Positions 1-64,000 of a stretch of 64,000 nucleotides of DNA are shown in pieces (position 1 is the stretch's first letter; the number at the start of each line of letters is the position of its first letter). The position numbers were made by a program, and so were the translations under genes. Under the pieces are notes generated by a model, which was not told the origin of the DNA, did no database searches, and saw only the letters and a list, made by a program, of their open reading frames with translations. This stretch comes from Patescibacteria group bacterium (GTDB lineage: Bacteria > Patescibacteriota > JABMPQ01 > JAQVVF01): positions 577,511-641,510 of the forward strand of contig JBAZSC010000001.1 in assembly GCA_041662665.1 (NCBI GenBank). The letters run 5' to 3'.

Positions 1-924
1 AGATCAATCAAACAAGCTCTTTTATTTAGCTTAAGCGTATTTATTCCTTTATTGCAAGAAAAATTTGACATCATCGAAGCAGATCAAGTTCCATACTTCC
101 AATTATTTCCATTGAAACTAGTTACGCTGTTAAAAAGAAAAAAACTAAATGTTTCTTGGCTTGAAGTCTGGGGTAGAGAATATTGGATGAAATATCTTGG
201 ATGGAAAGGGATTTTCGGTTACTTAGTAGAAAAATTTTCTACTTATTTGCCTGACAATTTCATAGCTATTTCTGAATTAACCAAGGATAAGTTAATCCAG
301 AAATTTAATGTTTCAACAAATAAAATTGTATTTATACCGCCAACTGGAATAGATGAAAACAAATTTAAAAATTTTAAAAAAGTCGAACAATCAGATTGCA
401 TTTATTTTGGCAGACTTCTAAATCATAAAAATGTTGATTTATTTATTGAGGCCATAAATATTCTTAAAATAAAAAAACCAGAAATAAAATGTATAATAGT
501 TGGTGAAGGTCCAGAAAAAGAATCACTCCAAAAGATTACAAAAATATACGAACTTGAAAATAATATTAAATTTCTTGCTTCTCAAGAAGAAAACAAGCTT
601 TTTTCATATGTTAATGCCTCAAAAGTATTCGTTTTTCCTTCAACAAGAGAAGGATTCGGTATCTCAGTCCTAGAGGCAAATGCCTGTGGCAAACAAGCAA
701 TCGTAATCGATCATGAAGATAATGCAGCCAAAGATTTAGTCATCGACAATGTTACAGGGCATACCAGCAAATTAGATAAGTTGCAATTAGCACAAAAGAT
801 TGAGATAGCTTTGCAACAGTATAGCGATGACAGAATTAAGAAGGAATGTATCGAAAAAGCTGCAAGCTATCAGTGGCCAAAGATTATAAATAAAGTCACA
901 AATTTATATAATAATTGTCTTTAA
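1..924 (+). CDS. GT4-family glycosyltransferase, 5' end outside window
   Basis: The ORF is open from position 1 in the same frame as the listed 52..924. The C-terminal domain has GT4 motifs (GRL...K, EGFGISVLEA). Confidence 0.8.
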   Translation, partial: RSIKQALLFSLSVFIPLLQEKFDIIEADQVPYFQLFPLKLVTLLKRKKLNVSWLEVWGREYWMKYLGWKGIFGYLVEKFSTYLPDNFIAISELTKDKLIQKFNVSTNKIVFIPPTGIDENKFKNFKKVEQSDCIYFGRLLNHKNVDLFIEAINILKIKKPEIKCIIVGEGPEKESLQKITKIYELENNIKFLASQEENKLFSYVNASKVFVFPSTREGFGISVLEANACGKQAIVIDHEDNAAKDLVIDNVTGHTSKLDKLQLAQKIEIALQQYSDDRIKKECIEKAASYQWPKIINKVTNLYNNCL

Positions 925-953
925 TATATTTATTAATAATTAAAACAAACAAA

Positions 954-1523
954 ATGAAGAACAAAAAAGTATTGATTCTGTCATTAGTTTTAGGTGGAGC
1001 ATTTATTTTGACTACCGCCTTTGCTAGTGCAGCATCAATTTGGACAATCGACAATGGTCTAGTTAACAAAGTACTAACTATTGGTAACAAGAAAAACAAA
1101 GGTAAACTCTACGTAAAGGGTAAAATTTCTAACCCAAATAAGAAAAAATCAGTTACTGTTGATGACAATCTAAAAGTTAAAGGCACAGCTACGATTGAAG
1201 AGAATCTTAGCGTTGCAGGCACCACTACAATTAATGATGTTATTGATGGAGACGGTCTCTATAGAACGCCGGGGATAATTAAAGCGGCTGTGCATCTTTT
1301 AAGTAATGGTACTATATCTAAGTCATTTAACAAACTTTCCAATGAAGATGTAAGCTCAACAGCCATTAATGAAACTACAACTCAATTAGATTTTGGAGCA
1401 GATCTATCAAACGAATATATACAATTAACTGGGGTTTCAACTAATTTTTCACACATCGAAACCATATCTGGAGAAACCATAACTGTTCATTGTGGAGTTG
1501 TCTGCTATATAACAGTCTACTAG
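954..1523 (+). CDS. secreted hypothetical protein with Sec signal peptide (MKNKKVLILSLVLGGAFILTTAFASA) and a K/T-rich repetitive beta-rich mature region
   Basis: Start moved to the ATG at 954, where the signal peptide begins. There is no recognisable catalytic motif. Confidence 0.55.
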   Translation: MKNKKVLILSLVLGGAFILTTAFASAASIWTIDNGLVNKVLTIGNKKNKGKLYVKGKISNPNKKKSVTVDDNLKVKGTATIEENLSVAGTTTINDVIDGDGLYRTPGIIKAAVHLLSNGTISKSFNKLSNEDVSSTAINETTTQLDFGADLSNEYIQLTGVSTNFSHIETISGETITVHCGVVCYITVY

Positions 1524-1582
1524 ATTTCAGGTAGCACTAAAAATAATTAGTGCTACTCATTAATCTAGTATTCAAAATATTT

Positions 1583-2680
1583 ATGAAAATTATTCAAACT
1601 CCTGTTCGATTTTATCCAGCAATTGGCGGAGTCGAAAAATATGCCTTAGATTTGAGCTCTGAATTAGCCAAAAACAATAATGTCAAAGTTATTTGTGCAG
1701 ATGAACCTAAGACAAATCTTAACGAATCAAATAGTATAAAAATAAGTAGGCTTAGAACCTTTTTAAAAATTGCAAATACAAATATTACTTTATCTTTACC
1801 ATTTAGATTGCTAAGAGAAAAATTTGACTTGATTCACACTTATTTCCCAACTCCATGGAGTTCTGATTGGTCAGTTCTAATCGCAAAACTCAAAGGCAAA
1901 AAGGCAGTAATATCTTATTGTAATGATATAAAAGGAAGCGGAATCAGCGATATTATTGCAAAAATATATAATAATACAGTTCTAAGGCTTACATTGAGAC
2001 TAGCTGATAAAATTATCATTATCGGCCCAAATTTTTTAGAAACATCTAAATATTTAAAAAAATATTCAAATAAAATAATATTTATTCCAATTGGTGTTGA
2101 TACTGAAAAATTCAAAAAAATAAATATTGATAAAGAAAAAAATACATTATTTTTCTTAAGCATTTTAGATGAATATCATCAGTACAAAGGATTAGATTAT
2201 CTTCTTGAAGCAATCAGGTTAGTTAAAAAAGAAAATCCAGACGTTAAATTGATTGTTGGAGGAAAAGGAAAATTACAAAGTGATTATATTAAAAAAGCAA
2301 AAGGTTTAGGTATTGAAAGCAATGTCAAATTTATTGGATTTGTTGCTGATAATGAATTAATTAGTTATTATAATAAATGCGAGTGTTTTATTCTTCCTTC
2401 ATGCGATTCAGAGCAAGAAGGGTTTGGAATTGTCCTGCTTGAAGCACTATCCTGCGACACTCCAGTCATAGCAACAGACGTTGTCGGCATAGCAAGGGAA
2501 ATAAAAGAAAATAATGCTGGAATAATTATAGAGCCAAAAAAAGCCGACCAACTGGCAAGTGCAATAAATACCTTACTTAGAGATCCAGCAGTTTATACAA
2601 AAAACATTGATAATCTTGTTTCAAAGTACTGTATCCAGAAAACTGCTCAACAAGTAAGAAAACTGTATAATTCTCTTTAA
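1583..2680 (+). CDS. GT4 glycosyltransferase
   Basis: Carries EQEGFGIVLLEALSCDTPVIATDVVG, the GT4 E-x7-E region. Start trimmed to the ATG at 1583 (MKIIQTP). Confidence 0.8.
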   Translation: MKIIQTPVRFYPAIGGVEKYALDLSSELAKNNNVKVICADEPKTNLNESNSIKISRLRTFLKIANTNITLSLPFRLLREKFDLIHTYFPTPWSSDWSVLIAKLKGKKAVISYCNDIKGSGISDIIAKIYNNTVLRLTLRLADKIIIIGPNFLETSKYLKKYSNKIIFIPIGVDTEKFKKINIDKEKNTLFFLSILDEYHQYKGLDYLLEAIRLVKKENPDVKLIVGGKGKLQSDYIKKAKGLGIESNVKFIGFVADNELISYYNKCECFILPSCDSEQEGFGIVLLEALSCDTPVIATDVVGIAREIKENNAGIIIEPKKADQLASAINTLLRDPAVYTKNIDNLVSKYCIQKTAQQVRKLYNSL

Positions 2681-2705
2681 GAATTTACTAAAATAAAAAA
2701 GCGTA

Positions 2706-4265
2706 ATGAAAAACAAAACAAAATATCTAATTTTCCTATCACTATTGCTCGCAATAGGTATTTTGTTTTATACTAGTATTTTTTATAACCAATATCCAAT
2801 TCTTTTAGGCGATGATGGAATTAGGCATATCAGCCATGCTCAGGAAATTATTAAAACAGGATATCCAAATCAAGTTCTTGATCCTCCAGTATTCCATATT
2901 TTGATTGCTACAATTTCCTTAATAACAGGCCAATCTAGTGCTACAGTCCTTACGTTTGGAGTTCCATTTATATTAATGCTTGTCCTCGCAGCAATTTTCA
3001 TGTTTGCAAAGAAAGCTTTTGGAATAAATATCGCTATTTTAGCATGTTTTTTAGTTGCTTTTGTTTCAAGACAGCCGATTCAAACATTGGAAGATGGTTC
3101 ATTACCAAGTGTCTTTACTAGCGGTTTCTTATTTATTTTTGGATTATATTTCTTATATCAAGCGCTAAAAAGTAACTACGATGTTCGGTATATCTCGTTA
3201 TCTTCCATTTTCTTTATATGTCTAATCTTGACCCATCATCTTACATTTACATATTTTTGTATATTTTTAGGCTTAATGTTTATCTATCTACTAGTAAATT
3301 CACTAATTAAAAAAGACTTCAGAGCATTATTGATCTTTTTAATCATATGTGCAGCAATCGCTATCCTTGGTTTTTTGTTTGCCTTGCCATATTATGGATA
3401 TGCAATAATCAATAGCGTTTTTAAAAATATATTTCCAGATATTGCAGTCGGAGGAACAAATGCAGCTCAAATAGTATTGGCAGAAACTGATGTTATGCCA
3501 TCATTCGCAAGGATTAGCGATCTACTGAGCAATAATTTATTGCTTTATTTAACAATTCTAGGAATTATTTTATGTATATTTTTTAAAGCTAAAAATAATA
3601 AAACAAATGACTTTTCTGCTCCAATACTTTTTTCCTGGCTATTGGCATTAATTATTGGCGCATCAATACCAATAACAGTAGAACATCTCCGCTATATGCG
3701 TGATATGGCCATACCGATTTGTATCTTATCAAGCATCGCTATAATTCTGAGCATCAGCATTATAAATAATATAAAATACAAACTGTATGTTTCATTTGCA
3801 ATTACACTTTTACTTATTATTCCAACAGCAAAAAGAGTTGACCACATAATTAGCTATAATACGATGCAAAGAGTTCAGCCTGTAGATACGCAAGCAATCA
3901 ATTGGATAAAAAACAATACTCTGAAAAACTCTAAAATCTTAATTACTCCTGGTTTTGGAACAAGAGGTTGGGGAGATTATATATCGTTATTAACAGATCG
4001 TGAAACAGTTATCATTCAAAACATTAAAGATAAAAAAGAATATTTAGCTTTTAACGATCCAGACAACGAATCATCAAAAAAGTATTTTCAAGAAAATAAC
4101 ATTAGCTATATTTATGCGGGCAAGGAACCAATTGGCTGGTGGCCTGGGTTAGAAAAATTTCCATGGCATAATAGCAATCTAACAAAAGCTAGTAATTTGG
4201 ATAAAAAAACCGAATTCAATAGTAAATTCGGCAATGTAGAGATATTCGAAGTTTTGAATAACTAA
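2706..4265 (+). CDS. GT-C polytopic membrane glycosyltransferase, candidate STT3/AglB/PglB-like oligosaccharyltransferase (GT66-like)
   Basis: About 12 TM segments, then a C-terminal soluble domain. The first loop has GDDGIRH, resembling the STT3 DPYFNYR motif. The C-terminal domain has RGWGDYISLLTDRETVIIQN, resembling WWDYGYxI...RTTLVDNN. It is a paralog of 22307..24409. Confidence 0.55.
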   Translation: MKNKTKYLIFLSLLLAIGILFYTSIFYNQYPILLGDDGIRHISHAQEIIKTGYPNQVLDPPVFHILIATISLITGQSSATVLTFGVPFILMLVLAAIFMFAKKAFGINIAILACFLVAFVSRQPIQTLEDGSLPSVFTSGFLFIFGLYFLYQALKSNYDVRYISLSSIFFICLILTHHLTFTYFCIFLGLMFIYLLVNSLIKKDFRALLIFLIICAAIAILGFLFALPYYGYAIINSVFKNIFPDIAVGGTNAAQIVLAETDVMPSFARISDLLSNNLLLYLTILGIILCIFFKAKNNKTNDFSAPILFSWLLALIIGASIPITVEHLRYMRDMAIPICILSSIAIILSISIINNIKYKLYVSFAITLLLIIPTAKRVDHIISYNTMQRVQPVDTQAINWIKNNTLKNSKILITPGFGTRGWGDYISLLTDRETVIIQNIKDKKEYLAFNDPDNESSKKYFQENNISYIYAGKEPIGWWPGLEKFPWHNSNLTKASNLDKKTEFNSKFGNVEIFEVLNN

Positions 4266-5221
4266 TATTTAATTAAAAAAATCCTTTTATCAAATAGTTT
4301 CCTTATTTCTTTATTCGAAATACGGATTTTTTTTTGTATTATATTTCTCTTTTTAAAAACCAAGCCTATTTTTTTAAAAGCATCAATTTTTGACTTCAAA
4401 AAAAGTTTTAGTTTGCGTCTTTTCAAATAAACAAAGAAACCAGTAATCTGACCAAGTAAAATATACATTCCATATCTAAAAATTAATCCAACTGGAAAAT
4501 TTTTAGCTATCAACCAAATATGATTTCTCTGATTATAAAAGCAAGAAAAATCGCTACCTGATTTCGAGCTTGCAGAAATCTTATGATAAACAAATGATTT
4601 TTCAGATTTTAAAGCTTTATATCCGAGCAAATGACCGCGAAACGCGAGATCAACATCTTCAGCATACATAAAAAAATCAGAATCAAAATATTTTCCATCT
4701 ATTTCAATGTCTCTCAGCATTTTTGTAGAATATAAAGCAGCTCCGCCACATGGTCCTAAGTACTTATAATTATCATTTTTAATGCTGAAACTTAAGCCAG
4801 ATTTTGTTATTAAAATACCCTCATTATCAATCTTTTTTTGATCATAATAGTTAATCATAATTCCGCCGATCATCCCAACATCATTATCAGCAAACTTTAT
4901 CATCTCCCGTAAAAAATTTGGCTCCACAACAGTGTCATTATTCAAGCAAAGAACATAATCAGTACCATTTTTTAAGGCAGCAGAAATACCGATATTATTG
5001 CCTTCAGCAAATCCGTAATTACGGTTATTGCAAATTAATTTAATAAAATTGCCAAATTTATCTTTGAGTATTTTTGCTTCACTATTCTTAGAATTATTAT
5101 CGACTAAAATTACTTCATAATTATCATAATTAATATTTTTTAACGAATTCAAACATTCCATAGTATCGCTAAGGCCATTCCAATTTAAAATAACAATTGA
5201 TACCCTTGGATTATTGCTCAT
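4262..5221 (-). CDS. GT2 glycosyltransferase
   Basis: The N-terminus VSIVILNWNGLSDTMECLNSL...VILVDNNS is the GT2 signature. Confidence 0.85.
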   Translation of the reverse strand: MSNNPRVSIVILNWNGLSDTMECLNSLKNINYDNYEVILVDNNSKNSEAKILKDKFGNFIKLICNNRNYGFAEGNNIGISAALKNGTDYVLCLNNDTVVEPNFLREMIKFADNDVGMIGGIMINYYDQKKIDNEGILITKSGLSFSIKNDNYKYLGPCGGAALYSTKMLRDIEIDGKYFDSDFFMYAEDVDLAFRGHLLGYKALKSEKSFVYHKISASSKSGSDFSCFYNQRNHIWLIAKNFPVGLIFRYGMYILLGQITGFFVYLKRRKLKLFLKSKIDAFKKIGLVFKKRNIIQKKIRISNKEIRKLFDKRIFLIKY

Positions 5222-6329
5222 TTACACGAGTTAAAACTTCTAAAGTTTGTTTAGCGCATTTTTCCCATGAAAATAATCTAGCGCGCTCTAGACCTTTTGA
5301 AGAAAGATTACTTCTCAATAAATCATCATCAATCAAACCCAAAATTCTTTCTGCAATTTCTTCAATAGAATATGGATTGTTAATCAAGATGCCGGCATCA
5401 GAGCAAATCTCAGGAAGTGAAGAAACATTTGACGTAACTACCGGAGTTCCGCATGCCATTGCTTCTAAAAGAGGCAAGCCAAAACCTTCATACAGAGAAG
5501 GAAGAACAAAACATTTTGCGCCAGAAATCAATGCTGATAAATCATTTTCAGGAACATAATCAGTAAATATGACATTGTCTTTTAGTCTAAGTTCCGAAAC
5601 TGCATTAAAAATATCATCATATAGCCAGCCCTTTTTACCAACAATAACAAGTTTTTCTTTTCTTCCTTTTTTCACTAGCAAATCATAAGCTCTAATTAAT
5701 CTTTCGACATTCTTTCTTTTTTGCAACGTTCCAACAAAAATAATGTAGTCATTATTTATTTTATATCTTATCTTAGTTTTCTCAATTTCTTCGCTCGATC
5801 TTCTATAAAATTTATTCTTATCATAACCAAGATAGATAACAGAAATTTTTTCTGGCTTAACGTCATAGAATTCAATAATATCGTTTTTTGTTGATATTGA
5901 ATCAGCAATTAAATGATCAGAATATTTTATTGCAAAATTAGTTGTCAATTTAGACAGCATTATATAATCAAAATTTGTAAAATATTCTCTAAATTTTTTG
6001 TAAGCCAAGTCATGGATAACTGCTACTTTTTTGCAGCCTGTATAAAAGGGGATAGAGTGAGCTGGTGCAAAAAACAAATCAAATTTATCTTTATTCGTCA
6101 AAAAATGGTAAGTTAGTCTAGTTTGAGGCCAGCACATTTTGGGATTCTTCAATATCTTCAAATCAATCTTTCTTGAATCAAAATTATTAGCACAATCCTC
6201 ATTAACAAACAAAGTATAATCATTACTATGATCAATTTTGACAATATTATCTAATAGATTAGTAAAATATCCAGATATTCCATCTTTCTGTTTCTCAAAA
6301 TATGGCCTTGAATCAATTGCTATGTTCAT
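5211..6329 (-). CDS. GT4 glycosyltransferase (tandem paralog 1)
   Basis: Carries GT4 C-terminal motifs (EGFGLPLLEAMACGTPVV). It is very similar to the adjacent 6331..7482. Confidence 0.85.
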   Translation of the reverse strand: MNIAIDSRPYFEKQKDGISGYFTNLLDNIVKIDHSNDYTLFVNEDCANNFDSRKIDLKILKNPKMCWPQTRLTYHFLTNKDKFDLFFAPAHSIPFYTGCKKVAVIHDLAYKKFREYFTNFDYIMLSKLTTNFAIKYSDHLIADSISTKNDIIEFYDVKPEKISVIYLGYDKNKFYRRSSEEIEKTKIRYKINNDYIIFVGTLQKRKNVERLIRAYDLLVKKGRKEKLVIVGKKGWLYDDIFNAVSELRLKDNVIFTDYVPENDLSALISGAKCFVLPSLYEGFGLPLLEAMACGTPVVTSNVSSLPEICSDAGILINNPYSIEEIAERILGLIDDDLLRSNLSSKGLERARLFSWEKCAKQTLEVLTRVNEQ

Positions 6330-6330
6330 T

Positions 6331-7482
6331 TTATCTAATATAATTATTAAAAACTTTTAAGTATTCATCAGACATTTTCTTCCAGGAAAAGTAATTTACT
6401 CTCTTCAAGCCACGCTTTGAAAAATCATTTCTTAAATTATTATCAGTAATTATTAATTTAATCTTCTCGGCTATTTCTTCAACTGAATTAGGATTGTTAA
6501 TTAAGACTGCTGCATCAGATGTAACTTCTGGTAGTGAAGAAATATTTGAAGCAACTACAGGAGTTCCAGTAGCCATTGATTCCAAAATAGGAATACCAAA
6601 ACCCTCGTATAGAGATGGCAAAACAAAAACTTTTGCGCCGGCTAATAATGGAGAGATGTCATCTTTAGAGACATAATCAGTGAATATTACATCGTTTTCT
6701 AACTTTTTTTCCATAATAGTTGCAAAAATATCTTGATAAAGCCAGCCTTTTTTGCCTGCGATTACAAGTTTTTCATTAATTTCATATTTTTTCTTCAGTA
6801 AATCAAAAGCTAATATTAAATTTCTGATATTTTTTCTTTTTTGAAGAGTGCCTACAAAAAGCATATATTCAGAGTCTATATTGTATTTTTGTTTTAACCT
6901 AATGATTTCAGACTTTTTTTGCAAGCAAAATTTATTTTTATCATAACCCAAATAAACGACATTAATCTTTTCGTGAGAAACATTGTAAAACTTGATTAAA
7001 TCATTTTTTGTGGCAATCGAATCTGCAAAAATTTTCTTAGATTTTAGGATAGTTAGTCTAGCAAAAAATTTAAAAATCAAACGGTCTTTAAAATTAAAAC
7101 ATTCCTGTTGAGTTAGAAAAGAAAGATCATGAATTACAGTAAACAAATTTGTTGTACAAAATAAAGGCCCCATCTGATTAGTTGATAAAAAAATATCCAA
7201 CTTATCTTTCGCAATCATGATTGGTAAAGACAAAACATTCCAAAATAAAAACATTAGAATGTCTCTTCCTACTGATGGTTTTAATTTACATATTCTAATT
7301 GAAAAATTATCAGGCAAAATAAAATCAGGAGCCAAATCATAATAAGAATACAAAACATACTTGTTATTGCGATCAAGTTTTAAATTTTCTATTAAATTAT
7401 AAATAAAAGTCTCAGTACCAGTTTTTTCAACTCTATGGATACCAGTAACATCTATTCCGATTTTTAATTGCTTGATTGCCAT
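6331..7482 (-). CDS. GT4 glycosyltransferase (tandem paralog 2)
   Basis: Carries EGFGIPILESMATGTPVV. It is colinear with 5211..6329. Confidence 0.85.
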   Translation of the reverse strand: MAIKQLKIGIDVTGIHRVEKTGTETFIYNLIENLKLDRNNKYVLYSYYDLAPDFILPDNFSIRICKLKPSVGRDILMFLFWNVLSLPIMIAKDKLDIFLSTNQMGPLFCTTNLFTVIHDLSFLTQQECFNFKDRLIFKFFARLTILKSKKIFADSIATKNDLIKFYNVSHEKINVVYLGYDKNKFCLQKKSEIIRLKQKYNIDSEYMLFVGTLQKRKNIRNLILAFDLLKKKYEINEKLVIAGKKGWLYQDIFATIMEKKLENDVIFTDYVSKDDISPLLAGAKVFVLPSLYEGFGIPILESMATGTPVVASNISSLPEVTSDAAVLINNPNSVEEIAEKIKLIITDNNLRNDFSKRGLKRVNYFSWKKMSDEYLKVFNNYIR

Positions 7483-7550
7483 TTATATGCTTAAATTAAA
7501 TAAATACTCAAATTTCACTGAACTAAATTAAGATAAATATATAAGCTTGT

Positions 7551-8702
7551 ATGAAAGTCGCAATAGTACGTGGAGCAACAATCAATAAATGGGAAATGCA
7601 AAATTACGAGCCTCTCGCAAAAAATTTTAGCGTAGAAGGAATTTATGCAAAGCCACAATTTTTTAAAACAGAAGATATAAAATTACCGCTTATGAATTTT
7701 TTTTCTCTGGCAAAACCAATTAATGATTCAAAAATTGGCCATTATTTTGGTGAATTCTTTTTTGGCAATATAGATTATCCTTTTTTTCTAACAAAATATT
7801 TATCAAAATTCGATATTATAAATACAATTGAAACATTTAATCCTTATACTATCCAATCGCTAGATTCAAAAAAGAAAAATCCTAAGCAGAAAGTTATTGT
7901 AACAGTATGGGAAAATATACCATTTAATAATGAATTTTTCAATAAACAACGATTAAACAAGAAAAAAACATTGAAAGAAGCGGATCATTTTATTGCAACC
8001 TCGATTCGTGCAAAAGAAGCATTGATACTAGAAGGCGCTGATCCAAAAAAAATTACAGTCTTGTATATGGGAATAGATCTAAACAGATTTAAACCTCAGT
8101 CAAAAGATACTGAAATGCTTAACAGACTAGGATTTAAAAAAAATGATTTTATTATTCTTTGCATCGGCAGATTGGTTTGGGAAAAGGGGATACAAGATGT
8201 CTTAAAATCGGTGGCAAGCATAATAAGAAAAAATTCAAAAGTTAAATTATTGATAGTCGGGGACGGTCCTATGTCTAAGAAAATTACTTCATTATCGAAA
8301 AAAATGAAAATTGATAAAAATATCAGATTAATTAAGAACTTTCCTTATCAAGATCTACCAAAAGTACATAACTTGGCTGATATCTTCGTCTTGCCAAGCA
8401 TTCCAGTAAAACAATGGCAGGAACAATTTGGTATGGTTTTTATAGAGAGCATGGCATGCGCCAAACCAGTCATTTCTACATTATCAGGATCAATTCCTGA
8501 AGTTATCGGGGATGCGGGAATCTTAGTATCACCAGCAGATAGCTATGAATTGTCTAAAAAAATAGATTTATTGTATAAGAACAAGAATTTAAGGATTGAG
8601 TTAGGTACTAAAGCAAGAAAAAGAGCATTAGATCTATTTGACTGTCAAAAAGCTGGAGAAAAAATAAGTCAAATATTCCAAAAAGTTTACAATCAAAATT
8701 AA
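7551..8702 (+). CDS. GT4 glycosyltransferase
   Basis: Carries EQFGMVFIESMACAKPVISTLSGSIPEV. Confidence 0.8.
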   Translation: MKVAIVRGATINKWEMQNYEPLAKNFSVEGIYAKPQFFKTEDIKLPLMNFFSLAKPINDSKIGHYFGEFFFGNIDYPFFLTKYLSKFDIINTIETFNPYTIQSLDSKKKNPKQKVIVTVWENIPFNNEFFNKQRLNKKKTLKEADHFIATSIRAKEALILEGADPKKITVLYMGIDLNRFKPQSKDTEMLNRLGFKKNDFIILCIGRLVWEKGIQDVLKSVASIIRKNSKVKLLIVGDGPMSKKITSLSKKMKIDKNIRLIKNFPYQDLPKVHNLADIFVLPSIPVKQWQEQFGMVFIESMACAKPVISTLSGSIPEVIGDAGILVSPADSYELSKKIDLLYKNKNLRIELGTKARKRALDLFDCQKAGEKISQIFQKVYNQN

Positions 8703-9853
8703 AGATTAGCAAAAATATCAATAGTTTTTAAAGCAGCTCTATCCCATGTAAATCTCTTAACATTTTCGTGGGATTTTTTAATTAATTCATTTCTAAGATC
8801 AGAATCGGATAGAATTTTTGTCATCGCATTTTTTATTGAATCAGTATCTAACGGATCAACTAAAATCGCTCCAATGTTAGCAATCTCTTTTAATGAAGAA
8901 TTGTCAGAGGTTACAACTGGACATCCAAATCGCATTGCATCAGCTACTGGCAAACCAAAACCTTCATAAAGAGAAGGAAAAACAAACAATGCAGCATTTC
9001 TATACAAATTAGGAAGATCTTTATTATCAATAAAACCTGCAAAAATAACGTTCTTTTTAAGATTTAATTTAGAAATAATACTATCTAGTTCAATTTTATC
9101 ATTTGTTGGAATCTTGCCAGCTAAAATTAATTTATAGTTGTTCTTAATATCTAAATCTAATTTATTGTAGGACTCAAGAATCATTTTAACGTTTTTTCTA
9201 AAATCATATCCGCCTAAATGAAGAATATATTTGCCTTCAATTCCGTATTTCTTAATATTTGATTTTTCTAATTTATCGAACCTAACATCTACTCCAGGAT
9301 ATGCAACAAAAACTTTATTTCTATCAAATTTAATTTTTGAAAGTAAATCATTTTTAGCACTTTCAGAAATTGCTAATATTGCATTAGAATCAGTAAAACT
9401 TTGCAAATAATTAAGATATTTTTTCTTCAACTTTTCAGATCTTAAATATTGCTTTTCAAAAATCAGCGGAATCATATCAAAAAATACTCTTATGACTTTA
9501 TAGTTTCCTTTCTGAATTCTAAAATCGCTATCACCAGTAGAAAAAGTCAACAAAATATCAACGTTATTTTTTTCGAGAGTTTTTTTAAGTAGATAGCTTT
9601 CAATAAACTGAAAATTTCTATAAAAATTAAAATAAATATTACTATCAATAAAAGATAATGGTTTTAAAATAGTATATTTTTCTAAATTAAGTATGCTAAA
9701 ATTTGAAAAATTATTATATCCAATTATAAAGAATTCATGATTTCCAGAATGCTTTTCAAGCAAAGATTTTGTCAAATTTTTTGCAACGTAACCAAAGCCT
9801 CTGTAAGAGTAGGGTAAAAACTGCGCGATTCTAACATCTAAAGCAATTTTCAT
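8699..9853 (-). CDS. GT4 glycosyltransferase
   Basis: Carries EGFGLPVADAMRFGCPVVTSDNSSLKE. Confidence 0.8.
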   Translation of the reverse strand: MKIALDVRIAQFLPYSYRGFGYVAKNLTKSLLEKHSGNHEFFIIGYNNFSNFSILNLEKYTILKPLSFIDSNIYFNFYRNFQFIESYLLKKTLEKNNVDILLTFSTGDSDFRIQKGNYKVIRVFFDMIPLIFEKQYLRSEKLKKKYLNYLQSFTDSNAILAISESAKNDLLSKIKFDRNKVFVAYPGVDVRFDKLEKSNIKKYGIEGKYILHLGGYDFRKNVKMILESYNKLDLDIKNNYKLILAGKIPTNDKIELDSIISKLNLKKNVIFAGFIDNKDLPNLYRNAALFVFPSLYEGFGLPVADAMRFGCPVVTSDNSSLKEIANIGAILVDPLDTDSIKNAMTKILSDSDLRNELIKKSHENVKRFTWDRAALKTIDIFANL

Positions 9854-10464
9854 TTTTTTGCTACTATATAAGAATTTATCCCAGTAATTTTTAAATTAAT
9901 AATGCTCTCAAAACTGCGTTTTAGATAATCGTATATGCTATTAGCAGAAATAAGACTGCATGAATCAACAATTTTAAAACCCTGTTCTTTCAATAAATCA
10001 GAAAGCAAGAGTAATGGATATGGTCGAACATGAGTTGGATCAAGCCAGAATATTTCTGACATAACCTGAAACGAAGCAGAATTAGGAGTTATAATACCCA
10101 AAACTCCTTCGTCGGACAAAGAATTATAGCAGGAATGCAATAAATGCTTTGCATCGTTAACGGAAAAGTGTTCAATGATATGCCCCAAGAATATGCCGTC
10201 AAACTTATTTTTATTTTTGTTCAAAAAATCTACAATATTACTCTTATAAACATTCAAGTTTTTTTCTTTGCAACATTTTATTGATTCATCGCTATTGTCA
10301 ACCCCGATTGATTTAACGTTAATTCCTTTTAACATTTCCATAAAAACTCCTCGACCACAACCTAGATCTAGAACATTTTTGCGACCTGCAAAAAAATTCA
10401 AAAAATATTTTTGAGTTTTATAGACATCTAATTCTGAGCCACCAAAATTATATTGAGATTTCAT
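9850..10464 (-). CDS. class I SAM-dependent methyltransferase
   Basis: Carries motif I, VLDLGCGRGVF. Its stop and start overlap the neighbouring genes, so it is operonic. Confidence 0.8.
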   Translation of the reverse strand: MKSQYNFGGSELDVYKTQKYFLNFFAGRKNVLDLGCGRGVFMEMLKGINVKSIGVDNSDESIKCCKEKNLNVYKSNIVDFLNKNKNKFDGIFLGHIIEHFSVNDAKHLLHSCYNSLSDEGVLGIITPNSASFQVMSEIFWLDPTHVRPYPLLLLSDLLKEQGFKIVDSCSLISANSIYDYLKRSFESIINLKITGINSYIVAKK

Positions 10465-11903
10465 CTATTTAAGATTAGCTTTAAAAATAATTTTATAACA
10501 TTTTTATCAATAACTTTAAACATATATATTAAAACAGAATAGACGATAGCGCTTAAAATTATTACAACAAAAAGATTCAAATTCAACACAAAATAAACAA
10601 AAACACCCATAATAGCAGTACACACAACTATCTTCAAAACACTTAAAATAGTAAATCTTGATATTTTAAAATTGTATTTATGACTAAAACAAAGTAGTAA
10701 AATAAATGCTAATATTTCTGATAAAACAGTTGTGAAGCTTGCACCAGCAGCTCCATACTTTGGAATAATAAACACGTTGGCAACAATATTAAAAATTGCT
10801 GCAATAATGATTTGATAAGCTACTATTTTTTGTAAATTAACAACATTCATAAGATTGGCGATGGATACATTCAAGAACATAAATACTAAAGCCCAAATCA
10901 GAACTCTCAGTGAGGATGAAGCTGCAATAAACTTTTCGCCATAGATAAGCAAAATAAGTCTATCAGCTAGTAGAGCTGTTCCGACTCCTATTGGAAAAGC
11001 AAAAATCGCCAAAATCCTGATTGATATTTCAAACAATTTCATTAGTTGTTCTCGAGACGATACAAAAAGTTTTGACATTATCGGATATATCGATGTAATA
11101 ACAATTCCTTGTATAAAATTCAATGCAAAGATTAAATTATAAGCTGCATTATACAAGCCGACTTCGCTATCTCCTTTAAAAAATTTAAGCATTACGCTAT
11201 CAATACGATAATAAATTGTCACAAATATTACTGAGATACCAAACGGCAAAGCTAGCTTGATAATATTTAACCAATGTTTTTTTGCAAAAGTAAATCTAAT
11301 TTTTGCCTTAAAATAAAAAATATAAATCAATAATGACAGAAGAAATAGAACAATGCTAGAAGCGAGATAAAGAAAAGCAAAGTCTACAGCATTTGCATTA
11401 ACATCTATCCTGATCAAAAAGAAAGCACCTATCAAAATAACCAAAGTCGAAACAATTCTGCCAATTGAAACATACTGCATCTTATTAAATGCCTGAAAAA
11501 CTGAAGTTAAAATTAATGCAAACGAATTAATAATTGCTGTAATAAACAAAACAACAATTATAATATTTAAATCATGTCCGTAGTTTACAAAATATAAGAT
11601 TAATCCAGTGATTAAAGACGTGACAAGAATTAAAATTATTTTAATGAACAAAACATTATTAAAATAGGAATTCATCTTTGACTCGTTTTTAGAAATCTCG
11701 CGTATCAGAATTGCAGATAGTCCAAGATCTAATCCAATACCACAAATTTCAACAAAAGACATGCCAAACATTAGCATGCCGTAGTCATCAACTCCTAAAA
11801 ATCTAGCAGAAATTACTACATAAAAAAAATTGATAATCTTAGAAAGAATATCAGCTGTAAATAAAAACAAAACATTTTTTGTCGCAGTCTTTGCTATTTC
11901 CAT
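10461..11903 (-). CDS. Wzx/MOP-superfamily oligosaccharide flippase (polysaccharide biosynthesis protein)
   Basis: A roughly 12-14 TM hydrophobic protein of 480 aa with the typical MOP layout. Confidence 0.7.
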   Translation of the reverse strand: MEIAKTATKNVLFLFTADILSKIINFFYVVISARFLGVDDYGMLMFGMSFVEICGIGLDLGLSAILIREISKNESKMNSYFNNVLFIKIILILVTSLITGLILYFVNYGHDLNIIIVVLFITAIINSFALILTSVFQAFNKMQYVSIGRIVSTLVILIGAFFLIRIDVNANAVDFAFLYLASSIVLFLLSLLIYIFYFKAKIRFTFAKKHWLNIIKLALPFGISVIFVTIYYRIDSVMLKFFKGDSEVGLYNAAYNLIFALNFIQGIVITSIYPIMSKLFVSSREQLMKLFEISIRILAIFAFPIGVGTALLADRLILLIYGEKFIAASSSLRVLIWALVFMFLNVSIANLMNVVNLQKIVAYQIIIAAIFNIVANVFIIPKYGAAGASFTTVLSEILAFILLLCFSHKYNFKISRFTILSVLKIVVCTAIMGVFVYFVLNLNLFVVIILSAIVYSVLIYMFKVIDKNVIKLFLKLILNR

Positions 11904-11904
11904 G

Positions 11905-12833
11905 CTAATTATTTTTAATCCACCAATTCAAACTATCTTTCAAAGTCTTATCGATATTATATTTGAATTTAAAACCAAGTTTTCTAAACTTTTTATTGTC
12001 TCCTTTTAAATCCATAATATCAACTGGCCTAAACTTATTTTTATCAATAACAACCTTAACTTTCTTTCCAGACATTTTAATCATTTTTGAAAGCAAGCTC
12101 TTAATTACATAAGACTTGCCGGAACAAACATTATAGGTCTCATGGCTTTTTCCTTTTTCAAGTAAAATTCGATAAGCAGCGACAACATCTCGAACATCGC
12201 TAAAATCACGTTTTGCATCTAAATTACCGACAAAAATTTCAGGTTCTGATTTTTTCAACTTTATCTCTGCTAATTGCTTAGCAAATTCTGGAATAACAAA
12301 AATAGGTTGTTGGCCTGGCCCAGTATGATTAAAACTGCGTGAAACAATCCAATCTAGATTTTTATAATTTAATAATAATTTTTCTTGCTCAACTCTTGAT
12401 TTTGCATAAGGACTTTCCGGATGCAATTCAAAAGATTCTTTAAGAGGCAATACTTTTGGCTTGCCATAAACTTCAGCAGAAGTAATAACTAATATTTTAG
12501 GATTAATATTTAATTTAACAATTGCATCGAGCAAATTCTTAGTGCCTTCAACATTTATTTTTCTACATAATTCCGGTTTGTCCCAACTATCTTTAACAGA
12601 ACTAAAACCAGCAAGATGAAAAACAAAATCTGGCTTAATTTTATTTATAACTTGAAAAACATTTTTTTTATCCAACAAATCGCATTTTAAAATCTTACTA
12701 GTTACTAGTTCCTTATTACTTGTTCCAGTTCTGTCTATTCCAAAAACCTCATATTTATATTTTAGCAATTCTTTTGCCAAATATGGTCCGACAAATCCTG
12801 ATATTCCTGTTATTAAAGCTTTCTTTTTCATCA

Positions 12834-12834
<1 letters not shown>
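11905..12834 (-). CDS. NAD-dependent epimerase/dehydratase (SDR), probably a GDP-4-keto-6-deoxymannose reductase (Rmd/fucose-synthase-like)
   Basis: Has a Rossmann GxxGxxG motif (ITGISGFVG). It is immediately downstream of gmd, and the specific function is inferred from that context. Confidence 0.65.
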
Positions 12835-15018
<2,184 letters not shown>

Positions 15019-15056
15019 GTAGTAAGTAGCAAGTAGTTCTTTCTACTTTCTACATT

Positions 15057-15491
15057 CTACTTTCTACTTAAACTTATATAATTCTTTACAACTATTATTG
15101 TTACCCCAATTAAAATAATTCCAAAAATTTCAATCATTACACTCAGCAGATTTATTTTTACACCAATCTTATTTACAAAAAATATCACTAACGGCACCAA
15201 AGCCAAAGATAAAGCAATAGATAAAATAATTCTTTCAACCCAATCAATACCGTCATTTTTTTCGTCAGAACTATTTATCAGCGTCGTATCAGCGTTAGTA
15301 TCAGCGTCAAATCCGCTTCTACGAAAAAAGACATAGCTCCACACAAAACCAGGAATAAATAAAACATAAATAATTCCAAATACCAATCTAAAAGAATTTG
15401 CAAAACCAAGCCAAATAGAAGATATTAAAGCAATGATTGACAAAATTGCTAGAAATATTAATATAAATTTAATGATTTGTTTTGGATCCAT
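15057..15491 (-). CDS. small 4-TM membrane protein, a stand-alone paralog of the N-terminal module of 22307..24409
   Basis: Shares LFIPGFVWSYVFFRRSGFDADTNADTT and VERIILSIALS...KIGVKINLLS with the large protein. The NADTNAD loop is encoded by an ATCAGCGT repeat element. Confidence 0.6.
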   Translation of the reverse strand: MDPKQIIKFILIFLAILSIIALISSIWLGFANSFRLVFGIIYVLFIPGFVWSYVFFRRSGFDADTNADTTLINSSDEKNDGIDWVERIILSIALSLALVPLVIFFVNKIGVKINLLSVMIEIFGIILIGVTIIVVKNYISLSRK

Positions 15492-15561
15492 GTATTTAGA
15501 TTATCTTCTTTATTTTAACCTAAAAATAAAAAAAATCAAGGAATTATCTACAGTTTGATAC

Positions 15562-15590
15562 TTGCAAATAATTATACTACAAGCTACAAT
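15562..15590 (+). promoter_or_regulatory. putative sigma70 promoter of cysD (TTGCAA-N17-TACAAT)
   Basis: The hexamers and spacing were read directly. It lies about 50 bp upstream of the cysD ATG. Confidence 0.35.
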
Positions 15591-15641
15591 TAGAGTGTTG
15601 AAATTATATTTTATTTTTTAGAAACTTAAATTATTAAAAAT

Positions 15642-16445
15642 ATGACACATTTAGACAATCTAGAAGCAAAAAGTATTTACATTATTAGAGAAGCTTACAA
15701 GCAATATCATGACATTGCTCAACTTTGGTCAATTGGTAAAGATTCAACAACATTATTATGGCTTTGTCGAAAAGCATTTTATGGTCACTTACCATTTCCA
15801 GTTATGCATATTGATACTAGCTTTAAATTTAAAGAAATCTATCAATTCCGCGATGAATATACAAAAAAATGGAATTTAAAATTGATTGTTCATAGGAATG
15901 AAGAAGCCTTAAAAGCTGGAATGAATCCAAAGACAAAAGACAAACTTGAATGTTGTGGTCAATTAAAAACAGAAGCTCTAAAACAAGGAATTGCTCAATA
16001 CAAATTCAAAGCTTTATTATTAGGCATCAGACGCGATGAACATGGCATCAGAGCAAAAGAAAGAGTTTTTTCGCCACGAAATCAACAATTTCAATGGAAC
16101 TACAAAGATCAGCCAGCAGAATTATGGGATCAATATAAATCAAAACAAGCATCTGAACAACACATTCGCGTACATCCGCTTTTAGATTGGACAGAAAAAG
16201 ATATTTGGGCATATGTAGAAAGAGAAAATATTCCAATCGTTGATTTATATTTTGCAAAAAATGGCAAAAGATTCAGATCAATTGGCTGTGAAACATGTTG
16301 TGGTCCTGTTGATTCTAATGCATGCAATGTTCATCAAGTTGTTGAAGAATTAGAAACAACAAAGGTTGCTGAAAGATCAGGCAGAGCACAAGATAAAGAA
16401 AGTGTTTATGTGATGAATAAATTGAGAGCACTTGGTTATATGTAG
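15642..16445 (+). CDS. cysD: sulfate adenylyltransferase subunit 2
   Basis: Carries the PAPS-reductase-like motif SIGKDSTTLLWLCRKAF and is colinear with E. coli CysD. Confidence 0.9.
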   Translation: MTHLDNLEAKSIYIIREAYKQYHDIAQLWSIGKDSTTLLWLCRKAFYGHLPFPVMHIDTSFKFKEIYQFRDEYTKKWNLKLIVHRNEEALKAGMNPKTKDKLECCGQLKTEALKQGIAQYKFKALLLGIRRDEHGIRAKERVFSPRNQQFQWNYKDQPAELWDQYKSKQASEQHIRVHPLLDWTEKDIWAYVERENIPIVDLYFAKNGKRFRSIGCETCCGPVDSNACNVHQVVEELETTKVAERSGRAQDKESVYVMNKLRALGYM

Positions 16446-16455
16446 TCTTTATAAA

Positions 16456-16561
16456 GATACAAGAAACAAGATACAAACAATTTCCAATATCCAAATTAAA
16501 ATAACCAAACGCGACGAGTTTGAATATTGGTTATTGAAATTTGTTTGTATCTTGTATCTTG
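16456..16561 (+). other. long imperfect inverted repeat (arms of about 40 nt, loop GCGACGAG) between cysD and cysN
   Basis: caagaaacaagatacaaacaatttcc...ggttattgaaatttgtttgtatcttgtatcttg; the arms are near-perfect reverse complements. Confidence 0.6.
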
Positions 16562-16585
16562 ATTATTTATTTAATTAAAAAAAAT

Positions 16586-17827
16586 ATGTTAGAAAAGCAA
16601 TATTTGAAATTGGTCATAACTGGTCACGTTGATCATGGTAAATCAACTTTAATTGGTCGTTTGCTTTATGATACCGGTGCTGTTCCAGAAGACAAAGTTG
16701 CCGAAGTAAAGCAAGTTTGTGAATCTTTGGGCAGAGAAATGGAATTTGGTTTTATTACCGACCATTTTCAAGAAGAAAGAGAGCAAGGAATCACAATTGA
16801 TACAACTCAAATATTCTTCAAAACAGAAAAAAGAGAATATGTCATCATTGATGCTCCTGGTCACAAAGAATTTTTGAAAAACATGATTACTGGCGCTTCA
16901 CAAGCTGAAGCAGCTATTTTGATTGTTGATGCCAGCGAAGGCGTTCAAGAGCAAACAAAACGCCATGCTTATGTTTTAAGTATGCTTGGTATTCAACAAG
17001 TTATTGTTGCCGTAAATAAAATGGATTTAGTTGAATATAAATTAGATAGATTCAATGAAGTTGTCCAAGAATTAAAAACATTCTTATCTTCAATTAATTT
17101 AAAACCAACTTATATCATTCCAGTTTCAGCAAACAAGGGTGAAAACATTGCCAAAAGATCAACAAGCATGAAATGGTACAACGAAAAAACAATTTTGGAA
17201 GCTTTAGACAGCTTTACTCCGCTTAAAGATAAAGCAAATGAAACTTTACGTTTTCCAATTCAAGACGTTTACAAAGTAGGTGATAAGAGAGTTTTGGTTG
17301 GCAGGTTAGAATCAGGTTCAATCAAGCAAGGTGATAAAATAATCATGTTGCCATCAAATAATGAGTCAGAAGTCACATCCATTGAAGAATTTGGCAATCC
17401 AAATAAAAAAGAAGCTCATGCAGGCGAAAGCATCGGCATTACAATCAAAGATGATCCTTTTATTGAAAGAGGAGAAATAATTTGCAAAAAAGAAGAAGCA
17501 CCACAAGTTTCTGATACAATCAAAGCAAATGTTTTTTGGATGTCAAAACAAGGCTATAAAAAAGGCCAAAAAATAGTTTTCAGATCAGTTACTCAAGAAG
17601 TTCCAGGAACAATTTCAATAATTAATAAAAGAGTAAATTCATCAACATTAGAAACCTTAGAAGAAAATGCACCAGTAATTAATAATACTGAAGTTGGCGA
17701 AGTTACAATAAAATTAGAAAAACCAATTGTAATAGACGCTTTTTCCAAAGTCCAAGAAACAGGACGTTTCGTTCTTGCTGATCAATATGATACTGTGGCT
17801 GGAGGAATTATTCCAGATATTAAATAA
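16586..17827 (+). CDS. cysN: sulfate adenylyltransferase subunit 1 (GTPase); no APS-kinase domain
   Basis: Carries the G1 motif GHVDHGKSTL, DAPGH and NKMD. Start trimmed to the ATG at 16586. It is 414 aa, so not a CysNC fusion. Confidence 0.88.
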   Translation: MLEKQYLKLVITGHVDHGKSTLIGRLLYDTGAVPEDKVAEVKQVCESLGREMEFGFITDHFQEEREQGITIDTTQIFFKTEKREYVIIDAPGHKEFLKNMITGASQAEAAILIVDASEGVQEQTKRHAYVLSMLGIQQVIVAVNKMDLVEYKLDRFNEVVQELKTFLSSINLKPTYIIPVSANKGENIAKRSTSMKWYNEKTILEALDSFTPLKDKANETLRFPIQDVYKVGDKRVLVGRLESGSIKQGDKIIMLPSNNESEVTSIEEFGNPNKKEAHAGESIGITIKDDPFIERGEIICKKEEAPQVSDTIKANVFWMSKQGYKKGQKIVFRSVTQEVPGTISIINKRVNSSTLETLEENAPVINNTEVGEVTIKLEKPIVIDAFSKVQETGRFVLADQYDTVAGGIIPDIK

Positions 17828-17831
17828 TTTT

Positions 17832-17943
17832 ACGAGAATCTAGAATTTAGAATCTTGAATCTTGAATCGAATTTAGAATGTAGAATTCTAAATTCCAAAT
17901 TCTTCATTCATTCTAGAATCTAGATTCCAGATTCTAAATTCTT
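17832..17943 (+). repeat. tandem heptamer array (TWGAATY, about 10 units) followed by inverted copies (GATTCTA); a large palindromic structure
   Basis: gagaatc tagaatt tagaatc ttgaatc ttgaatc ... ttctagaatctagattccagattctaaattctt. Confidence 0.7.
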
Positions 17944-18657
17944 ATGTTTATAATTCTAGGTTACGATGGTTTGGAATACGATTTTGTCGAAAAAAACAAT
18001 TTTCCAAATCTCAAACAACAATCACATGGCATGACAGATTTGTCCGAATTTAAAGAACCAAGAACAATTGTTATTTGGTCATCTTTTATGGTTGGCAAAA
18101 ATTTAGAAGCAGACATCTTGAAGCAAGGCGCCAAAATGTGGGGTTCAAAAATCAAACCAGAAGATACTTTTTTAAAAAATTTCAAAAGCCATTACACAAT
18201 TGATGTTCCAGGATTTTCCTATGTCCTAAAACAACATGAAACAGAACGCGATTTGCTAAAAGGCTTTTTTGACAAAAAAAATGGAATTAAAGAATTTGAT
18301 AAATGCGCCTTTGACCATCACAAATTTGTTAAAGAACAATTTTTTAAAGAATTAAAGACTAATAAAGATTTAGTTTTTGGCTATTTTAATTTAGCTGATG
18401 TTGTTGGCCACTTGAGTTTCGGACAAGAATTAAAGATGAAATTAATCTATCAAGAATTAAATGATATTGCCAAAAAAGTCCAAACAGAACACCCAGATGC
18501 AACTATATTAATCATTTCTGATCATGGTATGCAAGCCATTGGCCAATTTGGCGATCATTCAAGACATGGTTTTTGGTCATTAAACAAGCAAATTAGTTTA
18601 AATAACCCAAAACCAACTGACTTCGCTAATTTGATATCTCAAAATTTTCAAATTTAA
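17944..18657 (+). CDS. short alkaline-phosphatase-superfamily (type I phosphodiesterase/nucleotide pyrophosphatase-like) protein, a truncated paralog of 31004..32575
   Basis: The N-terminus GYDGLEYDF is comparable to GLDGGTFRA. The SDHG metal-site motif is shared. It is only 237 aa versus 523. Confidence 0.5.
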   Translation: MFIILGYDGLEYDFVEKNNFPNLKQQSHGMTDLSEFKEPRTIVIWSSFMVGKNLEADILKQGAKMWGSKIKPEDTFLKNFKSHYTIDVPGFSYVLKQHETERDLLKGFFDKKNGIKEFDKCAFDHHKFVKEQFFKELKTNKDLVFGYFNLADVVGHLSFGQELKMKLIYQELNDIAKKVQTEHPDATILIISDHGMQAIGQFGDHSRHGFWSLNKQISLNNPKPTDFANLISQNFQI

Positions 18658-18672
18658 GACTTAAAATATTTC

Positions 18673-18701
18673 TTGTCAAAAGCAGGAACATAAGTTAAAA
18701 T
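18673..18701 (+). promoter_or_regulatory. putative sigma70 promoter (TTGTCA-N17-TAAAAT)
   Basis: Read directly upstream of 18726. Confidence 0.4.
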
Positions 18702-18725
18702 TAATACATAAAGAACAAACAAATC

Positions 18726-20495
18726 ATGAAAAAATTTGTTATTTTTTGTATAACGATCTTTACTTTATTCCAAACAAGTAATTTTGTTTTTGCTGAATCA
18801 ATTATTGTCACTGGTATAAAACAAAATGAGTTACAGCCAATCAGAACTTATAGTTTGAATACAGGTAATAAAATTAAAGAATTTTATCCATATGGAAAAT
18901 ATTTTTCTGGTGGCATTAATATTGCTGTAGGTGATCTAACTGGTGATAATAAAGATGAAATCGTTGTCTCACCAAAAAGCTCATGGCAACCAGAAATTAG
19001 AGTCTACACAAAAAGAGGAAAACTCCTTTCAAAGTTTTTAGCTTATGGAAAAAGTTTCAAAAACGGCATCGATATTGCAGTTGGCGATACAAACAATGAT
19101 GGCAAAAAAGAAATTATTACTGCTCCTGGCATACATAGCGATCCGATATTAAGCATTTTTAATTATAAAGGTAAAAAAATAATGCCAGATATTTTGGCAT
19201 TTCCAACAAATTTCAATAGAGGATTAAGTGTTGCTACAGGAGATATAAATTCTGACAGCAAAGACGAAATTATTGTTACAACTAATTCTGGCCAAGCGCC
19301 ATATGTAGAAATTTATAATGACCAAGCAAAAAAAATCGGACAATTTCTAATCTTTGACCAAGAATTCAGAGGCGGAGTAAATATTGCAGCAGGAGATATG
19401 AATAACGACAGTTACGATGAAATTGCTGCTTGCCAAGCATCACAAGGCACAGCATGCAAAATCTTTCGTTTTGGTTTCAAAACAAATGCTGTAAAAGAAT
19501 TGAGTGTTGTCAAATATCCAACGAATATTATTCCAAATTTCGGCAATGTTAATTCAGACAATAATAAAGAATTATTAATCTCTGATAGCAAAAAACCAAT
19601 TTTAAGTAGTTATAGCTTGGCTTTAAATTCAAGAACAACATTAAAATTAGCAAATGAAAACGTTCATTCAGAAATAGCTTTTATTCCTGATAATACTTTC
19701 AATTTTGTTGTCTATGGTGATACTCAACAAGTAGATCGTACAAATCATTTAAGAATAATCGAAGGAATTAACAACCAAAAATACGATTTTGCCTTTCATG
19801 TTGGCGATTTTACCCAAGATGATTCTGTTAATGAATGGGAAGTGTTTCAAAGACTGGAAAGCTCTATCATCAATAAAACACCCAAAAAAGGATTAAGCTC
19901 TGCTTTTTTTCCTGTCATTGGAAATCACGAATATGCATTAGATAATTATTTTACTCTTTTTAATACTTATCCAAAAAATCAATCATATTATTCATTTGAT
20001 TATAAAAATGCCCATTTCGTAGTACTAGATACCGAAACTGATTTTTCTATGGGCAGTACTCAATATGATTGGTTAAATTCTGATTTAGCCCTAACAAACA
20101 AAACCTGGAAAATTGTTTTATTGCATCGTCCTCCATACAATTCAAATTATAAATACAATTATTTTCATCCCAATGTAGATGTTAAAAATGATATTGTTCC
20201 AATATTAGAGCAATATAAAGTTAATATAGTCTTTGGCGGACATTCTCATATTTATGAACGGACTTATCCGATTTTTCAAGATCAAGCAAATTTTGTTAAT
20301 GGAATCACATATGTTATAACTGCTGTCGCTGATTCAAATCCAATTATGCCAAATTGGTGGACAGCAAAAAGCAAATCAGAATCATCATTTGTTAAAATTC
20401 AATTACGTGATAACATACTGAAAGGATACGCATATAACGAAATGCAAGGCTCGATAGACAAATTCGCAATCAATTCTAACTTATCAAATTTATAA
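18726..20495 (+). CDS. secreted protein with N-terminal FG-GAP/VCBS-like repeats and a C-terminal calcineurin-like metallophosphatase (purple acid phosphatase-like)
   Basis: Has a signal peptide and repeated GDxNxDxxDEI motifs (GDLTGDNKDEIVV, GDTNNDGKKEII, GDINSDSKDEII, GDMNNDSYDEIA). The metallophosphatase motifs are GDTQQ, GNHEY, LLHRPPY, GHSHIYER. Confidence 0.8.
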   Translation: MKKFVIFCITIFTLFQTSNFVFAESIIVTGIKQNELQPIRTYSLNTGNKIKEFYPYGKYFSGGINIAVGDLTGDNKDEIVVSPKSSWQPEIRVYTKRGKLLSKFLAYGKSFKNGIDIAVGDTNNDGKKEIITAPGIHSDPILSIFNYKGKKIMPDILAFPTNFNRGLSVATGDINSDSKDEIIVTTNSGQAPYVEIYNDQAKKIGQFLIFDQEFRGGVNIAAGDMNNDSYDEIAACQASQGTACKIFRFGFKTNAVKELSVVKYPTNIIPNFGNVNSDNNKELLISDSKKPILSSYSLALNSRTTLKLANENVHSEIAFIPDNTFNFVVYGDTQQVDRTNHLRIIEGINNQKYDFAFHVGDFTQDDSVNEWEVFQRLESSIINKTPKKGLSSAFFPVIGNHEYALDNYFTLFNTYPKNQSYYSFDYKNAHFVVLDTETDFSMGSTQYDWLNSDLALTNKTWKIVLLHRPPYNSNYKYNYFHPNVDVKNDIVPILEQYKVNIVFGGHSHIYERTYPIFQDQANFVNGITYVITAVADSNPIMPNWWTAKSKSESSFVKIQLRDNILKGYAYNEMQGSIDKFAINSNLSNL

Positions 20496-20542
20496 TAATT
20501 CAGTTTTTCTTCGCAACTTATTAAACTTATATTTATTAAGTA

Positions 20543-20707
20543 ATGCCAAGAAAGCTAAACAAAATAATGTGTGATTGTACAAAATGCGATTGCGGATGCA
20601 ATTGCGAACATGATGAAGAAGAAAAAAAAGATGATCAAAAAGAATATACGAATGATGAAGAAAAAATGATCAAGGACAAATTAAAAGGTCTAGGTTATCT
20701 TGACTAA
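20543..20707 (+). CDS. small Cys-rich protein (54 aa) missing from the ORF track: MPRKLNKIMCDCTKCDCGCNCEHDEEEKKDDQKEYTNDEEKMIKDKLKGLGYLD
   Basis: An ATG at 20543 reaches TAA at 20705-20707. It has a CxCxxCxCxCxC cluster and an acidic/Lys tail, and is metallothionein-like. Confidence 0.4.
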   Translation: MPRKLNKIMCDCTKCDCGCNCEHDEEEKKDDQKEYTNDEEKMIKDKLKGLGYLD

Positions 20708-20714
20708 AAAATCT

Positions 20715-20790
20715 CAAATTTACACAAATTTAGCACGAATTACACAAATATTAGTTCGTGAAATTTGTGTTTAATTTGTGTAAATTAGCG
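20715..20790 (+). other. complex palindrome (aatttacacaaat ... atttgtgtaaatt) downstream of the small Cys-rich ORF and upstream of the flippase
   Basis: Inverted repeats of TTACACAAAT were read directly. It may be a terminator or an operator. Confidence 0.5.
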
Positions 20791-20795
20791 ATTCT

Positions 20796-22241
20796 ATGTT
20801 TAAAAGGTTATTATTTGATACAATGTTTGCCTTATCAGCAAATACAATCTTCAAAGTATTGAATGCAATCATTGTTATCGTTCTAGCAAACTATTTAGGA
20901 CCTGATAAATACGGCATCTATTCAACAGCCATTGCTTTCATTGGTATTTTTTTAGTCTTCAGCGATATGGGCTTAAGAATGCTTTTAATTCAAGAAGGCT
21001 CTAAAGATATCAAAAAAGCGCCAGTTTATTTTGGCAATGCAATAATATTTCAGTCAATTCTAACTGTTTTAGTCATTCCGATTCTATTTATTACTTCAAA
21101 ATTATTTGGCTATTCACACATTACAGTTATCTTGATATTGGTTTTAGGTCCAGCTTTATTTCTGATTGAACAATCTCGAGTCAGTTGGGCAGTTTTAAGA
21201 TTAAAAAATATTAATAATAGCGTTTCAATTTCTGAAGTCTTGCAAGGTTTTGCATCATTAGGCGCAATATTTTTTATCACAAAACTTTCCGATACTCCTA
21301 CAAATCAAACTCTATTTTATATTGCCATTTCACAACTTGTTATAAATTTTGTTTATTTTATAGTTTTATTTATCTATGCCTCAAAAGCTGTTTTTAAGCC
21401 AGAATTTGCTTTAAAAGCTTTAAAAGGCATGCTGAAAAAATCATATATTTTTGCCTTGTCAGAATTATTTTTCACTGTTTATTTTCAAGTCGATCAAATC
21501 GTAATATCAATCATAAAAAATGCTCAAGACGTTGGTTTTTATTCCGCACCATTTAAAGTCATTATTTTCTTTCTTTTTATTCCAAGAATTTTAGTTAGAA
21601 TTTCACGTCCATTCATGTACAAACTGTTTTATGGAGGAATGGACAAATACAAAAGAATAAATATTTTTTTTCATCGATATTATTCAGCAATTGGCATTCC
21701 ATTAGGCATTCTAACTATTTTGCTAGCTCAACCAATCATTTTGTTTTTGTTTAAAGAAAAATATTCAGCTTCAATTCCTGTTTTAAAAGTTTTTGGCTGG
21801 TTTATAATGTTTTATTTTATCTCAGTTGCATCTTCACAATCTTTAACAACATTATTAAAACAAAAAACATTAACCAAAATTCAAGCGACAACAGTTATAT
21901 TAAATCTTATTTTAGATATTATTTTTGTTTGTTATTTTGGCTTCGTCGGTGCTGCTTATGCCACATTAATTGTCCAAATCATCGCATCATGTCTATTCAT
22001 TTATTTTGATGCAAAATATATGCAAGAAAAAATAATAAACATAATAAAACCGCTATTTTCAATAATAGCGGCGGGAATCGGTATGGCAATTTTTACCTAT
22101 TTATTACGTAATACAGTAGAATTTATACTCTTAGGAATAATGTCTTGTTTCGTTTATATTTTATTTCTTTATATTTTCAGATTTTTCAACGAATATGATA
22201 TTAAATTATATCAACAAATAATTAAGAAAAAACATAATTAA
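20796..22241 (+). CDS. Wzx/MOP-superfamily flippase (polysaccharide biosynthesis protein)
   Basis: A 481 aa polytopic membrane protein with a Wzx-like N-terminus. Confidence 0.7.
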   Translation: MFKRLLFDTMFALSANTIFKVLNAIIVIVLANYLGPDKYGIYSTAIAFIGIFLVFSDMGLRMLLIQEGSKDIKKAPVYFGNAIIFQSILTVLVIPILFITSKLFGYSHITVILILVLGPALFLIEQSRVSWAVLRLKNINNSVSISEVLQGFASLGAIFFITKLSDTPTNQTLFYIAISQLVINFVYFIVLFIYASKAVFKPEFALKALKGMLKKSYIFALSELFFTVYFQVDQIVISIIKNAQDVGFYSAPFKVIIFFLFIPRILVRISRPFMYKLFYGGMDKYKRINIFFHRYYSAIGIPLGILTILLAQPIILFLFKEKYSASIPVLKVFGWFIMFYFISVASSQSLTTLLKQKTLTKIQATTVILNLILDIIFVCYFGFVGAAYATLIVQIIASCLFIYFDAKYMQEKIINIIKPLFSIIAAGIGMAIFTYLLRNTVEFILLGIMSCFVYILFLYIFRFFNEYDIKLYQQIIKKKHN

Positions 22242-22306
22242 TTTTGACAATATCTCGATATCATAATATCCGTAATATTAACCAATTTAAAATAACAAAC
22301 CTAAAA

Positions 22307-24409
22307 CTATAAATTATCTTTATTGATTTTGAATATTATAATTGATCCTAATTTGTCTGAGTCAAAAAACTCAGCTTTTTTTTCTAAAAAATCTGTATTT
22401 AATAATTTTTCCTGATATTTCCAGTCGATGTCAGCTTTTGTACTAAAAGATCCAAGTACTTTTTTGCCAGCATAGACAAATTCAATATTATTTTTTTTAT
22501 AAAATGATCTCGATAATTCAGAATTTGGATCAAAGATCCAAGGACATTCGCCTTTATAATCATTGCAATCGCTACCGTCGATTACAGCTCTGCCAGTCAA
22601 TAAATTAATATAGCTACCCCAACTTCTCATTGCTAATGTCTTTGGATAAGATAAAATAATAGCATTTTGGTCAGTATTATTTCTTATCCAAGATAAAGCT
22701 TTTGCATCAGAATCTTGCAATCTAACTTTTTGATTATATTCTGTTGAATCTTTAATGAAATTTAATGTACTAAATGACAATATTAATATTAAAACAATCT
22801 TGAGAGCTAAATAGCTTTTATTTCTCAAAAATAATCCAATTGTCAAGAAAAAATAAGCAATCATAACTATCAAAGGCAAAGCTAAATCCAAAGCAAATCT
22901 ATTAGGTAAAATAAAAAATGAAAAACGAGTCCCAATAAACAAAGCGATAGCCCAGGAAATTATAATAATTTTTTCAGCTTTCTGTAGAGACTTAAAAAAG
23001 AAAAAGGGGATTGATATCAAACCAAGGCTAAATATAAAAACACCTAAATGATTATCATACGCTTTCCAAGATACAGCTAATTCTGGTATTTCCGAAGTTA
23101 CGCTCACATCGTTAATTTGGTTATTTACAGACATTGCACTTTGGAATTGAGCAATTATACTATTTAGAAAAATTTGAGAATAATATTCATAAGTCAAAGG
23201 CAATATTAGGACAAACAAAGAAAATATAAGAATTAAGAAATTTTTAAAATAAATATTCTCAAAAATTTTTAAATGTTTTTTAAAAGAATCAAATCTCGAT
23301 AAAAATTTAAGAATAAGTAATAAAAATGCTATCAAAAACAAAGTCAAAATCATATATGTACTCGATAGTGAATGAGTCAAAAACACTCCACCAAAGAATA
23401 AAAAACATAATATTATTTTTTTATAATTAATTTCTTTGCTCAAAAATAGATCCTTCAGAAATGCCAAGCCAAACAAGAATAAGCACAATCCAGCAAAAAG
23501 ATTTAGATAAGTACCAGTTGAATAAGAATTACCAGGCTGTCTTGATATAAAAACTAGCAAAACCAAAGAAATAATTGCTATCAACTCATTTTTAAATAAT
23601 TTCCTCACCAAAAAATAAAAAGCAAGATAAGAAATAATAAAAATAAATGGCACGAAAAATATTGTTGTTGTTACAACGTCTTGACCAGTAAAAAACGTTT
23701 CTAATGCTAATAGAGTGTGAAATAATGGGGGATCTAAAGATCCTTCCCAAGCTTTTGTAAAACCTTGTTCAATAATTCCTTTTGCTTCAGTCATGTGTCT
23801 TGTTGGATCATCACCTGGAGGAACAATGTAGTTATGATGGAAAATTCCGTAATAAAAATGGAAAGCTAGCAAAATAATCAGCAAAACCAAAATTATCGCT
23901 CCGAGATTATTTTTAACAAATTGCCAAAAATTAACTTTTTTTGATGCTATTATCGCAGAACTAAAAAAATTCTTATTAAAACCGTTTCTCAAAGAATAGA
24001 TTGATTGAGAAACAATAAATTCTTTGACAAATAAAATTATCAAGCCAATCATAATCAACAACGATATTTCAATCGCAGAGCTTAACAATGTAATTTTCAC
24101 ACCAAGCTTACTTGATAGAAACACAATTAAAGGCGACATTACAAAGGATAATCCAAACGACAAAATTATTCTATCCGCCAATCTTATAGAACCATTTTTC
24201 GGCGTTCTATCAGCGTTAGTATCAGCGTTAAATCTGCCTCTAAGCAACAAAAAGCCCCAAACAAAACCTGGCAAAAATAAAGCAAACACACTTCCTAAAA
24301 CAAATCTTAAAGATTCAAGTGCTGTAAATTTAAAAGTCAAAACAAAAAAAGCAACCATAGCAGATGCAATAAAAAGAAAAACGCCAAAAATAACTTTTTT
24401 ATTACTCAT
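22307..24409 (-). CDS. GT-C membrane glycosyltransferase, candidate STT3/AglB-like OST paralog, with an extra N-terminal 4-TM module
   Basis: The N-terminal 140 aa are paralogous to 15057..15491. The core has GDDPTRH and LDPPLFH, like 2706..4265. The C-terminus has SWGSYINLLTGRAVIDG, which is WWDYG...TGR...D-like, and matches the C-terminal domain of 2706..4265. Confidence 0.55.
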   Translation of the reverse strand: MSNKKVIFGVFLFIASAMVAFFVLTFKFTALESLRFVLGSVFALFLPGFVWGFLLLRGRFNADTNADRTPKNGSIRLADRIILSFGLSFVMSPLIVFLSSKLGVKITLLSSAIEISLLIMIGLIILFVKEFIVSQSIYSLRNGFNKNFFSSAIIASKKVNFWQFVKNNLGAIILVLLIILLAFHFYYGIFHHNYIVPPGDDPTRHMTEAKGIIEQGFTKAWEGSLDPPLFHTLLALETFFTGQDVVTTTIFFVPFIFIISYLAFYFLVRKLFKNELIAIISLVLLVFISRQPGNSYSTGTYLNLFAGLCLFLFGLAFLKDLFLSKEINYKKIILCFLFFGGVFLTHSLSSTYMILTLFLIAFLLLILKFLSRFDSFKKHLKIFENIYFKNFLILIFSLFVLILPLTYEYYSQIFLNSIIAQFQSAMSVNNQINDVSVTSEIPELAVSWKAYDNHLGVFIFSLGLISIPFFFFKSLQKAEKIIIISWAIALFIGTRFSFFILPNRFALDLALPLIVMIAYFFLTIGLFLRNKSYLALKIVLILILSFSTLNFIKDSTEYNQKVRLQDSDAKALSWIRNNTDQNAIILSYPKTLAMRSWGSYINLLTGRAVIDGSDCNDYKGECPWIFDPNSELSRSFYKKNNIEFVYAGKKVLGSFSTKADIDWKYQEKLLNTDFLEKKAEFFDSDKLGSIIIFKINKDNL

Positions 24410-24411
24410 TT

Positions 24412-24615
24412 TTATTTTTTTATTTCGAAAGAATCATCTGATACAAAAGCTAAGATAATTCCGAAAGCTAAGCCTAAAATCAAAACAATTTGACTGTTTA
24501 AATATCTATCATTAATCACATAATCTGTCCAAGAGTTTAAAACAGTTAGCAGAATAAACAATATCATACTTAATAAAAATCCATATTTACAAATTGTAGC
24601 TAAATATTTTTTCAT
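24412..24615 (-). CDS. small 2-TM membrane protein (67 aa)
   Basis: The ORF abuts the start of the GT-C gene. It is hydrophobic. Confidence 0.35.
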   Translation of the reverse strand: MKKYLATICKYGFLLSMILFILLTVLNSWTDYVINDRYLNSQIVLILGLAFGIILAFVSDDSFEIKK

Positions 24616-24617
24616 AT

Positions 24618-24660
24618 TTTTGAATTTATCAGCGTTAAATCAGCGTTAGAAATCAGCGTC
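24618..24660 (+). repeat. 4 x ATCAGCGT element (periods 11-13-11)
   Basis: atcagcgttaa atcagcgttagaa atcagcgtcga atcagcgc. Confidence 0.85.
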
Positions 24661-25237
24661 GAATCAGCGCTTGCTTCAATCTTGCATAAAAATTCTGCAT
24701 TTCATTTTTACTATAATTTTTCTTTAAGTTTAAGTCAATTTCAGTCAGTGTTAACAAATTTTGATCTGTTACACCAGCTGCAGAAATCGCAAAAGTCAGC
24801 TTATTATTTTTAATATAATAATTACTCAACAAAAATTCTCTCAAATTAAAATTAGCACATGCTTTTTTCCATTGTGAATCGATATCTGTAACTTTTGTAT
24901 CAACAAATTCATATTTATCAAATGCTTTTTCAGCACCTAATCTTATTGAACTTGGCTGTCCACTATATTTTACGCATAAATTTGCATCATTAAAATTGGG
25001 TGGAATTCTAACTGAAAAATAAATTAATTCTGCCTTAACTTTTTGCGAATAATCACTGCCAACATGTTCAACGGGCAATAGTCTATACCAAGGATACGGA
25101 TTAGAAAAACGCAACGAATCATCAGGATTAAAATTATAAACAATTGTCATATTCTTATCAAACACAAAAAACATTGATAAAACATAGATTATCACTGCGA
25201 CAAACAGAATCCAAATTATTATCTTCAAAATTTTCAT
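24653..25237 (-). CDS. membrane-anchored hypothetical protein (N-terminal TM plus an extracytoplasmic domain)
   Basis: An ORF bracketed by two ATCAGCGT elements. The C-terminal ALIRR is encoded by the element. Confidence 0.5.
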   Translation of the reverse strand: MKILKIIIWILFVAVIIYVLSMFFVFDKNMTIVYNFNPDDSLRFSNPYPWYRLLPVEHVGSDYSQKVKAELIYFSVRIPPNFNDANLCVKYSGQPSSIRLGAEKAFDKYEFVDTKVTDIDSQWKKACANFNLREFLLSNYYIKNNKLTFAISAAGVTDQNLLTLTEIDLNLKKNYSKNEMQNFYARLKQALIRR

Positions 25238-25254
25238 ATTTGTAAAATCAAAAT

Positions 25255-25297
25255 GTCAGCGTCATATCTGCGTTAGAAATCAGCGTCGAATCAGCGA
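25255..25297 (+). repeat. 4 x ATCAGCGT element (periods 11-13-11)
   Basis: gtcagcgtcat atctgcgttagaa atcagcgtcga atcagcga; nearly identical to 24618..24660. Confidence 0.85.
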
Positions 25298-25299
25298 TT

Positions 25300-27435
25300 T
25301 TAGAAGTTTGCTTCCAAAGAATCTTCTAAATAATTTCTAAAATCTTCGATAGCATCAACATCATAAACTCGTTCAGATAAATATAAATTATTTTTATCTT
25401 TTGCTTTATATAAACTCAATGATAGAAAATTATCAACAGAAGATAAAGCTGGCACATTATACATTTTATCAGCAACTTTTTTATCTTTTGTATCGCTATT
25501 TTTAAAATATTTTATAGATAGCGTACTAGAACTTAATGTTTTATAGTTCAAATAATTTTTCTTTAATAATTCCAAATTATCAACTCTATACGGATAAACA
25601 ATTAGTTCATCTTTTGCCACAAGAAGATAAACATGATCATAATCCATTACTATTTTATTTAAAGTTTCAAATGATTTTTCATCCAAAAAAGTTTTTAATT
25701 TGATAATAACGTCATCATTATCTAAATCATTTTCAAATTTATTTGCTTCAACTAAAAATTCTTTTTTAGAAAATAATTCTCTTCGAGGAACTGCATTAAC
25801 ATTATATAAATAATGTAAAACGTAAGACCATTTTTGCCAAGCCCATCCAGGATTCATTACGACTAAATCGTCAGTTTTAAAATTTTGGCTAATTTTTTGC
25901 AACTCCTTATCCATTCCATAATTTTCTCTATAGAAAACAATTGGCAAAGATATCAAAAAATTTCCAACAATTAAAACTATGATTGCTTTCTTAACAAAGC
26001 TTGTTAAATTTGAATTTAAATTGCTTAATCTAAACCATACAAAAGAAACAAGAATAAAGATGAAAGGCAAGAATATCGGATAAAATCTCCTCATAAACCA
26101 AGGCTGATCAATTGCAATTTGTGCTCGAAATAAAAATAATAATGAAGGCAGACATAATATAACTAAAATAAATTCTTCTTTTTTAAAGACTTTTTTGTAA
26201 AGTCCAATCAAGACGATAACAAAATAAAACAAAATTAAGTAAAAACCTAATGCTTTAAAATTGAATTGTATTTGATAAAATGACCAAGCCAGATTTGAAC
26301 CTTTTAAAAATAAAACAATTTCGTATAAACAAGCACCTAAAATGATTATACTGAAAATAATTCTTTGACCATTATTCATTAAATAATCAATTGTCTTTTT
26401 GCTAAAACCAAAAGCATATTTTCGAAGAAGATAATATACGATTAAGCATAATGCCAAAATCAAAAGCAAAACTAAAAAGACTTTAGAAAACAATTTCCAT
26501 GGATCGTAAAATTGTTTATAAAAATAAGCTAAGCCATTATATTTCTGCAGATACGCACCAAAAAATACTAAAGAAGCAACAGTTATGCCTGCACAAATAA
26601 GAGAATTCCATCCTAATTCGATTTTTTCGCCAAAATAACTAACTCTTAATTTCTTAATAGCCAAAATAATTAATAAAATTGCGATTGCAACAGCAAAATA
26701 CAGTAATGCCTCAGCACGAATAAAGATACAGAATAATAATGAATATAAACCAAAAAACAAACTAGATATTTTTTTGTTCTTCAAGCCTTCCATAAATAAT
26801 AAAATTCCAAGCCAGAAAAAAACCATAAACAAATTTTCTGAATTCAATCTCTTCGTAAACCAGAAAGTAGTATAAAAAGTACTAAGCAACAACAACGAAA
26901 ATAAAGCAGCCTTTCTGTTTGCCAAATCAGAAACAAGACAATAAATCAAACTTAAAAACAAAATCATTAATAAGCAATTCGCCCAAAGCATTGCATTTAT
27001 TCCGCCAAAAAGAAAATAAACAGCTAAATAAACAATATAGCCAGGCAAAAATTGAGATGTAAAAACATTTCCTTCTAAATTTCTAAAACCTGAATAAGCA
27101 TGAGTCAACTGATCATTAAAAGATAATGAACTAGTTTTAGTCAGCATAATCGCTGCTGACATATAACTCGCATCATCTCTGCCAGAAGGAATTCCATGAT
27201 GAAAAAAAGAAACAATTAAAGAAAAAACAATGATTGCTCCAAAAACAATCAGATCTTTTCTCTCAAGCTTAATTTTTTGTTTTCTCAGAAAAATCCAAGC
27301 TAGAAAACCTATACCAAATAAAATTAAAGATATAATTACGCTAATTTTATTAAACCAGCCAAAAACAGCCAAACCTAGCAAAAAAGTTAGACAAAAAGCA
27401 AAAAATAAAGTAAAATATTTTAAACAGTTAAACAT
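25300..27435 (-). CDS. GT-C family membrane glycosyltransferase (PMT/ArnT-like, PMT_2-type)
   Basis: A 711 aa polytopic protein. The first loop has HGIPSGRDDASY, a DD/DE motif typical of the ArnT/PMT fold. Confidence 0.6.
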   Translation of the reverse strand: MFNCLKYFTLFFAFCLTFLLGLAVFGWFNKISVIISLILFGIGFLAWIFLRKQKIKLERKDLIVFGAIIVFSLIVSFFHHGIPSGRDDASYMSAAIMLTKTSSLSFNDQLTHAYSGFRNLEGNVFTSQFLPGYIVYLAVYFLFGGINAMLWANCLLMILFLSLIYCLVSDLANRKAALFSLLLLSTFYTTFWFTKRLNSENLFMVFFWLGILLFMEGLKNKKISSLFFGLYSLLFCIFIRAEALLYFAVAIAILLIILAIKKLRVSYFGEKIELGWNSLICAGITVASLVFFGAYLQKYNGLAYFYKQFYDPWKLFSKVFLVLLLILALCLIVYYLLRKYAFGFSKKTIDYLMNNGQRIIFSIIILGACLYEIVLFLKGSNLAWSFYQIQFNFKALGFYLILFYFVIVLIGLYKKVFKKEEFILVILCLPSLLFLFRAQIAIDQPWFMRRFYPIFLPFIFILVSFVWFRLSNLNSNLTSFVKKAIIVLIVGNFLISLPIVFYRENYGMDKELQKISQNFKTDDLVVMNPGWAWQKWSYVLHYLYNVNAVPRRELFSKKEFLVEANKFENDLDNDDVIIKLKTFLDEKSFETLNKIVMDYDHVYLLVAKDELIVYPYRVDNLELLKKNYLNYKTLSSSTLSIKYFKNSDTKDKKVADKMYNVPALSSVDNFLSLSLYKAKDKNNLYLSERVYDVDAIEDFRNYLEDSLEANF

Positions 27436-27446
27436 ATTAAAATTTA

Positions 27447-27489
27447 TTCAGCGCAATATCAGCGTTAGCAATCAGCGTCAAATCAGCTT
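27447..27489 (+). repeat. 4 x ATCAGCGT element in a divergent promoter region (periods 11-13-11, terminal atcagcttctaca)
   Basis: ttcagcgcaat atcagcgttagca atcagcgtcaa atcagcttctaca. Confidence 0.85.
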
Positions 27490-27512
27490 CTACAAAAGAT
27501 TATAACATAAAA

Positions 27513-28463
27513 ATGAAAAATCAGGAAGTTAACAACTGGCCAAAAGTAACAATCGTTTTTCCTAATTGGAATGGCAAAAATGATACTTTAGAATGCTTGA
27601 AATCATTAGCTAAGCTTAATTATCAAAAAAATAATTTAGAAATAATTATTGCCGACAATGGTTCAAACGATGGCTCTCAAAAAGCAATCAAGCAGGAATT
27701 ATCAAAAATGACTGGTTACGCAAACTTGAAATTAATAGAAATTGGCCAAAATATTGGCGCTCCAGCTGCTCTGAATCTAGCAATCAAATCTGCAAAACAA
27801 AATTATGATTTTATCTGGAAATTAGATAATGATGTTGTAGTTGATCAAAATTCATTATTATGTTTAGTCAAAGAAGCAATAAAAGAAAAAAATATTGGCA
27901 TGGTTGCGGGCACAAATTACTATTATGATCAACAAACAACTATTTGGGCAATTGGTGGAAAAGTTAATTTAACATTTGGATTAAGCCGTAATATTGGTAA
28001 AAACAAACAAGACCAAGATCAATTTAAAAAAGATTCTACTTTTGATTATTTGCCAGGATGTGCCTTATTAGTAAAAAAAGAAGTAATTCAAAAAATTGGC
28101 TTGCTAGATGAAAAATATTTTGTATATTATGATGAAACAGATTGGAATATCAGAGCAAAACAAGCTGGCTTTGATTTAGTCTACATTCCAGAAGCAAAAA
28201 TCTGGCACAAAGCATCAAGATCAACACAAGAAGGAAGCATTTTTAAAAACTATTACTTAACCAGAAATAAGCTATTATTTATCAAAAAATTTAATAATAA
28301 AAAGCTAAATATAGTTTTACCGATTGCCGCGATCTGCTTAGTTGACCTTCCATTCCGCTGGATTTTTAGAAGCAAAATAAAAGATCTGCCGAATATTTTA
28401 AAAGGTGCGACTTGGGGAATAATCGATGCCTTAAGTAAATATCCTAAAATAAGAAAGTTCTAG
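27513..28463 (+). CDS. GT2 glycosyltransferase
   Basis: Carries VTIVFPNWNGKNDTLECLKSL...IIADNGSNDGS. Confidence 0.85.
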   Translation: MKNQEVNNWPKVTIVFPNWNGKNDTLECLKSLAKLNYQKNNLEIIIADNGSNDGSQKAIKQELSKMTGYANLKLIEIGQNIGAPAALNLAIKSAKQNYDFIWKLDNDVVVDQNSLLCLVKEAIKEKNIGMVAGTNYYYDQQTTIWAIGGKVNLTFGLSRNIGKNKQDQDQFKKDSTFDYLPGCALLVKKEVIQKIGLLDEKYFVYYDETDWNIRAKQAGFDLVYIPEAKIWHKASRSTQEGSIFKNYYLTRNKLLFIKKFNNKKLNIVLPIAAICLVDLPFRWIFRSKIKDLPNILKGATWGIIDALSKYPKIRKF

Positions 28464-28530
28464 AGTTTAGAAATTTAAGCATTAAAAATTTAATAGAAAT
28501 TAGAAATTGAAAATTAGAAATTCGCTATAT
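28464..28530 (+). repeat. tandem TWGAAAT heptamer array
   Basis: tagagtt tagaaat ... tagaaat tgaaaat tagaaat. Confidence 0.6.
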
Positions 28531-29592
28531 ATGCTAAAATTTTTCTTCAAATATTTAATTAAAGATAAAATCAGACTAACAACTTTCAACAAATTAGTTA
28601 TTTTAAAATTGTTAAAACATTCCCTCAAAAAATCAGAAATGCCAGAATCATATCTCTATGAATATAATGCCAAAACAATTCAAAAGACACTTGACTTCAT
28701 GCACAAAAAACAAGATACAATTGATTCAATGTGGTTGCAAAGAGGCTTAATCTGCGAAAATAAAAATTTTAAAGACACATCAAAAATCGCCAATGGTTCA
28801 ACAACCACACTCAAACAAACTAATGGCAAAAATTATTTAACTGATGAAGATTTGAGTTTTATCGAAAAAAATGATCCAGAAAAAGCAAAGATAATTAGAG
28901 AAACACACCTGCAAATGGAGGATTTCTATAAAAAAGCACTGTGCAATAAAAACTTGATTTATCATCCTGAAGAATTAGCAAAAATAGGCCAAATCTTAAA
29001 TCAAGGCTTAGCTTTTAAAAAAGATTTTACTTTTCATCGTGGAGAAATTAATAATTCCTTAAAATTATATTTCAATCGAATAGGGGAGTTCAAAAAAATA
29101 GATAAAACTGGAATTTTTGTTTTTGATGAAAAAATTGATTTATTAGTAAAAGGTTCGGAATTTATTTTTAATTTAAAAACTGCCAAAGCAATCGAGAAAA
29201 AAACTGGAGGAAAATTTTATGCTTTAAATCCTTTTGCCAAAAAATATATTGCTCCAAATGTTATCAGAGTTTTAAATACTGGAGTTTATGATTTGCCACA
29301 TCTTGGCCATGCTTCAAAAATAAAGAATCTAAAACAAGCAATTGCAAAAAATGGCAAATTAATCATTGGTTTAACCAGCAATAAAAATGTCCGAGGCATA
29401 AAAAACAAACAAGTTGTATTTTTAGCAAAAGACCGTAAAACAATGCTTGAATCATTAAAATATCCAGATAAGATAATTCTTGAACCAGGCAATAGCAAAA
29501 TCTTCAAAGAATTCTATAATTACGCTCAATTACCTTTTTATACAAAAACAATTTATAATTTTAAATCCATATTTAACAGAACGAACAATTGA
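28531..29592 (+). CDS. two-domain protein: N-terminal domain of unknown function plus a C-terminal HxGH cytidylyltransferase-like domain (TagD/RfaE-dII-like)
   Basis: GVYDLPHLGHAS is the HxGH nucleotidyltransferase motif. Start trimmed to the ATG at 28531; the track start is a TTG inside the repeat array. Confidence 0.6.
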   Translation: MLKFFFKYLIKDKIRLTTFNKLVILKLLKHSLKKSEMPESYLYEYNAKTIQKTLDFMHKKQDTIDSMWLQRGLICENKNFKDTSKIANGSTTTLKQTNGKNYLTDEDLSFIEKNDPEKAKIIRETHLQMEDFYKKALCNKNLIYHPEELAKIGQILNQGLAFKKDFTFHRGEINNSLKLYFNRIGEFKKIDKTGIFVFDEKIDLLVKGSEFIFNLKTAKAIEKKTGGKFYALNPFAKKYIAPNVIRVLNTGVYDLPHLGHASKIKNLKQAIAKNGKLIIGLTSNKNVRGIKNKQVVFLAKDRKTMLESLKYPDKIILEPGNSKIFKEFYNYAQLPFYTKTIYNFKSIFNRTNN

Positions 29593-29600
29593 TAATAAGA

Positions 29601-29639
29601 TTCTGCTTTTTCTGCGTTAGCTTCTGCGTTCTTCTGCGT
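29601..29639 (+). repeat. 4 x TTCTGCGT element (periods 9-12-10)
   Basis: ttctgcttt ttctgcgttagc ttctgcgttc ttctgcgtc. Confidence 0.85.
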
Positions 29640-29650
29640 CAAATTAAAGT

Positions 29651-30445
29651 ATGCCCACATTAACAGAATTAAAAAGAATCTGCCGTAAAAAAAATTACCA
29701 TAACTATTGGTCAAAGATTTTTTCTCGCCATATTTCCATTTATTTCACTTGGTTTTTTTGTCATACACCAATTACTCCAAATCAATTAACTTTTATTCAA
29801 ATAATTTTAGCTTGGCTAGCAGGATTATCATTAATTATCTGGCAATGGAACGGAATTATCGCCTGGATAATTTTAATGCAATTATCATTTATCTTTGATC
29901 TAGTTGATGGAGAAGTTGCGAGATATAAGAAAAAATCATCTTTATTTGGTGTAATCTTAGATTCATTTGGCCATGTCTTAATTAATCCAGCAGTATATTG
30001 GAGTCTTGCAATTTTTGTCTATTATCAAACATTTGATGTCTGGATAATCTACTTAACAATTATTTTATCAATCTTTTTAATTTCTCCATCAAAACACGCT
30101 TTAATGCGCGGAATTTTATTTTTAACAACCAAAAAAGACAATCCAATCTATAATTACGAAAATCTAAGCAAGCAGTTTAAACAAGAATATCTTCCTCCAA
30201 AACAAAGGAATAGCTCTCTAAAACAAGTTGAAAAAATATTGAAAACAATCTCCGAATTTCCAAATGACATGAATATTTTCTGCATTTTATTAATCTTAAC
30301 TCTAATTTTTCATAATACATTATTCACAACAATTGGCTTGGTTTTCTTTTCTGGATTAATAATCATAAAAGAATTTTACTTTTTATATCAAATCAAAAAG
30401 AAGAATTTAATTGAAAAAGAATACCTCAAGATTTATCAAAAATAA
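29651..30445 (+). CDS. CDP-alcohol phosphatidyltransferase family membrane protein
   Basis: DLVDGEVARYKKKSSLFGVILDSFGH matches DG-x2-AR-x8-G-x3-D. Confidence 0.7.
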   Translation: MPTLTELKRICRKKNYHNYWSKIFSRHISIYFTWFFCHTPITPNQLTFIQIILAWLAGLSLIIWQWNGIIAWIILMQLSFIFDLVDGEVARYKKKSSLFGVILDSFGHVLINPAVYWSLAIFVYYQTFDVWIIYLTIILSIFLISPSKHALMRGILFLTTKKDNPIYNYENLSKQFKQEYLPPKQRNSSLKQVEKILKTISEFPNDMNIFCILLILTLIFHNTLFTTIGLVFFSGLIIIKEFYFLYQIKKKNLIEKEYLKIYQK

Positions 30446-30492
30446 ACTAAAAAACGTTATCGCCACCCAACTTTAGTTGGGGTTATATCAAA

Positions 30493-30513
30493 GCGAAATA
30501 ATTTCGTTTTTTT
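30493..30513 (+). terminator. intrinsic terminator (cgaaa-taa-tttcg plus a T-run)
   Basis: Read directly after the CDP-alcohol phosphotransferase gene. Confidence 0.5.
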
Positions 30514-30542
30514 GTTATCTTTAAGCCAAAAACCAAAAAATA

Positions 30543-30571
30543 TTGACATTTTATTGAAAAAATGCTATCAT
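30543..30571 (+). promoter_or_regulatory. sigma70 promoter of small gene D (TTGACA-N17-TATCAT)
   Basis: The -35 consensus and the 17 nt spacer were read directly. Confidence 0.5.
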
Positions 30572-30601
30572 TATATGTTCACTCAAGCCAGGGAGGAAAG
30601 A

Positions 30602-30925
30602 ATGGCCAAGAATAAAAGACATGAATTGTTCGAAAGGTTGCATGAAATTCTTGGCAAATATCCGACTTGTCTCGAGACAAAGCCAGAAGATTTCAGATTC
30701 ATCATGTTGAAACTTGCTCCAAACAAAGCAGAAGGTTTCCTGTTCGAAGGAAGAAATCTGAGAGATGACAAAATTTACAGATTTCTTGTATACAAAGAGG
30801 CAGAATCCATCAAATTCGTTCTTTCAATCGATGGTGAAATCACCAAGCAAAGCTCCTTCTATCCGACCGCCACAGAAATGACATCACTTTTCGAAGAAAC
30901 TATCGACCACATCCTCATGTTCTAA
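30602..30925 (+). CDS. small cytoplasmic protein, cassette family member D (107 aa)
   Basis: SD GGGAGG sits 5 nt before the ATG at 30602. The C-terminal TIDHILMF strand is shared with cassettes A-C. Confidence 0.6.
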   Translation: MAKNKRHELFERLHEILGKYPTCLETKPEDFRFIMLKLAPNKAEGFLFEGRNLRDDKIYRFLVYKEAESIKFVLSIDGEITKQSSFYPTATEMTSLFEETIDHILMF

Positions 30926-30926
30926 T

Positions 30927-30949
30927 AGACCCTAATCGGTCTTTTTTTA
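30927..30949 (+). terminator. intrinsic terminator (agacc-ctaatc-ggtct plus T7)
   Basis: Read directly. Confidence 0.6.
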
Positions 30950-30951
30950 TA

Positions 30952-30975
30952 CAAAAAATCGGACAATCAGTCCGA
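30952..30975 (-). terminator. intrinsic terminator for the minus-strand gene 31004..32575 (tcggac-aatca-gtccga, T-run on the minus strand)
   Basis: Read directly; it forms a convergent terminator pair. Confidence 0.55.
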
Positions 30976-31007
30976 CTTTATAAACTTTATAACTTTAAGA
31001 ACTTTAT
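30974..31007 (+). repeat. 4 x AACTTTAT element (periods 9-8-9)
   Basis: gactttat aa aactttat aactttaa g aactttat. Confidence 0.8.
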
Positions 31008-32575
31008 AGACTGTTAGTCATCACATTTTTAACAACATTAACTGGAATATTTACAAAATCCTTATAAATTTCACTTGCCGGCTTCCCATCCATGTATTCC
31101 GGTACTTGCAACCCCATATAATTCAAAACAGTTGGCGTAATATCCAAAATACTGATTGGTTTAATTTCCTTGCCAGCCAAGATATTTGGACCTAAAGACA
31201 TAAATATTCCATCTTGATCATGATATGAATTTGTATGCGATGTCGTTTCCACAAAAAGTTTATCATCAAATCTTGCAACAGCCAATCTTTTTTCACCATT
31301 AACTTTAAAAATAATGTCTGGCGCTTCAGCAACATAATTTCCATGATATTGCTCTTCACATGACATTACTTCTGTAAAAACTTTATCGCCATTTGGATCA
31401 GTAACCAACTTTAATTTTTCAATAATTTCTGATCTTAATTTTTTATATTCTTCTTTACTGACAGTTCCATTATTCTCTCGACCTATCAAATTAATATTTA
31501 CGCCCCAAGTTGATTTTGCGCCTAATTGAGCATAAGCAGTTGTATTTTTCCAATCAATCGTCTTTGTTGATTGCGGAATATTTTCTCTTATAATATTTTT
31601 AATTGATCTTGGAACAATATTCCTAAATTTATCAATAAACTTATTTTTAAATAATTTCTGTCTATCAAATTTAATTAAGTGAAAAAATCTGCGAAGTAGG
31701 GAAGTATTGCCTTGTTTTTCATGAACTTGTCTCCAGCCTTTTGCAACAACATCATTAATTTCTGATTTTTTGTATTGCATATAACCATTCTGATTCAACC
31801 AAGCCATGATATTAAATGTTTGATCATAATCATTAAAGCCATGATCAGACATAACAAATAATCCAGTTTCATTATCCATTAATTTCAAAATCTTGCCCAT
31901 CAAATCATCAAGAGTTTTATAAGTCCTAATAACCTTGTCTTCTTCATGCCAAAAATCATGCCCACAAATATCTGAACAACGAAACACAATCATAGAAAAA
32001 TCCCATTTTTCAGAAGTATAATATTTTTTCCAAATTTCATATCTTGCTTTATCAACTGAAACCATTGCATCAAATCTTTCTTCTCCGCCTTTATGTCGTA
32101 AATTTAATTCCATTGAATCAATAACATAATTTTGTTTTCGAAGCTCTTGTTCAAAAGACAATGGTTCAGCATATCTCTGAGTTGACAAAGATAATAGTCC
32201 GCCAACTAATTTGCCATTAATGCTTTCTGGAGGATAAGTCATTGGCACATTCCAAACCAAGCATCTCTTGCCATTTTCTGACAATATTTTCCATAATGAT
32301 TTAACTTTTACATCAGAAAAAGTATGAATTTTTCGATCTTCAATATTGAATTTATGCGTTGATAAAAAATGAAAGATTCCATGTTTGCCAGGATTCACGC
32401 CAGTATAAAAAGAAGGCCAAGCTGGCACAGTCAAAAAAGGAATTGTACTTTTCAAAATTCCATGACTTCCTTTTTCTAAAATATGTTTGAATGTTGGCAA
32501 TAAACCTTGATCACTATATTTTTTTATAGCTCTAAAAGTTCCGCCATCTAAACCCACGATTAACGCTTTTTTCAT
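31004..32575 (-). CDS. alkaline-phosphatase-superfamily type I phosphodiesterase/nucleotide pyrophosphatase-like enzyme
   Basis: The N-terminus is ALIVGLDGGTF...VPAWPSFYTG, and it carries SDHG. Confidence 0.7.
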   Translation of the reverse strand: MKKALIVGLDGGTFRAIKKYSDQGLLPTFKHILEKGSHGILKSTIPFLTVPAWPSFYTGVNPGKHGIFHFLSTHKFNIEDRKIHTFSDVKVKSLWKILSENGKRCLVWNVPMTYPPESINGKLVGGLLSLSTQRYAEPLSFEQELRKQNYVIDSMELNLRHKGGEERFDAMVSVDKARYEIWKKYYTSEKWDFSMIVFRCSDICGHDFWHEEDKVIRTYKTLDDLMGKILKLMDNETGLFVMSDHGFNDYDQTFNIMAWLNQNGYMQYKKSEINDVVAKGWRQVHEKQGNTSLLRRFFHLIKFDRQKLFKNKFIDKFRNIVPRSIKNIIRENIPQSTKTIDWKNTTAYAQLGAKSTWGVNINLIGRENNGTVSKEEYKKLRSEIIEKLKLVTDPNGDKVFTEVMSCEEQYHGNYVAEAPDIIFKVNGEKRLAVARFDDKLFVETTSHTNSYHDQDGIFMSLGPNILAGKEIKPISILDITPTVLNYMGLQVPEYMDGKPASEIYKDFVNIPVNVVKNVMTNSL

Positions 32576-32599
32576 ATATGATTTTTATTTTACTCTATA

Positions 32600-32716
32600 T
32601 AATTTAGTCATAATATAATACGAATTTACGAATTATGCAAATGTTGCGAATATACAAATACGACGATTTGCATATTTGTATCATTTGCATTTATTTGTAT
32701 ATTCGTATTATATTTT
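32600..32716 (+). repeat. palindromic region built from ATTYGYAT-type 8-mers; the 3' 28-mer is identical to the pyrG leader
   Basis: atgcaaatgttgcgaatatacaaatacgacgatttgcatatttgtatcatttgcatttatttgtatattcgtattatattttca. Confidence 0.7.
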
Positions 32717-33818
32717 CAAACAAAGACAAATACTTTCCACAAATTCTATCCCAACTATATTGTTTAGAATTATATTCAAATGAATTTCTGGCAAACAATC
32801 TCGCATAATCTGGATCATTCAAAAATTTATTTATGTTCTTTATGAATGATTTCGAATTCAGAGATTCAACTAAAACACCATTTTTTTTATTTTTAATTGC
32901 ATCTTTGATGCCTTCAATATCAGAAGCCAAAACAGGTAAACCCCAATTTGAAGCTTCAATTGCCACAATTCCAAAACCTTCCAAATCATTCTTAATTTTT
33001 ATATTTGGCATTACAAAGACATCAGATGCATAACAAACTCTTTTTAATTCTATTTCAGAAAGTCTGCCTAATAAAAAAACTCTATTTTCCAATTTCTGTT
33101 TTGAAATAATACTTTTGATTCTTGAAGCATCATTTCCAGATCCAACGATAAGATAATCAATACTTTCATCTAAATTTGGCATTACATTTTTCACAAACCA
33201 AGCCACGCCTTTTCTCTTTATTAATCTTCCGACAGTTATCAAAACTTTTCTTTTTTTCATCTGCTTTTTACAATATTTAAACAGATATTTTTTATAACTT
33301 GATTTAACTTTTAAATAAGACAATCTAGATTTATGCAAAGAACTCAAAACATCATTTTTATAAAAATCAACGCCATTTGGAATAAACAAGCACTTTTCTT
33401 TTGGAACATTTCTTTTCACACATTCATCAATTGTTGAATTTGAAACACAAATAACTTTATCCAAATGTTTTAATTGTCTGACAATAACAAATTGATACAA
33501 AGGATTTGAATAAGTCACATCCAATCCATGAGCAGTTATCAAAACAGGTTTCTTTGTTAAAAATTTCAAAATAGAACCTGCCATTGCCATAAAAGAATCG
33601 CAGAAATAAATCAAATCGCAATCGCGCGACATAAAAAAACCTTTGATTATAGAATAGGGAATAAACCAAACTAAATGCCATTGCGATCTTTTTAAAGCAA
33701 TCAATCTTTTTTGACAATCAATATTCTCAATCAAACCCTTGCTATATTTTTCCATTCCACCAATTTGCGGTGGATATTTTCTAGTTATAAATAATACTTT
33801 CATAAATTTTAAAAGCAC
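32691..33818 (-). CDS. GT4 glycosyltransferase
   Basis: Carries EGFGIVAIEASNWGLPVLASDIEGIKD. The C-terminal NIIRIYK is encoded by the shared 28-mer. Confidence 0.8.
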   Translation of the reverse strand: MLLKFMKVLFITRKYPPQIGGMEKYSKGLIENIDCQKRLIALKRSQWHLVWFIPYSIIKGFFMSRDCDLIYFCDSFMAMAGSILKFLTKKPVLITAHGLDVTYSNPLYQFVIVRQLKHLDKVICVSNSTIDECVKRNVPKEKCLFIPNGVDFYKNDVLSSLHKSRLSYLKVKSSYKKYLFKYCKKQMKKRKVLITVGRLIKRKGVAWFVKNVMPNLDESIDYLIVGSGNDASRIKSIISKQKLENRVFLLGRLSEIELKRVCYASDVFVMPNIKIKNDLEGFGIVAIEASNWGLPVLASDIEGIKDAIKNKKNGVLVESLNSKSFIKNINKFLNDPDYARLFARNSFEYNSKQYSWDRICGKYLSLFENIIRIYK

Positions 33819-33823
33819 TTAAA

Positions 33824-33866
33824 ATCAGCATCGTATCAGCGTTCGAAATCAGCGTAGAATCTGCTT
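33824..33866 (+). repeat. 4 x ATCAGCGT element (periods 11-13-11)
   Basis: atcagcatcgt atcagcgttcgaa atcagcgtaga atctgcttctat. Confidence 0.85.
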
Positions 33867-34811
33867 CTATTTCCGAAATTCCATCCTTTTTATTTTATAC
33901 AATATTTCCTCCAATAATTTTCTATTCCATCCAATTGCAGATCCTAACAGCCCAATCACTAACACTTGAAAACCAATCATCATCAAAGCACCAGCCAAAA
34001 TCAAAGATTGAATATGGCCAGTTCCATTGCCAATAAGATAATAATATAAAAACCTAATAACAAATAATAAGCCAGCACCAAATAGAATAGAGCCCATTAT
34101 ACTCATTACTCGCAATGGTTTATAAATCGTAAAAGTTCTTGTTATAACCATCAAAGATTTTACAATGTGAGACGGAATGCTTTTGATCAATCTTGATTTT
34201 CTATTCACTTTCCTTGCACGAATTGGAACTTCAGCAATCAACATATCATGATCAAGAGCTTGAATTACTGATTCATGAGTATAAGTATGTTTTGATAAAA
34301 TATTTATTTTCATTGCCGCTTCTTTTGTATAAGCTCGAAATCCAGAAGAAACATCATATTTTCTTGGCAAATCAACAACTTTATATACAATATAATTTCC
34401 AAACATGTTTCCATATTTATTGAATTTCGGCATAAAATCCAAATCTCGCACACATCTATTTGCAATCACAATGTCAGCCTTATTTTTCAAAATTGGAGCA
34501 ATCAAATCAGGAATTCTTGTCTGATCATAGTGATTATCAGCATCAGTATTTACAATAATATCAGCCCCAAACCATAATGCAGCAGTTACCGCATCTTTGA
34601 AAGTAATTGCCAATCCTTTATTTTTTTTATGTGAAATAACATAATCAGCGCCAGCTTCTTTTGCGATGCTTGCTGTATTATCAATTGACCCATCATCCAA
34701 AACTAGCACTTCTACTTTTTTAATACCAAAAATCTGCCTAGGAATTTCTCTAATCACTTCAGCAATATTCGCTTCTTCGTTAAATGCCGGTATTGTAATA
34801 ATTAATTTCAT
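33867..34811 (-). CDS. GT2 polyprenyl-phosphate sugar synthase (Dpm1/GtrB-like) with a C-terminal TM anchor
   Basis: Carries ITIPAFNEEANI...VLVLDDGSIDNT and two C-terminal TM helices. Confidence 0.75.
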   Translation of the reverse strand: MKLIITIPAFNEEANIAEVIREIPRQIFGIKKVEVLVLDDGSIDNTASIAKEAGADYVISHKKNKGLAITFKDAVTAALWFGADIIVNTDADNHYDQTRIPDLIAPILKNKADIVIANRCVRDLDFMPKFNKYGNMFGNYIVYKVVDLPRKYDVSSGFRAYTKEAAMKINILSKHTYTHESVIQALDHDMLIAEVPIRARKVNRKSRLIKSIPSHIVKSLMVITRTFTIYKPLRVMSIMGSILFGAGLLFVIRFLYYYLIGNGTGHIQSLILAGALMMIGFQVLVIGLLGSAIGWNRKLLEEILYKIKRMEFRK

Positions 34812-34816
34812 AGTAG

Positions 34817-34850
34817 AACTTTATGGACTTTATAACTTTAAAAACTTTAT
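34817..34850 (+). repeat. 4 x AACTTTAT element 6 bp upstream of the Dpm1-like start codon
   Basis: aactttat g gactttat a aactttaa aactttat aaactaat. Confidence 0.8.
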
Positions 34851-34906
34851 AAACTAATTATCATATATCATCTTACATTTTACCCCATAATAAAAAAAAA
34901 TCAATC

Positions 34907-34935
34907 TTGACAGATTTAAAATATGTATCTATACT
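34907..34935 (+). promoter_or_regulatory. sigma70 promoter of cassette A (TTGACA-N17-TATACT)
   Basis: Consensus hexamers with exact 17 nt spacing. Confidence 0.65.
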
Positions 34936-34980
34936 TATTTAATTGTTCCTTACCACCCACGAAGAGGAGGAAAGAAAAAG

Positions 34981-35337
34981 ATGAAAATCGCCAAAATCAG
35001 AAAAAACAGAGCTATATCAGCTCAAAAAATCAGAGAAGACATGTATGCTACGCTTCTCAACTTTATGCTCGAACTCAACCAGCGTCTACCCTTTGACACA
35101 GATAGCCTCCATGAATTAGAAGGTATTACAGATGACCTTGAACAAAAAGGTGAAACAAGACTAGAGATTACAACAGATAAACCAAATCAAGTTATTGAAA
35201 TTTTCGCTAAAATTAACACCAGACACAGCAACGATAGTGGTATTTTTCTTCCTGGCACAAGATTCTCACTTAGCATAGCTCCACCTGAAGTTAACAATTC
35301 AACAATCGTTTTACACATCAGATTAGTACTTTTCTAA
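34981..35337 (+). CDS. small cytoplasmic protein, cassette A (118 aa)
   Basis: SD GAGGAGG is present. The C-terminal strand is TIVLHIRLVLF. Confidence 0.65.
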   Translation: MKIAKIRKNRAISAQKIREDMYATLLNFMLELNQRLPFDTDSLHELEGITDDLEQKGETRLEITTDKPNQVIEIFAKINTRHSNDSGIFLPGTRFSLSIAPPEVNNSTIVLHIRLVLF

Positions 35338-35344
35338 ACATATT

Positions 35345-35367
35345 ACTCCTTATTAGGAGTTTTTTTA
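35345..35367 (+). terminator. intrinsic terminator (actcct-tatt-aggagt plus T7)
   Basis: Read directly. Confidence 0.7.
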
Positions 35368-35381
35368 TTTACAATAGATTC

Positions 35382-35410
35382 TTTACAAATCAAAAATATT
35401 TATCTATACT
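35382..35410 (+). promoter_or_regulatory. sigma70 promoter of cassette B (TTTACA-N17-TATACT)
   Basis: Read directly. Confidence 0.6.
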
Positions 35411-35453
35411 TATTCAATTGTACATTCTCAACTCAAGAGAGGAGGAAAGAAAA

Positions 35454-35825
35454 ATGACCACCGACACAAACGAACTCAGAGAATTTCACAATAAATATCT
35501 AGAAGCACTTAAAATCGTCACAGCAATGCTTCAACAATACGAAAACGCTGTTCAAACACTACTAGATCAATATCCTGACATTCTCTCAATCATGACCCAA
35601 AGCGACTGGAATTACATGGTAAAACAAGCTCTGCTTTATGGAACACATTCTCAAGACTTTACAGGTTACAAATTACCAAAAAAATTTTTCTTCCAAAACC
35701 AATGCCTGACTATCAAACCGTCTCTTGAAATTTCTTTTGAAACGAAAGATGAAGACAATGAACCTTCGGGTTTCTGTACCACAAAAGTTACCATCAAAAT
35801 TACTTCGCACCCTTTGAACCAATAG
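35454..35825 (+). CDS. small cytoplasmic protein, cassette B (123 aa)
   Basis: The ATG at 35454 follows the SD GAGGAGGA; the track start at 35418 lies in the promoter. The C-terminus is IKITSHPLNQ. Confidence 0.65.
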   Translation: MTTDTNELREFHNKYLEALKIVTAMLQQYENAVQTLLDQYPDILSIMTQSDWNYMVKQALLYGTHSQDFTGYKLPKKFFFQNQCLTIKPSLEISFETKDEDNEPSGFCTTKVTIKITSHPLNQ

Positions 35826-35847
35826 CTCCTGAATTAGGAGTTTTTTT
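35826..35847 (+). terminator. intrinsic terminator (ctcct-gaatt-aggag plus T7)
   Basis: Read directly. Confidence 0.7.
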
Positions 35848-35858
35848 ATAAACACAAC

Positions 35859-35887
35859 TTGACAGATCAAAATTATTTTTTTATACT
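35859..35887 (+). promoter_or_regulatory. sigma70 promoter of cassette C (TTGACA-N17-TATACT)
   Basis: Read directly. Confidence 0.65.
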
Positions 35888-35925
35888 CATTTAAATTGTT
35901 CCTTCAACAAGGAGGGAAAGAAAAA

Positions 35926-36318
35926 GTGACACCAGAAGAATCCGCAAGTTTTACCCAAGATCTCCAACATCTTTCAGAACATGGTTCTCGCTATTTAAAG
36001 TTATATTTTCTAGTTAGAAATGAATGGAAACGACTTTTTAGTAATCTGTATCTAGGCGAAAGTCCAAAAGATGTAGAACAAATTGCTCTAGAATTGATCA
36101 TGAAAGGCAAATCAGAAAATAGCTTAGGACACTACGGAACGGTTGGAGATATCATTCAAGCGTATTTAAATTTCATGTCACTACTTCCCGAATCGGAAAT
36201 TATTAATGTCGAAATGAAATGGAATGAGAGTACTGATAAACAAATTGATAAACCAAATATTTATATTGATGTTACATTTTTCCTAATCCAACATCCCTTG
36301 AATATTCAAAAAGACTAA
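35926..36318 (+). CDS. small cytoplasmic protein, cassette C (about 130 aa, GTG start)
   Basis: The GTG at 35926 follows the SD GGAGGG; the track's TTG start at 35896 is unlikely. The C-terminus is FFLIQHPLNIQKD. Confidence 0.55.
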   Translation: MTPEESASFTQDLQHLSEHGSRYLKLYFLVRNEWKRLFSNLYLGESPKDVEQIALELIMKGKSENSLGHYGTVGDIIQAYLNFMSLLPESEIINVEMKWNESTDKQIDKPNIYIDVTFFLIQHPLNIQKD

Positions 36319-36327
36319 CCGCTCATT

Positions 36328-36351
36328 ACTCCTTAATCGGAGTTTTTTTTA
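36328..36351 (+). terminator. intrinsic terminator (actcc-ttaatc-ggagt plus T8)
   Basis: Read directly. Confidence 0.7.
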
Positions 36352-36352
36352 T

Positions 36353-36392
36353 TTCTGCGTTTTTCTGCGTTCACTTCTGCGTATTTCTGCGT
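36353..36392 (+). repeat. 4 x TTCTGCGT element (periods 10-12-10) overlapping the flippase 3' end
   Basis: ttctgcgt tt ttctgcgt tcac ttctgcgt at ttctgcgt; it encodes the flippase C-terminal NQRRNTQK. Confidence 0.85.
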
Positions 36393-37837
36393 TGATTTAA
36401 TAATAATTTAATCTGTCCAATTTCACCTTGTCTAAAAAATCTCGTTGCAAAAAGTAGAATAAAAAATAATATTAACAAACATAAATTCAAAAGTATGGAT
36501 GTATAAAAAGAATAATTATTAAACAAATAGCTTAATGCCAAAAGACCGCCAGAAATTAAAACTAATTTGATAATTCTCATCCATTCATATACAACTTTAT
36601 AATAAAAATTAGAAACAAAATAAGTTAAGACAACCATCAAAACAAAACAAACAAAAGTTGACCAGGCAGCAGCCATCATTCCATATTTTGGAATAAATAT
36701 TATGTTCAAAATAATATTTAAGATTGCAGGAATTCCAACTAATAGGGGATAATATTTTGTTTTTTCTTCTAAATGCAAACCCGGCACAATCACAAAATGC
36801 ATGCCGTACAAAACATAAGAAAAAGCAATCAATGGAATTATTTTATAAGCATCAAAATATTCTGGTGATGAAACAACTTCCACAATTTGTTTTGCAAAAA
36901 TAGAAATTGTCAAAGCAATAAAAGAAGAAACAAGCAACCAATATGTCAAAGTTCGCGCATAAATTTGTTTTGTGTCATTTCTTTTTGCAACTGAAAAAGA
37001 AATCGTAGGCCAAGCAAGTTGAAAAGGAGTTACGAGTAAAATTGAAACTATAAATCCAATTTTATAACCAAGAGAATACAAACCAACCTCTGTCAAAGAA
37101 TCATAAACTTTCAAAAAATATCTATCAGACAAATCCATTACCCACATTGCCAGAGATGCTGGAATAATTGGAATTCCAAAAGCAAATAATTTTCTCAACA
37201 AATCTTTTGAAAAACTTAATTTAAGATAAGGAATTAAATTAAAAAGGAAAGGCACGCTGATAAATACTTGAGCAATAAAATTACCAAGCATTATGCCAAA
37301 CACACCCATTTTTGCAAACGCTACAAAATAAATATTTAGTCCCAAAACTAAACCAAACTTTAATAACGAAAAAATAATATATTTTACAGATTTTTCTTCG
37401 GCGCGAAAAACAGAAAAAGCAAGTGCCAAAAATACTGCAAACAAATTTGTAATCAATAATAAATTTACTAAATTTGCATATTGTGTTCCACCCAAAAATG
37501 TGTTTGCAATAAAATCTCTAAATAACCACAAAACCAAAGTGGATAAAATAGCAAGCGGAATTATAAACAAAAATGCAGTGCCAACCAATTGTTTCTGTTC
37601 AACGTCAGTCTTGCAATCTCTTTCATAACATTTAAAAATTGCCGAAGCAAAACCAAAAGACAAAAGCATTGATAAAATCAAAATCAAAGTATTCAAAATT
37701 TCCAACTGGCCATAATCAGCAGGTGATAAATACCTCGTGTACATTGGAATCAAAATAAACCCAACAATACTTTGCGCTAATGATCCAATAGCATAAACAA
37801 AAGAATGTTTAAATAATCTCCTAAATTGATCTAGCAT
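36371..37837 (-). CDS. Wzx/MOP-superfamily flippase
   Basis: A 488 aa polytopic membrane protein of the polysaccharide biosynthesis protein type. Confidence 0.7.
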   Translation of the reverse strand: MLDQFRRLFKHSFVYAIGSLAQSIVGFILIPMYTRYLSPADYGQLEILNTLILILSMLLSFGFASAIFKCYERDCKTDVEQKQLVGTAFLFIIPLAILSTLVLWLFRDFIANTFLGGTQYANLVNLLLITNLFAVFLALAFSVFRAEEKSVKYIIFSLLKFGLVLGLNIYFVAFAKMGVFGIMLGNFIAQVFISVPFLFNLIPYLKLSFSKDLLRKLFAFGIPIIPASLAMWVMDLSDRYFLKVYDSLTEVGLYSLGYKIGFIVSILLVTPFQLAWPTISFSVAKRNDTKQIYARTLTYWLLVSSFIALTISIFAKQIVEVVSSPEYFDAYKIIPLIAFSYVLYGMHFVIVPGLHLEEKTKYYPLLVGIPAILNIILNIIFIPKYGMMAAAWSTFVCFVLMVVLTYFVSNFYYKVVYEWMRIIKLVLISGGLLALSYLFNNYSFYTSILLNLCLLILFFILLFATRFFRQGEIGQIKLLLNQRRNTQK

Positions 37838-37859
37838 TATTTAAAACCTAAATAAATTA

Positions 37860-37947
37860 TTCAGCTTTCGTATCAGCGTTAGAATCAGTGCGTAATCAAC
37901 TTCTACATATCAGCGTTCGAAATCAGCGCCGAATCAGCTTCTACATA
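37860..37947 (+). repeat. two consecutive ATCAGCGT-family elements (4 plus 3 units), each ending in atcaRcttctaca
   Basis: ttcagctttcgt atcagcgttaga atcagtgcgta atcaacttctaca t atcagcgttcgaa atcagcgccga atcagcttctaca. Confidence 0.85.
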
Positions 37948-38028
37948 AATTTAACACAAAAATACTATTTTGTGAATTTATTAAAAATGCTAAACTACAT
38001 TAAACAACAAAATTATATTAAAAACAAA

Positions 38029-39849
38029 ATGAAAAAAGTAACAATATCTCTTTTTATTGTTAGTTTAATAATTTTATTAGGACTTCCTGTCCAAGCCCAG
38101 CCTCAATTCATTTCAACTGATTTTATATTTGATTTTGCTGCTTATGGCGATCCTCAAAATAGTAATGTTGTTCATTTAGAATTAGTTGATCAAATTACTC
38201 CTTTAGCACCATCATTTACGTTAAACATGGGAGATATTGTCCAAAATGCGCTTCTTGAAGAACAGTGGACAATGTTTAAAACTGTAATAACTTCTTTATT
38301 AGTTCAGCCACTCAAAAAAGGACTTGATCGAAATTACTATCCGACAATTGGCAATCATGATATTCCTCTAGAAAATTATCAAAAAACTTTTGAACTAACA
38401 TCAGAATATTATTCATTTGACTATCAAGGATATCATTTTATCAGCTTAGATACCGAAATAGATGGGTTGCCTGACAGTCAACAATATTCTTGGCTTCAAA
38501 ATGATTTATCTATAGCAAATCAATCTGGAAAAAAATCGATTGTCTTTTTTCATGAACCTCTTTATGGAAGATTAATTCATTATACTGAAAATACGGAACT
38601 AAGAAATGCCTGGACTCCATTATTTCAACAAAATAATGTCAAATTAGTTTTTAATGGCCATGCTCATATTTATCAAAGAACATATCCATTATATGACAAT
38701 GCAATAAACTATGATCAAGGCATAATTTATATTACAACAGGAGGAGCAGGTGGAGAATTAGGAATAATTGAGAATAACTGGTGGGCAGAAAAAGAAGAAA
38801 GTGTTTATCATTATGTTTATATTCAAATTACAAATAGCAAAATTATTATTAGCGCAGTAAACGAAGCTGGACAAATTTTTGACAATTTTGAAATCATTAA
38901 CAATAACAATGAAAAAAATATTATTTCAACATCAACTGATCAAAGAAACAAAATTAATTTTTTTTCGGCATCAGGAAAATCAAAATCAAATTCATTTTAC
39001 CCGCTGAATAATTCGTCAAAAACAGGAGTCAGACTTGCAAGCGGAGATATTGATCTAGATGGGAAAGATGAAATTATCACTGGAGCAGGACAAGGAGAAC
39101 AATCATTAGTTAAAATATTTGAATCAGACGGAAGATTAGTAAGTAAATTTCATGCTTTCAAAAAAAATTATTTGGGTGGAATAGATGTTGCTGCCGGTGA
39201 TATAAATAACGATGGTCAAGATGAAATTGCAGTTTCAAAACTAACGGAAAATTCACAGACAAAAATATTTAACTATAATGGAAAAACAATATATTTCGAT
39301 AAAAAAGTTTTCAAAGAATTAATTGGTGCAACTGTTGCATTGGGAGACATCGACAATGATAAGCAAGACGAATTAATTATCGGAACAAATAATGGAATCA
39401 GATCTAAAGTCATTTTTTACGAAATACTTTCTTATTCAAAAAAAGGAAAGCTCAAAAAAATAGAAATTTCGCCATTCAAAAAAGAATATACAAATGGCAT
39501 CGACGTTTCTTCTGGAGATATTAATGGTGATGGCAAAGAAGAAATCGGCATTTCAAAATTAAATAAAAAATCAAAAGTTAAAATTTACAAATACAATAAA
39601 AAAAGAAAAGTTTTAGGAAATTTTAATGCATTTAATAAAAAATATGTAACTGGTACAAACATTGATATGTTTGATACAAATTCTGATGGTATAACTGAAA
39701 TAATTTCTAGTATGACTGAAAGTAAAACAAATCAACCTAAAACAATAGTTCATAATTATCTAGGCAATATTATAACTAAATCCTTTTTATCTATAAACAA
39801 AAAAATATCGAATAACGTTATTTCAATTGGAATAAATAAAAATAAATAA
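38029..39849 (+). CDS. secreted protein with an N-terminal calcineurin-like metallophosphatase and C-terminal FG-GAP/VCBS-like repeats (domain order reversed relative to 18726..20495)
   Basis: The signal peptide starts at the ATG at 38029. The metallophosphatase motifs are AAYGDPQN, MGDIVQN, GNHD, FFHEPLY, NGHAHIYQRT. The repeat motifs are GDIDLDGKDEII, GDINNDGQDEIA, GDIDNDKQDELI, GDINGDGKEEIG. Confidence 0.8.
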   Translation: MKKVTISLFIVSLIILLGLPVQAQPQFISTDFIFDFAAYGDPQNSNVVHLELVDQITPLAPSFTLNMGDIVQNALLEEQWTMFKTVITSLLVQPLKKGLDRNYYPTIGNHDIPLENYQKTFELTSEYYSFDYQGYHFISLDTEIDGLPDSQQYSWLQNDLSIANQSGKKSIVFFHEPLYGRLIHYTENTELRNAWTPLFQQNNVKLVFNGHAHIYQRTYPLYDNAINYDQGIIYITTGGAGGELGIIENNWWAEKEESVYHYVYIQITNSKIIISAVNEAGQIFDNFEIINNNNEKNIISTSTDQRNKINFFSASGKSKSNSFYPLNNSSKTGVRLASGDIDLDGKDEIITGAGQGEQSLVKIFESDGRLVSKFHAFKKNYLGGIDVAAGDINNDGQDEIAVSKLTENSQTKIFNYNGKTIYFDKKVFKELIGATVALGDIDNDKQDELIIGTNNGIRSKVIFYEILSYSKKGKLKKIEISPFKKEYTNGIDVSSGDINGDGKEEIGISKLNKKSKVKIYKYNKKRKVLGNFNAFNKKYVTGTNIDMFDTNSDGITEIISSMTESKTNQPKTIVHNYLGNIITKSFLSINKKISNNVISIGINKNK

Positions 39850-39857
39850 TAAAAAAT

Positions 39858-42137
39858 ATGAAAAAAATAGTCGCGATTCTAACATTTTTCTTCATCTGTT
39901 GCATTTCTCAAAACGCAAATGCAGCTTATGGAGATGTCACAACATGGCTTAGCAGAATTTATACAGGCGATGGTGGACAACCTAGACAAGCATATTTAGA
40001 CTTTTGTGAAGATGTCTTATTTGATAAAGGTGGCAATATGATAATTGCCGATACCTATAACAATGTTATCAGAAAAACAAACAGCAGTACGACAAAAATT
40101 ATAACTTTAGCAGGTACAGGATCATATGGAGAACGAGATGGAAAAGCCAACCAAGCAGAATTTGGACAACCTCGTGGCCTTGCATTATCAGGAAGTACAA
40201 CTTTTGTTGCAGATACTTGGAATCATAAAATAAGAAAAATATCTAATGGCAATGTTACTACAATAGTTGATGATGGATTATATTTTCCTGAAGGTGTTGA
40301 AGTTTATGGATCAACTCTTTATATAGCTGATACAGGACATGGATCAATTAAAAAAACATCTCTCAATGGGGGAAAAGTAACAACGCTCATAAGCGGAAAA
40401 GGATTAATTGCGCCTGTTAAACTTAGAGCTGATTTAACTGGTAAAAATCTTTATGTTGCAGATATAGAAGCGCATAAATTATTTAAAATTAGCACTTCAA
40501 ATGGCACAATTGAAACAATTGCCGGAAGTACAGAAGGATACAAAGATGCGACAGGAACAAATGCAAAATTTCGTTTTTTAGCAGGTGTTGTTTTGGATGA
40601 AATACAAAACAGCCTTTTTGTAACAGATGGCAATGGCTCAACTGATTATGTCAGAAAAATAAATTTAGCTACCAGAGAAGCTACCACAATCGCAACTGAT
40701 CCAATTATGGTTACTCTTAATTATCCAAAAGGTCTAGACATTAAAGGAAATTACATTTTTGTCGCCAATTCTGGCATCAGTTCAATACAAAGAATACATC
40801 GCTATACTGGAGTAACATTGCAAGATGGCGATCGTGTTGCTGGTAAAAAACGATTCGAAAACGATTTTGGAAAAAGAACACGCTCATTGGTGGGTCGTCC
40901 AAACGACATGATATATTCACTAAAGAAAAAGAATATTTATGTTGCTGAAAATAATTTAATTAGAAAAATTAGGGTAAAAGATCGTTTCACGAAACACGTA
41001 GTTGGAAGTGTTGTTGATGCATATAAAGAGGGTATTGGCTCAGCTGCACGATTTAGTAGTATTTCATCAATTATTTTAGATAAAACTGGCAAATACCTAT
41101 ATCTTACAGACCGTTGGAATAATAGGATTAGAAGAGTCAATTTAGCAACACAAGAAACAGAATTAGTCTCAGGCAGCGGCGAAAAAGACTGTACAGGACA
41201 ATGTAATGGCTATGAAGAAGGCTCAAAAAATACAGCTCATTTTAGCAATCCTTCAGGAATCACTATTTCTCCTGATAATAAATATCTATACGTTACAGAC
41301 ACATCTAATAATCGAATTAGAAGAGTGGAAATATCAACTGGAGAAACATCATTTATAGCTGGCTCTGGAGAATCAACCTATGCAGATGGAATCGGCAAAA
41401 CTGCATCATTCAACCGTCCTTATGCCATTACAATAAACAAGGCTGGAACAAAACTTTATGTCGCAGATTCATACAATAACAGAATCAGAGAAATCGATAT
41501 AGCTTCAAAAAAAGTAACAACATTAGCTGGCAATAATATCCGTGGCTATCGTGATGGTTATAGAACAGATGCTTCATTTTCAACACCAAACTATGTCAAA
41601 ATGGGGAGCGATAATTTTTTATATACAACAGAAGCTGGTACTCATACAGTTCGAGTCATTGATCCAAGAAATGGTTTAGTTAAAACAATCACCGGCACAG
41701 ATACAAGAGGCTTTCAAAACGGAGATAGATATCACACTGAATTCAATAACCCATCAGGCATCTTGCTTAGACCAAAAAAAGGAAAATTATACGTTGCCGA
41801 CACCTGGAATGATTTAATTAGAAAGGTTGACATCACAGGTTCTCACAAATTTTACGAAAAAGCTCCAGTTGTCACAGGAATTTTACCAACAAATCGTTAT
41901 CCATATTCAGGAAATCCGAGTGAAACAAAATATCTTGATGTCACAGGTTTTAATTTTATGTCAGCTGCAACAGCATATTTTGGATCCTTCAAAGCCAATA
42001 AAACATATTTCAAAAATTCAACTGCTTTGACAGCTGTCATTCCATTCGGTAAAATGCCAAAAGGTACCTATGATGTTAAAGTTGTAAATATTGATGGCCA
42101 GGAATATACCAAAAAGGGTGCATTCGTTATTGAATAA
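39858..42137 (+). CDS. secreted NHL-repeat beta-propeller protein with a C-terminal IPT/TIG-like domain
   Basis: Has a signal peptide and at least 8 NHL-like units (YNNVIRKTN, WNHKIRKIS, WNNRIRRVN, SNNRIRRVE, YNNRIREID, WNDLIRKVD). The C-terminal Ig-like tail is VKVVNIDGQEYT. Confidence 0.75.
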   Translation: MKKIVAILTFFFICCISQNANAAYGDVTTWLSRIYTGDGGQPRQAYLDFCEDVLFDKGGNMIIADTYNNVIRKTNSSTTKIITLAGTGSYGERDGKANQAEFGQPRGLALSGSTTFVADTWNHKIRKISNGNVTTIVDDGLYFPEGVEVYGSTLYIADTGHGSIKKTSLNGGKVTTLISGKGLIAPVKLRADLTGKNLYVADIEAHKLFKISTSNGTIETIAGSTEGYKDATGTNAKFRFLAGVVLDEIQNSLFVTDGNGSTDYVRKINLATREATTIATDPIMVTLNYPKGLDIKGNYIFVANSGISSIQRIHRYTGVTLQDGDRVAGKKRFENDFGKRTRSLVGRPNDMIYSLKKKNIYVAENNLIRKIRVKDRFTKHVVGSVVDAYKEGIGSAARFSSISSIILDKTGKYLYLTDRWNNRIRRVNLATQETELVSGSGEKDCTGQCNGYEEGSKNTAHFSNPSGITISPDNKYLYVTDTSNNRIRRVEISTGETSFIAGSGESTYADGIGKTASFNRPYAITINKAGTKLYVADSYNNRIREIDIASKKVTTLAGNNIRGYRDGYRTDASFSTPNYVKMGSDNFLYTTEAGTHTVRVIDPRNGLVKTITGTDTRGFQNGDRYHTEFNNPSGILLRPKKGKLYVADTWNDLIRKVDITGSHKFYEKAPVVTGILPTNRYPYSGNPSETKYLDVTGFNFMSAATAYFGSFKANKTYFKNSTALTAVIPFGKMPKGTYDVKVVNIDGQEYTKKGAFVIE

Positions 42138-42138
42138 G

Positions 42139-42186
42139 AATTCGAAAAGTAATTCGCAATATTCGAAAATTTATTTGAGTAATATT
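42139..42186 (+). repeat. 4 x ATTCGAAA-family element (intergenic copy)
   Basis: gaattcgaaaagta attcgcaatat tcgaaaattta tttgagtaatatt. Confidence 0.8.
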
Positions 42187-43392
42187 ATGAAGTACAACGT
42201 TATTATGTTTAACATGTCAGAATTCCGAGAATGGAAATCTGGCATTGTTAATCGAAATTATCATATTTTACATAATCTATTAGAAAAGGATCAAATCAAC
42301 AAAATATTTGCTGTCGATTTTTTGCCTTACACAAAAAAACGCGCTTTAAAAATTTTAATGCGTTCAATATTAAAATCACCTGGTGGCAAAAGAATTCATT
42401 TTGACTTAACTTCAAGATTAACAAAAATTAGTGATAAGCTTTACGTTTATTCAACAATAGATTCAATATTTAGCGAACAAAAAGTTTACAAAAAAATAAA
42501 CAAACTGATTAACAAGTATGATCTTTTTAACAATTTAACAGTTAAGCAATCAAACAATTTATTAGTTTGGTCATATTTTCCAATGTTTTCTGGCTATTTT
42601 AACTATTTTAAAAATTCGAAAATTAATTCGCAAAAATTCGAAAAAGAATTCGAGTGCGTCAGCGTCTTTGATACAGTTGATAATTGGATGGAGCATCCAA
42701 ACTTTACTAATTATAAAGACAGAATCAAAAATAATTATGAAATAATTTCTAAAGAATCAGATTATATTTTTACAGTTTCCAAAGATTTGCTTAACATTTT
42801 TCCAAACGCCAAAAATAAAGAATGGATTCCAAATGGCGTTGATCTAGAACATTTTAATAAAAAATCTGACAAAACAATAATCCATGCTGGTCATCCAATT
42901 ATCGGCTATGTTGGTACAATTGAAAAAAGATTGGATTTTGAATTGATAAAATATTTAAGCCTAAAAAATCCAGAAAAATCAATTGTTTTAATTGGCCCAG
43001 TTTGGAAAAACGCTCAAGTTGATGAACTAAAATCACAAAACAATATTCATTTTCTGGGCAGAAAATCATATTCAGAACTTCCATATTATATTAATGAGTT
43101 TGATGTTTGTATCATTCCTCACAAAATTGACAAATTCACAAAATCAATGAATCCATTAAAACTTTATGAATATTTGGCTTGTGGCAAACCAATTGTTACA
43201 ACCAAAGTTTCTGGCATCGAAAAGTTCCAAGAATTAATTTACACAGCTAAAACAAAAGAAGAATTCAATGAAAAAATAAGTCAAGCTTTATCAGAAAATA
43301 GTAAAGAGAAAATCGAAAGCAGAAAAAATGCAGTTCAAGATGAAAATTGGAAAAACAGAGTTAATCAAATGTTAGAAACAATCTCAAAATAA
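42187..43392 (+). CDS. GT1/GT4-family glycosyltransferase carrying an in-frame ATTCGAAA element (NSKINSQKFEKEFE)
   Basis: Start trimmed to the ATG at 42187; the track's N-terminal extension reads through the repeat element. The C-terminal domain has YVGTIEKRLDFELI...YEYLACGKPIVTT. Confidence 0.7.
   Translation: MKYNVIMFNMSEFREWKSGIVNRNYHILHNLLEKDQINKIFAVDFLPYTKKRALKILMRSILKSPGGKRIHFDLTSRLTKISDKLYVYSTIDSIFSEQKVYKKINKLINKYDLFNNLTVKQSNNLLVWSYFPMFSGYFNYFKNSKINSQKFEKEFECVSVFDTVDNWMEHPNFTNYKDRIKNNYEIISKESDYIFTVSKDLLNIFPNAKNKEWIPNGVDLEHFNKKSDKTIIHAGHPIIGYVGTIEKRLDFELIKYLSLKNPEKSIVLIGPVWKNAQVDELKSQNNIHFLGRKSYSELPYYINEFDVCIIPHKIDKFTKSMNPLKLYEYLACGKPIVTTKVSGIEKFQELIYTAKTKEEFNEKISQALSENSKEKIESRKNAVQDENWKNRVNQMLETISK
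42613..42656 (+). repeat. 4 x ATTCGAAA-family element inserted in-frame within the GT coding sequence
   Basis: aattcgaaaatta attcgcaaaa attcgaaaaag aattcgagtg. Confidence 0.8.
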
Positions 43393-43513
43393 AACGCTCC
43401 GAAACTTGGTTTCCTGTGTTAATATTCACAGCCATTATAAATAAATTAGACTTAAATAAAATTTGCATATTTAGAAAATTAGTACGAAACCGAGTTTCTT
43501 AAGATAATTCACA

Positions 43514-45475
43514 ATGAAACATTTCAAAAAATATTTATTCCCAATTCTTATAATCGCAATAGCGTTTCTTTTTTATTTTCCTTCTCTTAATGACAATTTT
43601 TTGTCAGACGATTATGATCATTTAATGTTTGCCAGATCGGTTGATAATGTAAAAATGATTCCGGGCATCTTCAAGATTCCAGGCGATATGTATCGACCAG
43701 TCATGAATTTATCAATTGTCATTGATTATTTAATTTATCATTACCATCCAACAGGCTTCCATTTTACAAGTTTATTATTATTTATTTTGTCTGCACTCTT
43801 AATTTATGCAATTGTCAAAAAGATTTCTAAAAATAGCTTAATGTCTTTTTTTGCTAGCTTAATTTTTATTGTCATTCCAAATCATTTCGAAACAACAATT
43901 TGGATCGCTGGCCGAACAGATTTGCTTGCTTGTTTTTTCTATTTATTAACAATTTATTTATTTATCCAATTTATTTTTAAAGAAAAATATTCTTGGCTCA
44001 TTTTATCTTATTTAGCTGCCATTCCCACATTTTTCAGTAAAGAAATTTCCATGACCTTGCCATTCACAATTGCCTTAATCTATTTAGTCTACTTAAGAAA
44101 AGAATCAAAGTTTAGCTTCAAAAAAATATTCTTGCTTTGGCTACCTTATATTGCACTTCTCATCATTTACTTAGTAATTCGTAAACAAATCGTCGGCAGT
44201 TGGATCGGAGGCTACAGATTATTTGGCGAAGTGTCTTCAACGTCTTTCTCTCCAAAAGCAATTTTATTGCCATTTTATTTTGTAAAATATCTATTTAATT
44301 TTGATTACCTTGCATCTTTTATTCCCAAATTTGCTACCAATTTTTCTGCTAATTTAGTTGCCATTTCAGGAATTGCAATTTTTTCAATTACAGCATTTTT
44401 ATTAAATTTAAAAAATCTCAAAAATCTAAAATTTTGGAAAAATATTGTCTTTTTAATTTTCATTACATATTTCGTCTCCATTCCAAATTTTTCAATTCTG
44501 CCTTCTTTGAAATTAAATTTAATGAATACTAGAGTCTTGTACATCGCCTCAATTCCAATTGCCATTTTAATCTCATATTTAATTTTTTCTACCCTCCCCA
44601 TGGGAGGGGTGGGCAAAAAGCTAAGAATAATTTTTGCATCTTTGATTTGCATTATCTTTAGCATCGGATTTTTCTTTAATTACATGCCTTGGCACAAGGC
44701 CCAAGCTAAATCAAAAATAATTCTAGATAGTATACAACAATTGCATCCAGAATTTTCCCAAATAGTTTATGCAACTTATGACAAAGAATTATTTTTCAAA
44801 AATTTGCCAGACAATATTTATGGCGCCTTTGTTTATCGCAATGGATTTCCAGAAGCTTTAAGAATTAAATTTAATAATAAAAAGATTTTCGTAAATCCAA
44901 AAGAAAAAATTGTTTGGGTTGTTAAAAATAATAAGGATGCCATTACATCTTTATGTAATTTCAAAAAAAATCCGCAGACAACTGGAATTCAAGTTTTTAA
45001 TTGGAATGACCTAGATGAAGTAAACAGATTTATTGAACAGCCAAGCATCGCCGAAAAACAAGAAAATAAAAAAATACTTAAACAACAATATTCTCAGCAA
45101 ATTCAAGAGTTTAATCAACAATTAAACAATTTAGCGCTTGAGCAATTTAACAATATAAATTCAAGTGGAAAAACAACAGCATTAAAAAGTCCTGAATTAA
45201 ATTTTCCTCCACAAATTATTGATGAATTAAGTTTTAAAATGACAGCGCAACAAAATTCTATCGCTGACTTTTTATGGCGTACAAAAAATTCAAAATTTAA
45301 CGACTTAAATAATAATATTTTACTGCCAATTAAAGCAGGGGATAATGAATACAAAATTGATTTAACAAAATGCCCAGCCTGGTTTACATCAACAACAAAT
45401 GATATCAACCAATTTGAATTAATTCCAACTGAAAAAAGACAGAAAATTAAAATAGATAATATAGAAATAAAATAA
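43514..45475 (+). CDS. GT-C family membrane glycosyltransferase (PMT/ArnT-like) carrying an in-frame REP-like insertion
   Basis: A polytopic protein with the first-loop motif FLSDDYDHLMFARS. The GC-rich palindrome at 44587..44613 encodes STLPMGGVGKK. Confidence 0.6.
   Translation: MKHFKKYLFPILIIAIAFLFYFPSLNDNFLSDDYDHLMFARSVDNVKMIPGIFKIPGDMYRPVMNLSIVIDYLIYHYHPTGFHFTSLLLFILSALLIYAIVKKISKNSLMSFFASLIFIVIPNHFETTIWIAGRTDLLACFFYLLTIYLFIQFIFKEKYSWLILSYLAAIPTFFSKEISMTLPFTIALIYLVYLRKESKFSFKKIFLLWLPYIALLIIYLVIRKQIVGSWIGGYRLFGEVSSTSFSPKAILLPFYFVKYLFNFDYLASFIPKFATNFSANLVAISGIAIFSITAFLLNLKNLKNLKFWKNIVFLIFITYFVSIPNFSILPSLKLNLMNTRVLYIASIPIAILISYLIFSTLPMGGVGKKLRIIFASLICIIFSIGFFFNYMPWHKAQAKSKIILDSIQQLHPEFSQIVYATYDKELFFKNLPDNIYGAFVYRNGFPEALRIKFNNKKIFVNPKEKIVWVVKNNKDAITSLCNFKKNPQTTGIQVFNWNDLDEVNRFIEQPSIAEKQENKKILKQQYSQQIQEFNQQLNNLALEQFNNINSSGKTTALKSPELNFPPQIIDELSFKMTAQQNSIADFLWRTKNSKFNDLNNNILLPIKAGDNEYKIDLTKCPAWFTSTTNDINQFELIPTEKRQKIKIDNIEIK
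44587..44613 (+). repeat. REP-like GC-rich palindrome (ccctccccatgggaggg), an in-frame copy
   Basis: ttctaccctccccatgggaggggtggg matches the hairpins flanking the RAYT gene. Confidence 0.75.
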
Positions 45476-45476
45476 A

Positions 45477-45498
45477 AAAATCATGTTTTCACATGATC
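45477..45498. terminator. hairpin (atcatg-ttttca-catgat) between convergent genes
   Basis: Read directly. Confidence 0.45.
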
Positions 45499-45784
45499 AA
45501 AAGTTCCATTTTATGCCTTTCTTCAACGAATCAATTCGTTTGAATGCTATTAAAATAATTATTACTGCTTCGCCTAAACCAAGAAACAAAAGACCCTCAT
45601 CCCCCTCTTTTAAATAGAAACCACCCAGTATTAACATAAAAGAAAGAAAAATCCCAAATTTCCAAAATCGTATTGAATCAAGCCAACTCTTTTTCTTAGC
45701 AAAGAAAACATATGAAATAATAATTGTACAAGAAAACATTACGATACAAAACAAACACTTTAGTATTAGCATTATTGTTTCCAT
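45497..45784 (-). CDS. small membrane protein (95 aa, 2-3 TM)
   Basis: An ORF with a hydrophobic profile, divergent from the GT2 gene. Confidence 0.4.
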   Translation of the reverse strand: METIMLILKCLFCIVMFSCTIIISYVFFAKKKSWLDSIRFWKFGIFLSFMLILGGFYLKEGDEGLLFLGLGEAVIIILIAFKRIDSLKKGIKWNF

Positions 45785-45913
45785 CCCTTCCTCCTCCTCC
45801 AGTTTCTGCTTTCAACGACAACCAAATATAGCATAAATTAAAAATAATATCAAATAATATAACAATTTATATTTATTCTAACCAAAATTATTAATATTTA
45901 ATATTCAACATTC

Positions 45914-46828
45914 ATGCTTCTCTCAATCATCATAGTCAACTGGAACACTAAAGAATTATTACGCAAATGCATTCAATCAATCATGTCAAACGCGCCTAGT
46001 TTTGATTATGAAATAATTGTCATCGACAATGCCTCAACTGATGGTTCAGCTGATATGCTAAAATATGAGCTTTCCAAAGATCAATATTTAGATCGTTTTG
46101 ATTCTGTTACCAATGCTCATGTCATTATCAATGAAAAAAACTTAGGCTTTGCAAAAGCAAACAATCAAGGAATAAAAAGAGCAAAAGGGGATTATATTTT
46201 ATTATTAAATCCAGATACCGAAGTCCAGCATAATTGTCTTCAAAGAACAGTTAATTTTTTGAATGAATTCAAAGAAGTTGGAATTTTAGGATGCAAACTT
46301 TTAAATCCAGACAGAACACTTCAACATTCAGTCAGAAAATTTCCAACTCTCATGTCTCAAGTTCTAATTCTCTTAAAACTTCATAATTTATTTCCAACCT
46401 TAAAGTCCTTACAAAATTACTTTCTTCCAAACTTTGATTACAATAAAAGCCAAGAAGTTGACCAAGTCATGGGCGCATATTTTTTAATTAACAGAAAAGT
46501 AATAGACAAAATTGGCATGCTGGATGAAAAATATTGGATCTGGTTTGAAGAAGTTGATTATTGCAAAATGGCCAAAAATGCTGGTTTTCAAGTTTATTAT
46601 TTCAAAGATGCAGAAACAATCCATCAAAAAGCCCAAGCTTTTAATCAAGTTTTAGGAATAAAAAAACAAGTTTATTTAAATAATTCACTTTTGCATTATT
46701 TCAATAAATTCCATTCACTATTTAGCGTTCTTGTAATTTTATTTTTATATCCAATAAGTTTATTTTTAGCCTTGATTGTTGATTTTGTAAAATTGTTTAT
46801 TCCCGTAAAGAAAAAAGAAAACCTTTAG
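45914..46828 (+). CDS. GT2 glycosyltransferase with a C-terminal TM segment
   Basis: Carries LSIIIVNWNTKELLRKCIQSI...IVIDNASTDGS. Confidence 0.85.
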   Translation: MLLSIIIVNWNTKELLRKCIQSIMSNAPSFDYEIIVIDNASTDGSADMLKYELSKDQYLDRFDSVTNAHVIINEKNLGFAKANNQGIKRAKGDYILLLNPDTEVQHNCLQRTVNFLNEFKEVGILGCKLLNPDRTLQHSVRKFPTLMSQVLILLKLHNLFPTLKSLQNYFLPNFDYNKSQEVDQVMGAYFLINRKVIDKIGMLDEKYWIWFEEVDYCKMAKNAGFQVYYFKDAETIHQKAQAFNQVLGIKKQVYLNNSLLHYFNKFHSLFSVLVILFLYPISLFLALIVDFVKLFIPVKKKENL

Positions 46829-46862
46829 CTTCTACCCTCCCCATGGGAGGGGTTTGTGAAAC
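46829..46862 (+). repeat. REP-like GC-rich hairpin (left flank of RAYT)
   Basis: cttctaccctccccatgggaggggtttgtgaaac contains the 17-bp perfect palindrome ccctccccatgggaggg. Confidence 0.8.
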
Positions 46863-46881
46863 AAAAATAAAACAAAAATCA

Positions 46882-47496
46882 ATGCAACAACCCCTTCCAC
46901 AAAAACAAAAAATATTTTGGCAAGATAATTCTTTTTATTTTTTAACAACCTCAACATTTCTGCATTATCCATATTTTAAAGTGCCTGAACAAAAACAAAT
47001 TGTTTTAAATAAATTCAAGCAAATCAAAGAGATTTTAAAAGTTCCTTTTCAATCACACAGCATTGCAATCAACCATTTTCATATTATGTTTTATTTAAAA
47101 TCCGGAAAAACAATGGCTCAACTAAAAAATATGTTGCACAGTGGAATATCAAGAGAATACAAAAAATTTTATCAAATCAAATGCAAAAATTTCTGGCAAA
47201 CAACAAAAATATTTTTTATTAAGGATGAAAAAATGTACTGGCAAATTATTGGATACATCAATGGCAATCTACTAAAACATCGAGAAGTTAGCAGATTTGA
47301 AGACTTAAAAGAGAATCCTTTTTCAAGCTACAAATATTATGCAGAAAAATATGGCGATGAAACAATGCAAGGATTAATTCGAAATGTTATAAATCTTGAC
47401 GAAGACAATGAAGGAACGCTTGATCTTAAACAGCTTAAATCATTAAAAACAAAGAATTTACCTCAAACCACGCAACCCTTGGCATGGCCAAGGTAG
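46882..47496 (+). mobile_element. REP-associated tyrosine transposase (RAYT, IS200/IS605 TnpA-like Y1 HUH transposase)
   Basis: Has the HUH motif HFHIM followed by MAQLKNMLHSGIS, comparable to IS200 HxHhh...KGxSS. The N-terminal YFLTTST resembles the RAYT YHVTxR block. A candidate catalytic Tyr lies in MYWQIIGYINGN. GC-rich REP-like hairpins flank it on both sides. Start trimmed to the ATG at 46882. Confidence 0.6.
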
Positions 47497-47498
47497 AA

Positions 47499-47533
47499 GT
47501 TCTACCCTGCCCACGGCAGGGGTTCGTAAAACA
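47499..47533 (+). repeat. REP-like GC-rich hairpin (right flank of RAYT)
   Basis: gttctaccctgcccacggcaggggttcgtaaaac has a 7-bp stem ccctgcc/ggcaggg and the same flanks as the left copy. Confidence 0.8.
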
Positions 47534-47541
47534 AGCAAAAA

Positions 47542-49263
47542 TCATTCAATCATTATCTTCTTAAACTCAACTGAACCCTTTTTACTTCCTACAAAATCCA
47601 ATCTAATAATCTGCACCAAATCATTTTTTCTTAAATCAAAATCAAATTCATAAGCATGAAATTTTCCATCTTTATGAATTTTTTTTATAACAGAATTACT
47701 AGACAAAAAATCCTTATCGCCAAGATATCTAAATTCAACTTTCAACTTTTTAAATTCAGTATTCTTTAATTTTAATTTTAAACATTTAACAACATTAGTA
47801 TCCAATCTCAAATTCGGATCACTTCTCAAAAATGCATCTTTCTTATTTATTTTTAAAACATAATTCTTATTTTTATTTTTCCATTTAGAATTTTTAGCAA
47901 TCCATTTTTTAGATATTAAATTATATTTTTCATCATTCGAAATTAATGGTTTATGTTCATTTGTCCAATCAATATGCAAAAAAGCATTCTTATTTAAAAA
48001 CGCTAGAATAATCAAAATCAAAACTGGCATAATAAATTTTAACTTGCCAGCAAAAATAATATTTATTGCCAAAACAAACATTAACATTGCAGAAAATAAT
48101 GCTGGCAAAAGATATCGTCCTTGTGGCTGATAATTATCTAAGCTGTAATAAAAAGTTGTCAAAAAAGCAACAATAAAAAACAAAAATATTATCAAAACAA
48201 TATTAAATTTATCTTTTTGCTTTTTCCAAATTAAAAATAAAGAAACAGGCAATAATATTGCAACTAAAATTAAAAAATATAAAAAATAATCATAATATTT
48301 TGGATCAAAACCGATATTAGCTTGTCCAAAAACACCTAAAAAATTCTTAAATAATTCATTTAGCCAAGTTACAAAATTATTAAAATTCCATAGATCTCGA
48401 TGCTGTCCTTCCCAAAATTTATTGGCAAATTTCAATCCAAAGATGTCACCAACAAAAATCAGATTTCTAAACATCCAAGCAAAGCAAACAATCAAAGCAG
48501 GCGATAAAGTAAATTTCAAATAATCTTTCCAATTGTTTCTATTTTTCCAAAATATAATTATTAAAAATAACATTGCAAATGGATACAACGTCAATTTTGT
48601 CAAAAACGCCAAACCAGCAATCACTCCACAAACGAATAAATCAAGATTAAAAAATCGTAATTCGCCAATTCGCATATTCGTATCATTTGCATAAATTCGT
48701 ATATTTGTATTATGCTTAACAACAAAATACAGCATCATCACACCCAGCAAATTAGCTAAAACATCATTATTAAGCACCCCAGAAATAAACAAAAACATTG
48801 GCCAAAAACAAAAAGCCAATGTCAAACTATAATAAATTATTCTTTCTTTGTCCGCCGTAGTCCCGCAGGCTTGTCTGCCGTAGCCGAAGCGAAGGCAGGA
48901 CGAAGGCGGATTAAACAATAACTTAGCGGTAAGAAAAGCAAAAATGACGGTTAAAACGCCAAGCAAGCTTGAAAAAAATCTTAAAATTTTTATTTCGGAA
49001 TCAATTAATATTTTATTTTTTAAGACAAGATCAATAGGCGATAAAAAAAGATAATATAATGGCGGTTGATGCGCTTCCCAAAAAGAAGTTTTATTTGTTA
49101 GAGCAGGAAAGTGATGATTATTATTTAAAAATCTGATATATTCAAAATGAGAGAACTCATCTGGTGCAGAAAACTTTTCTGTCTTAAAATTATATATATT
49201 TGCAACAATCAAAAATATCCCACACATCAGAATTAAGAAAATAGCATCAACTTTATTTTTCAT
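47542..49263 (-). CDS. GT-C family membrane glycosyltransferase (GT39 PMT-like, DE motif) carrying two in-frame repeat insertions
   Basis: The first loop has FSAPDEFSHFEYIRFL, resembling the PMT DEVHFG motif. The GC-rich insert at 48851..48910 encodes PSSCLRFGYGRQACGTTADKE. The AT-rich ATTYGYAT insert at 48655..48720 encodes NIRIYANDTNMRIGE. Confidence 0.6.
   Translation of the reverse strand: MKNKVDAIFLILMCGIFLIVANIYNFKTEKFSAPDEFSHFEYIRFLNNNHHFPALTNKTSFWEAHQPPLYYLFLSPIDLVLKNKILIDSEIKILRFFSSLLGVLTVIFAFLTAKLLFNPPSSCLRFGYGRQACGTTADKERIIYYSLTLAFCFWPMFLFISGVLNNDVLANLLGVMMLYFVVKHNTNIRIYANDTNMRIGELRFFNLDLFVCGVIAGLAFLTKLTLYPFAMLFLIIIFWKNRNNWKDYLKFTLSPALIVCFAWMFRNLIFVGDIFGLKFANKFWEGQHRDLWNFNNFVTWLNELFKNFLGVFGQANIGFDPKYYDYFLYFLILVAILLPVSLFLIWKKQKDKFNIVLIIFLFFIVAFLTTFYYSLDNYQPQGRYLLPALFSAMLMFVLAINIIFAGKLKFIMPVLILIILAFLNKNAFLHIDWTNEHKPLISNDEKYNLISKKWIAKNSKWKNKNKNYVLKINKKDAFLRSDPNLRLDTNVVKCLKLKLKNTEFKKLKVEFRYLGDKDFLSSNSVIKKIHKDGKFHAYEFDFDLRKNDLVQIIRLDFVGSKKGSVEFKKIMIE
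48851..48910 (+). repeat. GC-rich imperfect inverted repeat inserted in-frame in the GT-C gene
   Basis: tccgccgtagtcccgcaggc...gcaggacgaaggcgga; about 65% GC in a roughly 30% GC context. Confidence 0.7.
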
Positions 49264-49269
49264 AACAAA

Positions 49270-49301
49270 TCAATTTAACAATTTAACAATTCAGCAATTT
49301 A
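49270..49301 (+). repeat. 4 x 8-mer array with no spacers (CAATTTAA CAATTTAA CAATTCAG CAATTTAG)
   Basis: Read directly in the divergent intergenic region. Confidence 0.6.
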
Positions 49302-49313
49302 GTTTAGTCTATC

Positions 49314-50501
49314 ATGAAAATAAAAAAAATTTTAGCATTAATACCAGCCTTGATTATTTTAATTTTTCCATTCTTTTCGCAAGCTTACAATATTCAAGAC
49401 TATATTAAAACAACATATAATCGTTATTCAAAACATTTTGACAAAAATGGCTGGCATTATAATCAGCCAAATTATTCTATAGATAACAAATACCCAAACA
49501 CTGCGCGCGAATGGTCAATGTTTGCATCTTATTATTATAATCGATTAGATAATCAAAAAACAAAAATACAGATTAAGGCAGCTTTAAACAATGCAATCCT
49601 AGAATTGCAGGCTAGACCAACAATCACTCAATCATTTAACGATTCAATCGCTCATTACTTAATTTATCAGCAAAAAAACTTATTTAGCAAAGAGGAAAAA
49701 GAAATTTATTATTCTCAAGTAAAAGAATCACTTTTCGCTAGAGTGAATATTAACGATAGTGAAAATCGAGGAATAATTGCTGGAGTTCTAGATTCATATT
49801 TAGCTAACAAACTATATTTTGATAAACAAATTGATAGGCAACAATACAAATTTCTAATTAAAAGAAACAAGCAAAAAATTTCCAAAAGCATAAATCAATG
49901 TATTGATGAAAATGACTGGTATTTTGAAGGCGATCAAAAATATTTTTCAACCCATTATCATGTTTTATCAGCATATTTGTTAATGTTCTACAGTGATTAT
50001 TTTAACAACGAAAAATATCTAGATTTGTCCAAAAAAATGACATCAAACATCAGAAAACTAACTTTCCAGAATGGATTTATTGAGGCAAAAATAGGCATGC
50101 GACCAATTGGCTTGGGCGCTCAAACATATTTAATGCTTGGCATTTTAAACAAAAGATTTAACCACAAAGATTATAGTGTTTATTTAAATTATGTTAAACC
50201 TCGTTTTTTTAATGATAAAGCATCTCCAAATCGCTTAGAATTTCATTCAACTATGATAGACACAGAACCAAATTATCATGACGATATTGGATTCAGTTTG
50301 ATTGCTGAAATTTCCAAGAATGATAATAAAATAATAAACACAAAATTTAAAAAAGAAATAAATAGAATAAATTTAAAAAATAACTCGTATCAAGATAAAA
50401 GGTTTACAATAAAAAATAATGGTGGGATAATTATAATAAATAATAAAGAATACCAACTCGCCACAAACGGCGATTATTCCCGAATCTTCACGATTAAATA
50501 G
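49314..50501 (+). CDS. secreted hypothetical protein (signal peptide, 395 aa)
   Basis: The N-terminus MKIKKILALIPALIILIFPFFSQA is a signal peptide. No motif was recognised. Confidence 0.5.
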   Translation: MKIKKILALIPALIILIFPFFSQAYNIQDYIKTTYNRYSKHFDKNGWHYNQPNYSIDNKYPNTAREWSMFASYYYNRLDNQKTKIQIKAALNNAILELQARPTITQSFNDSIAHYLIYQQKNLFSKEEKEIYYSQVKESLFARVNINDSENRGIIAGVLDSYLANKLYFDKQIDRQQYKFLIKRNKQKISKSINQCIDENDWYFEGDQKYFSTHYHVLSAYLLMFYSDYFNNEKYLDLSKKMTSNIRKLTFQNGFIEAKIGMRPIGLGAQTYLMLGILNKRFNHKDYSVYLNYVKPRFFNDKASPNRLEFHSTMIDTEPNYHDDIGFSLIAEISKNDNKIINTKFKKEINRINLKNNSYQDKRFTIKNNGGIIIINNKEYQLATNGDYSRIFTIK

Positions 50502-50514
50502 TTTTACGAAGCAT

Positions 50515-50585
50515 TTATTCGAAAAGGTATTCGCTTATATTCGCAAAAGTATTAGAGTGAGCCCCGAAAAAGTATTAGAGTAAGG
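50515..50585 (+). repeat. divergent ATTCGAAA-family element
   Basis: attcgaaaaggt attcgcttat attcgcaaaagtattagagtgagccccgaaaaagtattagagt. Confidence 0.6.
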
Positions 50586-50612
50586 CAACAAAAAAGACTA
50601 CAAGCAGTAGTC

Positions 50613-51332
50613 TTAACCCAAAATGATCTTCAATAAATGTGCAGTATTCGTCAAGTCGTCAAACAGATAATCAGGAGATGCAATTACTAATTCTTCTCTA
50701 GAAACCAATCCAGTAGAAACACCAATCGTTTTTACACCAGCAATTTTTCCTGTTTTAACATCTCTAGGCGTATCACCAAACAGAAAAACCCTGTCTTCAG
50801 GTGCCCAATGATTTTCTTCATTTTTCTTCAAAGCCATTTTGACCAAATCTAAACGCTGTAATGCTTGATCACCAAATTGCCTAATTCTGAAAAATGGAAT
50901 CAATCCAGCTTTCCGAAGTTTACATTTAGCAATTCCTTCAACAGCACCAGTAACAACTCCCAACGCAACACCATTTCTAATCAATGCCCTAAGCAGTTCT
51001 TTCACTCCTGGCAAAGCACAAATTTCCATTTGCCTAACATCAGATTCATAAAACGCAGCCATTTCCGAAAAAATTGCAAATAACTTTTCATGAGCTACAA
51101 TTTTATCCATTCCATATTTTGCAAGCAAAGCATAAATCAATTGCGTGTCTGTCAAACCATGGTAATCAATTCCATCCAAAGAAGCATCCTTAATCCCACA
51201 AACTTTTTCCAATGCATAATAAACTGCTTTTCCATGCCCACCATTGTTAATTCCAGACGGAATCAAAGTTCCATCCATATCAAACAAAACCAAAACCTTA
51301 AACATATAGCTCCTGAACTGTGCATCTGACAT
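50613..51332 (-). CDS. HAD-superfamily hydrolase (phosphatase/beta-phosphoglucomutase-like)
   Basis: Carries motif I, VLFDMDGTL, and a motif IV region, LFGDTPRDVKTG. There is a strong SD; an alternative ATG at 51305 is also SD-preceded. Confidence 0.75.
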   Translation of the reverse strand: MSDAQFRSYMFKVLVLFDMDGTLIPSGINNGGHGKAVYYALEKVCGIKDASLDGIDYHGLTDTQLIYALLAKYGMDKIVAHEKLFAIFSEMAAFYESDVRQMEICALPGVKELLRALIRNGVALGVVTGAVEGIAKCKLRKAGLIPFFRIRQFGDQALQRLDLVKMALKKNEENHWAPEDRVFLFGDTPRDVKTGKIAGVKTIGVSTGLVSREELVIASPDYLFDDLTNTAHLLKIILG

Positions 51333-51379
51333 CTCTCCCTCCTCTGCATGTAAAGAACCTACCGAAATCTGACTAATAA

Positions 51380-51408
51380 AATATATACTAAATAAGTATT
51401 TTTGTCAA
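51380..51408 (-). promoter_or_regulatory. sigma70 promoter of the HAD gene (TTGACA-N17-TATATT on the minus strand)
   Basis: Read directly; it has the same style as the cassette promoters. Confidence 0.55.
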
Positions 51409-51451
51409 AGCTTTAATATAAAAATAAATATTTAACTCAAAACAAAAAATA

Positions 51452-53056
51452 ATGCCTAATTTCTTACAACCAAAATTAATCTTAAAAATAACAGCAATTT
51501 GCCTTCTTTTTTATATTCTATCATTTTTTGCATACCTATTTCCCATTTTTAACAGCCTAATTTTTTGGTTAATTGTGATTGGAGCTTTTGCCTTAACAAT
51601 AAAAAAATTAGAATATGGCGTATTTATCGTTCTTACAGAATTGTTTATTGGCGTCAAAGGCTATTTATTTTCTTTTGATTTTGGCGGCAGATTTGTTCTA
51701 TCAATCAGAATCGCTCTTTTTGCAATGGTCTTTCTAATTTGGTTATTTAGAAGAGCAAAAACATATGAAGCAGGTAAATATAATTTTCTTTATTCAAAAT
51801 TTTTTGTTCCTTTTGCAATTTTCACTTTTTTTATTCTAATTGGTTTTTCAACTGGACTAATTAATGGCAATTTTGCTAAAAATATTTTCTTTGATGCTAA
51901 TGGATATCTTTATCTAGCTTTTGTTTTTCCAATTTTTGATATTATTCATAATAAAATTAAAGTTAGAAAACTAATTCAATATCTGGTTGCCGGAAGTTTG
52001 GCAATTACAATTTTAACTTTTTATGTTTCTATTGGCTTTACCATAATGCATCAAGACGCAAGACCAGGAATGGCTGGAGCAAAATCAACAGAGCAAACAT
52101 TAGAATCAGAAGAAGCTGGAGAGTTTATGATTTCACACTCAATTTTTGCTAAAGAAGAATTAATGTCTCGTGCCTTCTTCAGAAATCTAGATACCCCAAA
52201 ACCATACATTTATCGTTGGACACAAGATACTGGAATGGGCGAAATATCATATTTGACAGGTCCATTTTTTCGTTTCTTTTCAGCTGGACAACTCTATTCA
52301 GCTTTAGTATTTATAATTCTACTGGCAAAATTTTTGCAAGACAAAAAATTACAATTTAAAAATAATATCTTCCAATTATTAATATCTGCTTTGTGCGGAC
52401 TTGCTGTTATAGTTGGTTTTTCAAGAAGTCTTTGGATTGGACTAGTATTCGCATTAATCTTTTTGCTTTTCAATCTTCCAAAAAGAAGAGCTGCAAAAAT
52501 TGCTCTCTATTCAATTGGCATAATTTCATTAATTATTATAATATTTGGAACATTATTGCCTCAAGTTTACGACGTAGTAGGCGATAGAGTCGCCAGTATT
52601 TTTCAGCCAAAAACAGAAGCTGCAGCCTCAAATCGTTATAATGTATTAACACCAGCTCTTCAAAAAATAAAAGAACATCCTATTTTAGGCTCAGGATATG
52701 GAACAACAATTGAATATACAAGCGTCGCACTTGAAAAATTTGGCACAGTCAGAGTTTTTTCATTTGAATGGGCTTATTTAGATACAATCATTGAAATCGG
52801 TATTTTAGGATTGCTTTCATATTTATGGTTTATTTTTTCAATCTTCAAAGATGGCTACAAAACAAAAGAAGAAGATAATAAAAAATTAGTCATTTGTTTT
52901 TTAACTGGAATTGTTTTAATATTATTTACTAACATTACAACTCCATTTTTAAATCATCCTTTAGGCATTGGATTTATTCTAATTACTGCTGCAATAATTT
53001 ACGCCTTAGAAAAAATTAAAGCTCAGACAATTACTAAATCAAGTTCAAAAGCCTAA
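51452..53056 (+). CDS. O-antigen ligase/polymerase-like (Wzy_C domain) polytopic membrane protein
   Basis: About 12 TM segments. Has the periplasmic loop motif GFSRSLWIGL...GSGYGTT. Confidence 0.6.
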   Translation: MPNFLQPKLILKITAICLLFYILSFFAYLFPIFNSLIFWLIVIGAFALTIKKLEYGVFIVLTELFIGVKGYLFSFDFGGRFVLSIRIALFAMVFLIWLFRRAKTYEAGKYNFLYSKFFVPFAIFTFFILIGFSTGLINGNFAKNIFFDANGYLYLAFVFPIFDIIHNKIKVRKLIQYLVAGSLAITILTFYVSIGFTIMHQDARPGMAGAKSTEQTLESEEAGEFMISHSIFAKEELMSRAFFRNLDTPKPYIYRWTQDTGMGEISYLTGPFFRFFSAGQLYSALVFIILLAKFLQDKKLQFKNNIFQLLISALCGLAVIVGFSRSLWIGLVFALIFLLFNLPKRRAAKIALYSIGIISLIIIIFGTLLPQVYDVVGDRVASIFQPKTEAAASNRYNVLTPALQKIKEHPILGSGYGTTIEYTSVALEKFGTVRVFSFEWAYLDTIIEIGILGLLSYLWFIFSIFKDGYKTKEEDNKKLVICFLTGIVLILFTNITTPFLNHPLGIGFILITAAIIYALEKIKAQTITKSSSKA

Positions 53057-53065
53057 CACAAAACA

Positions 53066-53626
53066 ATGATCTTATCCGACAAAGACATCAAAAAAGCATT
53101 AGTTAATCAAGACATAAGTATTGATCCATTTGATAAAAAATACATTCAGCCAGCATCAATTGACTTACATCTAGACCGACATTTTTTAATTTATAACACC
53201 AGCAAAAATTACGTCATTGATCCAAAAAAGAAAATAGATACAATGATGGAAAAGATTTCTATCGAAAAAGATAATCCTTTTGTTTTACATCCTGGAGAAT
53301 TTGCTCTTGGAATGATCTATGAAAAAACAGGTGTTTCTTCATCATATGTCGGCCGTCTAGAAGGCAAGAGCTCAGTTGGCAGAATGGGCTTGCTAATTCA
53401 TGTCACTGCTGGCTTTCTTGATCCAGGAAATTCATTAAAAATGACATTAGAATTACATAATACAGCTAATCTACCAATTTTGTTATATTACAAAATGCCA
53501 ATCGCTCAAATGGCTTTCGAAAAATTATCATCTCCTTGCGATAATCCTTATTCAAAAAAGAATAACAATAAGTATGTCGGCGATCTCATGCCAAAAGCAA
53601 GTCAAATGTGGAAAAATTTTTGCTAA
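53066..53626 (+). CDS. dcd: dCTP deaminase
   Basis: MILSDKDIKKAL...PASIDLHLD...HPGEFALG...GRLEGKSSVGRMGLLIHVTAGFLDPG is colinear with E. coli Dcd. Confidence 0.9.
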   Translation: MILSDKDIKKALVNQDISIDPFDKKYIQPASIDLHLDRHFLIYNTSKNYVIDPKKKIDTMMEKISIEKDNPFVLHPGEFALGMIYEKTGVSSSYVGRLEGKSSVGRMGLLIHVTAGFLDPGNSLKMTLELHNTANLPILLYYKMPIAQMAFEKLSSPCDNPYSKKNNNKYVGDLMPKASQMWKNFC

Positions 53627-53650
53627 AAAAAACAGTAGGAATTAAAAATC

Positions 53651-54703
53651 ATGAAAGTCACAATTTCGTTATTAAATTATAATAAGAAAAAATATCTTCC
53701 ATATTGTCTAGATTCAGTTCTTCAGCAATCACATCAAGATCTAGAAATATTTTTTGTAGATAATGCATCATCAGACAGTTCTTTTGAATACCTAAAAAGT
53801 TATGCTGAGCATAAATACCCATTAGCAAAAATAAATTTTATCAGAAACCAAGAAAATTTAGGATATTCAAAAGCACATAATGAAGTTATTAAAAAAGCAA
53901 CAGGTGAATTTATTTTTTGCTTAAATCCAGACATTATTTTAAACAAAGATTATATTAAAAATTGCCTAGAAATTTTGATGCAAAATCCAAAAATGGGTGC
54001 AATTACAGGAAAACTTTTTAAATGGGATTTTGCTCAAAATACAAAAACTAATATCATTGATTCCTGCGGACATAGAATTTTAAAAACACATCGCATTATA
54101 GAATGGGGAAGCAATCAAAAAGATTCTCCAGAATTTGAAACTATAAAAAAAATATTCAGCGTCTCTGGTGCGGCTCCAATTTATCGCAAAGAAGCACTTG
54201 AAAGTATAAAATTCAAAATTCCCCAAAATTCGAAAAATAATTCGCAAACATTCGAAAATAAATTTGAGTATTTCGACGAGTCATTTTTTGCCTACAAAGA
54301 AGACATTGATCTATCATGGCGCTTATTACATGCGGGCTGGGAAATCTGGTTTGATCACAAATCACATGCCTGGCATGACCGCTGGGAGACAGGAACAGGA
54401 GAAACAGCTCTAAAAACAGCAGAGCAAAGAAACAAAAAATCTGACTTAATTAACAAATTATCATACCGTAATCATTTATTATTGTTATACAAAAATGAAT
54501 TTGCAAGTAATTTCTTAATTTATTTCCCATGGATCTTCTTTTATGAACTTGGCAAATTCTTTTACACCTTATTCAGAGAACCAAAAAATCTATCAGCTAT
54601 AATTGAATTATTCAAACTCTGCAAATTGACCAAAGCAAAAAGAAATGCTATAATAAAAAATAGCAAGATCAAGCCAAAAGATATCAGAAAATATATCTAC
54701 TAA
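53651..54703 (+). CDS. GT2 glycosyltransferase carrying an in-frame ATTCGAAA element (NSKNNSQTFENKFEYF)
   Basis: Carries VTISLLNYNKKKYLPYCLDSV...FFVDNASSDSS. The element is at 54227..54276. Confidence 0.8.
   Translation: MKVTISLLNYNKKKYLPYCLDSVLQQSHQDLEIFFVDNASSDSSFEYLKSYAEHKYPLAKINFIRNQENLGYSKAHNEVIKKATGEFIFCLNPDIILNKDYIKNCLEILMQNPKMGAITGKLFKWDFAQNTKTNIIDSCGHRILKTHRIIEWGSNQKDSPEFETIKKIFSVSGAAPIYRKEALESIKFKIPQNSKNNSQTFENKFEYFDESFFAYKEDIDLSWRLLHAGWEIWFDHKSHAWHDRWETGTGETALKTAEQRNKKSDLINKLSYRNHLLLLYKNEFASNFLIYFPWIFFYELGKFFYTLFREPKNLSAIIELFKLCKLTKAKRNAIIKNSKIKPKDIRKYIY
54227..54276 (+). repeat. 4 x ATTCGAAA-family element in-frame within the GT2 gene
   Basis: aattcgaaaaata attcgcaaac attcgaaaata aatttgagta. 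Confidence 0.8.
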
Positions 54704-54747
54704 TTTTAAAATAGAATCATTTTTACATAAAATTTAGACTTGAGATT

Positions 54748-55611
54748 ATGAAATACACAAAAGATCTCTCCATAATTATCATTAATTACAAAACGCCTTC
54801 TCACTTGAAACAGTGCATTAAATCAATCAGAAAACATGCTCCAAAAATGGAATATGAGATTATTGTTGTTGATAATAATTCTCAAGATATAACTGTCCAG
54901 ATGATCGAAGACGATTTTATGTATAATTATAAAAATCAAAAAATCAGCAACGTTGAATTAATAGCTAATGACAAAAATTTAGGCTTTCCAAAAGCCGTCA
55001 ATCAAGGCGTCAAAATGGCAAAAGGAAAATATATCTTATTGCTAAATCCAGATATTACTATTTTAGAAGATTCTCTTGAACAAATGATGGCTTATCTTGA
55101 AAAGCATCCAAAAGTCGCAGTTATAGGTCCAAAGCTCATTAATCCTAATGGCTCAATTCAATTATCTTGTTTCAATAAATTTACATCTCCAGAATTAGTA
55201 TTATATCGTCGAACATTATTTGGAAAAATGAATCATGCTAGAAAAATATTAGACGATTTTACTATGAAATCGTGGGATCATTCAACAGAAAAAAATGTCG
55301 CTTGGATTCTAGGCTCATGCATGCTAATCAAAAAAGATATAATCGACGAAGTCGGCATTATGGATGAAAGATATTTTATGTACATGGAAGATGTTGATTG
55401 GTGCCGAAGATTCTGGCAAGCAGGATATGAAGTAAAATATTATCCAAAAGTCAAAATGGTTCATTATTACGCCAGAGAATCTTCGTCTGAATCAGGATTA
55501 ATAAAAGCAATGCTCAAAAAACAAACCAGAACACACATTACATCTGCTTTAAAATTTTTTCTAAAATATTTTGGACAAAAAGATGAACAATATCAATCAG
55601 CCAGTAAATAA
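54748..55611 (+). CDS. GT2 glycosyltransferase
   Basis: Carries LSIIIINYKTPSHLKQCIKSI...IVVDNNSQD. Confidence 0.85.
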   Translation: MKYTKDLSIIIINYKTPSHLKQCIKSIRKHAPKMEYEIIVVDNNSQDITVQMIEDDFMYNYKNQKISNVELIANDKNLGFPKAVNQGVKMAKGKYILLLNPDITILEDSLEQMMAYLEKHPKVAVIGPKLINPNGSIQLSCFNKFTSPELVLYRRTLFGKMNHARKILDDFTMKSWDHSTEKNVAWILGSCMLIKKDIIDEVGIMDERYFMYMEDVDWCRRFWQAGYEVKYYPKVKMVHYYARESSSESGLIKAMLKKQTRTHITSALKFFLKYFGQKDEQYQSASK

Positions 55612-57520
55612 TAAACCAATTAACAACGAAATCAAGAAAAATAAAATAAAACCAATTCACATTACTTTAGGTATTATTGGTCTATTTTTGTTATTGATTT
55701 TAGGAAGTATCTATCCAGCTTTCGATGCCTACAAATATGCAATGCAAGGCAAACAAAATCTTCTTGATGCCGAAAATGCAATTAAAGACCAAAATTTTGC
55801 TCAAGCTGCAACAACATTAAAAAAATCAAGTGATAATTTCAGAAGAGCAAAAAATGACCTTTATTTTTTAGTCTGGCTAAAAATAATTCCATATGTCGGA
55901 ATTCAATACAGTGCAGCTGATCATCTTGTCAAAGCAGCATATAACATCACTTCAGGACTTCATGAAACAACTCTTGCAATCGAAAACATTATAAAACCAT
56001 TACAATCTGAAAATGTAAAATCAGTCAGAGCAGTTTCAGAAAATCAAAAAACAGAAATTATTAAAAATATTTATAATGCATCACCAAATTTTGCCGAAAG
56101 TTCAAGCAAAATTGAAATGGCTGAGATTGAAATAAATCGAATTCCAACTTTTTTAACGTTACAAAAAATAACTGATGCAAAAAAACAAGTTAATCAATAT
56201 TTGCCTCAAATCAATGAGATAATGAAACAGGTTGCGCAAGGCTCAAAATTATTGCCTGAAGCTTTAGGATATCCAAACGAACAAACATATTTATTTTTAT
56301 TAGAAAATAATTCTGAATTGCGTCCTGGAGGTGGCTTTATCGGAACCTACGGAATTATAAAAATAAAAGGCGGGGAACTGACAAAGTTAAAAACTGACAA
56401 TATTTACAATTTAGATTATCCATCAAAAATCAAAGTTACACCTCCATGGCAAATCCTAAAATACATCGATCCAAAATTAAAATCATTATATTTCAGAGAT
56501 TCAAATTGGTCGCCTGATTTTCCAACCAATGCCGAAAAAGCAATTTGGTTCTATCAACAAGAAGGTGGAGAAGAAAAAAATATTGATGGCGTAGTAGCAA
56601 TCACTCCAACTTTTATTGAATATCTTTTGGAAGTTATTGGGCCAATTAAAGCTCGAGATGAAACCTTCAATGCTGATAACATAACAGAAAAAGTTCAGCA
56701 AATTACTACTGGTGCTTACGAGGGAAAGGTTGTAATTTTAGAACAAAAAACAAGAAAAGGTATTATCGGCGATCTATCAAAATCTTTACTTGGAAAAATA
56801 TTTTTATTAAAAAAAGACAAGTGGCCAAATATGTTAAAAGCAATTCAAAAAGGCTTTCAAGATAAGCAAGCTCTTGTTTACTTTAAAGATAAAAATAAAG
56901 AAAAGATGCTCGAAAAAAATGATTTTGCCGGATCTGTAAATCAAGATACAAAAAACAGCGACTACTTAATGGTTGTTGATTCCAATATGGCTAGCTTAAA
57001 AACTGATCCATTCATGGAAAGAAATATAGATTATACTATTAAGCCAAATGGTCAAGCAAAAGTTGCTATTACTTACACAAACAATGCTGTTCCTGCATTA
57101 TTAACAACAAGATATCGATCTTGGACAAGAATTTATGTCCCAAAAGGCAGCGAATTTTTGAGTGTTGAAAATAATGAAAAAGGATTAGATCTTTACAACT
57201 CTGATCAAAGCTATGAAATAACGGAAGAATTAAATAAATCTGTTTTTGGAACTTTCATAAATATTGAAACTCAAGAAACAAAAACAATTACTTATAATTA
57301 TATTCTTCCAAAATACGTACAAGATCAAATTAAAAAAGGCGAGTACAAAATAATTGTTCAGAAACAAGCTGGAGTTGTAAATCAAAATTTAATTGTTAAT
57401 TACAATTCAACAAACCCAATAAAAAGTATTGAACCAACAAATTCTGGCAAGATTGAAAATAATTCGGCAATCTTTGAAACAAAATTGCAAAGTGACAAAG
57501 AATATACAATAAAATATTAA
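55571..57520 (+). CDS. membrane-anchored extracytoplasmic protein of unknown function (possibly DUF4012-like)
   Basis: Has one N-terminal TM helix then a roughly 600 aa soluble domain. It overlaps the end of the upstream GT2 gene; an alternative start is at 55583. Confidence 0.5.
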   Translation: MDKKMNNINQPVNNKPINNEIKKNKIKPIHITLGIIGLFLLLILGSIYPAFDAYKYAMQGKQNLLDAENAIKDQNFAQAATTLKKSSDNFRRAKNDLYFLVWLKIIPYVGIQYSAADHLVKAAYNITSGLHETTLAIENIIKPLQSENVKSVRAVSENQKTEIIKNIYNASPNFAESSSKIEMAEIEINRIPTFLTLQKITDAKKQVNQYLPQINEIMKQVAQGSKLLPEALGYPNEQTYLFLLENNSELRPGGGFIGTYGIIKIKGGELTKLKTDNIYNLDYPSKIKVTPPWQILKYIDPKLKSLYFRDSNWSPDFPTNAEKAIWFYQQEGGEEKNIDGVVAITPTFIEYLLEVIGPIKARDETFNADNITEKVQQITTGAYEGKVVILEQKTRKGIIGDLSKSLLGKIFLLKKDKWPNMLKAIQKGFQDKQALVYFKDKNKEKMLEKNDFAGSVNQDTKNSDYLMVVDSNMASLKTDPFMERNIDYTIKPNGQAKVAITYTNNAVPALLTTRYRSWTRIYVPKGSEFLSVENNEKGLDLYNSDQSYEITEELNKSVFGTFINIETQETKTITYNYILPKYVQDQIKKGEYKIIVQKQAGVVNQNLIVNYNSTNPIKSIEPTNSGKIENNSAIFETKLQSDKEYTIKY

Positions 57521-57556
57521 AATGTGCAAATATTAAATTTAACAATTATCAGTTAC

Positions 57557-57593
57557 GTGTTAACTGTTAATTGTTAACTGTTAATTGTTAACT
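57557..57593 (+). repeat. tandem TTAACTG/TTAATTG array upstream of ctpA
   Basis: gttaactgttaattgttaactgttaattgttaac. Confidence 0.6.
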
Positions 57594-57595
57594 TC

Positions 57596-58822
57596 TTGTA
57601 CAAACAACAACCGCAAAAAAATAAAAGTCTTCGAATATATTTAATATTGATAGCAATTCTTGCTAGTTTTACGATTGGTTTATTCGTTGGCAGAAGTAGG
57701 GCAGTCACTCAAAATACAGCACGACAAATAGATCAAGTAGAAAACAAATACACTAATCAAACTGGCGGTAAAGTTGACTTTAAAATATTTTGGGATGTTT
57801 GGGATTTACTTCAACAAAAATTTATTCATCAGCCTCTTGATTATAAAAAAATGGTTTATGGCGCAATTTCAGGTATGGTTAATTCTCTTGATGATCCTTA
57901 TACTGCCTTTTTTGATCCTGAACAATCCAAAGAATTTATGGACGAAATCGAAGGAAATCTCGAAGGTATAGGAGCAGAATTAGGCATAAAAAATGACGTT
58001 TTAACAGTTATTGCGCCTCTTTCAGGCTCTCCAGCAGAAAAAGCAGGTTTAAAACCAAATGATGTTATCCTTAAAATAAATGACGAAGTTGCCACAGAGA
58101 TGTCTTTGCAAGAAGCAGTATCAAAAATTAGAGGTACAGAAGGAACACAAGTAAAACTTACGGTTCTTCATGAAGGCGACAAAGAACCAAAAGAGATTAC
58201 TGTAACAAGACAAAAAATTACTGTTAAAAGTGTAGAATGGTCCTTAAAAAGTAATAACATTGCTTACATTAAACTTGGTTATTTTGGAAAAGATACAGCT
58301 TCAGATTTTCAAAATGCAGTTTCACAAATTTTACCACAAAATCCTAAAGGCATTATTTTAGATTTAAGAAATAATTCTGGCGGATATTTAGACAGCTCAA
58401 TAGATATTATCAATTTCTTTGTTCCAAAAGGAAAAATCGCAGCAATTGAATCATTTAGCGATGGCACAAAAGAAGAATTCAAAACAAAATCAAATGCGCC
58501 ATTAGAAAATATTCCAGTAATTGTTTTAATCAACAATGGATCTGCTAGTGCATCAGAAATCGTTGCTGGAGCATTAAGAGATATTAGACAAATCAAATTA
58601 ATAGGTGAAAAATCATTCGGCAAGGGCACTGTTCAACAACTAGAAGATTTAAAAGATGGCTCATCAGTCAAAATCAGCATTGCAGAATGGTTAACTCCTA
58701 ATGGCACAAGTATTAATAAAAAAGGGTTAGAACCAGATATCAATGTAAAATTAACTGAAAAAGATTATAACGAAAACAAAGATCCGCAGTTAGATCAAGC
58801 AATTCAAGAATTAACAAAATAA
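57596..58822 (+). CDS. ctpA: carboxyl-terminal processing protease (S41 peptidase with a PDZ domain)
   Basis: The PDZ domain has GIGAELGI...SPAEKAGLKPNDVILKIN. The S41 motifs are LDLRNNSGGYL and GEKSFGKGTVQ. Confidence 0.85.
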   Translation: MYKQQPQKNKSLRIYLILIAILASFTIGLFVGRSRAVTQNTARQIDQVENKYTNQTGGKVDFKIFWDVWDLLQQKFIHQPLDYKKMVYGAISGMVNSLDDPYTAFFDPEQSKEFMDEIEGNLEGIGAELGIKNDVLTVIAPLSGSPAEKAGLKPNDVILKINDEVATEMSLQEAVSKIRGTEGTQVKLTVLHEGDKEPKEITVTRQKITVKSVEWSLKSNNIAYIKLGYFGKDTASDFQNAVSQILPQNPKGIILDLRNNSGGYLDSSIDIINFFVPKGKIAAIESFSDGTKEEFKTKSNAPLENIPVIVLINNGSASASEIVAGALRDIRQIKLIGEKSFGKGTVQQLEDLKDGSSVKISIAEWLTPNGTSINKKGLEPDINVKLTEKDYNENKDPQLDQAIQELTK

Positions 58823-58831
58823 CTTTTCATT

Positions 58832-59026
58832 ATGCCATGCCTCAAATGCGGTGAATGCTGCAAAACATTATATTGGTCAGATAGGATAAAAATTTCCTTA
58901 AAAACAAAAAAAATCATGATCTCTAAAAAATGCGGATTTTTAGACAAAAATAATTTATGTACCATACACGCTATAAGGCCAGATGTATGCAAAAATTGGC
59001 GCTGTGGCGCATCAATACAAAAATAA
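58832..59026 (+). CDS. YkgJ-family cysteine-cluster protein (UPF0153)
   Basis: Carries CLKCGECCK...CGFLDKNNLCTIHAIRPDVCKNWRC. Confidence 0.7.
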   Translation: MPCLKCGECCKTLYWSDRIKISLKTKKIMISKKCGFLDKNNLCTIHAIRPDVCKNWRCGASIQK

Positions 59027-59038
59027 TTCAATTCAAAA

Positions 59039-59245
59039 ATGATAAAAAACTTAATAAAAAAGCATCAAAATATTCATTCAATATTAGTTGGCATGGCCTT
59101 AATCTTCTTTTGGCGAGGTATTTGGATTCTCACGGAAATGTATCTTTTTCCGAATAATCACACCTTAAGCGCAATAATTTGTATTGTAGTAGGGCTTTTT
59201 ATCCTTTACATAGATGACCGCAAATTTAAAGAATTAAATATCTAA
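59039..59245 (+). CDS. small 2-TM membrane protein
   Basis: A hydrophobic ORF; weak evidence. Confidence 0.3.
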   Translation: MIKNLIKKHQNIHSILVGMALIFFWRGIWILTEMYLFPNNHTLSAIICIVVGLFILYIDDRKFKELNI

Positions 59246-59248
59246 AAT

Positions 59249-59479
59249 ATGCGTAAATTTCATCAAACCTTCAAACCTGTCAGACAAGCAGGTAGATTAT
59301 TCTTTAGAAAAGAAACTCCTTTTTTATATAAGCTTATACCAATAGGTGCAATTTTATACATTATTTTTCCTCTAGATTTTATTACTGATGTAATTCCAGT
59401 TTTAGGTCAAATAGATGACTTGGGAATCCTTGCAGGATCGATTGGTCTCTTTAATTCTCTTGCCAAAAACAAAAATTAA
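59249..59479 (+). CDS. DUF1232 (YkvA-like) membrane protein
   Basis: DVIPVLGQIDDLGILA matches the DUF1232 signature. Confidence 0.6.
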   Translation: MRKFHQTFKPVRQAGRLFFRKETPFLYKLIPIGAILYIIFPLDFITDVIPVLGQIDDLGILAGSIGLFNSLAKNKN

Positions 59480-59494
59480 GTATATTATAATTTA

Positions 59495-59770
59495 ATGTAT
59501 AAAAGATTAGAACTAATCATTTCTGGAAAAGTCCAAGGCATTTTTTTTCGACAATTCGTCAAAGAGAATGCTGTTCATTTAAATCTGAAAGGTTCCGTCG
59601 AAAATAGAACTGATGGAACAGTCAAAGTAATTGTCGAAGGAGAAGAAAATAATCTCGAAAAATTGATTGAGCTTTGTGAGATAGGTCCGAAACAAGCATT
59701 TATCGAAAACATTGAAATCAGTTGGTCAGAACCAACAAATGAGTTTAAAGAATTTATTATAAAATATTAG
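59495..59770 (+). CDS. acyP: acylphosphatase
   Basis: ISGKVQGIFFRQFVKE is the acylphosphatase signature (VxGxVQGVxFR). Confidence 0.85.
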   Translation: MYKRLELIISGKVQGIFFRQFVKENAVHLNLKGSVENRTDGTVKVIVEGEENNLEKLIELCEIGPKQAFIENIEISWSEPTNEFKEFIIKY

Positions 59771-59805
59771 TTTGTATAAACTGTTAACTATTAACTATAA
59801 TCACG

Positions 59806-60252
59806 ATGAAAGTTGTATTAAAAAAAGATGTTGAAAAATTAGGTTTTGCTGGAGAAATAAAAGAAGTTACTTTAGGTTATGGTAAGAATTTTTTGTTACC
59901 ACAAAAATTAGCTGTTTTAGCTACTGAAAAAGAAATTCAGATTGCTAAACAAATGCAAGCAGAAATTAAAAAAAGAAAAGAAGAAGCTTTAAAACAAGCT
60001 AAAGATCTAGCTGAAAAGATTAACCAAAAAGAAATCAAAATTTCTTCAAAAGCTAATGAAGAAGGAATTTTATTTGGCTCTATCACTGCAAAAGACATTT
60101 CAGAAAATATCAAAGAACAATTAAAATTAGATATTGATGAAAAAGTAGTCGCTCTTGCTTCTGCAATCAAAAATACAGGCGAGTACGAAGTCAAACTAAA
60201 ATTTGCACCTGAAATCTCAGCTGACATTAAAGTTATTGTCGTTAAAAAATAA
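59806..60252 (+). CDS. rplI: 50S ribosomal protein L9
   Basis: MKVVLKKDVEKLGFAGEIKEVTLGYGKNFLLPQKLAV is the L9 N-terminus. Confidence 0.9.
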   Translation: MKVVLKKDVEKLGFAGEIKEVTLGYGKNFLLPQKLAVLATEKEIQIAKQMQAEIKKRKEEALKQAKDLAEKINQKEIKISSKANEEGILFGSITAKDISENIKEQLKLDIDEKVVALASAIKNTGEYEVKLKFAPEISADIKVIVVKK

Positions 60253-60329
60253 AATAACAAAATTTTAAAATATTTATAGGCAAGAATAATTAAATCAAAT
60301 TTATTATTCTATAAATAAACATTACGACT

Positions 60330-60389
60330 ATTCAAATAATTTGCATATTCGCTAGATTTGCATTATTTGTATATTCGTATTATATTTTC
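60330..60389 (+). repeat. ATTYGYAT-family element forming the pyrG leader (shares a 28-mer with 32689..32716)
   Basis: atttgcatattcgctagatttgcattatttgtatattcgtattatattttc, followed by the ATG. Confidence 0.7.
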
Positions 60390-62018
60390 ATGCAACCAAA
60401 ATACATCTTTATCACTGGAGGCGTAATTTCATCTTTAGGAAAAGGCATCACGTCTGCTTCAATTGGCAAACTTTTGCAAGATCTTGGATTCAAGGTCGTA
60501 AACATTAAATGCGAAATGTACGTTAACATTGATGCAGGAACAATTCGACCAACAGAACATGGGGAAGTTTATGTTACAGAAGATGGAATGGAATGTGATC
60601 AAGATTTGGGAACTTACGAAAGATTTTTGAATCAAGACATTAAGAAAGAGTGTTTTTTAACAACTGGCCAAATCTATCAAGAAGTTATCAGAAGAGAAAG
60701 AAATCTTGAATATGATGGTGAAGATGTTGAAGTTGTACCGCATGTCCCAAAAGAAATTATTAGAAGAATTAAATTAGCTACAGAAAAAAGTAAAGCCGAT
60801 TTTGCAATCGTTGAATTTGGCGGCACAGTAGGCGAGTATCAACAAGTTCTTTTTCTAGAAGCTGACAGAATGATGAAACATGAACTAAAAAAGGATGTGC
60901 TAAACATTCATATTGCTTATCTTCCTATTCCTCCAAGCGTTGGTGAAATGAAATCAAAACCAGCTCAATATTCAGTTAGAACATTGTTCTCAGCTGGAAT
61001 TGTACCAGATATTTTTATTGGCCGTTCAACAACATATATGGATCAACATAGAATGGAAGTCCTTTCAAGAAATACTAACATTGCAATTGAAAACATTTTT
61101 TCTAATCCAGATGTTAAATCAATTTATGAAGTTCCATTGATTTTAGCAAAACAAAAAGTCGCAGAATGTGTTTTAGGATTTTTTGGTGTTAAACCTAGAA
61201 AAAAAGCAAGTTTAACAAACTGGAAAAAATTAGTTAAAACAATCAAAGAAGTAAAAAAAGAAATAAAAATTGGTATCGTCGGAAAATATTTTGCCTCTGG
61301 AGATTTCTCACAAGGCGATTCATATATATCTGTCATCGAAGCAATAAAACACGCTTGCTGGGCTAATAATGTCAATCCAATAATAAAATGGCTTGATTCA
61401 GAATCATACGAAAAAGATCCAAAAAAAGTAACAGAATTAAAAGAATGCGATGGCATCATTGTACCAGGCGGTTACGGAAAAAGGGGAGTCGAAGGTAAAA
61501 TAAATGCTATTAAATTTGTTCGCGAAAATAAAATTCCATATTTAGGATTATGCTATGGCTTGCAAATGGCTGTCATTGAATTTGCTAGAAATATTTGTAA
61601 AATTAAAGATGCCAATACTACAGAGAATGAACCAAATACAAAGAATCCAGTCATTGATGTCATGGAAGCACAAAAAAAACTTTTGGCTAAAAAACAATAT
61701 GGAGCTTCTAATCGTCTAGGATCATACGAGTGCAAACTCAAAAAAGATAGCAAAACATTTAAAGCTTATGGCAAAGAAACAATTTTCGAACGCCATCGAC
61801 ATCGCTATGAATTAAATAATAGCTACAAAGAAATTCTAGAAAAAAATGGCTTAAAAATAGTTGGCCACAATCCATATTTGAATCTAGCAGAAATAGTTGA
61901 GCTAGAAAATCATCCATGGTTTATCGGTACTCAATTCCATCCAGAATTTAAATCAAGACTAGAAAGTCCACATCCACTATTTGTCAGTTTTATCAAAGCT
62001 GCAATAGATAATAAATAA
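60390..62018 (+). CDS. pyrG: CTP synthase
   Basis: MQPKYIFITGGVISSLGKGITSASIG plus a glutamine amidotransferase C-terminus (GLCYGLQ, HPEF). Confidence 0.95.
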   Translation: MQPKYIFITGGVISSLGKGITSASIGKLLQDLGFKVVNIKCEMYVNIDAGTIRPTEHGEVYVTEDGMECDQDLGTYERFLNQDIKKECFLTTGQIYQEVIRRERNLEYDGEDVEVVPHVPKEIIRRIKLATEKSKADFAIVEFGGTVGEYQQVLFLEADRMMKHELKKDVLNIHIAYLPIPPSVGEMKSKPAQYSVRTLFSAGIVPDIFIGRSTTYMDQHRMEVLSRNTNIAIENIFSNPDVKSIYEVPLILAKQKVAECVLGFFGVKPRKKASLTNWKKLVKTIKEVKKEIKIGIVGKYFASGDFSQGDSYISVIEAIKHACWANNVNPIIKWLDSESYEKDPKKVTELKECDGIIVPGGYGKRGVEGKINAIKFVRENKIPYLGLCYGLQMAVIEFARNICKIKDANTTENEPNTKNPVIDVMEAQKKLLAKKQYGASNRLGSYECKLKKDSKTFKAYGKETIFERHRHRYELNNSYKEILEKNGLKIVGHNPYLNLAEIVELENHPWFIGTQFHPEFKSRLESPHPLFVSFIKAAIDNK

Positions 62019-62061
62019 CCAAAAATAAAATCGCCTCATCGGCGATTTTTAGTTTTAAAGT

Positions 62062-62100
62062 TTCTGCATTTTCTGCGTCAGCTTCTGCGTCATTCTGCGC
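62062..62100 (+). repeat. 4 x TTCTGCGT element (periods 9-12-10) between convergent pyrG and rpmA
   Basis: ttctgcatt ttctgcgtcagc ttctgcgtca ttctgcgc. Confidence 0.85.
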
Positions 62101-62372
62101 TATTTCACGTTAACAAAACAAGTCTTTTTTAAACGTCCATTAAATTTCTTTGTCATTTTTGAATTGAATTCAACAACGCCTTCTTTCATAGCAAAAATTG
62201 TATCGTCACAACCTTGTTTAACATTTTTTCCAGGATAGTATTTTGTACCTCTTTGGCGTACAATAATATTGCCAGGTTTTACTACTTCACCAGCAAATTT
62301 CTTAACACCTAAACGTTGTGATTGTGAATCGCGACCAAGTTGGGTACTTCCGCCTGCTTTACGATGTGCCAT
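62100..62372 (-). CDS. rpmA: 50S ribosomal protein L27
   Basis: Carries [29 protein letters not shown]. Confidence 0.9.
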
Positions 62373-62440
62373 ATATTTACAATATTAATGATTAGTATAT
62401 ATAATAGATTAGCATTTAAAAAATAAATTGTCAATAAAAA

Positions 62441-62461
62441 CAAAAAAGAGCAACAGGCTCT
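62441..62461 (-). terminator. intrinsic terminator (agagc-aacag-gctct, T-run on the minus strand) after ORF 62473..62760
   Basis: Read directly. Confidence 0.5.
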
Positions 62462-62472
62462 TCAAAAAAGGT

Positions 62473-62760
62473 TCAATTTTGAATTCTTTTCAATACACAT
62501 GGTATAGTTGGTATTATCAATGCGCTAAAAATAAATGAAGAAATTGTCATCAATGTGGTTTCAAAATCGTGATAACAATCCAAAAAATTGTTCATGTTAT
62601 CAGATAATGTAGTATACAAGCCACTAGCACCAAGAGATAAAACTACAAAAACATATAGAAACCAGGGAGCAATAGAAATAAACCAAAAAATGAAAATTGA
62701 ACGCTGATGACGACTCGAAAAATTCGATAATCTCAACAACACATTCTTTACTCTTCTCAT
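62473..62760 (-). CDS. hypothetical small membrane protein (95 aa)
   Basis: An ORF followed by a terminator. No homology was recognised. Confidence 0.35.
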   Translation of the reverse strand: MRRVKNVLLRLSNFSSRHQRSIFIFWFISIAPWFLYVFVVLSLGASGLYTTLSDNMNNFLDCYHDFETTLMTISSFIFSALIIPTIPCVLKRIQN

Positions 62761-62773
62761 ATTTCCTCCTCTC

Positions 62774-63298
62774 TTGCAAACCTACATACATAATATCAAA
62801 AATATGCAAAAAATCAAGGAATTTATAAAAAACAATCATGACAGAATTATCCTAACAGTCGGCGCAATTTTAATTGCAGGAACTAGTTTTGCCATTGGCA
62901 GATTATCAATAAATAAACAAACGATACCTATAGTTATAAATGAGAATACTAAACAAGAAGCCAAAACAGAGCAACCACTCCAGAACATAAACACCCTAGA
63001 CACAGAAACACAAAAACAAGATAACGACTCAAACACCAAAGACACTAATGCGCAAGAACAAAATACACAGAAGAATGATACAAAACAACAAAAACAAGTC
63101 CCAAAAAAAACACAAGCACCAAAAGCAACACAAACATCAAAAAATGATTGCGCATTTGTTGCAAGTAGTAGAGGACATAAATATTACAATGCAGATTCAT
63201 CATCAGCAAAAAGCTTAAGTGAGCAAAATAAGATCTGCTTTCCAGATGCCAAATCAGCTGAAAAAGCCGGTTACGAACCAAGTGCCAGCATAAAATAA
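62774..63298 (+). CDS. secreted or membrane-anchored low-complexity (Q/K/T/N-rich) protein with a small Cys-containing C-terminal module
   Basis: Has an N-terminal TM or signal segment. The C-terminus DCAFVASSRGHKYYNADSSSAKSLSEQNKICFPDAKSAEKAGYEP resembles a small conserved module found in secreted proteins. Confidence 0.5.
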   Translation: MQTYIHNIKNMQKIKEFIKNNHDRIILTVGAILIAGTSFAIGRLSINKQTIPIVINENTKQEAKTEQPLQNINTLDTETQKQDNDSNTKDTNAQEQNTQKNDTKQQKQVPKKTQAPKATQTSKNDCAFVASSRGHKYYNADSSSAKSLSEQNKICFPDAKSAEKAGYEPSASIK

Positions 63299-63303
63299 GC
63301 ACT

Positions 63304-63337
63304 TACTTTATAACTTTAAAAACTTTATGAACTTTAC
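63304..63337 (+). repeat. 4 x AACTTTAT element
   Basis: tactttat aactttaa a aactttat g aactttac aaactaat. Confidence 0.8.
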
Positions 63338-63415
63338 AAACTAATCATGTTTATGCTATATTAAAAATGTTATTTTTAACTTTAAATTTTACTTTTAATT
63401 TTAGACTTTAGACTT

Positions 63416-64000
63416 ATGATCTACTTAGACCATGCTGCAACAACACCTTTAGATCCAGAAGTTCTAGAAGCAATGTTGCCATATTTTAATAAATTTTTTG
63501 CTAATACAGGTTCAATCCATTCAGCTGGACAAGAAGCATTAGCAGGAATTGATAAAGCAAGACAGCAAGTTGCGCAATTTTTGAATTGTGAAACAAATGA
63601 AGTTATCTTTACTTCAGGTGCTACTGAAAGCAACAATTTAGCGATAACTGGAATTGTTGATGCCACAGAAATCAAAAAACCACATATCATTACTTCATGC
63701 ATAGAACATCCAGCAGTCTTAGAAGTTGTCAAAAATCTAAAAAATAGGGGAGTTGAAATAACTATTTTGCCAGTTGAGCACGATGGAACATTGAACACAA
63801 ATATTGTTCAAAAAGAAATTAAAGAAAATACAATCTTAATTTCAATCATGTATGCCAACAATGAAATTGGAACGGTCCAACCAATCAAAGAGATAGGTAA
63901 ACTAATAGAAGAAATCAATCAAAAAAGAAAAAATAAAATCTATTTTCATACTGATGCAACACAAGCATCTGGATATCTAAATTGCGATACAAAAGTTTTA
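63416..64000 (+). CDS. cysteine desulfurase (IscS/NifS-like), 3' end outside window
   Basis: MIYLDHAATTPLDPEVLEAMLPYF...ANTGSIHSAGQEA. It is missing from the ORF track because there is no stop within the window. Confidence 0.85.
   Translation, partial: MIYLDHAATTPLDPEVLEAMLPYFNKFFANTGSIHSAGQEALAGIDKARQQVAQFLNCETNEVIFTSGATESNNLAITGIVDATEIKKPHIITSCIEHPAVLEVVKNLKNRGVEITILPVEHDGTLNTNIVQKEIKENTILISIMYANNEIGTVQPIKEIGKLIEEINQKRKNKIYFHTDATQASGYLNCDTKVL

Follow-up and report, generated by a model that had tools for sequence, protein, structure and literature searches.

The window analysed here, which is the whole 64,000-nucleotide stretch of a Patescibacteria (CPR) genome, is read by us, with roughly even confidence, as a cell-surface glycan biosynthesis island whose core is a CPR-wide module of a Wzx flippase, a polyprenyl-phosphate glycosyltransferase (PP-GT, termed G), a GT4 glycosyltransferase, and a GT-C enzyme (A), and whose acceptors are most likely envelope glycopolymers or lipoglycans. 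The island extends from the window start to ~57 kb and was found to encode eight GT4 and six GT2 enzymes (14 GT-A/GT-B enzymes), three Wzx flippases, a Wzy_C protein, GDP-fucose-pathway genes, Glf, a methyltransferase, and CysD/CysN for sulfate activation (Table 1). All ORFs of a sequence-only reading that preceded this work were recovered at the same coordinates and strands, including its O-antigen-ligase-like protein and three Wzx-type flippases, and three ORFs were identical in sequence to deposited Patescibacteria MAG proteins (A, P0121; C, P0001; D, P0144). Two GT-C enzymes missed by that reading, D and D2, add to A, B, and C; therefore, five GT-C(A) enzymes are present in the window. Together with the Wzy_C protein they lie within 2.7-53 kb, a larger set than that on which the earlier claim of five GT-C enzymes within 50 kb was based.

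Table 1. Features of the glycan island, with positions counted from the first nucleotide of the window.
Feature	Position	Strand	Assignment
GT-C enzyme D2, 519 aa	2706..4265	+	Paralog of D core without DUF1616 module
Third Wzx-type flippase	10461..11903	-	Polysacc_synt 139.6 bits; in GT4-rich left part of island
Stand-alone four-TM DUF1616 protein, 144 aa	15057..15491	-	DUF1616 62.9 bits; paralog of D N-terminal module
Second Wzx-type flippase	20796..22241	+	Polysacc_synt 77 bits; convergent with D
GT-C enzyme D, 700 aa	22307..24409	-	Pfam DUF1616 and DUF6541
H, single-pass membrane protein, 194 aa	24653..25237	-	
GT-C enzyme A, 711 aa	25300..27435	-	PMT_2-clan family, almost exclusively Patescibacteria
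GT2, rhamnosyltransferase-like, one C-terminal TM helix	27513..28463	+	Pfam and NCBIfam; divergent from A
Cytidylyltransferase-like protein	28507-29592	+	Pfam CTP_transf_like
CDP-alcohol phosphotransferase	29651-30445	+	Pfam CDP-OH_P_transf
Cytoplasmic alkaline-phosphatase-superfamily protein ('Phosphodiest')	31004..32575	-	Phosphodiest 129.7 bits; downstream of GT4
GT4, conserved middle gene of G-GT4-A	32691..33818	-	Glycos_transf_1 116 bits
G, PP-GT, GT2 with two C-terminal TM helices	33867..34811	-	Glycos_transf_2 76 bits
Wzx-type (MOP) flippase, same operon as G	36371..37837	-	Pfam Polysacc_synt, Polysacc_synt_3, MatE
Secreted metallophosphoesterase + FG-GAP protein	37888-39849	+	Pfam; signal-peptide-like N-terminus
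Secreted NHL propeller + TIG protein	39858-42137	+	Pfam; signal-peptide-like N-terminus
GT4 upstream of B	42091-43392	+	Closest to teichuronic-acid enzyme TuaH, 113 bits (NCBIfam)
GT-C enzyme B, 653 aa	43514..45475	+	PMT_2 domain, then ~250-aa extracytoplasmic C-terminal domain
GT2 downstream of B	45914-46828	+	
GT-C enzyme C, 573 aa	47542..49263	-	DUF2142/PMT_2 type
Wzy_C-domain protein (O-antigen ligase, polymerase or PglL type)	51452..53056	+	Wzy_C 55.9 bits, gathering score 31.7

The GT-C enzymes share an acidic first-loop motif

The five enzymes were found to have a common acidic loop-1 type. As the sequence-only reading had noticed, A, B, and C are large polytopic GT-C enzymes with this motif, which is R86-D87-D88-A-S-Y in A, where it follows the third transmembrane (TM) helix, itself preceded by a positively charged loop (RKQKIKLERKD); in B (S31-D32-D33-Y-D-H-L) and C (A33-P34-D35-E36-F-S-H-F) the motif is placed after TM1. 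[quoted passage not shown] Invariant residues were (i) R86 and D87 in the A family alignment (21 sequences); (ii) D32, R61, P62, E126, W130, R134, D136, K176, and E177 in that of B (40 sequences); and (iii) P34, D35, E36, and H39 in that of C (36 sequences). Profile-profile alignment by hhalign placed the acidic motifs in the same columns for B and C (96.9% probability, E 1.8e-10), B and A (90.4%, E 1.4e-6), and, more weakly, A and C (only 45.5%, E 2.2e-4). This invariance and the shared columns indicate that the motifs are no chance dipeptides. The strongest external motifs of A by conservation were D443-QPWFMRR and PGW531xW533Q534.

The term "PMT/ArnT-like" given to these proteins held at the superfamily level, while no GT39 PMT or GT83 ArnT could be demonstrated. 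B matched the Pfam PMT_2 domain at 35.5 bits (gathering score 26.1), and A did so below the cutoff (20.8 bits), with a PMT_2 match in 19 of the 21 A family members (best E 3.7e-11). C alone gave no Pfam match; its homologs, named 'DUF2142 domain-containing protein' by NCBI, carry DUF2142 (PF09913), PMT_2 (PF13231), and PMT (PF02366), and its family profile matched yeast Pmt1 (6p25, E 2e-7). For the GT-C proteins of the window, no match to PF02366, PMT_4TMC, MIR, or the ArnT NCBIfam models was detected, nor was any assignment to YfhO or another unrelated membrane family in searches to E 10. With 40,190 cluster representatives at E ≤ 1e-3, the B family is very large, and the A family was found in 38 species-level loci, nearly all in Patescibacteria.

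D has a DUF6541-type GT-C core, with the acidic motif G199-D200-D201..R204-H205, to which a four-TM DUF1616 module is fused at the N terminus, and was related by hhalign to the C family (95.8% probability, E 7.7e-9) and the A family (77.6%). A 'LFIPGFVW...ADTNAD' motif is common to D and the stand-alone DUF1616 protein, a gene of which type follows A in loci L006, L025, and L030. D2, for which Pfam gave no match, was detected by the D-family HMM (E 3.2e-96), is alignable to D, and carries the motif LLGDDGIRH...LDPPVFH. The GT-C fold was further established by AF2 models of A (pLDDT 83.9, pTM 0.87) and D (pLDDT 74, pTM 0.77). When the model of A was compared with the PDB by Foldseek, the best 33 matches were all GT-C enzymes (STT3, 1e-6; ArnT, 2.8e-4), and the best matches of D were STT3 (8e-10), DPY19, and AglB. 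The closest structures to these two models come from protein-modifying GT-C enzymes (STT3, AglB, DPY19), at TM-scores of only 0.4-0.5, while PMT structures fell far below STT3, AglB, ALG12, ArnT, and Aft, ranking 24th-30th or lower (E 0.03-0.4).

G is a polyprenyl-phosphate glycosyltransferase linked to A

The sequence-only reading had described G as a Dpm1/GtrB-like GT2 with a C-terminal membrane anchor that would make the donor for such enzymes. G proved to be of the Dpm1/ArnC/AglJ type: the whole protein aligned with ArnC structures (9hwj, E 6.6e-11), and the N-terminal domain aligned with Pyrococcus DPMS (5mlz). Its best NCBIfam match was AglJ (full length, 120 bits, cutoff 325), with the dolichyl-phosphate hexose transferase model and ArnC among the weaker ones; the NCBIfam matches of G and the island enzymes were all far below equivalog cutoffs. 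Orthologs of G (phmmer E 1e-73 to 1e-201) were found on the same strand upstream of the A-family gene in 26 of 38 species-level loci; when only the 32 loci with 4 kb or more of DNA upstream are counted, the figure is 26 of 32. All 26 orthologs have at least two C-terminal TM helices. The usual gene order was Wzx-G-GT4-A, with a G-to-A gap of 0.9-1.2 kb and exactly one GT4 gene in 12 loci. Wzx lay within 10 kb in 28 of the 38 loci and directly preceded G in about nine species loci and in L006, where the genes Wzx-GT2(314 aa)-GT4-A-DUF1616-Wzx are tightly packed on one strand, with stop and start codons that overlap. Given this operon conservation across Patescibacteria, there is good support for the prediction that G makes the lipid-P-sugar donor of A. 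Only a single PP-GT was found for the five GT-C enzymes, and synteny ties it to A only.

Other neighbors of A recur to differing extents. The GT4 gene between G and A had no equivalog-level NCBIfam match. H, whose gene separates A from D and which matched nothing in Pfam or NCBIfam, has homologs close to A in some 10 of the 38 loci; the GT2 gene divergent from A has a homolog adjoining A in L003, L004, L005, L014, L032, and L037; the Phosphodiest gene is kept in L001, L005, L009, L010, and L016; and the second Wzx gene keeps its place beside D/A genes in L001, L009, L010, and L016. The cytidylyltransferase and CDP-alcohol phosphotransferase genes, whose products would together form a phospho-alcohol transfer branch (best NCBIfam matches, both weak: archaetidylinositol-phosphate synthase and IPCT-DIPPS), recur near A with glycerol-3-P dehydrogenase (L004) or Fe-ADH (L006).

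Proposed mechanism and acceptors

We propose that G loads a sugar onto polyprenyl phosphate at the cytoplasmic face, that a MOP/Wzx flippase, for which the Wzx encoded in the G operon is the candidate, moves the lipid-linked sugar outward, and that A would transfer it to an extracytoplasmic acceptor via its outward-facing R-D-D loop. B, C, D, and D2 probably take their donor from this lipid-P-sugar pool or one like it, each for an acceptor of its own. Lipid-PP-oligosaccharide units, built by the many GT4/GT2 enzymes, may be handled by the three Wzx flippases and the Wzy_C protein, which found no match in a PDB sequence search; proteins of its type are classed as GT-C(B) and would use lipid-PP-oligosaccharide (PMC10920833). 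No initiating phosphoglycosyltransferase (WecA/WbaP type) or LCP ligase was seen within the window.

No test in this analysis pointed out an acceptor, and the class we consider most likely is that of envelope glycopolymers or lipoglycans (a wall polysaccharide, a teichoic-like polymer, or a membrane-anchored glycan) rather than proteins specifically. Counted toward it were the 14 GT-A/GT-B enzymes together with the fucose, Glf, methyltransferase, and sulfate-activation genes, the CDP-alcohol phosphotransferase and cytidylyltransferase near A with glycerol-phosphate dehydrogenases, and the TuaH likeness of the GT4 beside B. Streptococcal rhamnose wall-polysaccharide loci include DUF2142 relatives of C near GT2 genes (PMC9746298). 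Against our overall reading stand the protein-modifying enzymes among the best structural matches of A and D, the missing initiating phosphoglycosyltransferase and LCP ligase in the window, the single PP-GT for five GT-C enzymes, the conserved GT4 with no part in the classical scheme, and the low NCBIfam scores. The sequence-only reading had envisaged a protein O-glycosylation toolkit, in which G would make polyprenyl-P-hexose, PMT-like A, B, and C would add hexose to Ser/Thr of secreted or surface proteins (propeller/TIG proteins, pilins, S-layer), and the Wzy_C protein would possibly act as a PglL-type O-oligosaccharyltransferase. We regard this as doubtful. In its favor, loop 1 carries a D-D/D-E motif with homology to the one in PMT-type enzymes, and the C family profile reaches yeast Pmt1, yet the PMT-specific domains matched none of the five enzymes and PMT structures ranked low for both D and A. 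The two secreted-protein genes precede GT4-B-GT2 directly and on the same strand, and about 6 of the 38 loci have FG-GAP proteins in the vicinity of A; however, the B-NHL/TIG link that was to be checked by co-occurrence is absent from L047, which has a 38%-identical B homolog, and C homologs are solitary genes for which no conserved neighbors were found. PglL-type O-oligosaccharyltransferases likewise carry a Wzy_C domain, but the protein of the window lacked a PglL-specific family match. None of these results identified proteins as the acceptors, and the conserved companion genes (GT4, Wzx, the CDP-alcohol phosphotransferase with its cytidylyltransferase, and sulfate activation) speak no less for a wall polymer or lipoglycan. 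On the side of protein glycosylation, in Saccharibacteria glycosylation has been called unexplored and pilins are predicted to be O-glycosylated (PMC11623550).

It is also conceivable, but unlikely, that the five GT-C genes are functionally unrelated neighbors brought together by gene flux in a variable island, with only G-GT4-A a unit and B, C, D, and D2 in separate pathways with donors made elsewhere. The contexts of B and C homologs elsewhere are unrelated, only 4 of the 38 species loci have a D-like gene alongside A, a transposase-like gene separates the B and C clusters, and a 1.56-kb stretch between G and Wzx is missing at that position in a 75%-identity relative; yet the CysD-to-NHL arrangement is wholly collinear in a 75%-identical genome, only one PP-GT is locally present to supply donors, and the catalytic loop is of the same type in all five. 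An archaeal-style pathway, in which G would prime polyprenyl phosphate, GT4/GT2 enzymes extend the sugar on lipid monophosphate, Wzx flip the product, and A and/or D, as a new oligosaccharyltransferase class without WWDYG, deliver it en bloc to an acceptor on a protein or the wall, likewise appears unlikely to us. It would account for the GT4 kept between G and A, for which a monosaccharide-donor system has no use, and for Wzx in the same operon as G. AglJ is indeed the best NCBIfam match of G, but at a score far below the cutoff. The folds of D (STT3, 8e-10 to 3e-8; AglB) and A (STT3, ALG12, AglB) and a weak archaeo_STT3 match for D (E 1.5e-4) also fit; however, the STT3 Pfam match was absent, the D-family profile retrieved no STT3, AglB, or PglB sequence from the PDB even to E 10, and the TM-scores of 0.4-0.5 are almost matched by ArnT, Aft, and ALG enzymes. 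A conserved Trp motif lies just after the beta-strand that opens the external domain (PGWxWQKW in A, SWGSY in D, GWGDY in D2), in A and D at what we take to be the site of WWDYG in PglB and Stt3 sequences, but WWDYG itself is missing. DUF1616 is otherwise an archaeal family by its Pfam description.

Comparison with known systems

As a surface glycan island centered on Wzx-G-GT4-A, the system is a CPR variant of the already known three-component scheme. It differs from the classical form in that (i) a MOP/Wzx flippase would replace the usual small GtrA-type flippase, no GtrA-family protein having been found within the window; and (ii) a conserved GT4 is present that has no role in the classical scheme. 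In actinobacteria, one polyprenyl-P-mannose synthase supplies several GT-C enzymes, and the shared lipid-P-sugar pool proposed here would resemble that arrangement.

Five predicted GT-C(A) enzymes carry homologous acidic loops

The sequence-only reading of this region had taken three polytopic proteins (A, B, and C) for PMT/ArnT-like GT-C glycosyltransferases. Their open reading frames and acidic motifs were recovered as described, and the motifs are predicted to face outward since the preceding transmembrane (TM) helix has positive charges on its cytoplasmic side. The first-loop acidic residues were invariant within each family (D87 in A, D32 in B, D35/E36 in C, and D200/D201 in a further protein, D) and shared equivalent columns in profile-profile alignments. 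By this approach B aligned with C at 96.9% probability (E-value 1.8e-10, 318 columns) and with A at 90.4%, while A and C were related at only 45.5%. PMT_2 (PF13231) was matched by B (35.5 bits; gathering score 26.1), was below cutoff in A (20.8 bits; 19 of 21 A relatives match), reached only an E-value of 0.63 in C, and was not matched by D. The homologs of C were found to carry DUF2142, PMT_2, and PMT domains. PF02366 was not detected in A, B, C, or D at E-values up to 10 (some distant C homologs carry it), Pfam gave no PMT_4TMC or MIR match in the GT-C proteins, and no NCBIfam ArnT model was matched. The motifs of B resemble what we take to be those of TMTC-type enzymes; DUF1736 and TPR were not matched in B. 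Matches of the B C-terminus to PPK2 (E-value 6e-4) and sulfotransferase (E-value 0.05) were put down to a Q/N-rich stretch (residues 509-592), and the region lacks conservation among homologs.

Two GT-C genes that the sequence-only reading had missed were also identified. D has DUF1616 and DUF6541 domains and an invariant G-D-D..R-H loop, and its family aligned with that of C (95.8%, E-value 7.7e-9) and that of A (77.6%). D2 had no Pfam match and was recognized by the D-family HMM at an E-value of 3.2e-96, by which it is clearly a predicted paralog of D. When structural models were compared with the PDB, GT-C enzymes were the exclusive occupants of the top 33 matches of A (AlphaFold; pLDDT 83.9, pTM 0.87) and the top 27 of D (pLDDT 74); B, C, and D2 were tied to GT-C(A) by HMM and hhalign results. 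Against PDB sequences, the C family profile was the only one to match yeast Pmt1 (6p25, E-value 2e-7), over TM3-6 only; the A, B, and D profiles matched no GT-C enzyme, and single-sequence searches with A, B, C, and the Wzy_C protein returned nothing relevant. No assignment to YfhO or an unrelated membrane family was obtained at E-values up to 10. Based on these comparisons, and on the models for A and D, all five proteins are predicted members of the GT-C(A) fold superfamily. Thus, the GT-C part of the earlier claim stands, with B passing the PMT_2 threshold, while a specific PMT or ArnT identity is supported by neither the HMMs nor the fold ranks.

With HMMs of the four families, the window yielded exactly five GT-C(A) genes, or six GT-C genes when the Wzy_C protein is counted, as Wzy_C is classed as GT-C(B) (PMC10920833). 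This protein (PF04932, 55.9 bits versus a gathering score of 31.7, residues 311-458) is a candidate ligase, polymerase, or PglL-type transferase; the O-antigen-ligase-like protein and three Wzx flippases of the initial reading are present. A free-standing copy of the four-TM N-terminal module of D was also noted in the window, and the same kind of DUF1616 gene lies directly 3′ of A in three related loci (L006, L025, and L030). This module could be an accessory subunit or flippase-like partner of GT-C enzymes.

Positions of the genes and intervals discussed (window coordinates)
Feature	Position	Description
D2	2706-4265	predicted GT-C(A), D family
DUF1616 protein	15057-15491	144 aa, free-standing
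CysD	15642-16445	first gene of the 15642-18657 run
CysN	16541-17827	
Alkaline-phosphatase-superfamily protein	17944-18657	short
Secreted protein	18726-20495	FG-GAP repeats, metallophosphoesterase
D	22307-24409	N-terminal module at 22307-22900
H	24653-25237	single-pass membrane protein
A	25300-27435	predicted GT-C(A)
Cytidylyltransferase-like protein	28507-29592	361 aa
GT4	32691-33818	
G	33867-34811	predicted donor synthase (GT2)
Interval between G and Wzx	34812-36370	1.56 kb
Wzx	36371-37837	flippase
Secreted protein	37888-39849	FG-GAP repeats, metallophosphoesterase
GT4-NHL/TIG overlap	42091-42137	47 nt
B	43514-45475	predicted GT-C(A)
Transposase-like protein	46843-47496	217 aa
C	47542-49263	predicted GT-C(A)
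Signal-peptide protein	49314-50501	395 aa
Wzy_C protein	51452-53056	candidate GT-C(B)
DUF4012 protein	55571-57520	membrane protein

G is a predicted polyprenyl-phosphate glycosyltransferase

A Dpm1/GtrB-like donor synthase had also been proposed, and this held for the GT2 protein G. Residues 2-294 of G aligned end to end with residues 9-296 of ArnC (9hwj, E-value 6.6e-11), its catalytic domain aligned with the Pyrococcus dolichyl-phosphate mannose synthase, and two C-terminal TM helices were identified (residues 237-255 and 270-288). The best NCBIfam model was that of archaeal AglJ, which was covered from position 3 to 282 of 293 at a sub-cutoff 120 bits. By this architecture, G is predicted to be an ArnC/DPMS/AglJ-type polyprenyl-phosphate glycosyltransferase (PP-GT). 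The other five GT2 proteins were ruled out as PP-GTs, as they have zero or one C-terminal TM helix. In the search for a GtrA- or ArnE/F-type flippase, no GtrA match was found among the scanned window ORFs (at least 120-150 aa); a Wzx gene shares the operon with G in place of a GtrA-type flippase. Among relatives, a GtrA-type gene occurs in L004 and an EamA gene adjoins the B homolog of L047.

The interval between G and Wzx contains three small ORFs (118, 135, and 140 aa) that are unrelated and not paralogs of one another. Its G+C content is slightly higher (0.325), and it is absent from this position in the 75%-identical locus L001, where the Wzx-G gap is 150 bp.

A CPR-wide operon unites Wzx, G, a GT4, and A

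A pattern scan for the A family in one genome per GTDB species retrieved 38 loci, almost all of them carrying a Patescibacteria label, with Kerfeldbacteria and Doudnabacteria among them. In 26 of the 38 loci, or 26 of the 32 with enough upstream DNA, an ortholog of G was located upstream of A and on its strand; these orthologs were detected at E-values of 1e-73 to 1e-201 and always had at least two C-terminal TM helices. Exactly one GT4 gene fills the gap between G and A in 12 loci, and Wzx was positioned within 10 kb in 28 loci and directly before G in about nine. L006 has a compact form, Wzx-GT2 (314 aa)-GT4-A-DUF1616-Wzx, with a D-family gene behind it. The window and the relatives with which it shares 75-76% identity (L001/L010 and L009) have a divided module: GT4 and A are separated by genes for the phosphodiesterase, the CDP-alcohol phosphotransferase, the cytidylyltransferase, and a GT2, and A-H-D come next. 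Thus, a CPR-wide operon unites the synthase G, a GT4, a Wzx flippase, and the GT-C enzyme A, and G and A display the PP-GT/GT-C genetic linkage of three-component systems. Searches of the literature turned up no account of this CPR operon. An A homolog of 31% identity was also detected on a contig labelled 'uncultured archaeon' (L044, CABMIB010000069.1), close to a DUF1616 gene and numerous GT2 and GT4 genes; either this contig is from CPR and was mis-binned, or the family is shared between domains.

No conserved partners were found for B or C. A tie between B and the NHL/TIG propeller gene was considered and rejected because a 38%-identical B homolog (L047) is instead preceded by beta-lactamase and EamA genes. 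For C, a conserved partner was likewise rejected as its homologs are solitary, with one coupled to a metallophosphoesterase gene that overlaps the stop codon of the C homolog (L007). D-like genes accompany A in only four of the 38 species loci. The high GT-C density noted from the sequence was borne out by the four family HMMs, which would overlook further PMT_2 families (an extra PMT-type gene is present in both L004 and L007): other A-bearing CPR loci average little more than A itself per 20 kb, so five GT-C genes in 47 kb is high even for CPR. The GT-C-dense arrangement is common to close relatives.

Island content and candidate acceptor

Almost every gene in the first 57 kb or so of the window was found to concern glycan synthesis, with housekeeping genes resuming beyond about 59 kb (window G+C about 29%). 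A, C, and D proved identical to deposited proteins (P0121, P0001, and P0144) from a Patescibacteria MAG, encoded on a contig of 645,164 bp. The island includes: (i) eight GT4 and six GT2 glycosyltransferases; (ii) GDP-mannose 4,6-dehydratase, an epimerase/reductase, UDP-galactopyranose mutase, and a methyltransferase; (iii) CysD/CysN sulfate adenylyltransferase; (iv) three Wzx flippases and one Wzy_C protein; (v) two alkaline-phosphatase-superfamily proteins; (vi) a cytidylyltransferase and a CDP-alcohol phosphotransferase; and (vii) secreted FG-GAP/metallophosphoesterase and NHL/TIG proteins. No island enzyme received an equivalog-level identity from NCBIfam, and an Rfam search of the window gave no match.

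Several individual features were noted. The cytidylyltransferase-like domain spans only residues 255-327 of its protein, the N-terminal 250 residues of which have no family match. The domain order of the two FG-GAP/metallophosphoesterase proteins is reversed relative to each other, and FG-GAP proteins lie near A in about six of 38 loci. A GT4 ORF with a TTG start begins within the end of the NHL/TIG gene; its translation may in fact start at an internal ATG about 32 codons further on. A protein like REP-associated tyrosine transposases (NCBIfam E-value 3e-11, sub-cutoff; weak IS200-like Y1_Tnp) is encoded between the B cluster and C. The signal-peptide protein divergent from C has no family match. 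At the right edge of the island, the DUF4012 protein follows two GT2 genes, with an S41 C-terminal processing protease just downstream.

The CysD/CysN/alkaline-phosphatase-superfamily trio also adjoins A or D genes in L009, L010, and L016, and in L005 ATP-sulfurylase, Phosphodiest, and APS kinase genes form a single run. This recurrence points to sulfation of the glycan and raises the possibility that the Phosphodiest protein acts as an unrecognised sulfotransferase; no APS kinase gene turned up in the window.

With five predicted GT-C(A) enzymes bearing homologous outward acidic loops and one predicted ArnC/DPMS/AglJ-type lipid-phosphate sugar synthase, we propose a route in which G would load polyprenyl phosphate, Wzx would carry the product across the membrane, and A would pass on the sugar outside the cell; B, C, D, and D2 probably rely on a donor of the same kind to modify other acceptors. 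We lean toward an envelope glycopolymer or lipoglycan as candidate acceptor, a view based on gene content: the island genes are mostly of polysaccharide-type biosynthesis; a phospho-alcohol branch and sulfate-activation genes recur near A (CDP-alcohol phosphotransferase and CysN/D, 6 of 38 loci each); the GT4 adjoining B is closest to the teichuronic-acid enzyme TuaH; and relatives with DUF2142 are found in streptococcal wall-polysaccharide loci (PMC9746298). The phosphotransferase is accompanied by glycerol-3-phosphate dehydrogenase and nucleotidyltransferase in L004, and by a nucleotidyltransferase and an Fe-ADH, possibly glycerol-1-P-dehydrogenase-like, in L006.

Two other acceptor schemes were weighed against this glycopolymer reading. 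Protein O-glycosylation, the toolkit originally proposed, is a less likely alternative, for which it speaks that secreted propeller/TIG proteins are adjacent, the Wzy_C protein could be PglL-like, and Saccharibacteria pilins are predicted to be O-glycosylated (PMC11623550); however, proteins as acceptors found no support here, PMT, PMT_4TMC, and MIR domains were not detected, and PMT structures ranked low in fold searches. A more elaborate scheme, which we consider improbable, is that A and/or D are CPR-specific STT3-fold transferases of an archaeal-like en bloc pathway, in which an AglJ-like GT2 primes polyprenyl phosphate, a GT4 extends, Wzx flips, and the GT-C enzyme transfers the glycan en bloc; this would represent a new oligosaccharyltransferase (OST) system across Patescibacteria, possibly acting on pilins or S-layer proteins. 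The AglJ-like G, the conserved GT4, and Wzx are consistent with such a route, as are the fold matches to STT3 and AglB, above all for D (E-value 8e-10), and conserved Trp motifs of A and D at what we take to be the WWDYG position of PglB and Stt3. Yet these motifs are degenerate, no STT3 HMM was matched (archaeo_STT3 scored D at only 20 bits versus a cutoff of 450), the D profile found no OST among PDB sequences, and TM-scores were only 0.4-0.5.

Implications for CPR surface glycans

Patescibacteria have very small genomes and a lifestyle of attachment to other microbes, yet here about 57 kb of a 645-kb contig serves surface glycans. In this group, glycosylation has essentially not been explored (PMC11623550). 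With its four genes, the conserved Wzx-G-GT4-A operon provides a defined target, present in many CPR lineages and suited to heterologous reconstitution or to knockout in the few cultivable Saccharibacteria, and work on it could reveal the cell coat and its recognition by hosts and phages. Since each enzyme class is known and homologs already bear GT39, DUF2142, or DUF6541 annotations, the result is useful rather than surprising. Overall, the initial observation was confirmed and extended, and its interpretation was partly supported.

Comparison with known systems

Like the GT39 enzymes (PMT, POMT, and bacterial Pmt), the window proteins have a predicted GT-C(A) fold and a homologous loop-1 acidic dyad; unlike them, they have no reportable PF02366, PMT_4TMC, or MIR domain, and PMT structures are low in their fold rankings. 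With the GT66 enzymes STT3, AglB, and PglB they share an architecture of about 13 TM helices and an external C-terminal domain of mixed alpha/beta type; the top Foldseek matches of A and D are STT3 and AglB, and G is closest to AglJ. The window proteins differ in the absence of WWDYG and of HMM or profile matches to STT3 or OST sequences. NCBI names C as a DUF2142 protein, and PF09913 occurs in its homologs, as it does in proteins of the streptococcal/lactococcal Rgp/CWPS loci, where DUF2142 proteins are located near GT2 genes (PMC9746298). C itself does not match PF09913 and is thus only distantly related to these proteins, and unlike them its CPR homologs are solitary genes.

As in the actinobacterial arrangement of Ppm1 and its clients (Pmt, PimE, and MptA/B/C), a single polyprenyl-P-sugar synthase could feed several GT-C families, and the combination of CDP-alcohol phosphotransferase, GT4, and GT-C enzymes recalls the PgsA1-PimA lipoglycan route. 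In contrast to that system, the island enzymes have no equivalog-level match to those enzymes, inositol or mannose use has no support, and the CDP-alcohol transferase is paired with a soluble cytidylyltransferase and so would use a CDP-alcohol rather than CDP-diacylglycerol. The three-component systems GtrA/GtrB/GtrC (O-antigen), CsbB/GtcA/YfhO (teichoic acids), and ArnC/ArnE-F/ArnT (lipid A) are similar in linking a GT2 PP-GT with two C-terminal TM helices (G) to an enzyme with an outward acidic loop (A), and in L004 a GtrA_DPMS_TM gene and a GT2 gene are paired 8 kb upstream of the A homolog. The CPR operon departs from these systems in that (i) its flippase is of the Wzx/MOP type, with no GtrA/ArnE-type found in the window; (ii) a conserved GT4 lies between G and A; and (iii) A belongs to the PMT_2 clan, not YfhO or GtrC. 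To our knowledge, CPR bacteria lack LPS. Taken together, these features mark the system as a CPR-specific version of the established synthase-flippase-GT-C scheme.

Follow-up and report, generated by a model that had tools for sequence, protein, structure and literature searches.

A putative two-gene phospho-alcohol transfer module with divergent motifs in a patescibacterial surface-glycan island

Introduction

To our knowledge, the transferases that decorate glycans from CDP-polyol donors are TagF-like (PF04464) or LicD-like enzymes, not members of the CDP-alcohol phosphotransferase (CDP-AP) family PF01066. In GCT and CCT, the RTxGISTT motif and strands β4 and β5 are required for nucleotide binding and catalysis. 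Glycerol-phosphotransferases are found in capsule loci, the pneumococcal cps genes gct, gtp1-3 and wchX being an example (PMC1391919). CDP-APs carry an eight-residue signature, D1xxD2G1xxAR...G2xxxD3xxxD4, that has been termed ‘absolutely conserved', and a cytosine-binding motif, P(D/N)xx(T/S), was defined in the same study (PMC4634129). The fourth aspartate of the signature (D4) is the proposed catalytic base. A D4-to-N change in PIPS nearly abolishes activity (PMC4634129), and in CHPT1, a member of the same family, a histidine is the proposed base (PMC10182977). The literature that we searched contained nothing tying CDP-alcohol phosphotransferases to Patescibacteria, CDP-glycerol glycans or phosphonates.

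Here we analyse a 64,000-nucleotide stretch of a Patescibacteria genome (the window), in which two neighbouring genes, A and B, encode a cytidylyltransferase-like protein and a CDP-AP. We give roughly even odds (probability about 0.5) to the reading that the two genes act together, within a surface-glycan island, to transfer a phospho-alcohol in two steps. Judged from their sequences, both proteins deviate from their families' textbook motifs.

Results

Genes A and B are a conserved pair in a surface-glycan island

The island that holds A and B spans ∼55 kb and encodes more than eight GT4 and more than six GT2 glycosyltransferases, three Wzx proteins, two PMT_2 GT-C enzymes, Wzy_C, GDP-sugar enzymes and UGM. 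Both open reading frames of the preliminary description were recovered on the + strand: A (28531..29592) translates into 353 aa and B (29651..30445) into 264 aa. The shared opening MLKFFFKY of all A homologues argues for the ATG at 28531 as start codon. Directly upstream of A, in the same orientation, lies a GT2 glycosyltransferase gene (27513..28463, + strand; assigned by Pfam and synteny). The GT2-A-B unit is flanked by a divergent gene for a 711-aa PMT_2-like GT-C membrane glycosyltransferase (25300..27435, − strand), whose match to PF13231 is weak (20.8 bits) and which is syntenic in the related loci L125, L126 and L127. Convergent with B is a gene for a 523-aa protein of the type I phosphodiesterase/alkaline-phosphatase superfamily (31004..32575, − strand; PF01663, 129.7 bits), with no transmembrane (TM) segment by hydropathy; it adjoins B also in L001, L125, L126 and L127. 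A GT4 gene (32691..33818, − strand) and a gene for a GT2 with C-terminal TM segments (33867..34811, − strand) are further conserved neighbours, again by Pfam and synteny.

A adjoins B in every genome with context, and the order GT2-A-B-phosphodiesterase-GT4-GT2 is common to four related genomes. In L125 and L126 the stop codon of A overlaps the start codon of B (TAATG), which points to translational coupling. The GT2 stop abuts or overlaps the A start in relatives (it abuts in L125 and L126). No terminator was found in the A-B spacer.

A Pfam scan of window ORFs of at least 110 aa detected neither CdsA, PgsA, Pss nor other phospholipid genes. Likewise, no TagF-like (PF04464), LicD or TarI/J gene and no G3P cytidylyltransferase equivalog was found among window ORFs of that size, so the teichoic-acid-like character that had been proposed for this locus is speculation, and nothing identifies the alcohol as glycerol or ribitol, the two candidates put forward with it. 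No enzyme producing the alcohol phosphate was seen beside A, and the small unannotated ORFs around the module show no paralogy among them.

The spacer between A and B does contain the reported four-unit TTCTGCGT array (29601..29639, + strand), made up of three exact copies and one variant, TTCTGCTT. Across the window the 8-mer occurs 9 times in exact form, well above the 1.2 copies expected, and 0 of 100 shuffles reached 9; comparable four-copy arrays lie at 36353 and 62062, and the array at 29601 is one of at least ten same-strand TC(A/T)GCGT arrays. It is missing from the A-B junction in L125, L126, L127, L128 and L001 and matched no Rfam family. Being dispersed in the window and absent from the relatives' junction, the array is not operon-specific, and a role as regulator of the A-B operon was rejected. 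A second element, TAGAAATT in the GT2-A spacer, showed no window-wide enrichment.

Gene A ends in half of a cytidylyltransferase domain

The C-terminal part of A scored above the cut-offs of both PF01467 (37.7 bits, cut-off 21) and the domain model TIGR00125 (33.2 bits, cut-off 27.7). The PF01467 match is limited to profile positions 3-65 of 133, which makes this a half-domain: residues 244-330 (29260..29520, + strand) correspond to β1-αA-β2-αB-β3-αC according to Pfam, hhalign and Foldseek. In hhalign it aligned with positions 3-80 of 130 of GCT (probability 96%), and in Foldseek with 2b7l and PfCCT over 72-88 columns at an rmsd of 1.8-2.3 Å. A therefore does not contain the complete five-stranded α/β domain of ∼130 aa. 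Strands β4 and β5 and the RTxGISTT motif are missing in 11 out of 11 family members, all of which stop shortly past S.IFK.FY, after helix αC. No remnant of this half was detected within A or across the window, where no ORF was found to encode it separately. As the C-terminal half including RTxGISTT is missing, cytidylyltransferase activity of A is putative.

The retained half carries conserved residues of catalytic type. Residues 251-262, GVYDLPHLGHAS, include the HxGH motif that follows β1, H257-L-G-H260 (29299..29310, + strand), which is invariant in all 11 members. Among members that are 55-100% identical, G251, Y253, D254, H257, G259, H260, K291, N292, K293 and R302 are invariant, and the KxK element K291-N-K293 aligns with IKHKK of GCT 2b7l. 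The family is tiny, with only 11 homologues among 5.8 billion proteins.

The closest solved relatives of the half-domain are all CTP-dependent: ECT (3elb), PfCCT (4zcp) and GCT (2b7l). Profile HMMs fail to tell a cytidylyl- from an adenylyltransferase: rfaE_dom_II, among the best NCBIfam matches, scores 31.9 bits, PPAT 18 bits and the TagD/G3P cytidylyltransferase equivalog TIGR01518 28.5 bits, far below its cut-off of 165.4. Thus, the earlier assignment of a TagD/RfaE-like domain to the C-terminus of A stands at the level of PF01467, but the domain is only half present and fails as a TagD equivalog. An NMN/NaMN adenylyltransferase, singled out beforehand as the competing assignment, is excluded (NF010365, 13.9 bits against a cut-off of 198, E = 0.03), and no NMNAT was among the PDB matches of A.

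The N-terminal region of A has no detectable relatives

Residues 1-243 of A (28531..29259, + strand) form a lineage-restricted orphan region according to profile, PDB, Pfam and Foldseek searches. An exhaustive profile search of 1.84 billion representatives retrieved only its own cluster, the profile had no match in PDB or Pfam, and Foldseek searches of PDB with the A model matched the half-domain alone. An unknown N-terminal domain fused to the nucleotidyltransferase part had been described before; the region is ∼243 aa rather than 230 aa long. Its N-terminus is basic and hydrophobic in composition, and the family alignment shows dozens of invariant positions. AlphaFold2 (AF2) predicts helices confidently at residues ∼90-165, and with low confidence helices, not strands, at residues 47-96. 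The structure models reach confidence only in part, and completion of the active site is not visible in them.

Gene B encodes a CDP-AP with histidine in place of the fourth aspartate

B matches PF01066 with 47.3 bits (cut-off 22), and its best solved relative is AF2299 (4o6m, E = 6.5e-8). By translation and alignment to AF2299, the signature reads D83xxD86GxxAR-x8-G100xxxD104xxxH108 (29897..29974, + strand), so seven of the eight residues are kept and D4 is replaced by His108. The family call and the DG-x2-AR-x8-G-x3-D motif (D86 to D104) of the preliminary description hold, but that motif is one element short of the full signature, and the omitted element is the one that differs. His108 is invariant in alignment A7, and no acidic residue occurs within 10 positions after it. 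Since the D4-to-N variant of PIPS is almost inactive (PMC4634129), a histidine base at D4 is only putative. In CHPT1 the histidine sits at D3+1, with a glutamate at G2+1 as its partner; B has neither.

P43-N-Q-L-T47, at the start of TM1, corresponds to the cytosine-binding motif. Hydropathy predicts about six TM segments, with clear spans at ∼46-64, 67-85, 121-145, 203-227 and 224-248 and a weaker TM3 at ∼100-118. PgsA, PssA, PIPS, AIPS, DIPPS and ClsA were considered as phospholipid synthases, and none exceeded its equivalog cut-off: scores were far under it for AIPS (53.4 bits, cut-off 180), DIPPS (47.7, 580), PIPS (40, 170), pssA (30.9, 107) and pgsA (22, 109).

The histidine variant is widespread and found near glycan genes

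A histidine occupies D4 in 65 of the 80 closest metagenome and environmental relatives of B and, in sequence comparisons, marks a large clade of B-like enzymes. Nucleotidyltransferase-like ORFs were found near B-like genes in 18 out of 27 loci versus 1 out of 93 background loci (p = 7.5e-14), and glycan genes in 15 out of 27 versus 3 out of 93 (p = 2e-9), in a test with a background of other taxonomic make-up than the test set and with detection from a few phmmer seeds. For distant relatives with the histidine, all five inspected contexts were glycan loci with a nucleotidyltransferase. Among distant B relatives an NTP_transferase/Fe-ADH/CDP-AP operon recurs, LicD genes and a TagF-like gene also adjoin B-like genes, and in one locus (L129) teichoic-acid-type genes (TagF-like/LicD/TarI/TarJ type) lie beside one. 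Elsewhere, B-like genes come with an intact nucleotidyltransferase, which suggests that A fills the same slot here.

Discussion

Both domain calls exceed curated cut-offs, four genomes keep the pair in synteny and it lies in a glycan island; these observations support, at the level of the module, the phospho-alcohol decoration that had been proposed for this locus, with the qualification that A is without its C-terminal half and B without the canonical aspartate. In the module, A would be a soluble, possibly membrane-peripheral protein that binds CTP through its HxGH/KxK half-domain and joins it to a small phospho-alcohol, yielding a CDP-alcohol; the orphan region may substitute for the missing β4/β5/RTxGISTT half. 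From family chemistry, B, with about six predicted TM segments, would bind the CDP-alcohol by means of D1-D3, the PNQLT cytosine motif and a metal ion and move the phospho-alcohol to a hydroxyl of a membrane-embedded acceptor with release of CMP, His108 acting as general base in place of the fourth aspartate. For the acceptor, a polyprenol-linked glycan intermediate or a glycolipid is the most probable candidate; Wzx could flip the product, which would then pass to the GT-C and Wzy proteins encoded in the island.

The same pair could serve membrane phospholipid instead, building or remodelling it with B as head-group synthase and no glycan decoration. A would then supply CDP-choline or CDP-ethanolamine for the attachment of head groups to scavenged diacylglycerol, as in the Kennedy pathway, or B would use CDP-diacylglycerol in the manner of PgsA or PIPS. 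CPR bacteria rely on scavenged lipids, which fits this proposal, and the solved structures closest to A are those of ECT and CCT, two enzymes of the Kennedy pathway. Moreover, the top NCBIfam matches of B are archaetidylinositol-phosphate, PIP, PS and PGP synthases, and CHPT1, whose acceptor is a lipid, depends on a catalytic histidine (PMC10182977). However, the equivalog scores of B lie far under the cut-offs (pgsA 22/109, pssA 31/107, AIPS 53/180), B lacks both the histidine (D3+1) and the glutamate (G2+1) of CHPT1, no CdsA or other phospholipid gene was found among window ORFs of at least 110 aa, the pair is embedded and syntenic amid glycosyltransferases, flippases and GT-C enzymes, and the His clade is enriched beside glycan genes. 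We consider a phospholipid role unlikely on this balance. A similar standing is given to a non-catalytic A, which would be a remnant for scaffolding or for binding a nucleotide or CDP-alcohol and would regulate B or dock onto it, with the CDP-alcohol supplied by an enzyme encoded elsewhere or by the host. The family-wide loss of half the fold including RTxGISTT, which was not found elsewhere, the tiny and lineage-restricted family and the low scores to all specific cytidylyltransferase models would agree with it; the invariance of catalytic-type residues across 55-100% identical members, the dozens of invariant positions in the orphan region and the pairing of other B-like genes with intact nucleotidyltransferases make it improbable.

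Two further readings concern the identity of the half-domain and carry much less weight. An RfaE domain II- or PPAT-type adenylyltransferase, with a sugar phosphate or cofactor as substrate and no functional tie to B, is very unlikely: although the scores of the half-domain with rfaE_dom_II (31.9 bits) and PPAT (18 bits) are comparable to that with the GCT model (28.5 bits), and nucleotide sugars are made by the island, all significant solved relatives are cytidylyltransferases, NMNAT is excluded and translational coupling to a CDP-dependent enzyme is conserved. More improbable still is a circular permutation of the cytidylyltransferase in A that would have relocated the C-terminal half (W-x20-GS[ST]T) to the N-terminal region. 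The invariant W68-x20-G89-S90-x-T92 does have the spacing of DDW-x20-GISTT in TagD-type enzymes, and one permuted construct spans Pfam positions 3-132 with a gain of 5.7 bits. Nevertheless, a control segment gained 4.2 bits in the same Pfam test, TIGR01518 gave no gain, hhalign of the A N-terminal profile against canonical GCT returned a probability of 0.4%, permutations of the family profile raised 60.7 to at most 62.9 with a reversed control at 62.7, and AF2 gives residues 47-96 low-confidence helices without strands. Permutation was thus rejected, as no gain exceeded the controls in Pfam, NCBIfam and PDB scans or with hhalign family profiles.

Returning to the transfer module, we tentatively extend it to the clade as a whole, an extension that we hold possible but less than probable: the histidine-bearing enzymes would be non-phospholipid CDP-APs that move phospho-alcohols or their phosphonate analogues from CDP- or CMP-activated donors onto lipid-linked surface-glycan intermediates, with A as an HxGH partner whose site is completed by the orphan domain. 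If so, they would constitute a third class of decoration enzyme beside the TagF-like and LicD-like transferases. Should the module work as proposed, it would offer insight into how ultra-small, host-dependent Patescibacteria decorate their surface glycans, which are the interface with the host cell; a widespread His-for-Asp clade would contradict the invariance of the eight-residue signature and point to a non-phospholipid role for CDP-APs, and A would be a natural experiment in which half of a Rossmann-like nucleotidyltransferase has been replaced by unrelated sequence.

Among known systems, the TagD/Gct and Gtp1-3 systems, in which a polysaccharide locus provides a CDP-activated polyol for phosphodiester decoration, correspond to the function first proposed for A and B; among window ORFs of at least 110 aa, no TagF, LicD or TagD equivalog was found. 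HldE/RfaE fusions resemble A in joining an extra N-terminal domain to a C-terminal HxGH nucleotidyltransferase domain, but HldE has a complete domain II and an N-terminal domain recognisable as a PfkB kinase, whereas the N-terminal region of A is without detectable relative. In the Kennedy pathway, CCT and ECT are HxGH cytidylyltransferases and the best solved relatives of A, with complete domains bearing RTEGISTS/T where that of A is half-length. CHPT1, the CDP-AP of this pathway, takes a soluble CDP-alcohol donor and a membrane acceptor and has an essential histidine as proposed base (PMC10182977), yet it retains D4 and has 10 TM segments, unlike B with His at D4 and ∼6 predicted segments, and the product of CCT/ECT and CHPT1/CEPT1 is bulk phospholipid. 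The layout proposed for A and B is like that of IPCT/DIPPS and AF2299 (4mnd, 4o6m), in which the product of a nucleotidyltransferase, a soluble CDP-alcohol, is the donor for phospho-alcohol transfer by a six-TM CDP-AP. These enzymes have an NTP_transferase-fold domain fused to the CDP-AP, in contrast to the separate gene with a truncated HxGH domain and an orphan region found here; they keep aspartate at D4 where B has histidine, and their acceptors are soluble inositol phosphate, while B sits in a glycan island. With AF2299-type enzymes B nonetheless shares the juxtamembrane helix, PNQxT and D1-D3.

Two genes with atypical versions of familiar domains

The two open reading frames of the preliminary description were found as described. 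Both are + strand genes, A at 28531..29592 (353 aa) and B at 29651..30445 (264 aa). Its family calls held in Pfam scans with curated cut-offs: CTP_transf_like for A (PF01467, 37.7 bits versus a cut-off of 21) and CDP-OH_P_transf for B (PF01066, 47.3 bits versus 22). Public annotation of this Patescibacteria MAG names both to family level only. The ATG at 28531 is supported as the start of A by the residues MLKFFFKY, with which every homologue in the family alignment begins. The pair is a nucleotidyltransferase plus CDP-alcohol phosphotransferase (CDP-AP) module in which both partners are atypical. Its main points of note are the half-domain cytidylyltransferase A and, around B, a widespread His-for-Asp clade tied to glycan loci.

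Relatives of A number only 11 among 5.8 billion proteins (identity 55–100%). The assembly of one close relative bears the label Candidatus Saccharibacteria. The PF01467 match spans residues 250–317 of A and profile positions 3–65 of 133, and hhalign placed residues 246–326 on positions 3–80 of 130 of the cytidylyltransferase GCT (probability 96%). In the alignment, all family members end shortly past a conserved S.IFK.FY helix, which corresponds to GQKIDDIQKY of the canonical TagD-like enzymes retrieved with the half-domain profile; the A family therefore breaks off ahead of β4, β5 and the RTEGISST motif. The 243 N-terminal residues gave nothing significant in a PDB profile search or Pfam scan, and when 1.84 billion cluster representatives were searched exhaustively by HMM with this region, its own family cluster was the sole hit. 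On sequence grounds, A is half a cytidylyltransferase plus an orphan region. AlphaFold2 reached a mean pLDDT of 39.8 on the 11-sequence alignment, and 62.3 (pTM 0.62) when canonical GCTs were added. The latter model has confident helices at ∼90–165, a confident half-domain at 244–330 and, just ahead of β1, a low-confidence β-α-β unit at 193–232. Foldseek against the PDB aligned only the half-domain (72–88 columns, 1.8–2.3 Å).

The missing half could in principle have moved to the N-terminal region by circular permutation. An invariant W68-x20-G89-S90-x-T92 is spaced exactly like DDW-x20-GISTT in enzymes of the TagD type. With residues 40–110 appended, the half-domain scored 5.7 bits higher in Pfam and its match reached over positions 3–132. 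However, a control segment gained 4.2 bits, and permuting every N-terminal segment raised the family-profile score from 60.7 to at most 62.9, against 62.7 for a reversed control. The permuted protein gained nothing with the specific G3P cytidylyltransferase model, hhalign gave the N-terminal profile a probability of 0.4% against GCT, and no RTxGISTT-like piece was found as a separate ORF within the window. Permutation is therefore not supported, and we regard it as very improbable.

A His-type clade of CDP-alcohol phosphotransferases

B carries the signature D83xxD86GxxAR-x8-G100xxxD104xxxH108, with His at the position of the fourth signature Asp (D4). Eight residues are described as 'absolutely conserved' in the CDP-AP family in the PIPS structure paper, where D4 is the likely catalytic base and its change to Asn leaves PIPS almost inactive (PMC4634129). 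The other seven are retained in B, as is the cytosine-binding P(D/N)xx(T/S) motif (PNQLT), and hydropathy is compatible with six TM segments.

His at D4 is no one-off but marks a widespread clade. Of 42 database relatives, 20 have His at D4, 17 have Asp and 5 have Gln or Asn; most of the Asp forms are long AF2299/IPCT-DIPPS-like proteins whose N-terminal domain is cytosolic. Among the best 80 of 412 confirmed metagenome relatives, D4 is His in 65, Asp in 4 and another residue in 11. His108 is invariant across 19 aligned His-type members, 16–86% identical to B.

Gene order and the glycan island

A and B are co-oriented with an upstream GT2 glycosyltransferase gene (27513..28463, +), and no terminator-like site was found between these genes. 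An opposite-strand GT-C (711 aa), then GT2-A-B, then opposite-strand Phosphodiest (31004..32575, − in the window; ∼523 aa), GT4 and GT2 form a conserved order in the window and in the relatives' loci L125/L126 and L127; a 60%-identical relative has GT2, Wzx, A and B followed by the opposite-strand Phosphodiest. The overlap of the A and B genes in L125/L126 (TAATG) points to translational coupling. Relatives have GT2, A and B abutting or overlapping; in the window both junctions have gained short repeat-containing spacers: four TAGAAAT units between GT2 and A (28464–28530) and four TTCTGCGT-type units between A and B. The TAGAAATT element of the former spacer was not enriched across the window. 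A different insert, of 101 bp, separates A from B in L127 (8039–8139).

A single surface-glycan island, from about 0 to 57 kb, takes up essentially all of the window. No TagF-like or LicD gene came up in the Pfam scan of the window. The island has numerous GT4 and GT2 genes, three Wzx-like flippases, two PMT_2 GT-C proteins, Wzy_C, DUF1616/DUF6541 membrane proteins, GDP-mannose dehydratase and epimerase, UDP-galactopyranose mutase, a methyltransferase and a CysD/CysN-like pair. That pair, a PAPS_reduct-family protein and an EF-Tu-like GTPase, lies with a short Phosphodiest-like protein at 15642–18657; the same trio adjoins the A-B cluster in a relative (L001, 12042–14968) and may be connected with sulfate activation for glycan sulfation. 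The island also holds two large proteins with a calcineurin-like phosphoesterase domain and FG-GAP repeats (18726–20495, 37888–39849) and a 759-aa NHL-repeat protein (39858–42137). Four small + strand ORFs of 118–140 aa near the module (30512–30925, 34981–35337, 35418–35825, 35896–36318) have no detectable mutual similarity; the one at 30512 has no Pfam match, and there is a strong match to a sigma-70-like promoter at 30543–30571 (TTGACA-17-TATCAT with TG). Some 30 kb downstream of the module is a CTP synthase gene (PyrG, 60390–62018), and after it come a terminator-like hairpin and a TTCTGCGT array; the nearness of this gene to CTP-consuming genes is probably coincidental.

A dispersed repeat at the A-B junction

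The fourfold element reported between A and B is indeed an array (29601–29639), but with only three exact TTCTGCGT copies, preceded by TTCTGCTT (start spacing 9, 12 and 10 bp), and it does not belong to the module, being a repeat that is dispersed and varies between lineages. With the one-base variant TCAGCGT included, at least 10 arrays of (A/T)TC(A/T)GCGT were counted in the window. Each has about four units whose starts are 9–13 bp apart, and all lie on the + strand whichever way the flanking genes point. Nine of 10 fall inside the island between 15 and 38 kb (15278–15307, 24199–24228, 24629–24670, 25256–25297, 27448–27478, the A-B array, 33836–33855, 36353–36392 and 37861–37947; the other is 62062–62100). 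Those at 36353 and 62062 share the A-B architecture, each immediately after a terminator-like hairpin. In L127, arrays occupy syntenic junctions, with none between A and B; L125/L126 and L001 have no such arrays, and no Rfam family matches the TTCTGCGT array. Such arrays may act as iteron-like sites that bind a protein, or as a polar element.

The first two arrays lie within the N-terminal parts of DUF1616-type membrane-protein ORFs (15057..15491 and 22307..24409, both −), where they are translated through as ...RFNADTNADRTPKN..., and L127 has an array at the equivalent place (2715). Four-copy TTCTGCGT arrays also occur in other CPR lineages (Saccharibacteria, Wolfebacteria, Harrisonbacteria and Portnoybacteria; loci L009, L012, L018, L036, L045 and L073), often with 3–4 inverted copies (ACGCAGAC / ACGCGGAA) a few bases ahead; inverted and direct copies could pair into a long modular hairpin, which would include G·U wobbles if the element is RNA. 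The four-copy arrays of Comamonadaceae (L010, L033 and further Ramlibacter/Caenimonas loci) have a spacing of 9, 11 and 9 bp and lead into CCGGTTGT.

Proposed function and relation to known pathways

All five distant His-type (or related non-Asp) B relatives inspected lie in glycan loci with a nucleotidyltransferase. A WOR-3 locus has NTP_transferase, Wzy_C and PMT_2; a second has a 147-aa CTP_transf_like gene, a phosphonate-type ABC importer, Wzx and STT3; a third has NTP_transferase, NeuB, a Wzt ABC exporter and PMT. The fourth (L129, 573–10706) combines a distant His-type CDP-AP with a CTP_transf_like-PEP-mutase fusion, NTP_transferase, Fe-ADH, two LicD, two Wzx and a TagF-like gene, and has the look of a locus that decorates a surface polymer with phosphonate and/or polyol phosphate. 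The fifth (L130) has an NTP_transferase-Fe-ADH/DHQS fusion, an APH kinase, a second NTP_transferase, GT2 and PMT_2. Neighbouring ORFs at 80 metagenome loci were labelled by phmmer with seeds of known Pfam family. Of the 27 His-type loci flanked by 6 kb or more, 18 had a nucleotidyltransferase-like ORF, versus 1 of 93 unrelated background loci labelled with the same seeds (Fisher p = 7.5 × 10−14), and 15 of 27 had glycan genes versus 3 of 93 (p = 2 × 10−9), the seed sets being small, the counts lower bounds and the background taxonomically unlike the test set. An NTP_transferase / Fe-ADH / CDP-AP arrangement recurred; the orphan region of A occurred in none of the metagenome loci of B relatives.

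The domain calls, the conserved A-B coupling and this clade-level association favour the phospho-alcohol module proposed in the preliminary description; the half-domain of A and the His at D4 of B weigh against it. We give a probability of about 0.5 to a pathway in which A would activate a small phospho-alcohol with CTP and B, perhaps with His108 as base, would move the phospho-alcohol from the CDP-alcohol onto a membrane-bound acceptor of the glycan pathway, releasing CMP. Flipping and use of the product would then fall to the Wzx, GT-C and Wzy proteins of the island. The cytosolic alkaline-phosphatase-superfamily protein conserved beside B (Phosphodiest) could be a phosphomutase, pyrophosphatase or phosphotransferase.

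A phospholipid or Kennedy-type role we think unlikely: no known phospholipid synthase equivalog model came near its cut-off with B, and the Pfam scan found no CdsA, PgsA or Pss gene in the window. It is similarly doubtful that A, though it has only half of the domain, is non-catalytic, as invariant catalytic-type residues persist in the retained half (G251, Y253, D254, H257, G259, H260, K291, N292, K293 and R302). Much less probable still is an adenylyltransferase with no relation to B. NMN adenylyltransferase had been named as an example of an assignment that would overturn the proposal, and the NMN/NaMN adenylyltransferase model scored 13.9 bits against a cut-off of 198; the solved relatives of the domain are cytidylyltransferases only (ECT 3elb, PfCCT 4zcp, GCT 2b7l).

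For the putative phospho-alcohol transfer by B, CHPT1 offers a precedent of a catalytic His, at D3+1 and paired with a Glu, with D4 kept (PMC10182977), whereas the His of B replaces D4 itself. In pneumococcal capsule loci, CDP-glycerol routes use gct or gtp1-3 acting with the transferase wchX (PMC1391919); judged from domain families, the pairing of NTP_transferase with Fe-ADH in B-like loci appears to resemble these routes.

Follow-up and report, generated by a model that had tools for sequence, protein, structure and literature searches.

In a 64-kb stretch of DNA from a Patescibacteria group bacterium (hereafter the window), three small genes lie in tandem within a glycan locus, each between its own promoter and its own terminator, which raises the question of what such self-contained genes are and how they came to lie there. 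The genomes of Patescibacteria (CPR) are tiny, and the strain-specific genes in them mostly lack annotation. An initial annotation considered the three genes (units A, B and C) and a fourth one located apart (unit D) as independently and strongly expressed members of one fast-evolving paralogous family. Our analysis suggests, with a little more than even confidence, that A–C, and separately D, are moron-like autonomous small-gene modules within a conserved glycan operon.

Organization of the units

Units A, B and C are direct repeats with a spacing of 475/477 bp. The regulatory module of unit A (34889..34980, + strand) contains an A-tract, a promoter identified by consensus scan (−35 box TTGACA at 34907-34912, 17-nt spacer, −10 box TATACT at 34930-34935), a leader of ~45 nt including TTCCTT and the Shine-Dalgarno (SD) sequence GAGGAGGA at 34964-34971; it is homologous to the modules of B and C (nhmmer E 6.5e-23) and is followed by ORF A (34981..35337, +; 118 aa, soluble, orphan) and an intrinsic terminator (35345..35367, +; ACTCCTTATTAGGAGT + T7). 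Unit B displays the promoter TTTACA-17-TATACT, the leader and the SD GAGGAGGA (35439-35446) within 35382..35453 (+; nhmmer E 6.4e-26), then ORF B (35454..35825, +; 123 aa, ending in ...KITSHPLNQ) and a terminator at 35824..35848 (+; AGCTCCTGAATTAGGAGTT + T6). Unit C displays TTGACA-17-TATACT from 35859, the leader TTGTTCCTT and the SD AGGAGGG (35910-35916) within 35859..35925 (+; nhmmer E 2.5e-24), followed by ORF C (35926..36318, +; 130 aa, GTG start, ending in ...LIQHPLNIQKD) and a terminator at 36328..36351 (+; ACTCCTTAATCGGAGT + T8). Unit D, a separate autonomous module (30543..30949, +), combines TTGACA-17-TATCAT, the SD GGAGGA at 30592, a 107-aa ORF (30602-30925, +) and a terminator at 30927-30949.

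For each of the four units, the consensus scan gave at the sequence level a promoter score of 10-11/12 and a hairpin with a T run, and 10 terminator-like sites were observed versus 3.7 ± 1.8 in shuffles. The promoters were located exactly at 34907, 35382, 35859 and 30543, as initially annotated, and the SDs, the lengths of the ORFs that they precede, the hairpins with T tails and the quoted C-terminal strings all proved correct. The common leader described for the four units (tatttaattgttcc) is exact in A, with 3 mismatches in B and a 1-nt insertion in C, and is missing from D. Strong expression of the units is predicted from the consensus signals only.

The terminator, promoter, leader and SD constitute a stretch of ~100 nt common to A, B and C, whose regulatory regions match each other well beyond chance expectation (nhmmer E 6e-23 to 6e-26) and remain 72–79% identical beside coding DNA without any blastn similarity; pairwise similarity between the unit ORFs was not detectable. 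The upstream region of D matched the A/B/C profile at the SD only (E=2.2), and D appears not to be homologous to A–C, the generic layout being all that they have in common. Since the window is reproduced at 100% identity in two independent assemblies and a syntenic array exists in a sister species, the array is no assembly artefact. Likewise, the units are no known RNA genes, since Rfam and tRNA scans of the window returned nothing. A leader hairpin sequestering the SD (UUCCUU:AGGAGG) was predicted in A, B and C, but its z-scores (−0.9, +0.3 and −0.7) and a consensus of only 4 bp at −1 kcal/mol do not support it. The promoter box, for which a wider survey had been proposed, was not found elsewhere: a pattern scan gave 4 matches in genome contigs and 31 in metagenome contigs (both sets apparently without the source genome), all of which were single and limited to the promoter pattern, and none encoded a relative.

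Insertion into a conserved glycan operon

The A–C array sits antisense between two operon genes, namely a Wzx-type flippase gene upstream of the insertion site (36371..37837, − strand) and a GT2 glycosyltransferase gene downstream of it (33867..34811, −), the latter being 96% identical to its orthologue in the sister species L038. The left junction of the array falls between AAAAATCAATC and TTGACA. In L041, L046 and L047, Wzx directly neighbors GT2 on a common strand, with gaps of 152, 71 and 1 bp, respectively, and the Wzx of the array-less L041 is 90% identical to that of the window. The number of array genes is three in the window and L038, two in L043 and zero in L041, with L046 and L047 also lacking the array; its position beside Wzx and GT2 is kept in three species, and in L038 and L043 it also lies on the strand opposite to the operon. 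This gene order points to a Wzx-GT2-GT4 operon with adjacent genes as the ancestral state. Because A–C are absent or very different in close relatives, they are fast-changing accessory add-ons and not core genes.

Other modules behave similarly. In L041, 88 bp separate the CDP-OH transferase gene from the phosphodiesterase gene, and the slot of D is empty. A further module of the same kind (45497..45860, −) includes a promoter-like TTGATA...TATATT, the SD GGAGGAGGAGGAAGGG and a 95-aa membrane ORF (45497-45784), with a terminator hairpin just beyond this range (~45470-45496); relative to L041 and L042, where only 7 bp separate the PMT_2 stop from the GT2 start, it amounts to ~430 bp inserted precisely, and in antisense, between these two points. 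Another SD-led small module (62440..62790, −) contains the SD AGAGGAGGAAAT, a 95-aa membrane ORF (62473-62760) and a terminator hairpin with a T run. The remaining small SD-led proteins, namely those of the two 95-aa membrane ORFs, D', a 115-aa ORF of L041 and F of L043, showed no homology to each other. Altogether, A–C, D and the module at 45.5 kb fall between genes that are adjacent in relatives (Wzx and GT2; CDP-OH transferase and phosphodiesterase; PMT_2 and GT2), and our results demonstrate that A–C, and separately D, were added antisense into intercistronic gaps of the Wzx-GT2-GT4-phosphodiesterase operon. All modules seen lie within a ~60-kb cell-envelope glycan region whose host genes are tightly packed, and the initial view that the small genes carry signals of their own and lie inside a glycosylation locus holds for both the signals and the glycan neighbors.

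The modules also differ from their surroundings in their translation signals. In the 64 kb, a GGAGG-type SD precedes a real start only in D, A, B, C, the two 95-aa membrane ORFs and one HAD gene, and the L9 and L27 genes are without it; in the loci of relatives, the called starts with a clear GGAGG-type SD belong to the variable small genes. The host genes are almost entirely SD-less. The GC3 values of D (0.44), B (0.355), A (0.30) and C (0.24) compare with 0.228 ± 0.044 for the ORFs of the window and 0.14/0.20 for L9/L27; the two membrane modules (0.26–0.28) and C are near background. Note that the antisense placement in the operon, the presence and absence in relatives and the near-exclusive use of SDs were all missed by the initial annotation.

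A clade-restricted protein family with a terminal HPxN motif

On the basis of significant profile similarity, two conserved residues (a G and the P of LPxxE) and an HPxN motif placed after a terminal hydrophobic strand, we defined an HPxN family composed of C, C', C'', A', A'', B, B', B'' and E of L043, where A', B' and C' are the array proteins of L038. The matches range from C/C' (E 1e-21) to A'/C' (7e-5), A'/C (9e-5) and A'/B (3e-3); the invariant columns of the alignment are the G, the P and the H-P pair, and the protein motifs are kept with synonymous codon variation (CAC/CAT, CCT/CCC). The score of B against the C-group profile was reached by 0/2000 shuffles and that of B' by 5/2000. At the level of sequence profiles, these results demonstrate that B and C, together with A', B' and C', belong to a new clade-restricted family and that B and C are tandem paralogues in the window. 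The family layout consists of N-terminal helices, a C-terminal beta-hairpin and the terminal HPxN; the AF2 models are of low confidence (pLDDT 63–67, 66.6 for B), and fold searches gave no match. An ORF of L013 (E 0.004 against the C-group profile) was taken as a chance hit, since it lies on the opposite strand in a locus retrieved by a chance match to the promoter pattern.

It could be argued that A, B, C and D all belong to one fast-evolving paralogous family, duplicated and then diverged in place, since their layout and size agree, each protein terminates in a His-containing hydrophobic strand, and B and C are related via A' and C'. The paralogy proposed in the initial annotation is borne out for B and C and is not established for all four, and we consider the single family improbable. 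A, which ends in ...VLHIRLVLF without HPxN, is marginal: it scores slightly above most shuffles, with 74/2000 reaching its score against the all-family profile and 196/2000 against the C-group profile. The scores of D do not stand out from those of shuffles, 689/2000 and 1564/2000 of which reach them; D has no HPxN motif and no upstream DNA homologous to that of A–C, and it is not a member of the HPxN family. Its claimed paralogy is further contradicted by the sister species L038, where the D slot is occupied by an unrelated 91-aa membrane ORF, although promoter, leader and terminators are orthologous. In addition, divergence in place cannot explain regulatory DNA so similar beside coding DNA so different, and the raised dS of A' (see below) points to allele replacement.

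Database searches confirmed the orphan status of the units. Nothing below E ~0.02 was found for A–D in Pfam, NCBIfam, PHROGs and PADLOC, the anti-phage defence profiles of the latter giving 0 families at E<=1; seven HPxN family members had no Pfam match at E<0.1, known immunity families (Imm, SUKH and related ones) included, and a PDB profile search gave no match. In word-indexed protein searches, A (among 5.8 G proteins) and B matched only themselves. The exhaustive phmmer search with C provided one true relative, the orthologue P0004 (37% identity), its second match (P0005) being a false positive, a repeat protein; C is thus the only unit among A, B and C with a detectable orthologue in searches of billions of proteins. 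Viral-contig scans with C and D, and phage tblastn with A, B and D, yielded nothing.

Divergence and selection

Rates of change were estimated with the Nei-Gojobori method for two comparisons, the window versus L038 and L038 versus the PHN19 MAG. In the first, protein identity is 80–96% for the flanks and 36% for C/C', and A/A' and B/B' are unrecognisable, in agreement with the fast evolution initially proposed; the flanks display dN of 0.02–0.12 and dS of 0.84–1.2, C/C' displays dN of 0.60 with omega 0.5, and the estimates for A and B reach saturation. In the second, the flanks display dN of 0.003–0.026 and omega of 0.01–0.05, compared with dN 0.208, dS 0.685 and omega 0.30 for A', and omega of 0.25 for B' and 0.15 for C'. 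Non-synonymous change is roughly 1–70 times faster in the array proteins than in the flanks, and fastest in the first slot. Since dN/dS is only 0.15–0.30 between close strains, the array ORFs are real genes, and their proteins remain under net purifying selection despite their fast change. Moreover, the regulatory region of C is 75–77% identical to the upstream regions of C' and C'' in the sister species, although dS reaches ~1.2; the regulatory module is conserved well above the level of synonymous sites. The dS of A' (0.685), versus ~0.25–0.55 in the flanks, points to allele replacement. Our results demonstrate that the array evolves by birth and death, with a copy number of 0/2/3, loss of positional orthology and replacement of alleles.

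Such well-kept regulatory DNA, together with modules that are always antisense to the operon (in the window, in L038, in L043 and at 45.5 kb), could also mean that the units work chiefly through RNA or transcription, strong antisense promoters and terminators between Wzx and GT2 throttling or uncoupling the glycan operon by transcriptional interference and the ORFs being incidental. This seems quite unlikely, as ORFs of 118–143 codons are maintained in a genome of 30% GC with a strong SD in every unit and genome, omega is 0.15–0.30 between close strains, and the protein motifs are kept with synonymous variation. We give a similarly low probability to the idea that the proteins are dedicated accessory factors of the glycan pathway (e.g., cytoplasmic adaptors, chaperones or regulators of Wzx or the glycosyltransferases) or abundant glycosylation substrates: every module does lie inside the ~60-kb glycan region and the array position is constant in three species, but the array-less L041, L046 and L047 have kept the genes of the pathway intact and highly conserved, partners that are 90–96% identical are not expected to need adaptors differing by >60%, and no signal peptide or membrane segment was found in A–D.

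Comparison with known systems

[quoted passage not shown] The units are similar in having their own promoter and terminator and in being obvious additions between otherwise adjacent genes; in composition, GC is atypical for D, B and A, and C and the membrane modules are near background. Unlike morons, they are located in a bacterial chromosome region without phage genes (none of phage type was found in the 64-kb window, and the neighbors are all glycan genes), partly form a tandem paralogous array, run antisense to the operon and carry their own SD in an SD-poor genome.

The vsp/vlp genes of Mycoplasma encode phase-switching surface antigens with internal repeats, and a lipoprotein signal peptide belongs to their conserved part. 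The array resembles them in its tandem genes and in a promoter and 5' region much better conserved than the coding body; however, its conservation ends at the start codon, and neither a signal peptide nor a switch element was seen. The minimal mobile elements of Neisseria are chromosomal hot spots exchanged via homologous recombination of their flanks. As in these elements, different genes occupy the same slot between conserved flanks without mobility genes (the D slot and the first array slot), but here the occupants come with or behind a conserved frame of promoter, SD and terminator, and there are several tandem paralogues.

The rAID-1 orphan immunity arrays of Bacteroidales display repetitive intergenic sequences, skewed GC and strain variation (Ross et al. 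2019, 10.1101/471110). Our array is likewise a strain-variable set of small, rapidly diverging genes with repetitive intergenic sequence, but it has only three genes and no integron-like sites, homology to immunity families or mobile-element context, and Pfam gave no XerD-type recombinase among the ORFs of ~15–62 kb of the window. Its boundaries are GC-rich terminator stems of 5–8 bp followed by a sigma70-type promoter, in contrast to the mostly promoterless attC-bounded cassettes of integrons. It is very improbable that a site-specific recombinase captured the ORFs at repeated intergenic sites, even if repetitive DNA between unrelated or diverged small ORFs, skewed GC, strain variation and the exchange of the D-slot ORF within its orthologous signals would suit such an array, because no recombinase (tyrosine or other) was found by Pfam in the ORFs of ~15–62 kb of the window, the repeat (promoter, leader, SD and short terminator stem) does not form the imperfect palindrome typical of attC, promoters are present in all units and no immunity domain was matched.

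Proposed role and implications

In the moron-like reading that we favor, each unit combines a near-consensus sigma70 promoter, a canonical GGAGG SD, an ORF of 107–130 aa and an intrinsic terminator, and would be transcribed and translated independently of the operon that it interrupts; against a background poor in SDs, its own SD may secure it preferential translation. As for the function, we can offer a guess, which we hold as possible and rather doubtful: the soluble HPxN proteins may be cytoplasmic binding or neutralising proteins engaged in an evolutionary conflict (toxin immunity, anti-phage or host-interaction), a role that would explain the strain-level turnover. Note that Pfam found no toxin domain in the neighborhood, and that none of the searches returned a match favoring the structural, chaperone-like, effector or immunity-type roles initially suggested. 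The idea of DNA mimics with an anti-restriction role was ruled out, the pI values (4.8–7.8) not being consistently acidic.

More speculatively still, and with somewhat less confidence, the modules might represent an undescribed class of portable expression cassettes in Patescibacteria, equipped with promoter, SD and terminator, inserted antisense into SD-less core operons and turned over between strains without a mobility gene; their SD would then reflect a separate translational regime or a foreign, possibly phage, origin, and HPxN would be a conflict family specific to episymbionts.

The locus offers a simple signature for accessory, probably conflict-related, genes, i.e., a small GGAGG-led ORF that has a consensus promoter and a terminator, among core genes without SD, and it shows small genes arising, duplicating and being replaced inside a highly conserved surface-glycan operon. 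The HPxN proteins constitute a new family confined to a narrow clade. Should the pattern prove general, it would allow fast-evolving interaction genes to be listed for uncultured episymbionts, and one would have to ask how a single cell combines SD-dependent with SD-independent translation.

Results

The window has a GC content of ~30%, and from ~1 to 57 kb it carries cell-envelope glycan genes nearly throughout (GT2, GT4, PMT_2, Wzx, Wzy, CDP-alcohol transferase, phosphodiesterases and FG-GAP/NHL surface proteins); neither Rfam families nor tRNAs were found in it. Between the GT2 and Wzx genes lie three tandem units, A, B and C (34907-36351, + strand); the initial annotation gave each its own promoter-like site, Shine-Dalgarno site (SD), ORF and terminator hairpin, and this was borne out by sequence scan, spacing and profile. 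The units lie head-to-tail, with start-to-start distances of 475 and 477 bp, and contain a promoter-like site (TTGACA or TTTACA, 17 nt, TATACT; 10-11 of 12 consensus matches), a leader of ~45 nt, a GGAGG-type SD, an ORF (118, 123 and 130 aa, respectively) and a GC-rich hairpin followed by T6-8. Each inter-ORF region is matched by a profile built from all three (E 6e-23 to 6e-26), which gives no match better than E 0.7 in the rest of the window. The array is real, since the region is 100% identical in two independent assemblies. Unit D (30543-30949, +), proposed as a fourth member of this layout, has the generic parts, but its upstream DNA matches the A-C profile at the SD only (E 2.2).

While the regulatory DNA of the units is 72-79% identical, their coding DNA displays no similarity by sensitive blastn. 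No pairwise similarity was found between proteins A, B, C and D (blastp, phmmer), and none of them matches a family in Pfam, NCBIfam, PHROG or PADLOC; A and B retrieved only themselves among 5.8 billion proteins. For C, exhaustive phmmer against 1.84 billion representatives yielded a single true relative, the 131-aa P0004 (E 4e-12, 37% identity). Its gene sits on L038, a JGI contig in synteny with the window, where the genes run in the order GT2, cytidylyltransferase, CDP-OH transferase, a small ORF, phosphodiesterase, GT4, GT2, three ORFs of 143, 129 and 131 aa, and Wzx. Flanking proteins are 80-96% identical between the two loci, whereas C and its positional counterpart C' reach 36%, B and B' 25% (not significant), A and A' show no detectable identity, and the D slot of L038 holds an unrelated 91-aa membrane ORF. 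In this slot (window 30446-30601, L038 4449-4581), the two loci have an orthologous promoter, leader, SD and pair of downstream terminators and share 61% identity over the 100 nt upstream, with the ORF in between wholly different (107 aa, soluble, in the window; membrane, with a weak LiaF-TM match, in L038); the slot is an 'expression frame' whose ORF has been swapped.

Further loci were contigs of relatives found by Wzx search. The Wzx-GT2 gap is 152 bp without small genes in L041 (GCA_964574655.1; Wzx 90% identical; D slot 88 bp), 71 bp in L046 (57%) and 1 bp in L047 (54%). In L043 (69%), two antisense small genes lie between Wzx and GT2, one for a 142-aa protein ending in ...LLPHPHTSD and the other for an unrelated signal-peptide protein, and the gap in L044 (68%) is 520 bp with broken small membrane ORFs. 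Wzx and GT2 are co-directional in L041, L046 and L047; a Wzx-GT2-GT4 operon is therefore the ancestral state, and the array is an accessory block antisense inside that operon, its gene number being 0, 2 or 3 in different genomes. Beside Wzx, a metallophosphoesterase + FG-GAP surface protein gene (37888-39849, +) is present in the window and L043 and absent from L041 and L042, where an NHL-repeat gene directly adjoins Wzx; this is one of several points at which the glycan region is fluid.

Rates of change (Nei-Gojobori) were compared for the window and L038, and for L038 and the closer PHN19 MAG (L042, L048). In the first pair, flanking genes showed dN 0.02-0.12 and dS 0.84-1.2, C/C' dN 0.60 (omega, i.e., dN/dS, ~0.5), and the alignments of A and of B were saturated. 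In the second, flanks showed dN 0.003-0.026 and omega 0.01-0.05, B' dN 0.023 (omega 0.25), C' dN 0.025 (omega 0.15) and A' dN 0.208, dS 0.685 and omega 0.30; the A' protein is just 67% identical, and the neighbouring GT2 99.7%. Omega below 1 shows that the array ORFs are functional coding genes. Since their non-synonymous change ranges from about that of the fastest flank (B', C', close strains) to ~70-fold faster (A'), they are under a relaxed or episodic purifying constraint. The high dS of A' speaks for allele replacement over acceleration in place. The C regulatory module remains 75-77% identical to the modules of C' and of C'' (its PHN19 version) despite synonymous sites near saturation, and is therefore under selection. 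The A and B modules of the window are closer to the C type (identity 0.67-0.73) than to the modules in the corresponding positions, A' and B' (0.50-0.56); orthology by position is not kept, and whole units are duplicated or converted, so that arrays are rebuilt lineage by lineage. In the PHN19 MAG (GCA_028699085.1), the array is split across two contigs (L042 9872-10186, reverse strand; L048 6388-6555), with palindromic CCAGCG..GCTGG elements at both contig ends and a ~120-bp duplicated piece of the Wzx 3′ end upstream of C'', and an insertion or rearrangement may lie between B'' and C''.

A scan of both window strands looked for GGAGG, AGGAG or GAGGA located 4-13 nt before the start of any ORF with 50 aa or more. 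It yielded D, A, B and C alone on the + strand; the real starts on the - strand belong to a HAD hydrolase gene and to two membrane ORFs, each of 95 aa (45497-45784 and 62473-62760). Seven of ~57 window genes carry a GGAGG-type motif before the start, and the remaining ~50 have AT-rich upstreams without an SD, including the ribosomal protein genes L9 (59806-60252) and L27 (62100-62372, -); the genome appears almost SD-less. In the relatives' loci, clear GGAGG-type SDs at called starts are exclusive to variable small genes (A', B', C', D', the L043 genes E and F, and a 115-aa ORF of L041), the other matches being internal, antisense or weak, and L046 and L047 have no SD-led start. The two further autonomous SD-led modules of the window (45497-45860 and 62440-62790, both -) encode unrelated membrane proteins, and the first is a precise ~430-bp antisense insertion that separates the stop codon of PMT_2 from the GT2 start codon; in L041 and L042, 7 bp lie between these codons. 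The L041 ORF (319-666, +), the sole SD-led ORF of this array-less relative, encodes a protein with a membrane helix at its N-terminus and a charged, coiled tail, and its slot in the window is occupied by a 573-aa gene. Among the larger genes, a strong SD (GAGGAGGGAGAG) precedes only the HAD-family hydrolase gene (50613-51332, -), which ranks second in GC (0.368) of all window ORFs and may likewise have been acquired. GC at third codon positions is 0.44 in D, 0.355 in B and 0.30 in A, against a window mean of 0.228+/-0.044; expression-linked codon bias was rejected as the source of this excess, since ribosomal protein genes have the lowest values (0.14, 0.20).

Many intergenic regions contain short tandem arrays (3-9 copies, period 7-12 bp) of heptamer-like motifs: TTCTGCG (29601-29639, 36352-36393, 62071-62099), ATCAGCG (15276-15307, 24208-24230, 24628-24669, 27448-27487, 33835-33854, 37871-37947), AACTTTATAA (30975-31012, 34817-34855, 63305-63342) and others (15039-15069, 17835-17942, 28494-28522, 42610-42653, 49271-49301, 57558-57593). 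The three commonest always lie on the + strand, independent of gene orientation. The arrays adjoin the small-gene units (3′ of the C and D terminators, 5′ of the A promoter), one array has rewritten the last Wzx codons (...QRRNTQK*), and the orthologous site upstream of GT2 carries a different motif in each genome (window, AACTTTATAA; L041, ATCAGCG; L038, AAATTCG).

The four proteins had been regarded as probable fast-evolving paralogues, which holds for B and C only. The A' protein bridges them, matching C (E 9e-5), C' (7e-5) and B (3e-3), and an alignment of C, C', C'', A', B, B' and E displays an invariant G (ELIMxG), P (LPESE-like) and terminal H-P, usually HPxN. Using 2000 composition-preserving shuffles of the test protein, the real score with a C-group profile was reached by 0 shuffles for B, 5 for B', 126 for E, 196 for window A and 1564 for D, and with an all-family profile by 74 for A and 689 for D; D was consequently rejected as a member of the HPxN family. 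The reverse test (B-group profile against C-group members) was weaker, with 10 to 181 of 2000. By bridging matches, invariant columns and shuffle counts together, B and C are paralogues in a new family. Their low-confidence AF2 models (B, pLDDT 66.6, two helices then four strands; C, pLDDT 62.6, four helices then a hairpin) share N-terminal helices and a C-terminal beta-hairpin stopping right before HPxN, with different middles, and fold searches with them gave no meaningful match.

Discussion

Each unit would be transcribed and translated autonomously, and the array would grow by tandem duplication of whole units, as suggested for example by the occurrence of 'GGAGTTTTTTATTTAACAACAATTT' on both sides of C' in L038. 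The genes turn over between strains, their products are small and soluble with an alpha+beta make-up, and the diverged paralogues lie in arrays; from this we draw a tentative guess, itself rather doubtful, that the array proteins have an immunity or anti-defence-type function. By these features the array is most like rAID-1 (immunity/anti-defence gene arrays), but no recombinase, toxin or immunity domain was found at it. Close relatives with near-identical pathway genes do without the array, which makes an accessory role in the glycan pathway unlikely, and a purely antisense-regulatory role is unlikely as ORFs and SDs are maintained.

Phage morons are described as having their own promoter and terminator, a place between genes adjacent elsewhere and atypical GC (PMC3594210). 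The modules fit in their predicted promoters and terminators, in their position and, for D, B and A, in GC, but nothing phage-like lies nearby; they are akin to morons and hot-spot accessory arrays and belong to no defined system. Altogether, they are best described as moron-like autonomous small-gene modules in a conserved Patescibacteria glycan operon, one of which has expanded into a tandem array of a new orphan family, and the SD-led-module signature is the most useful, testable outcome.
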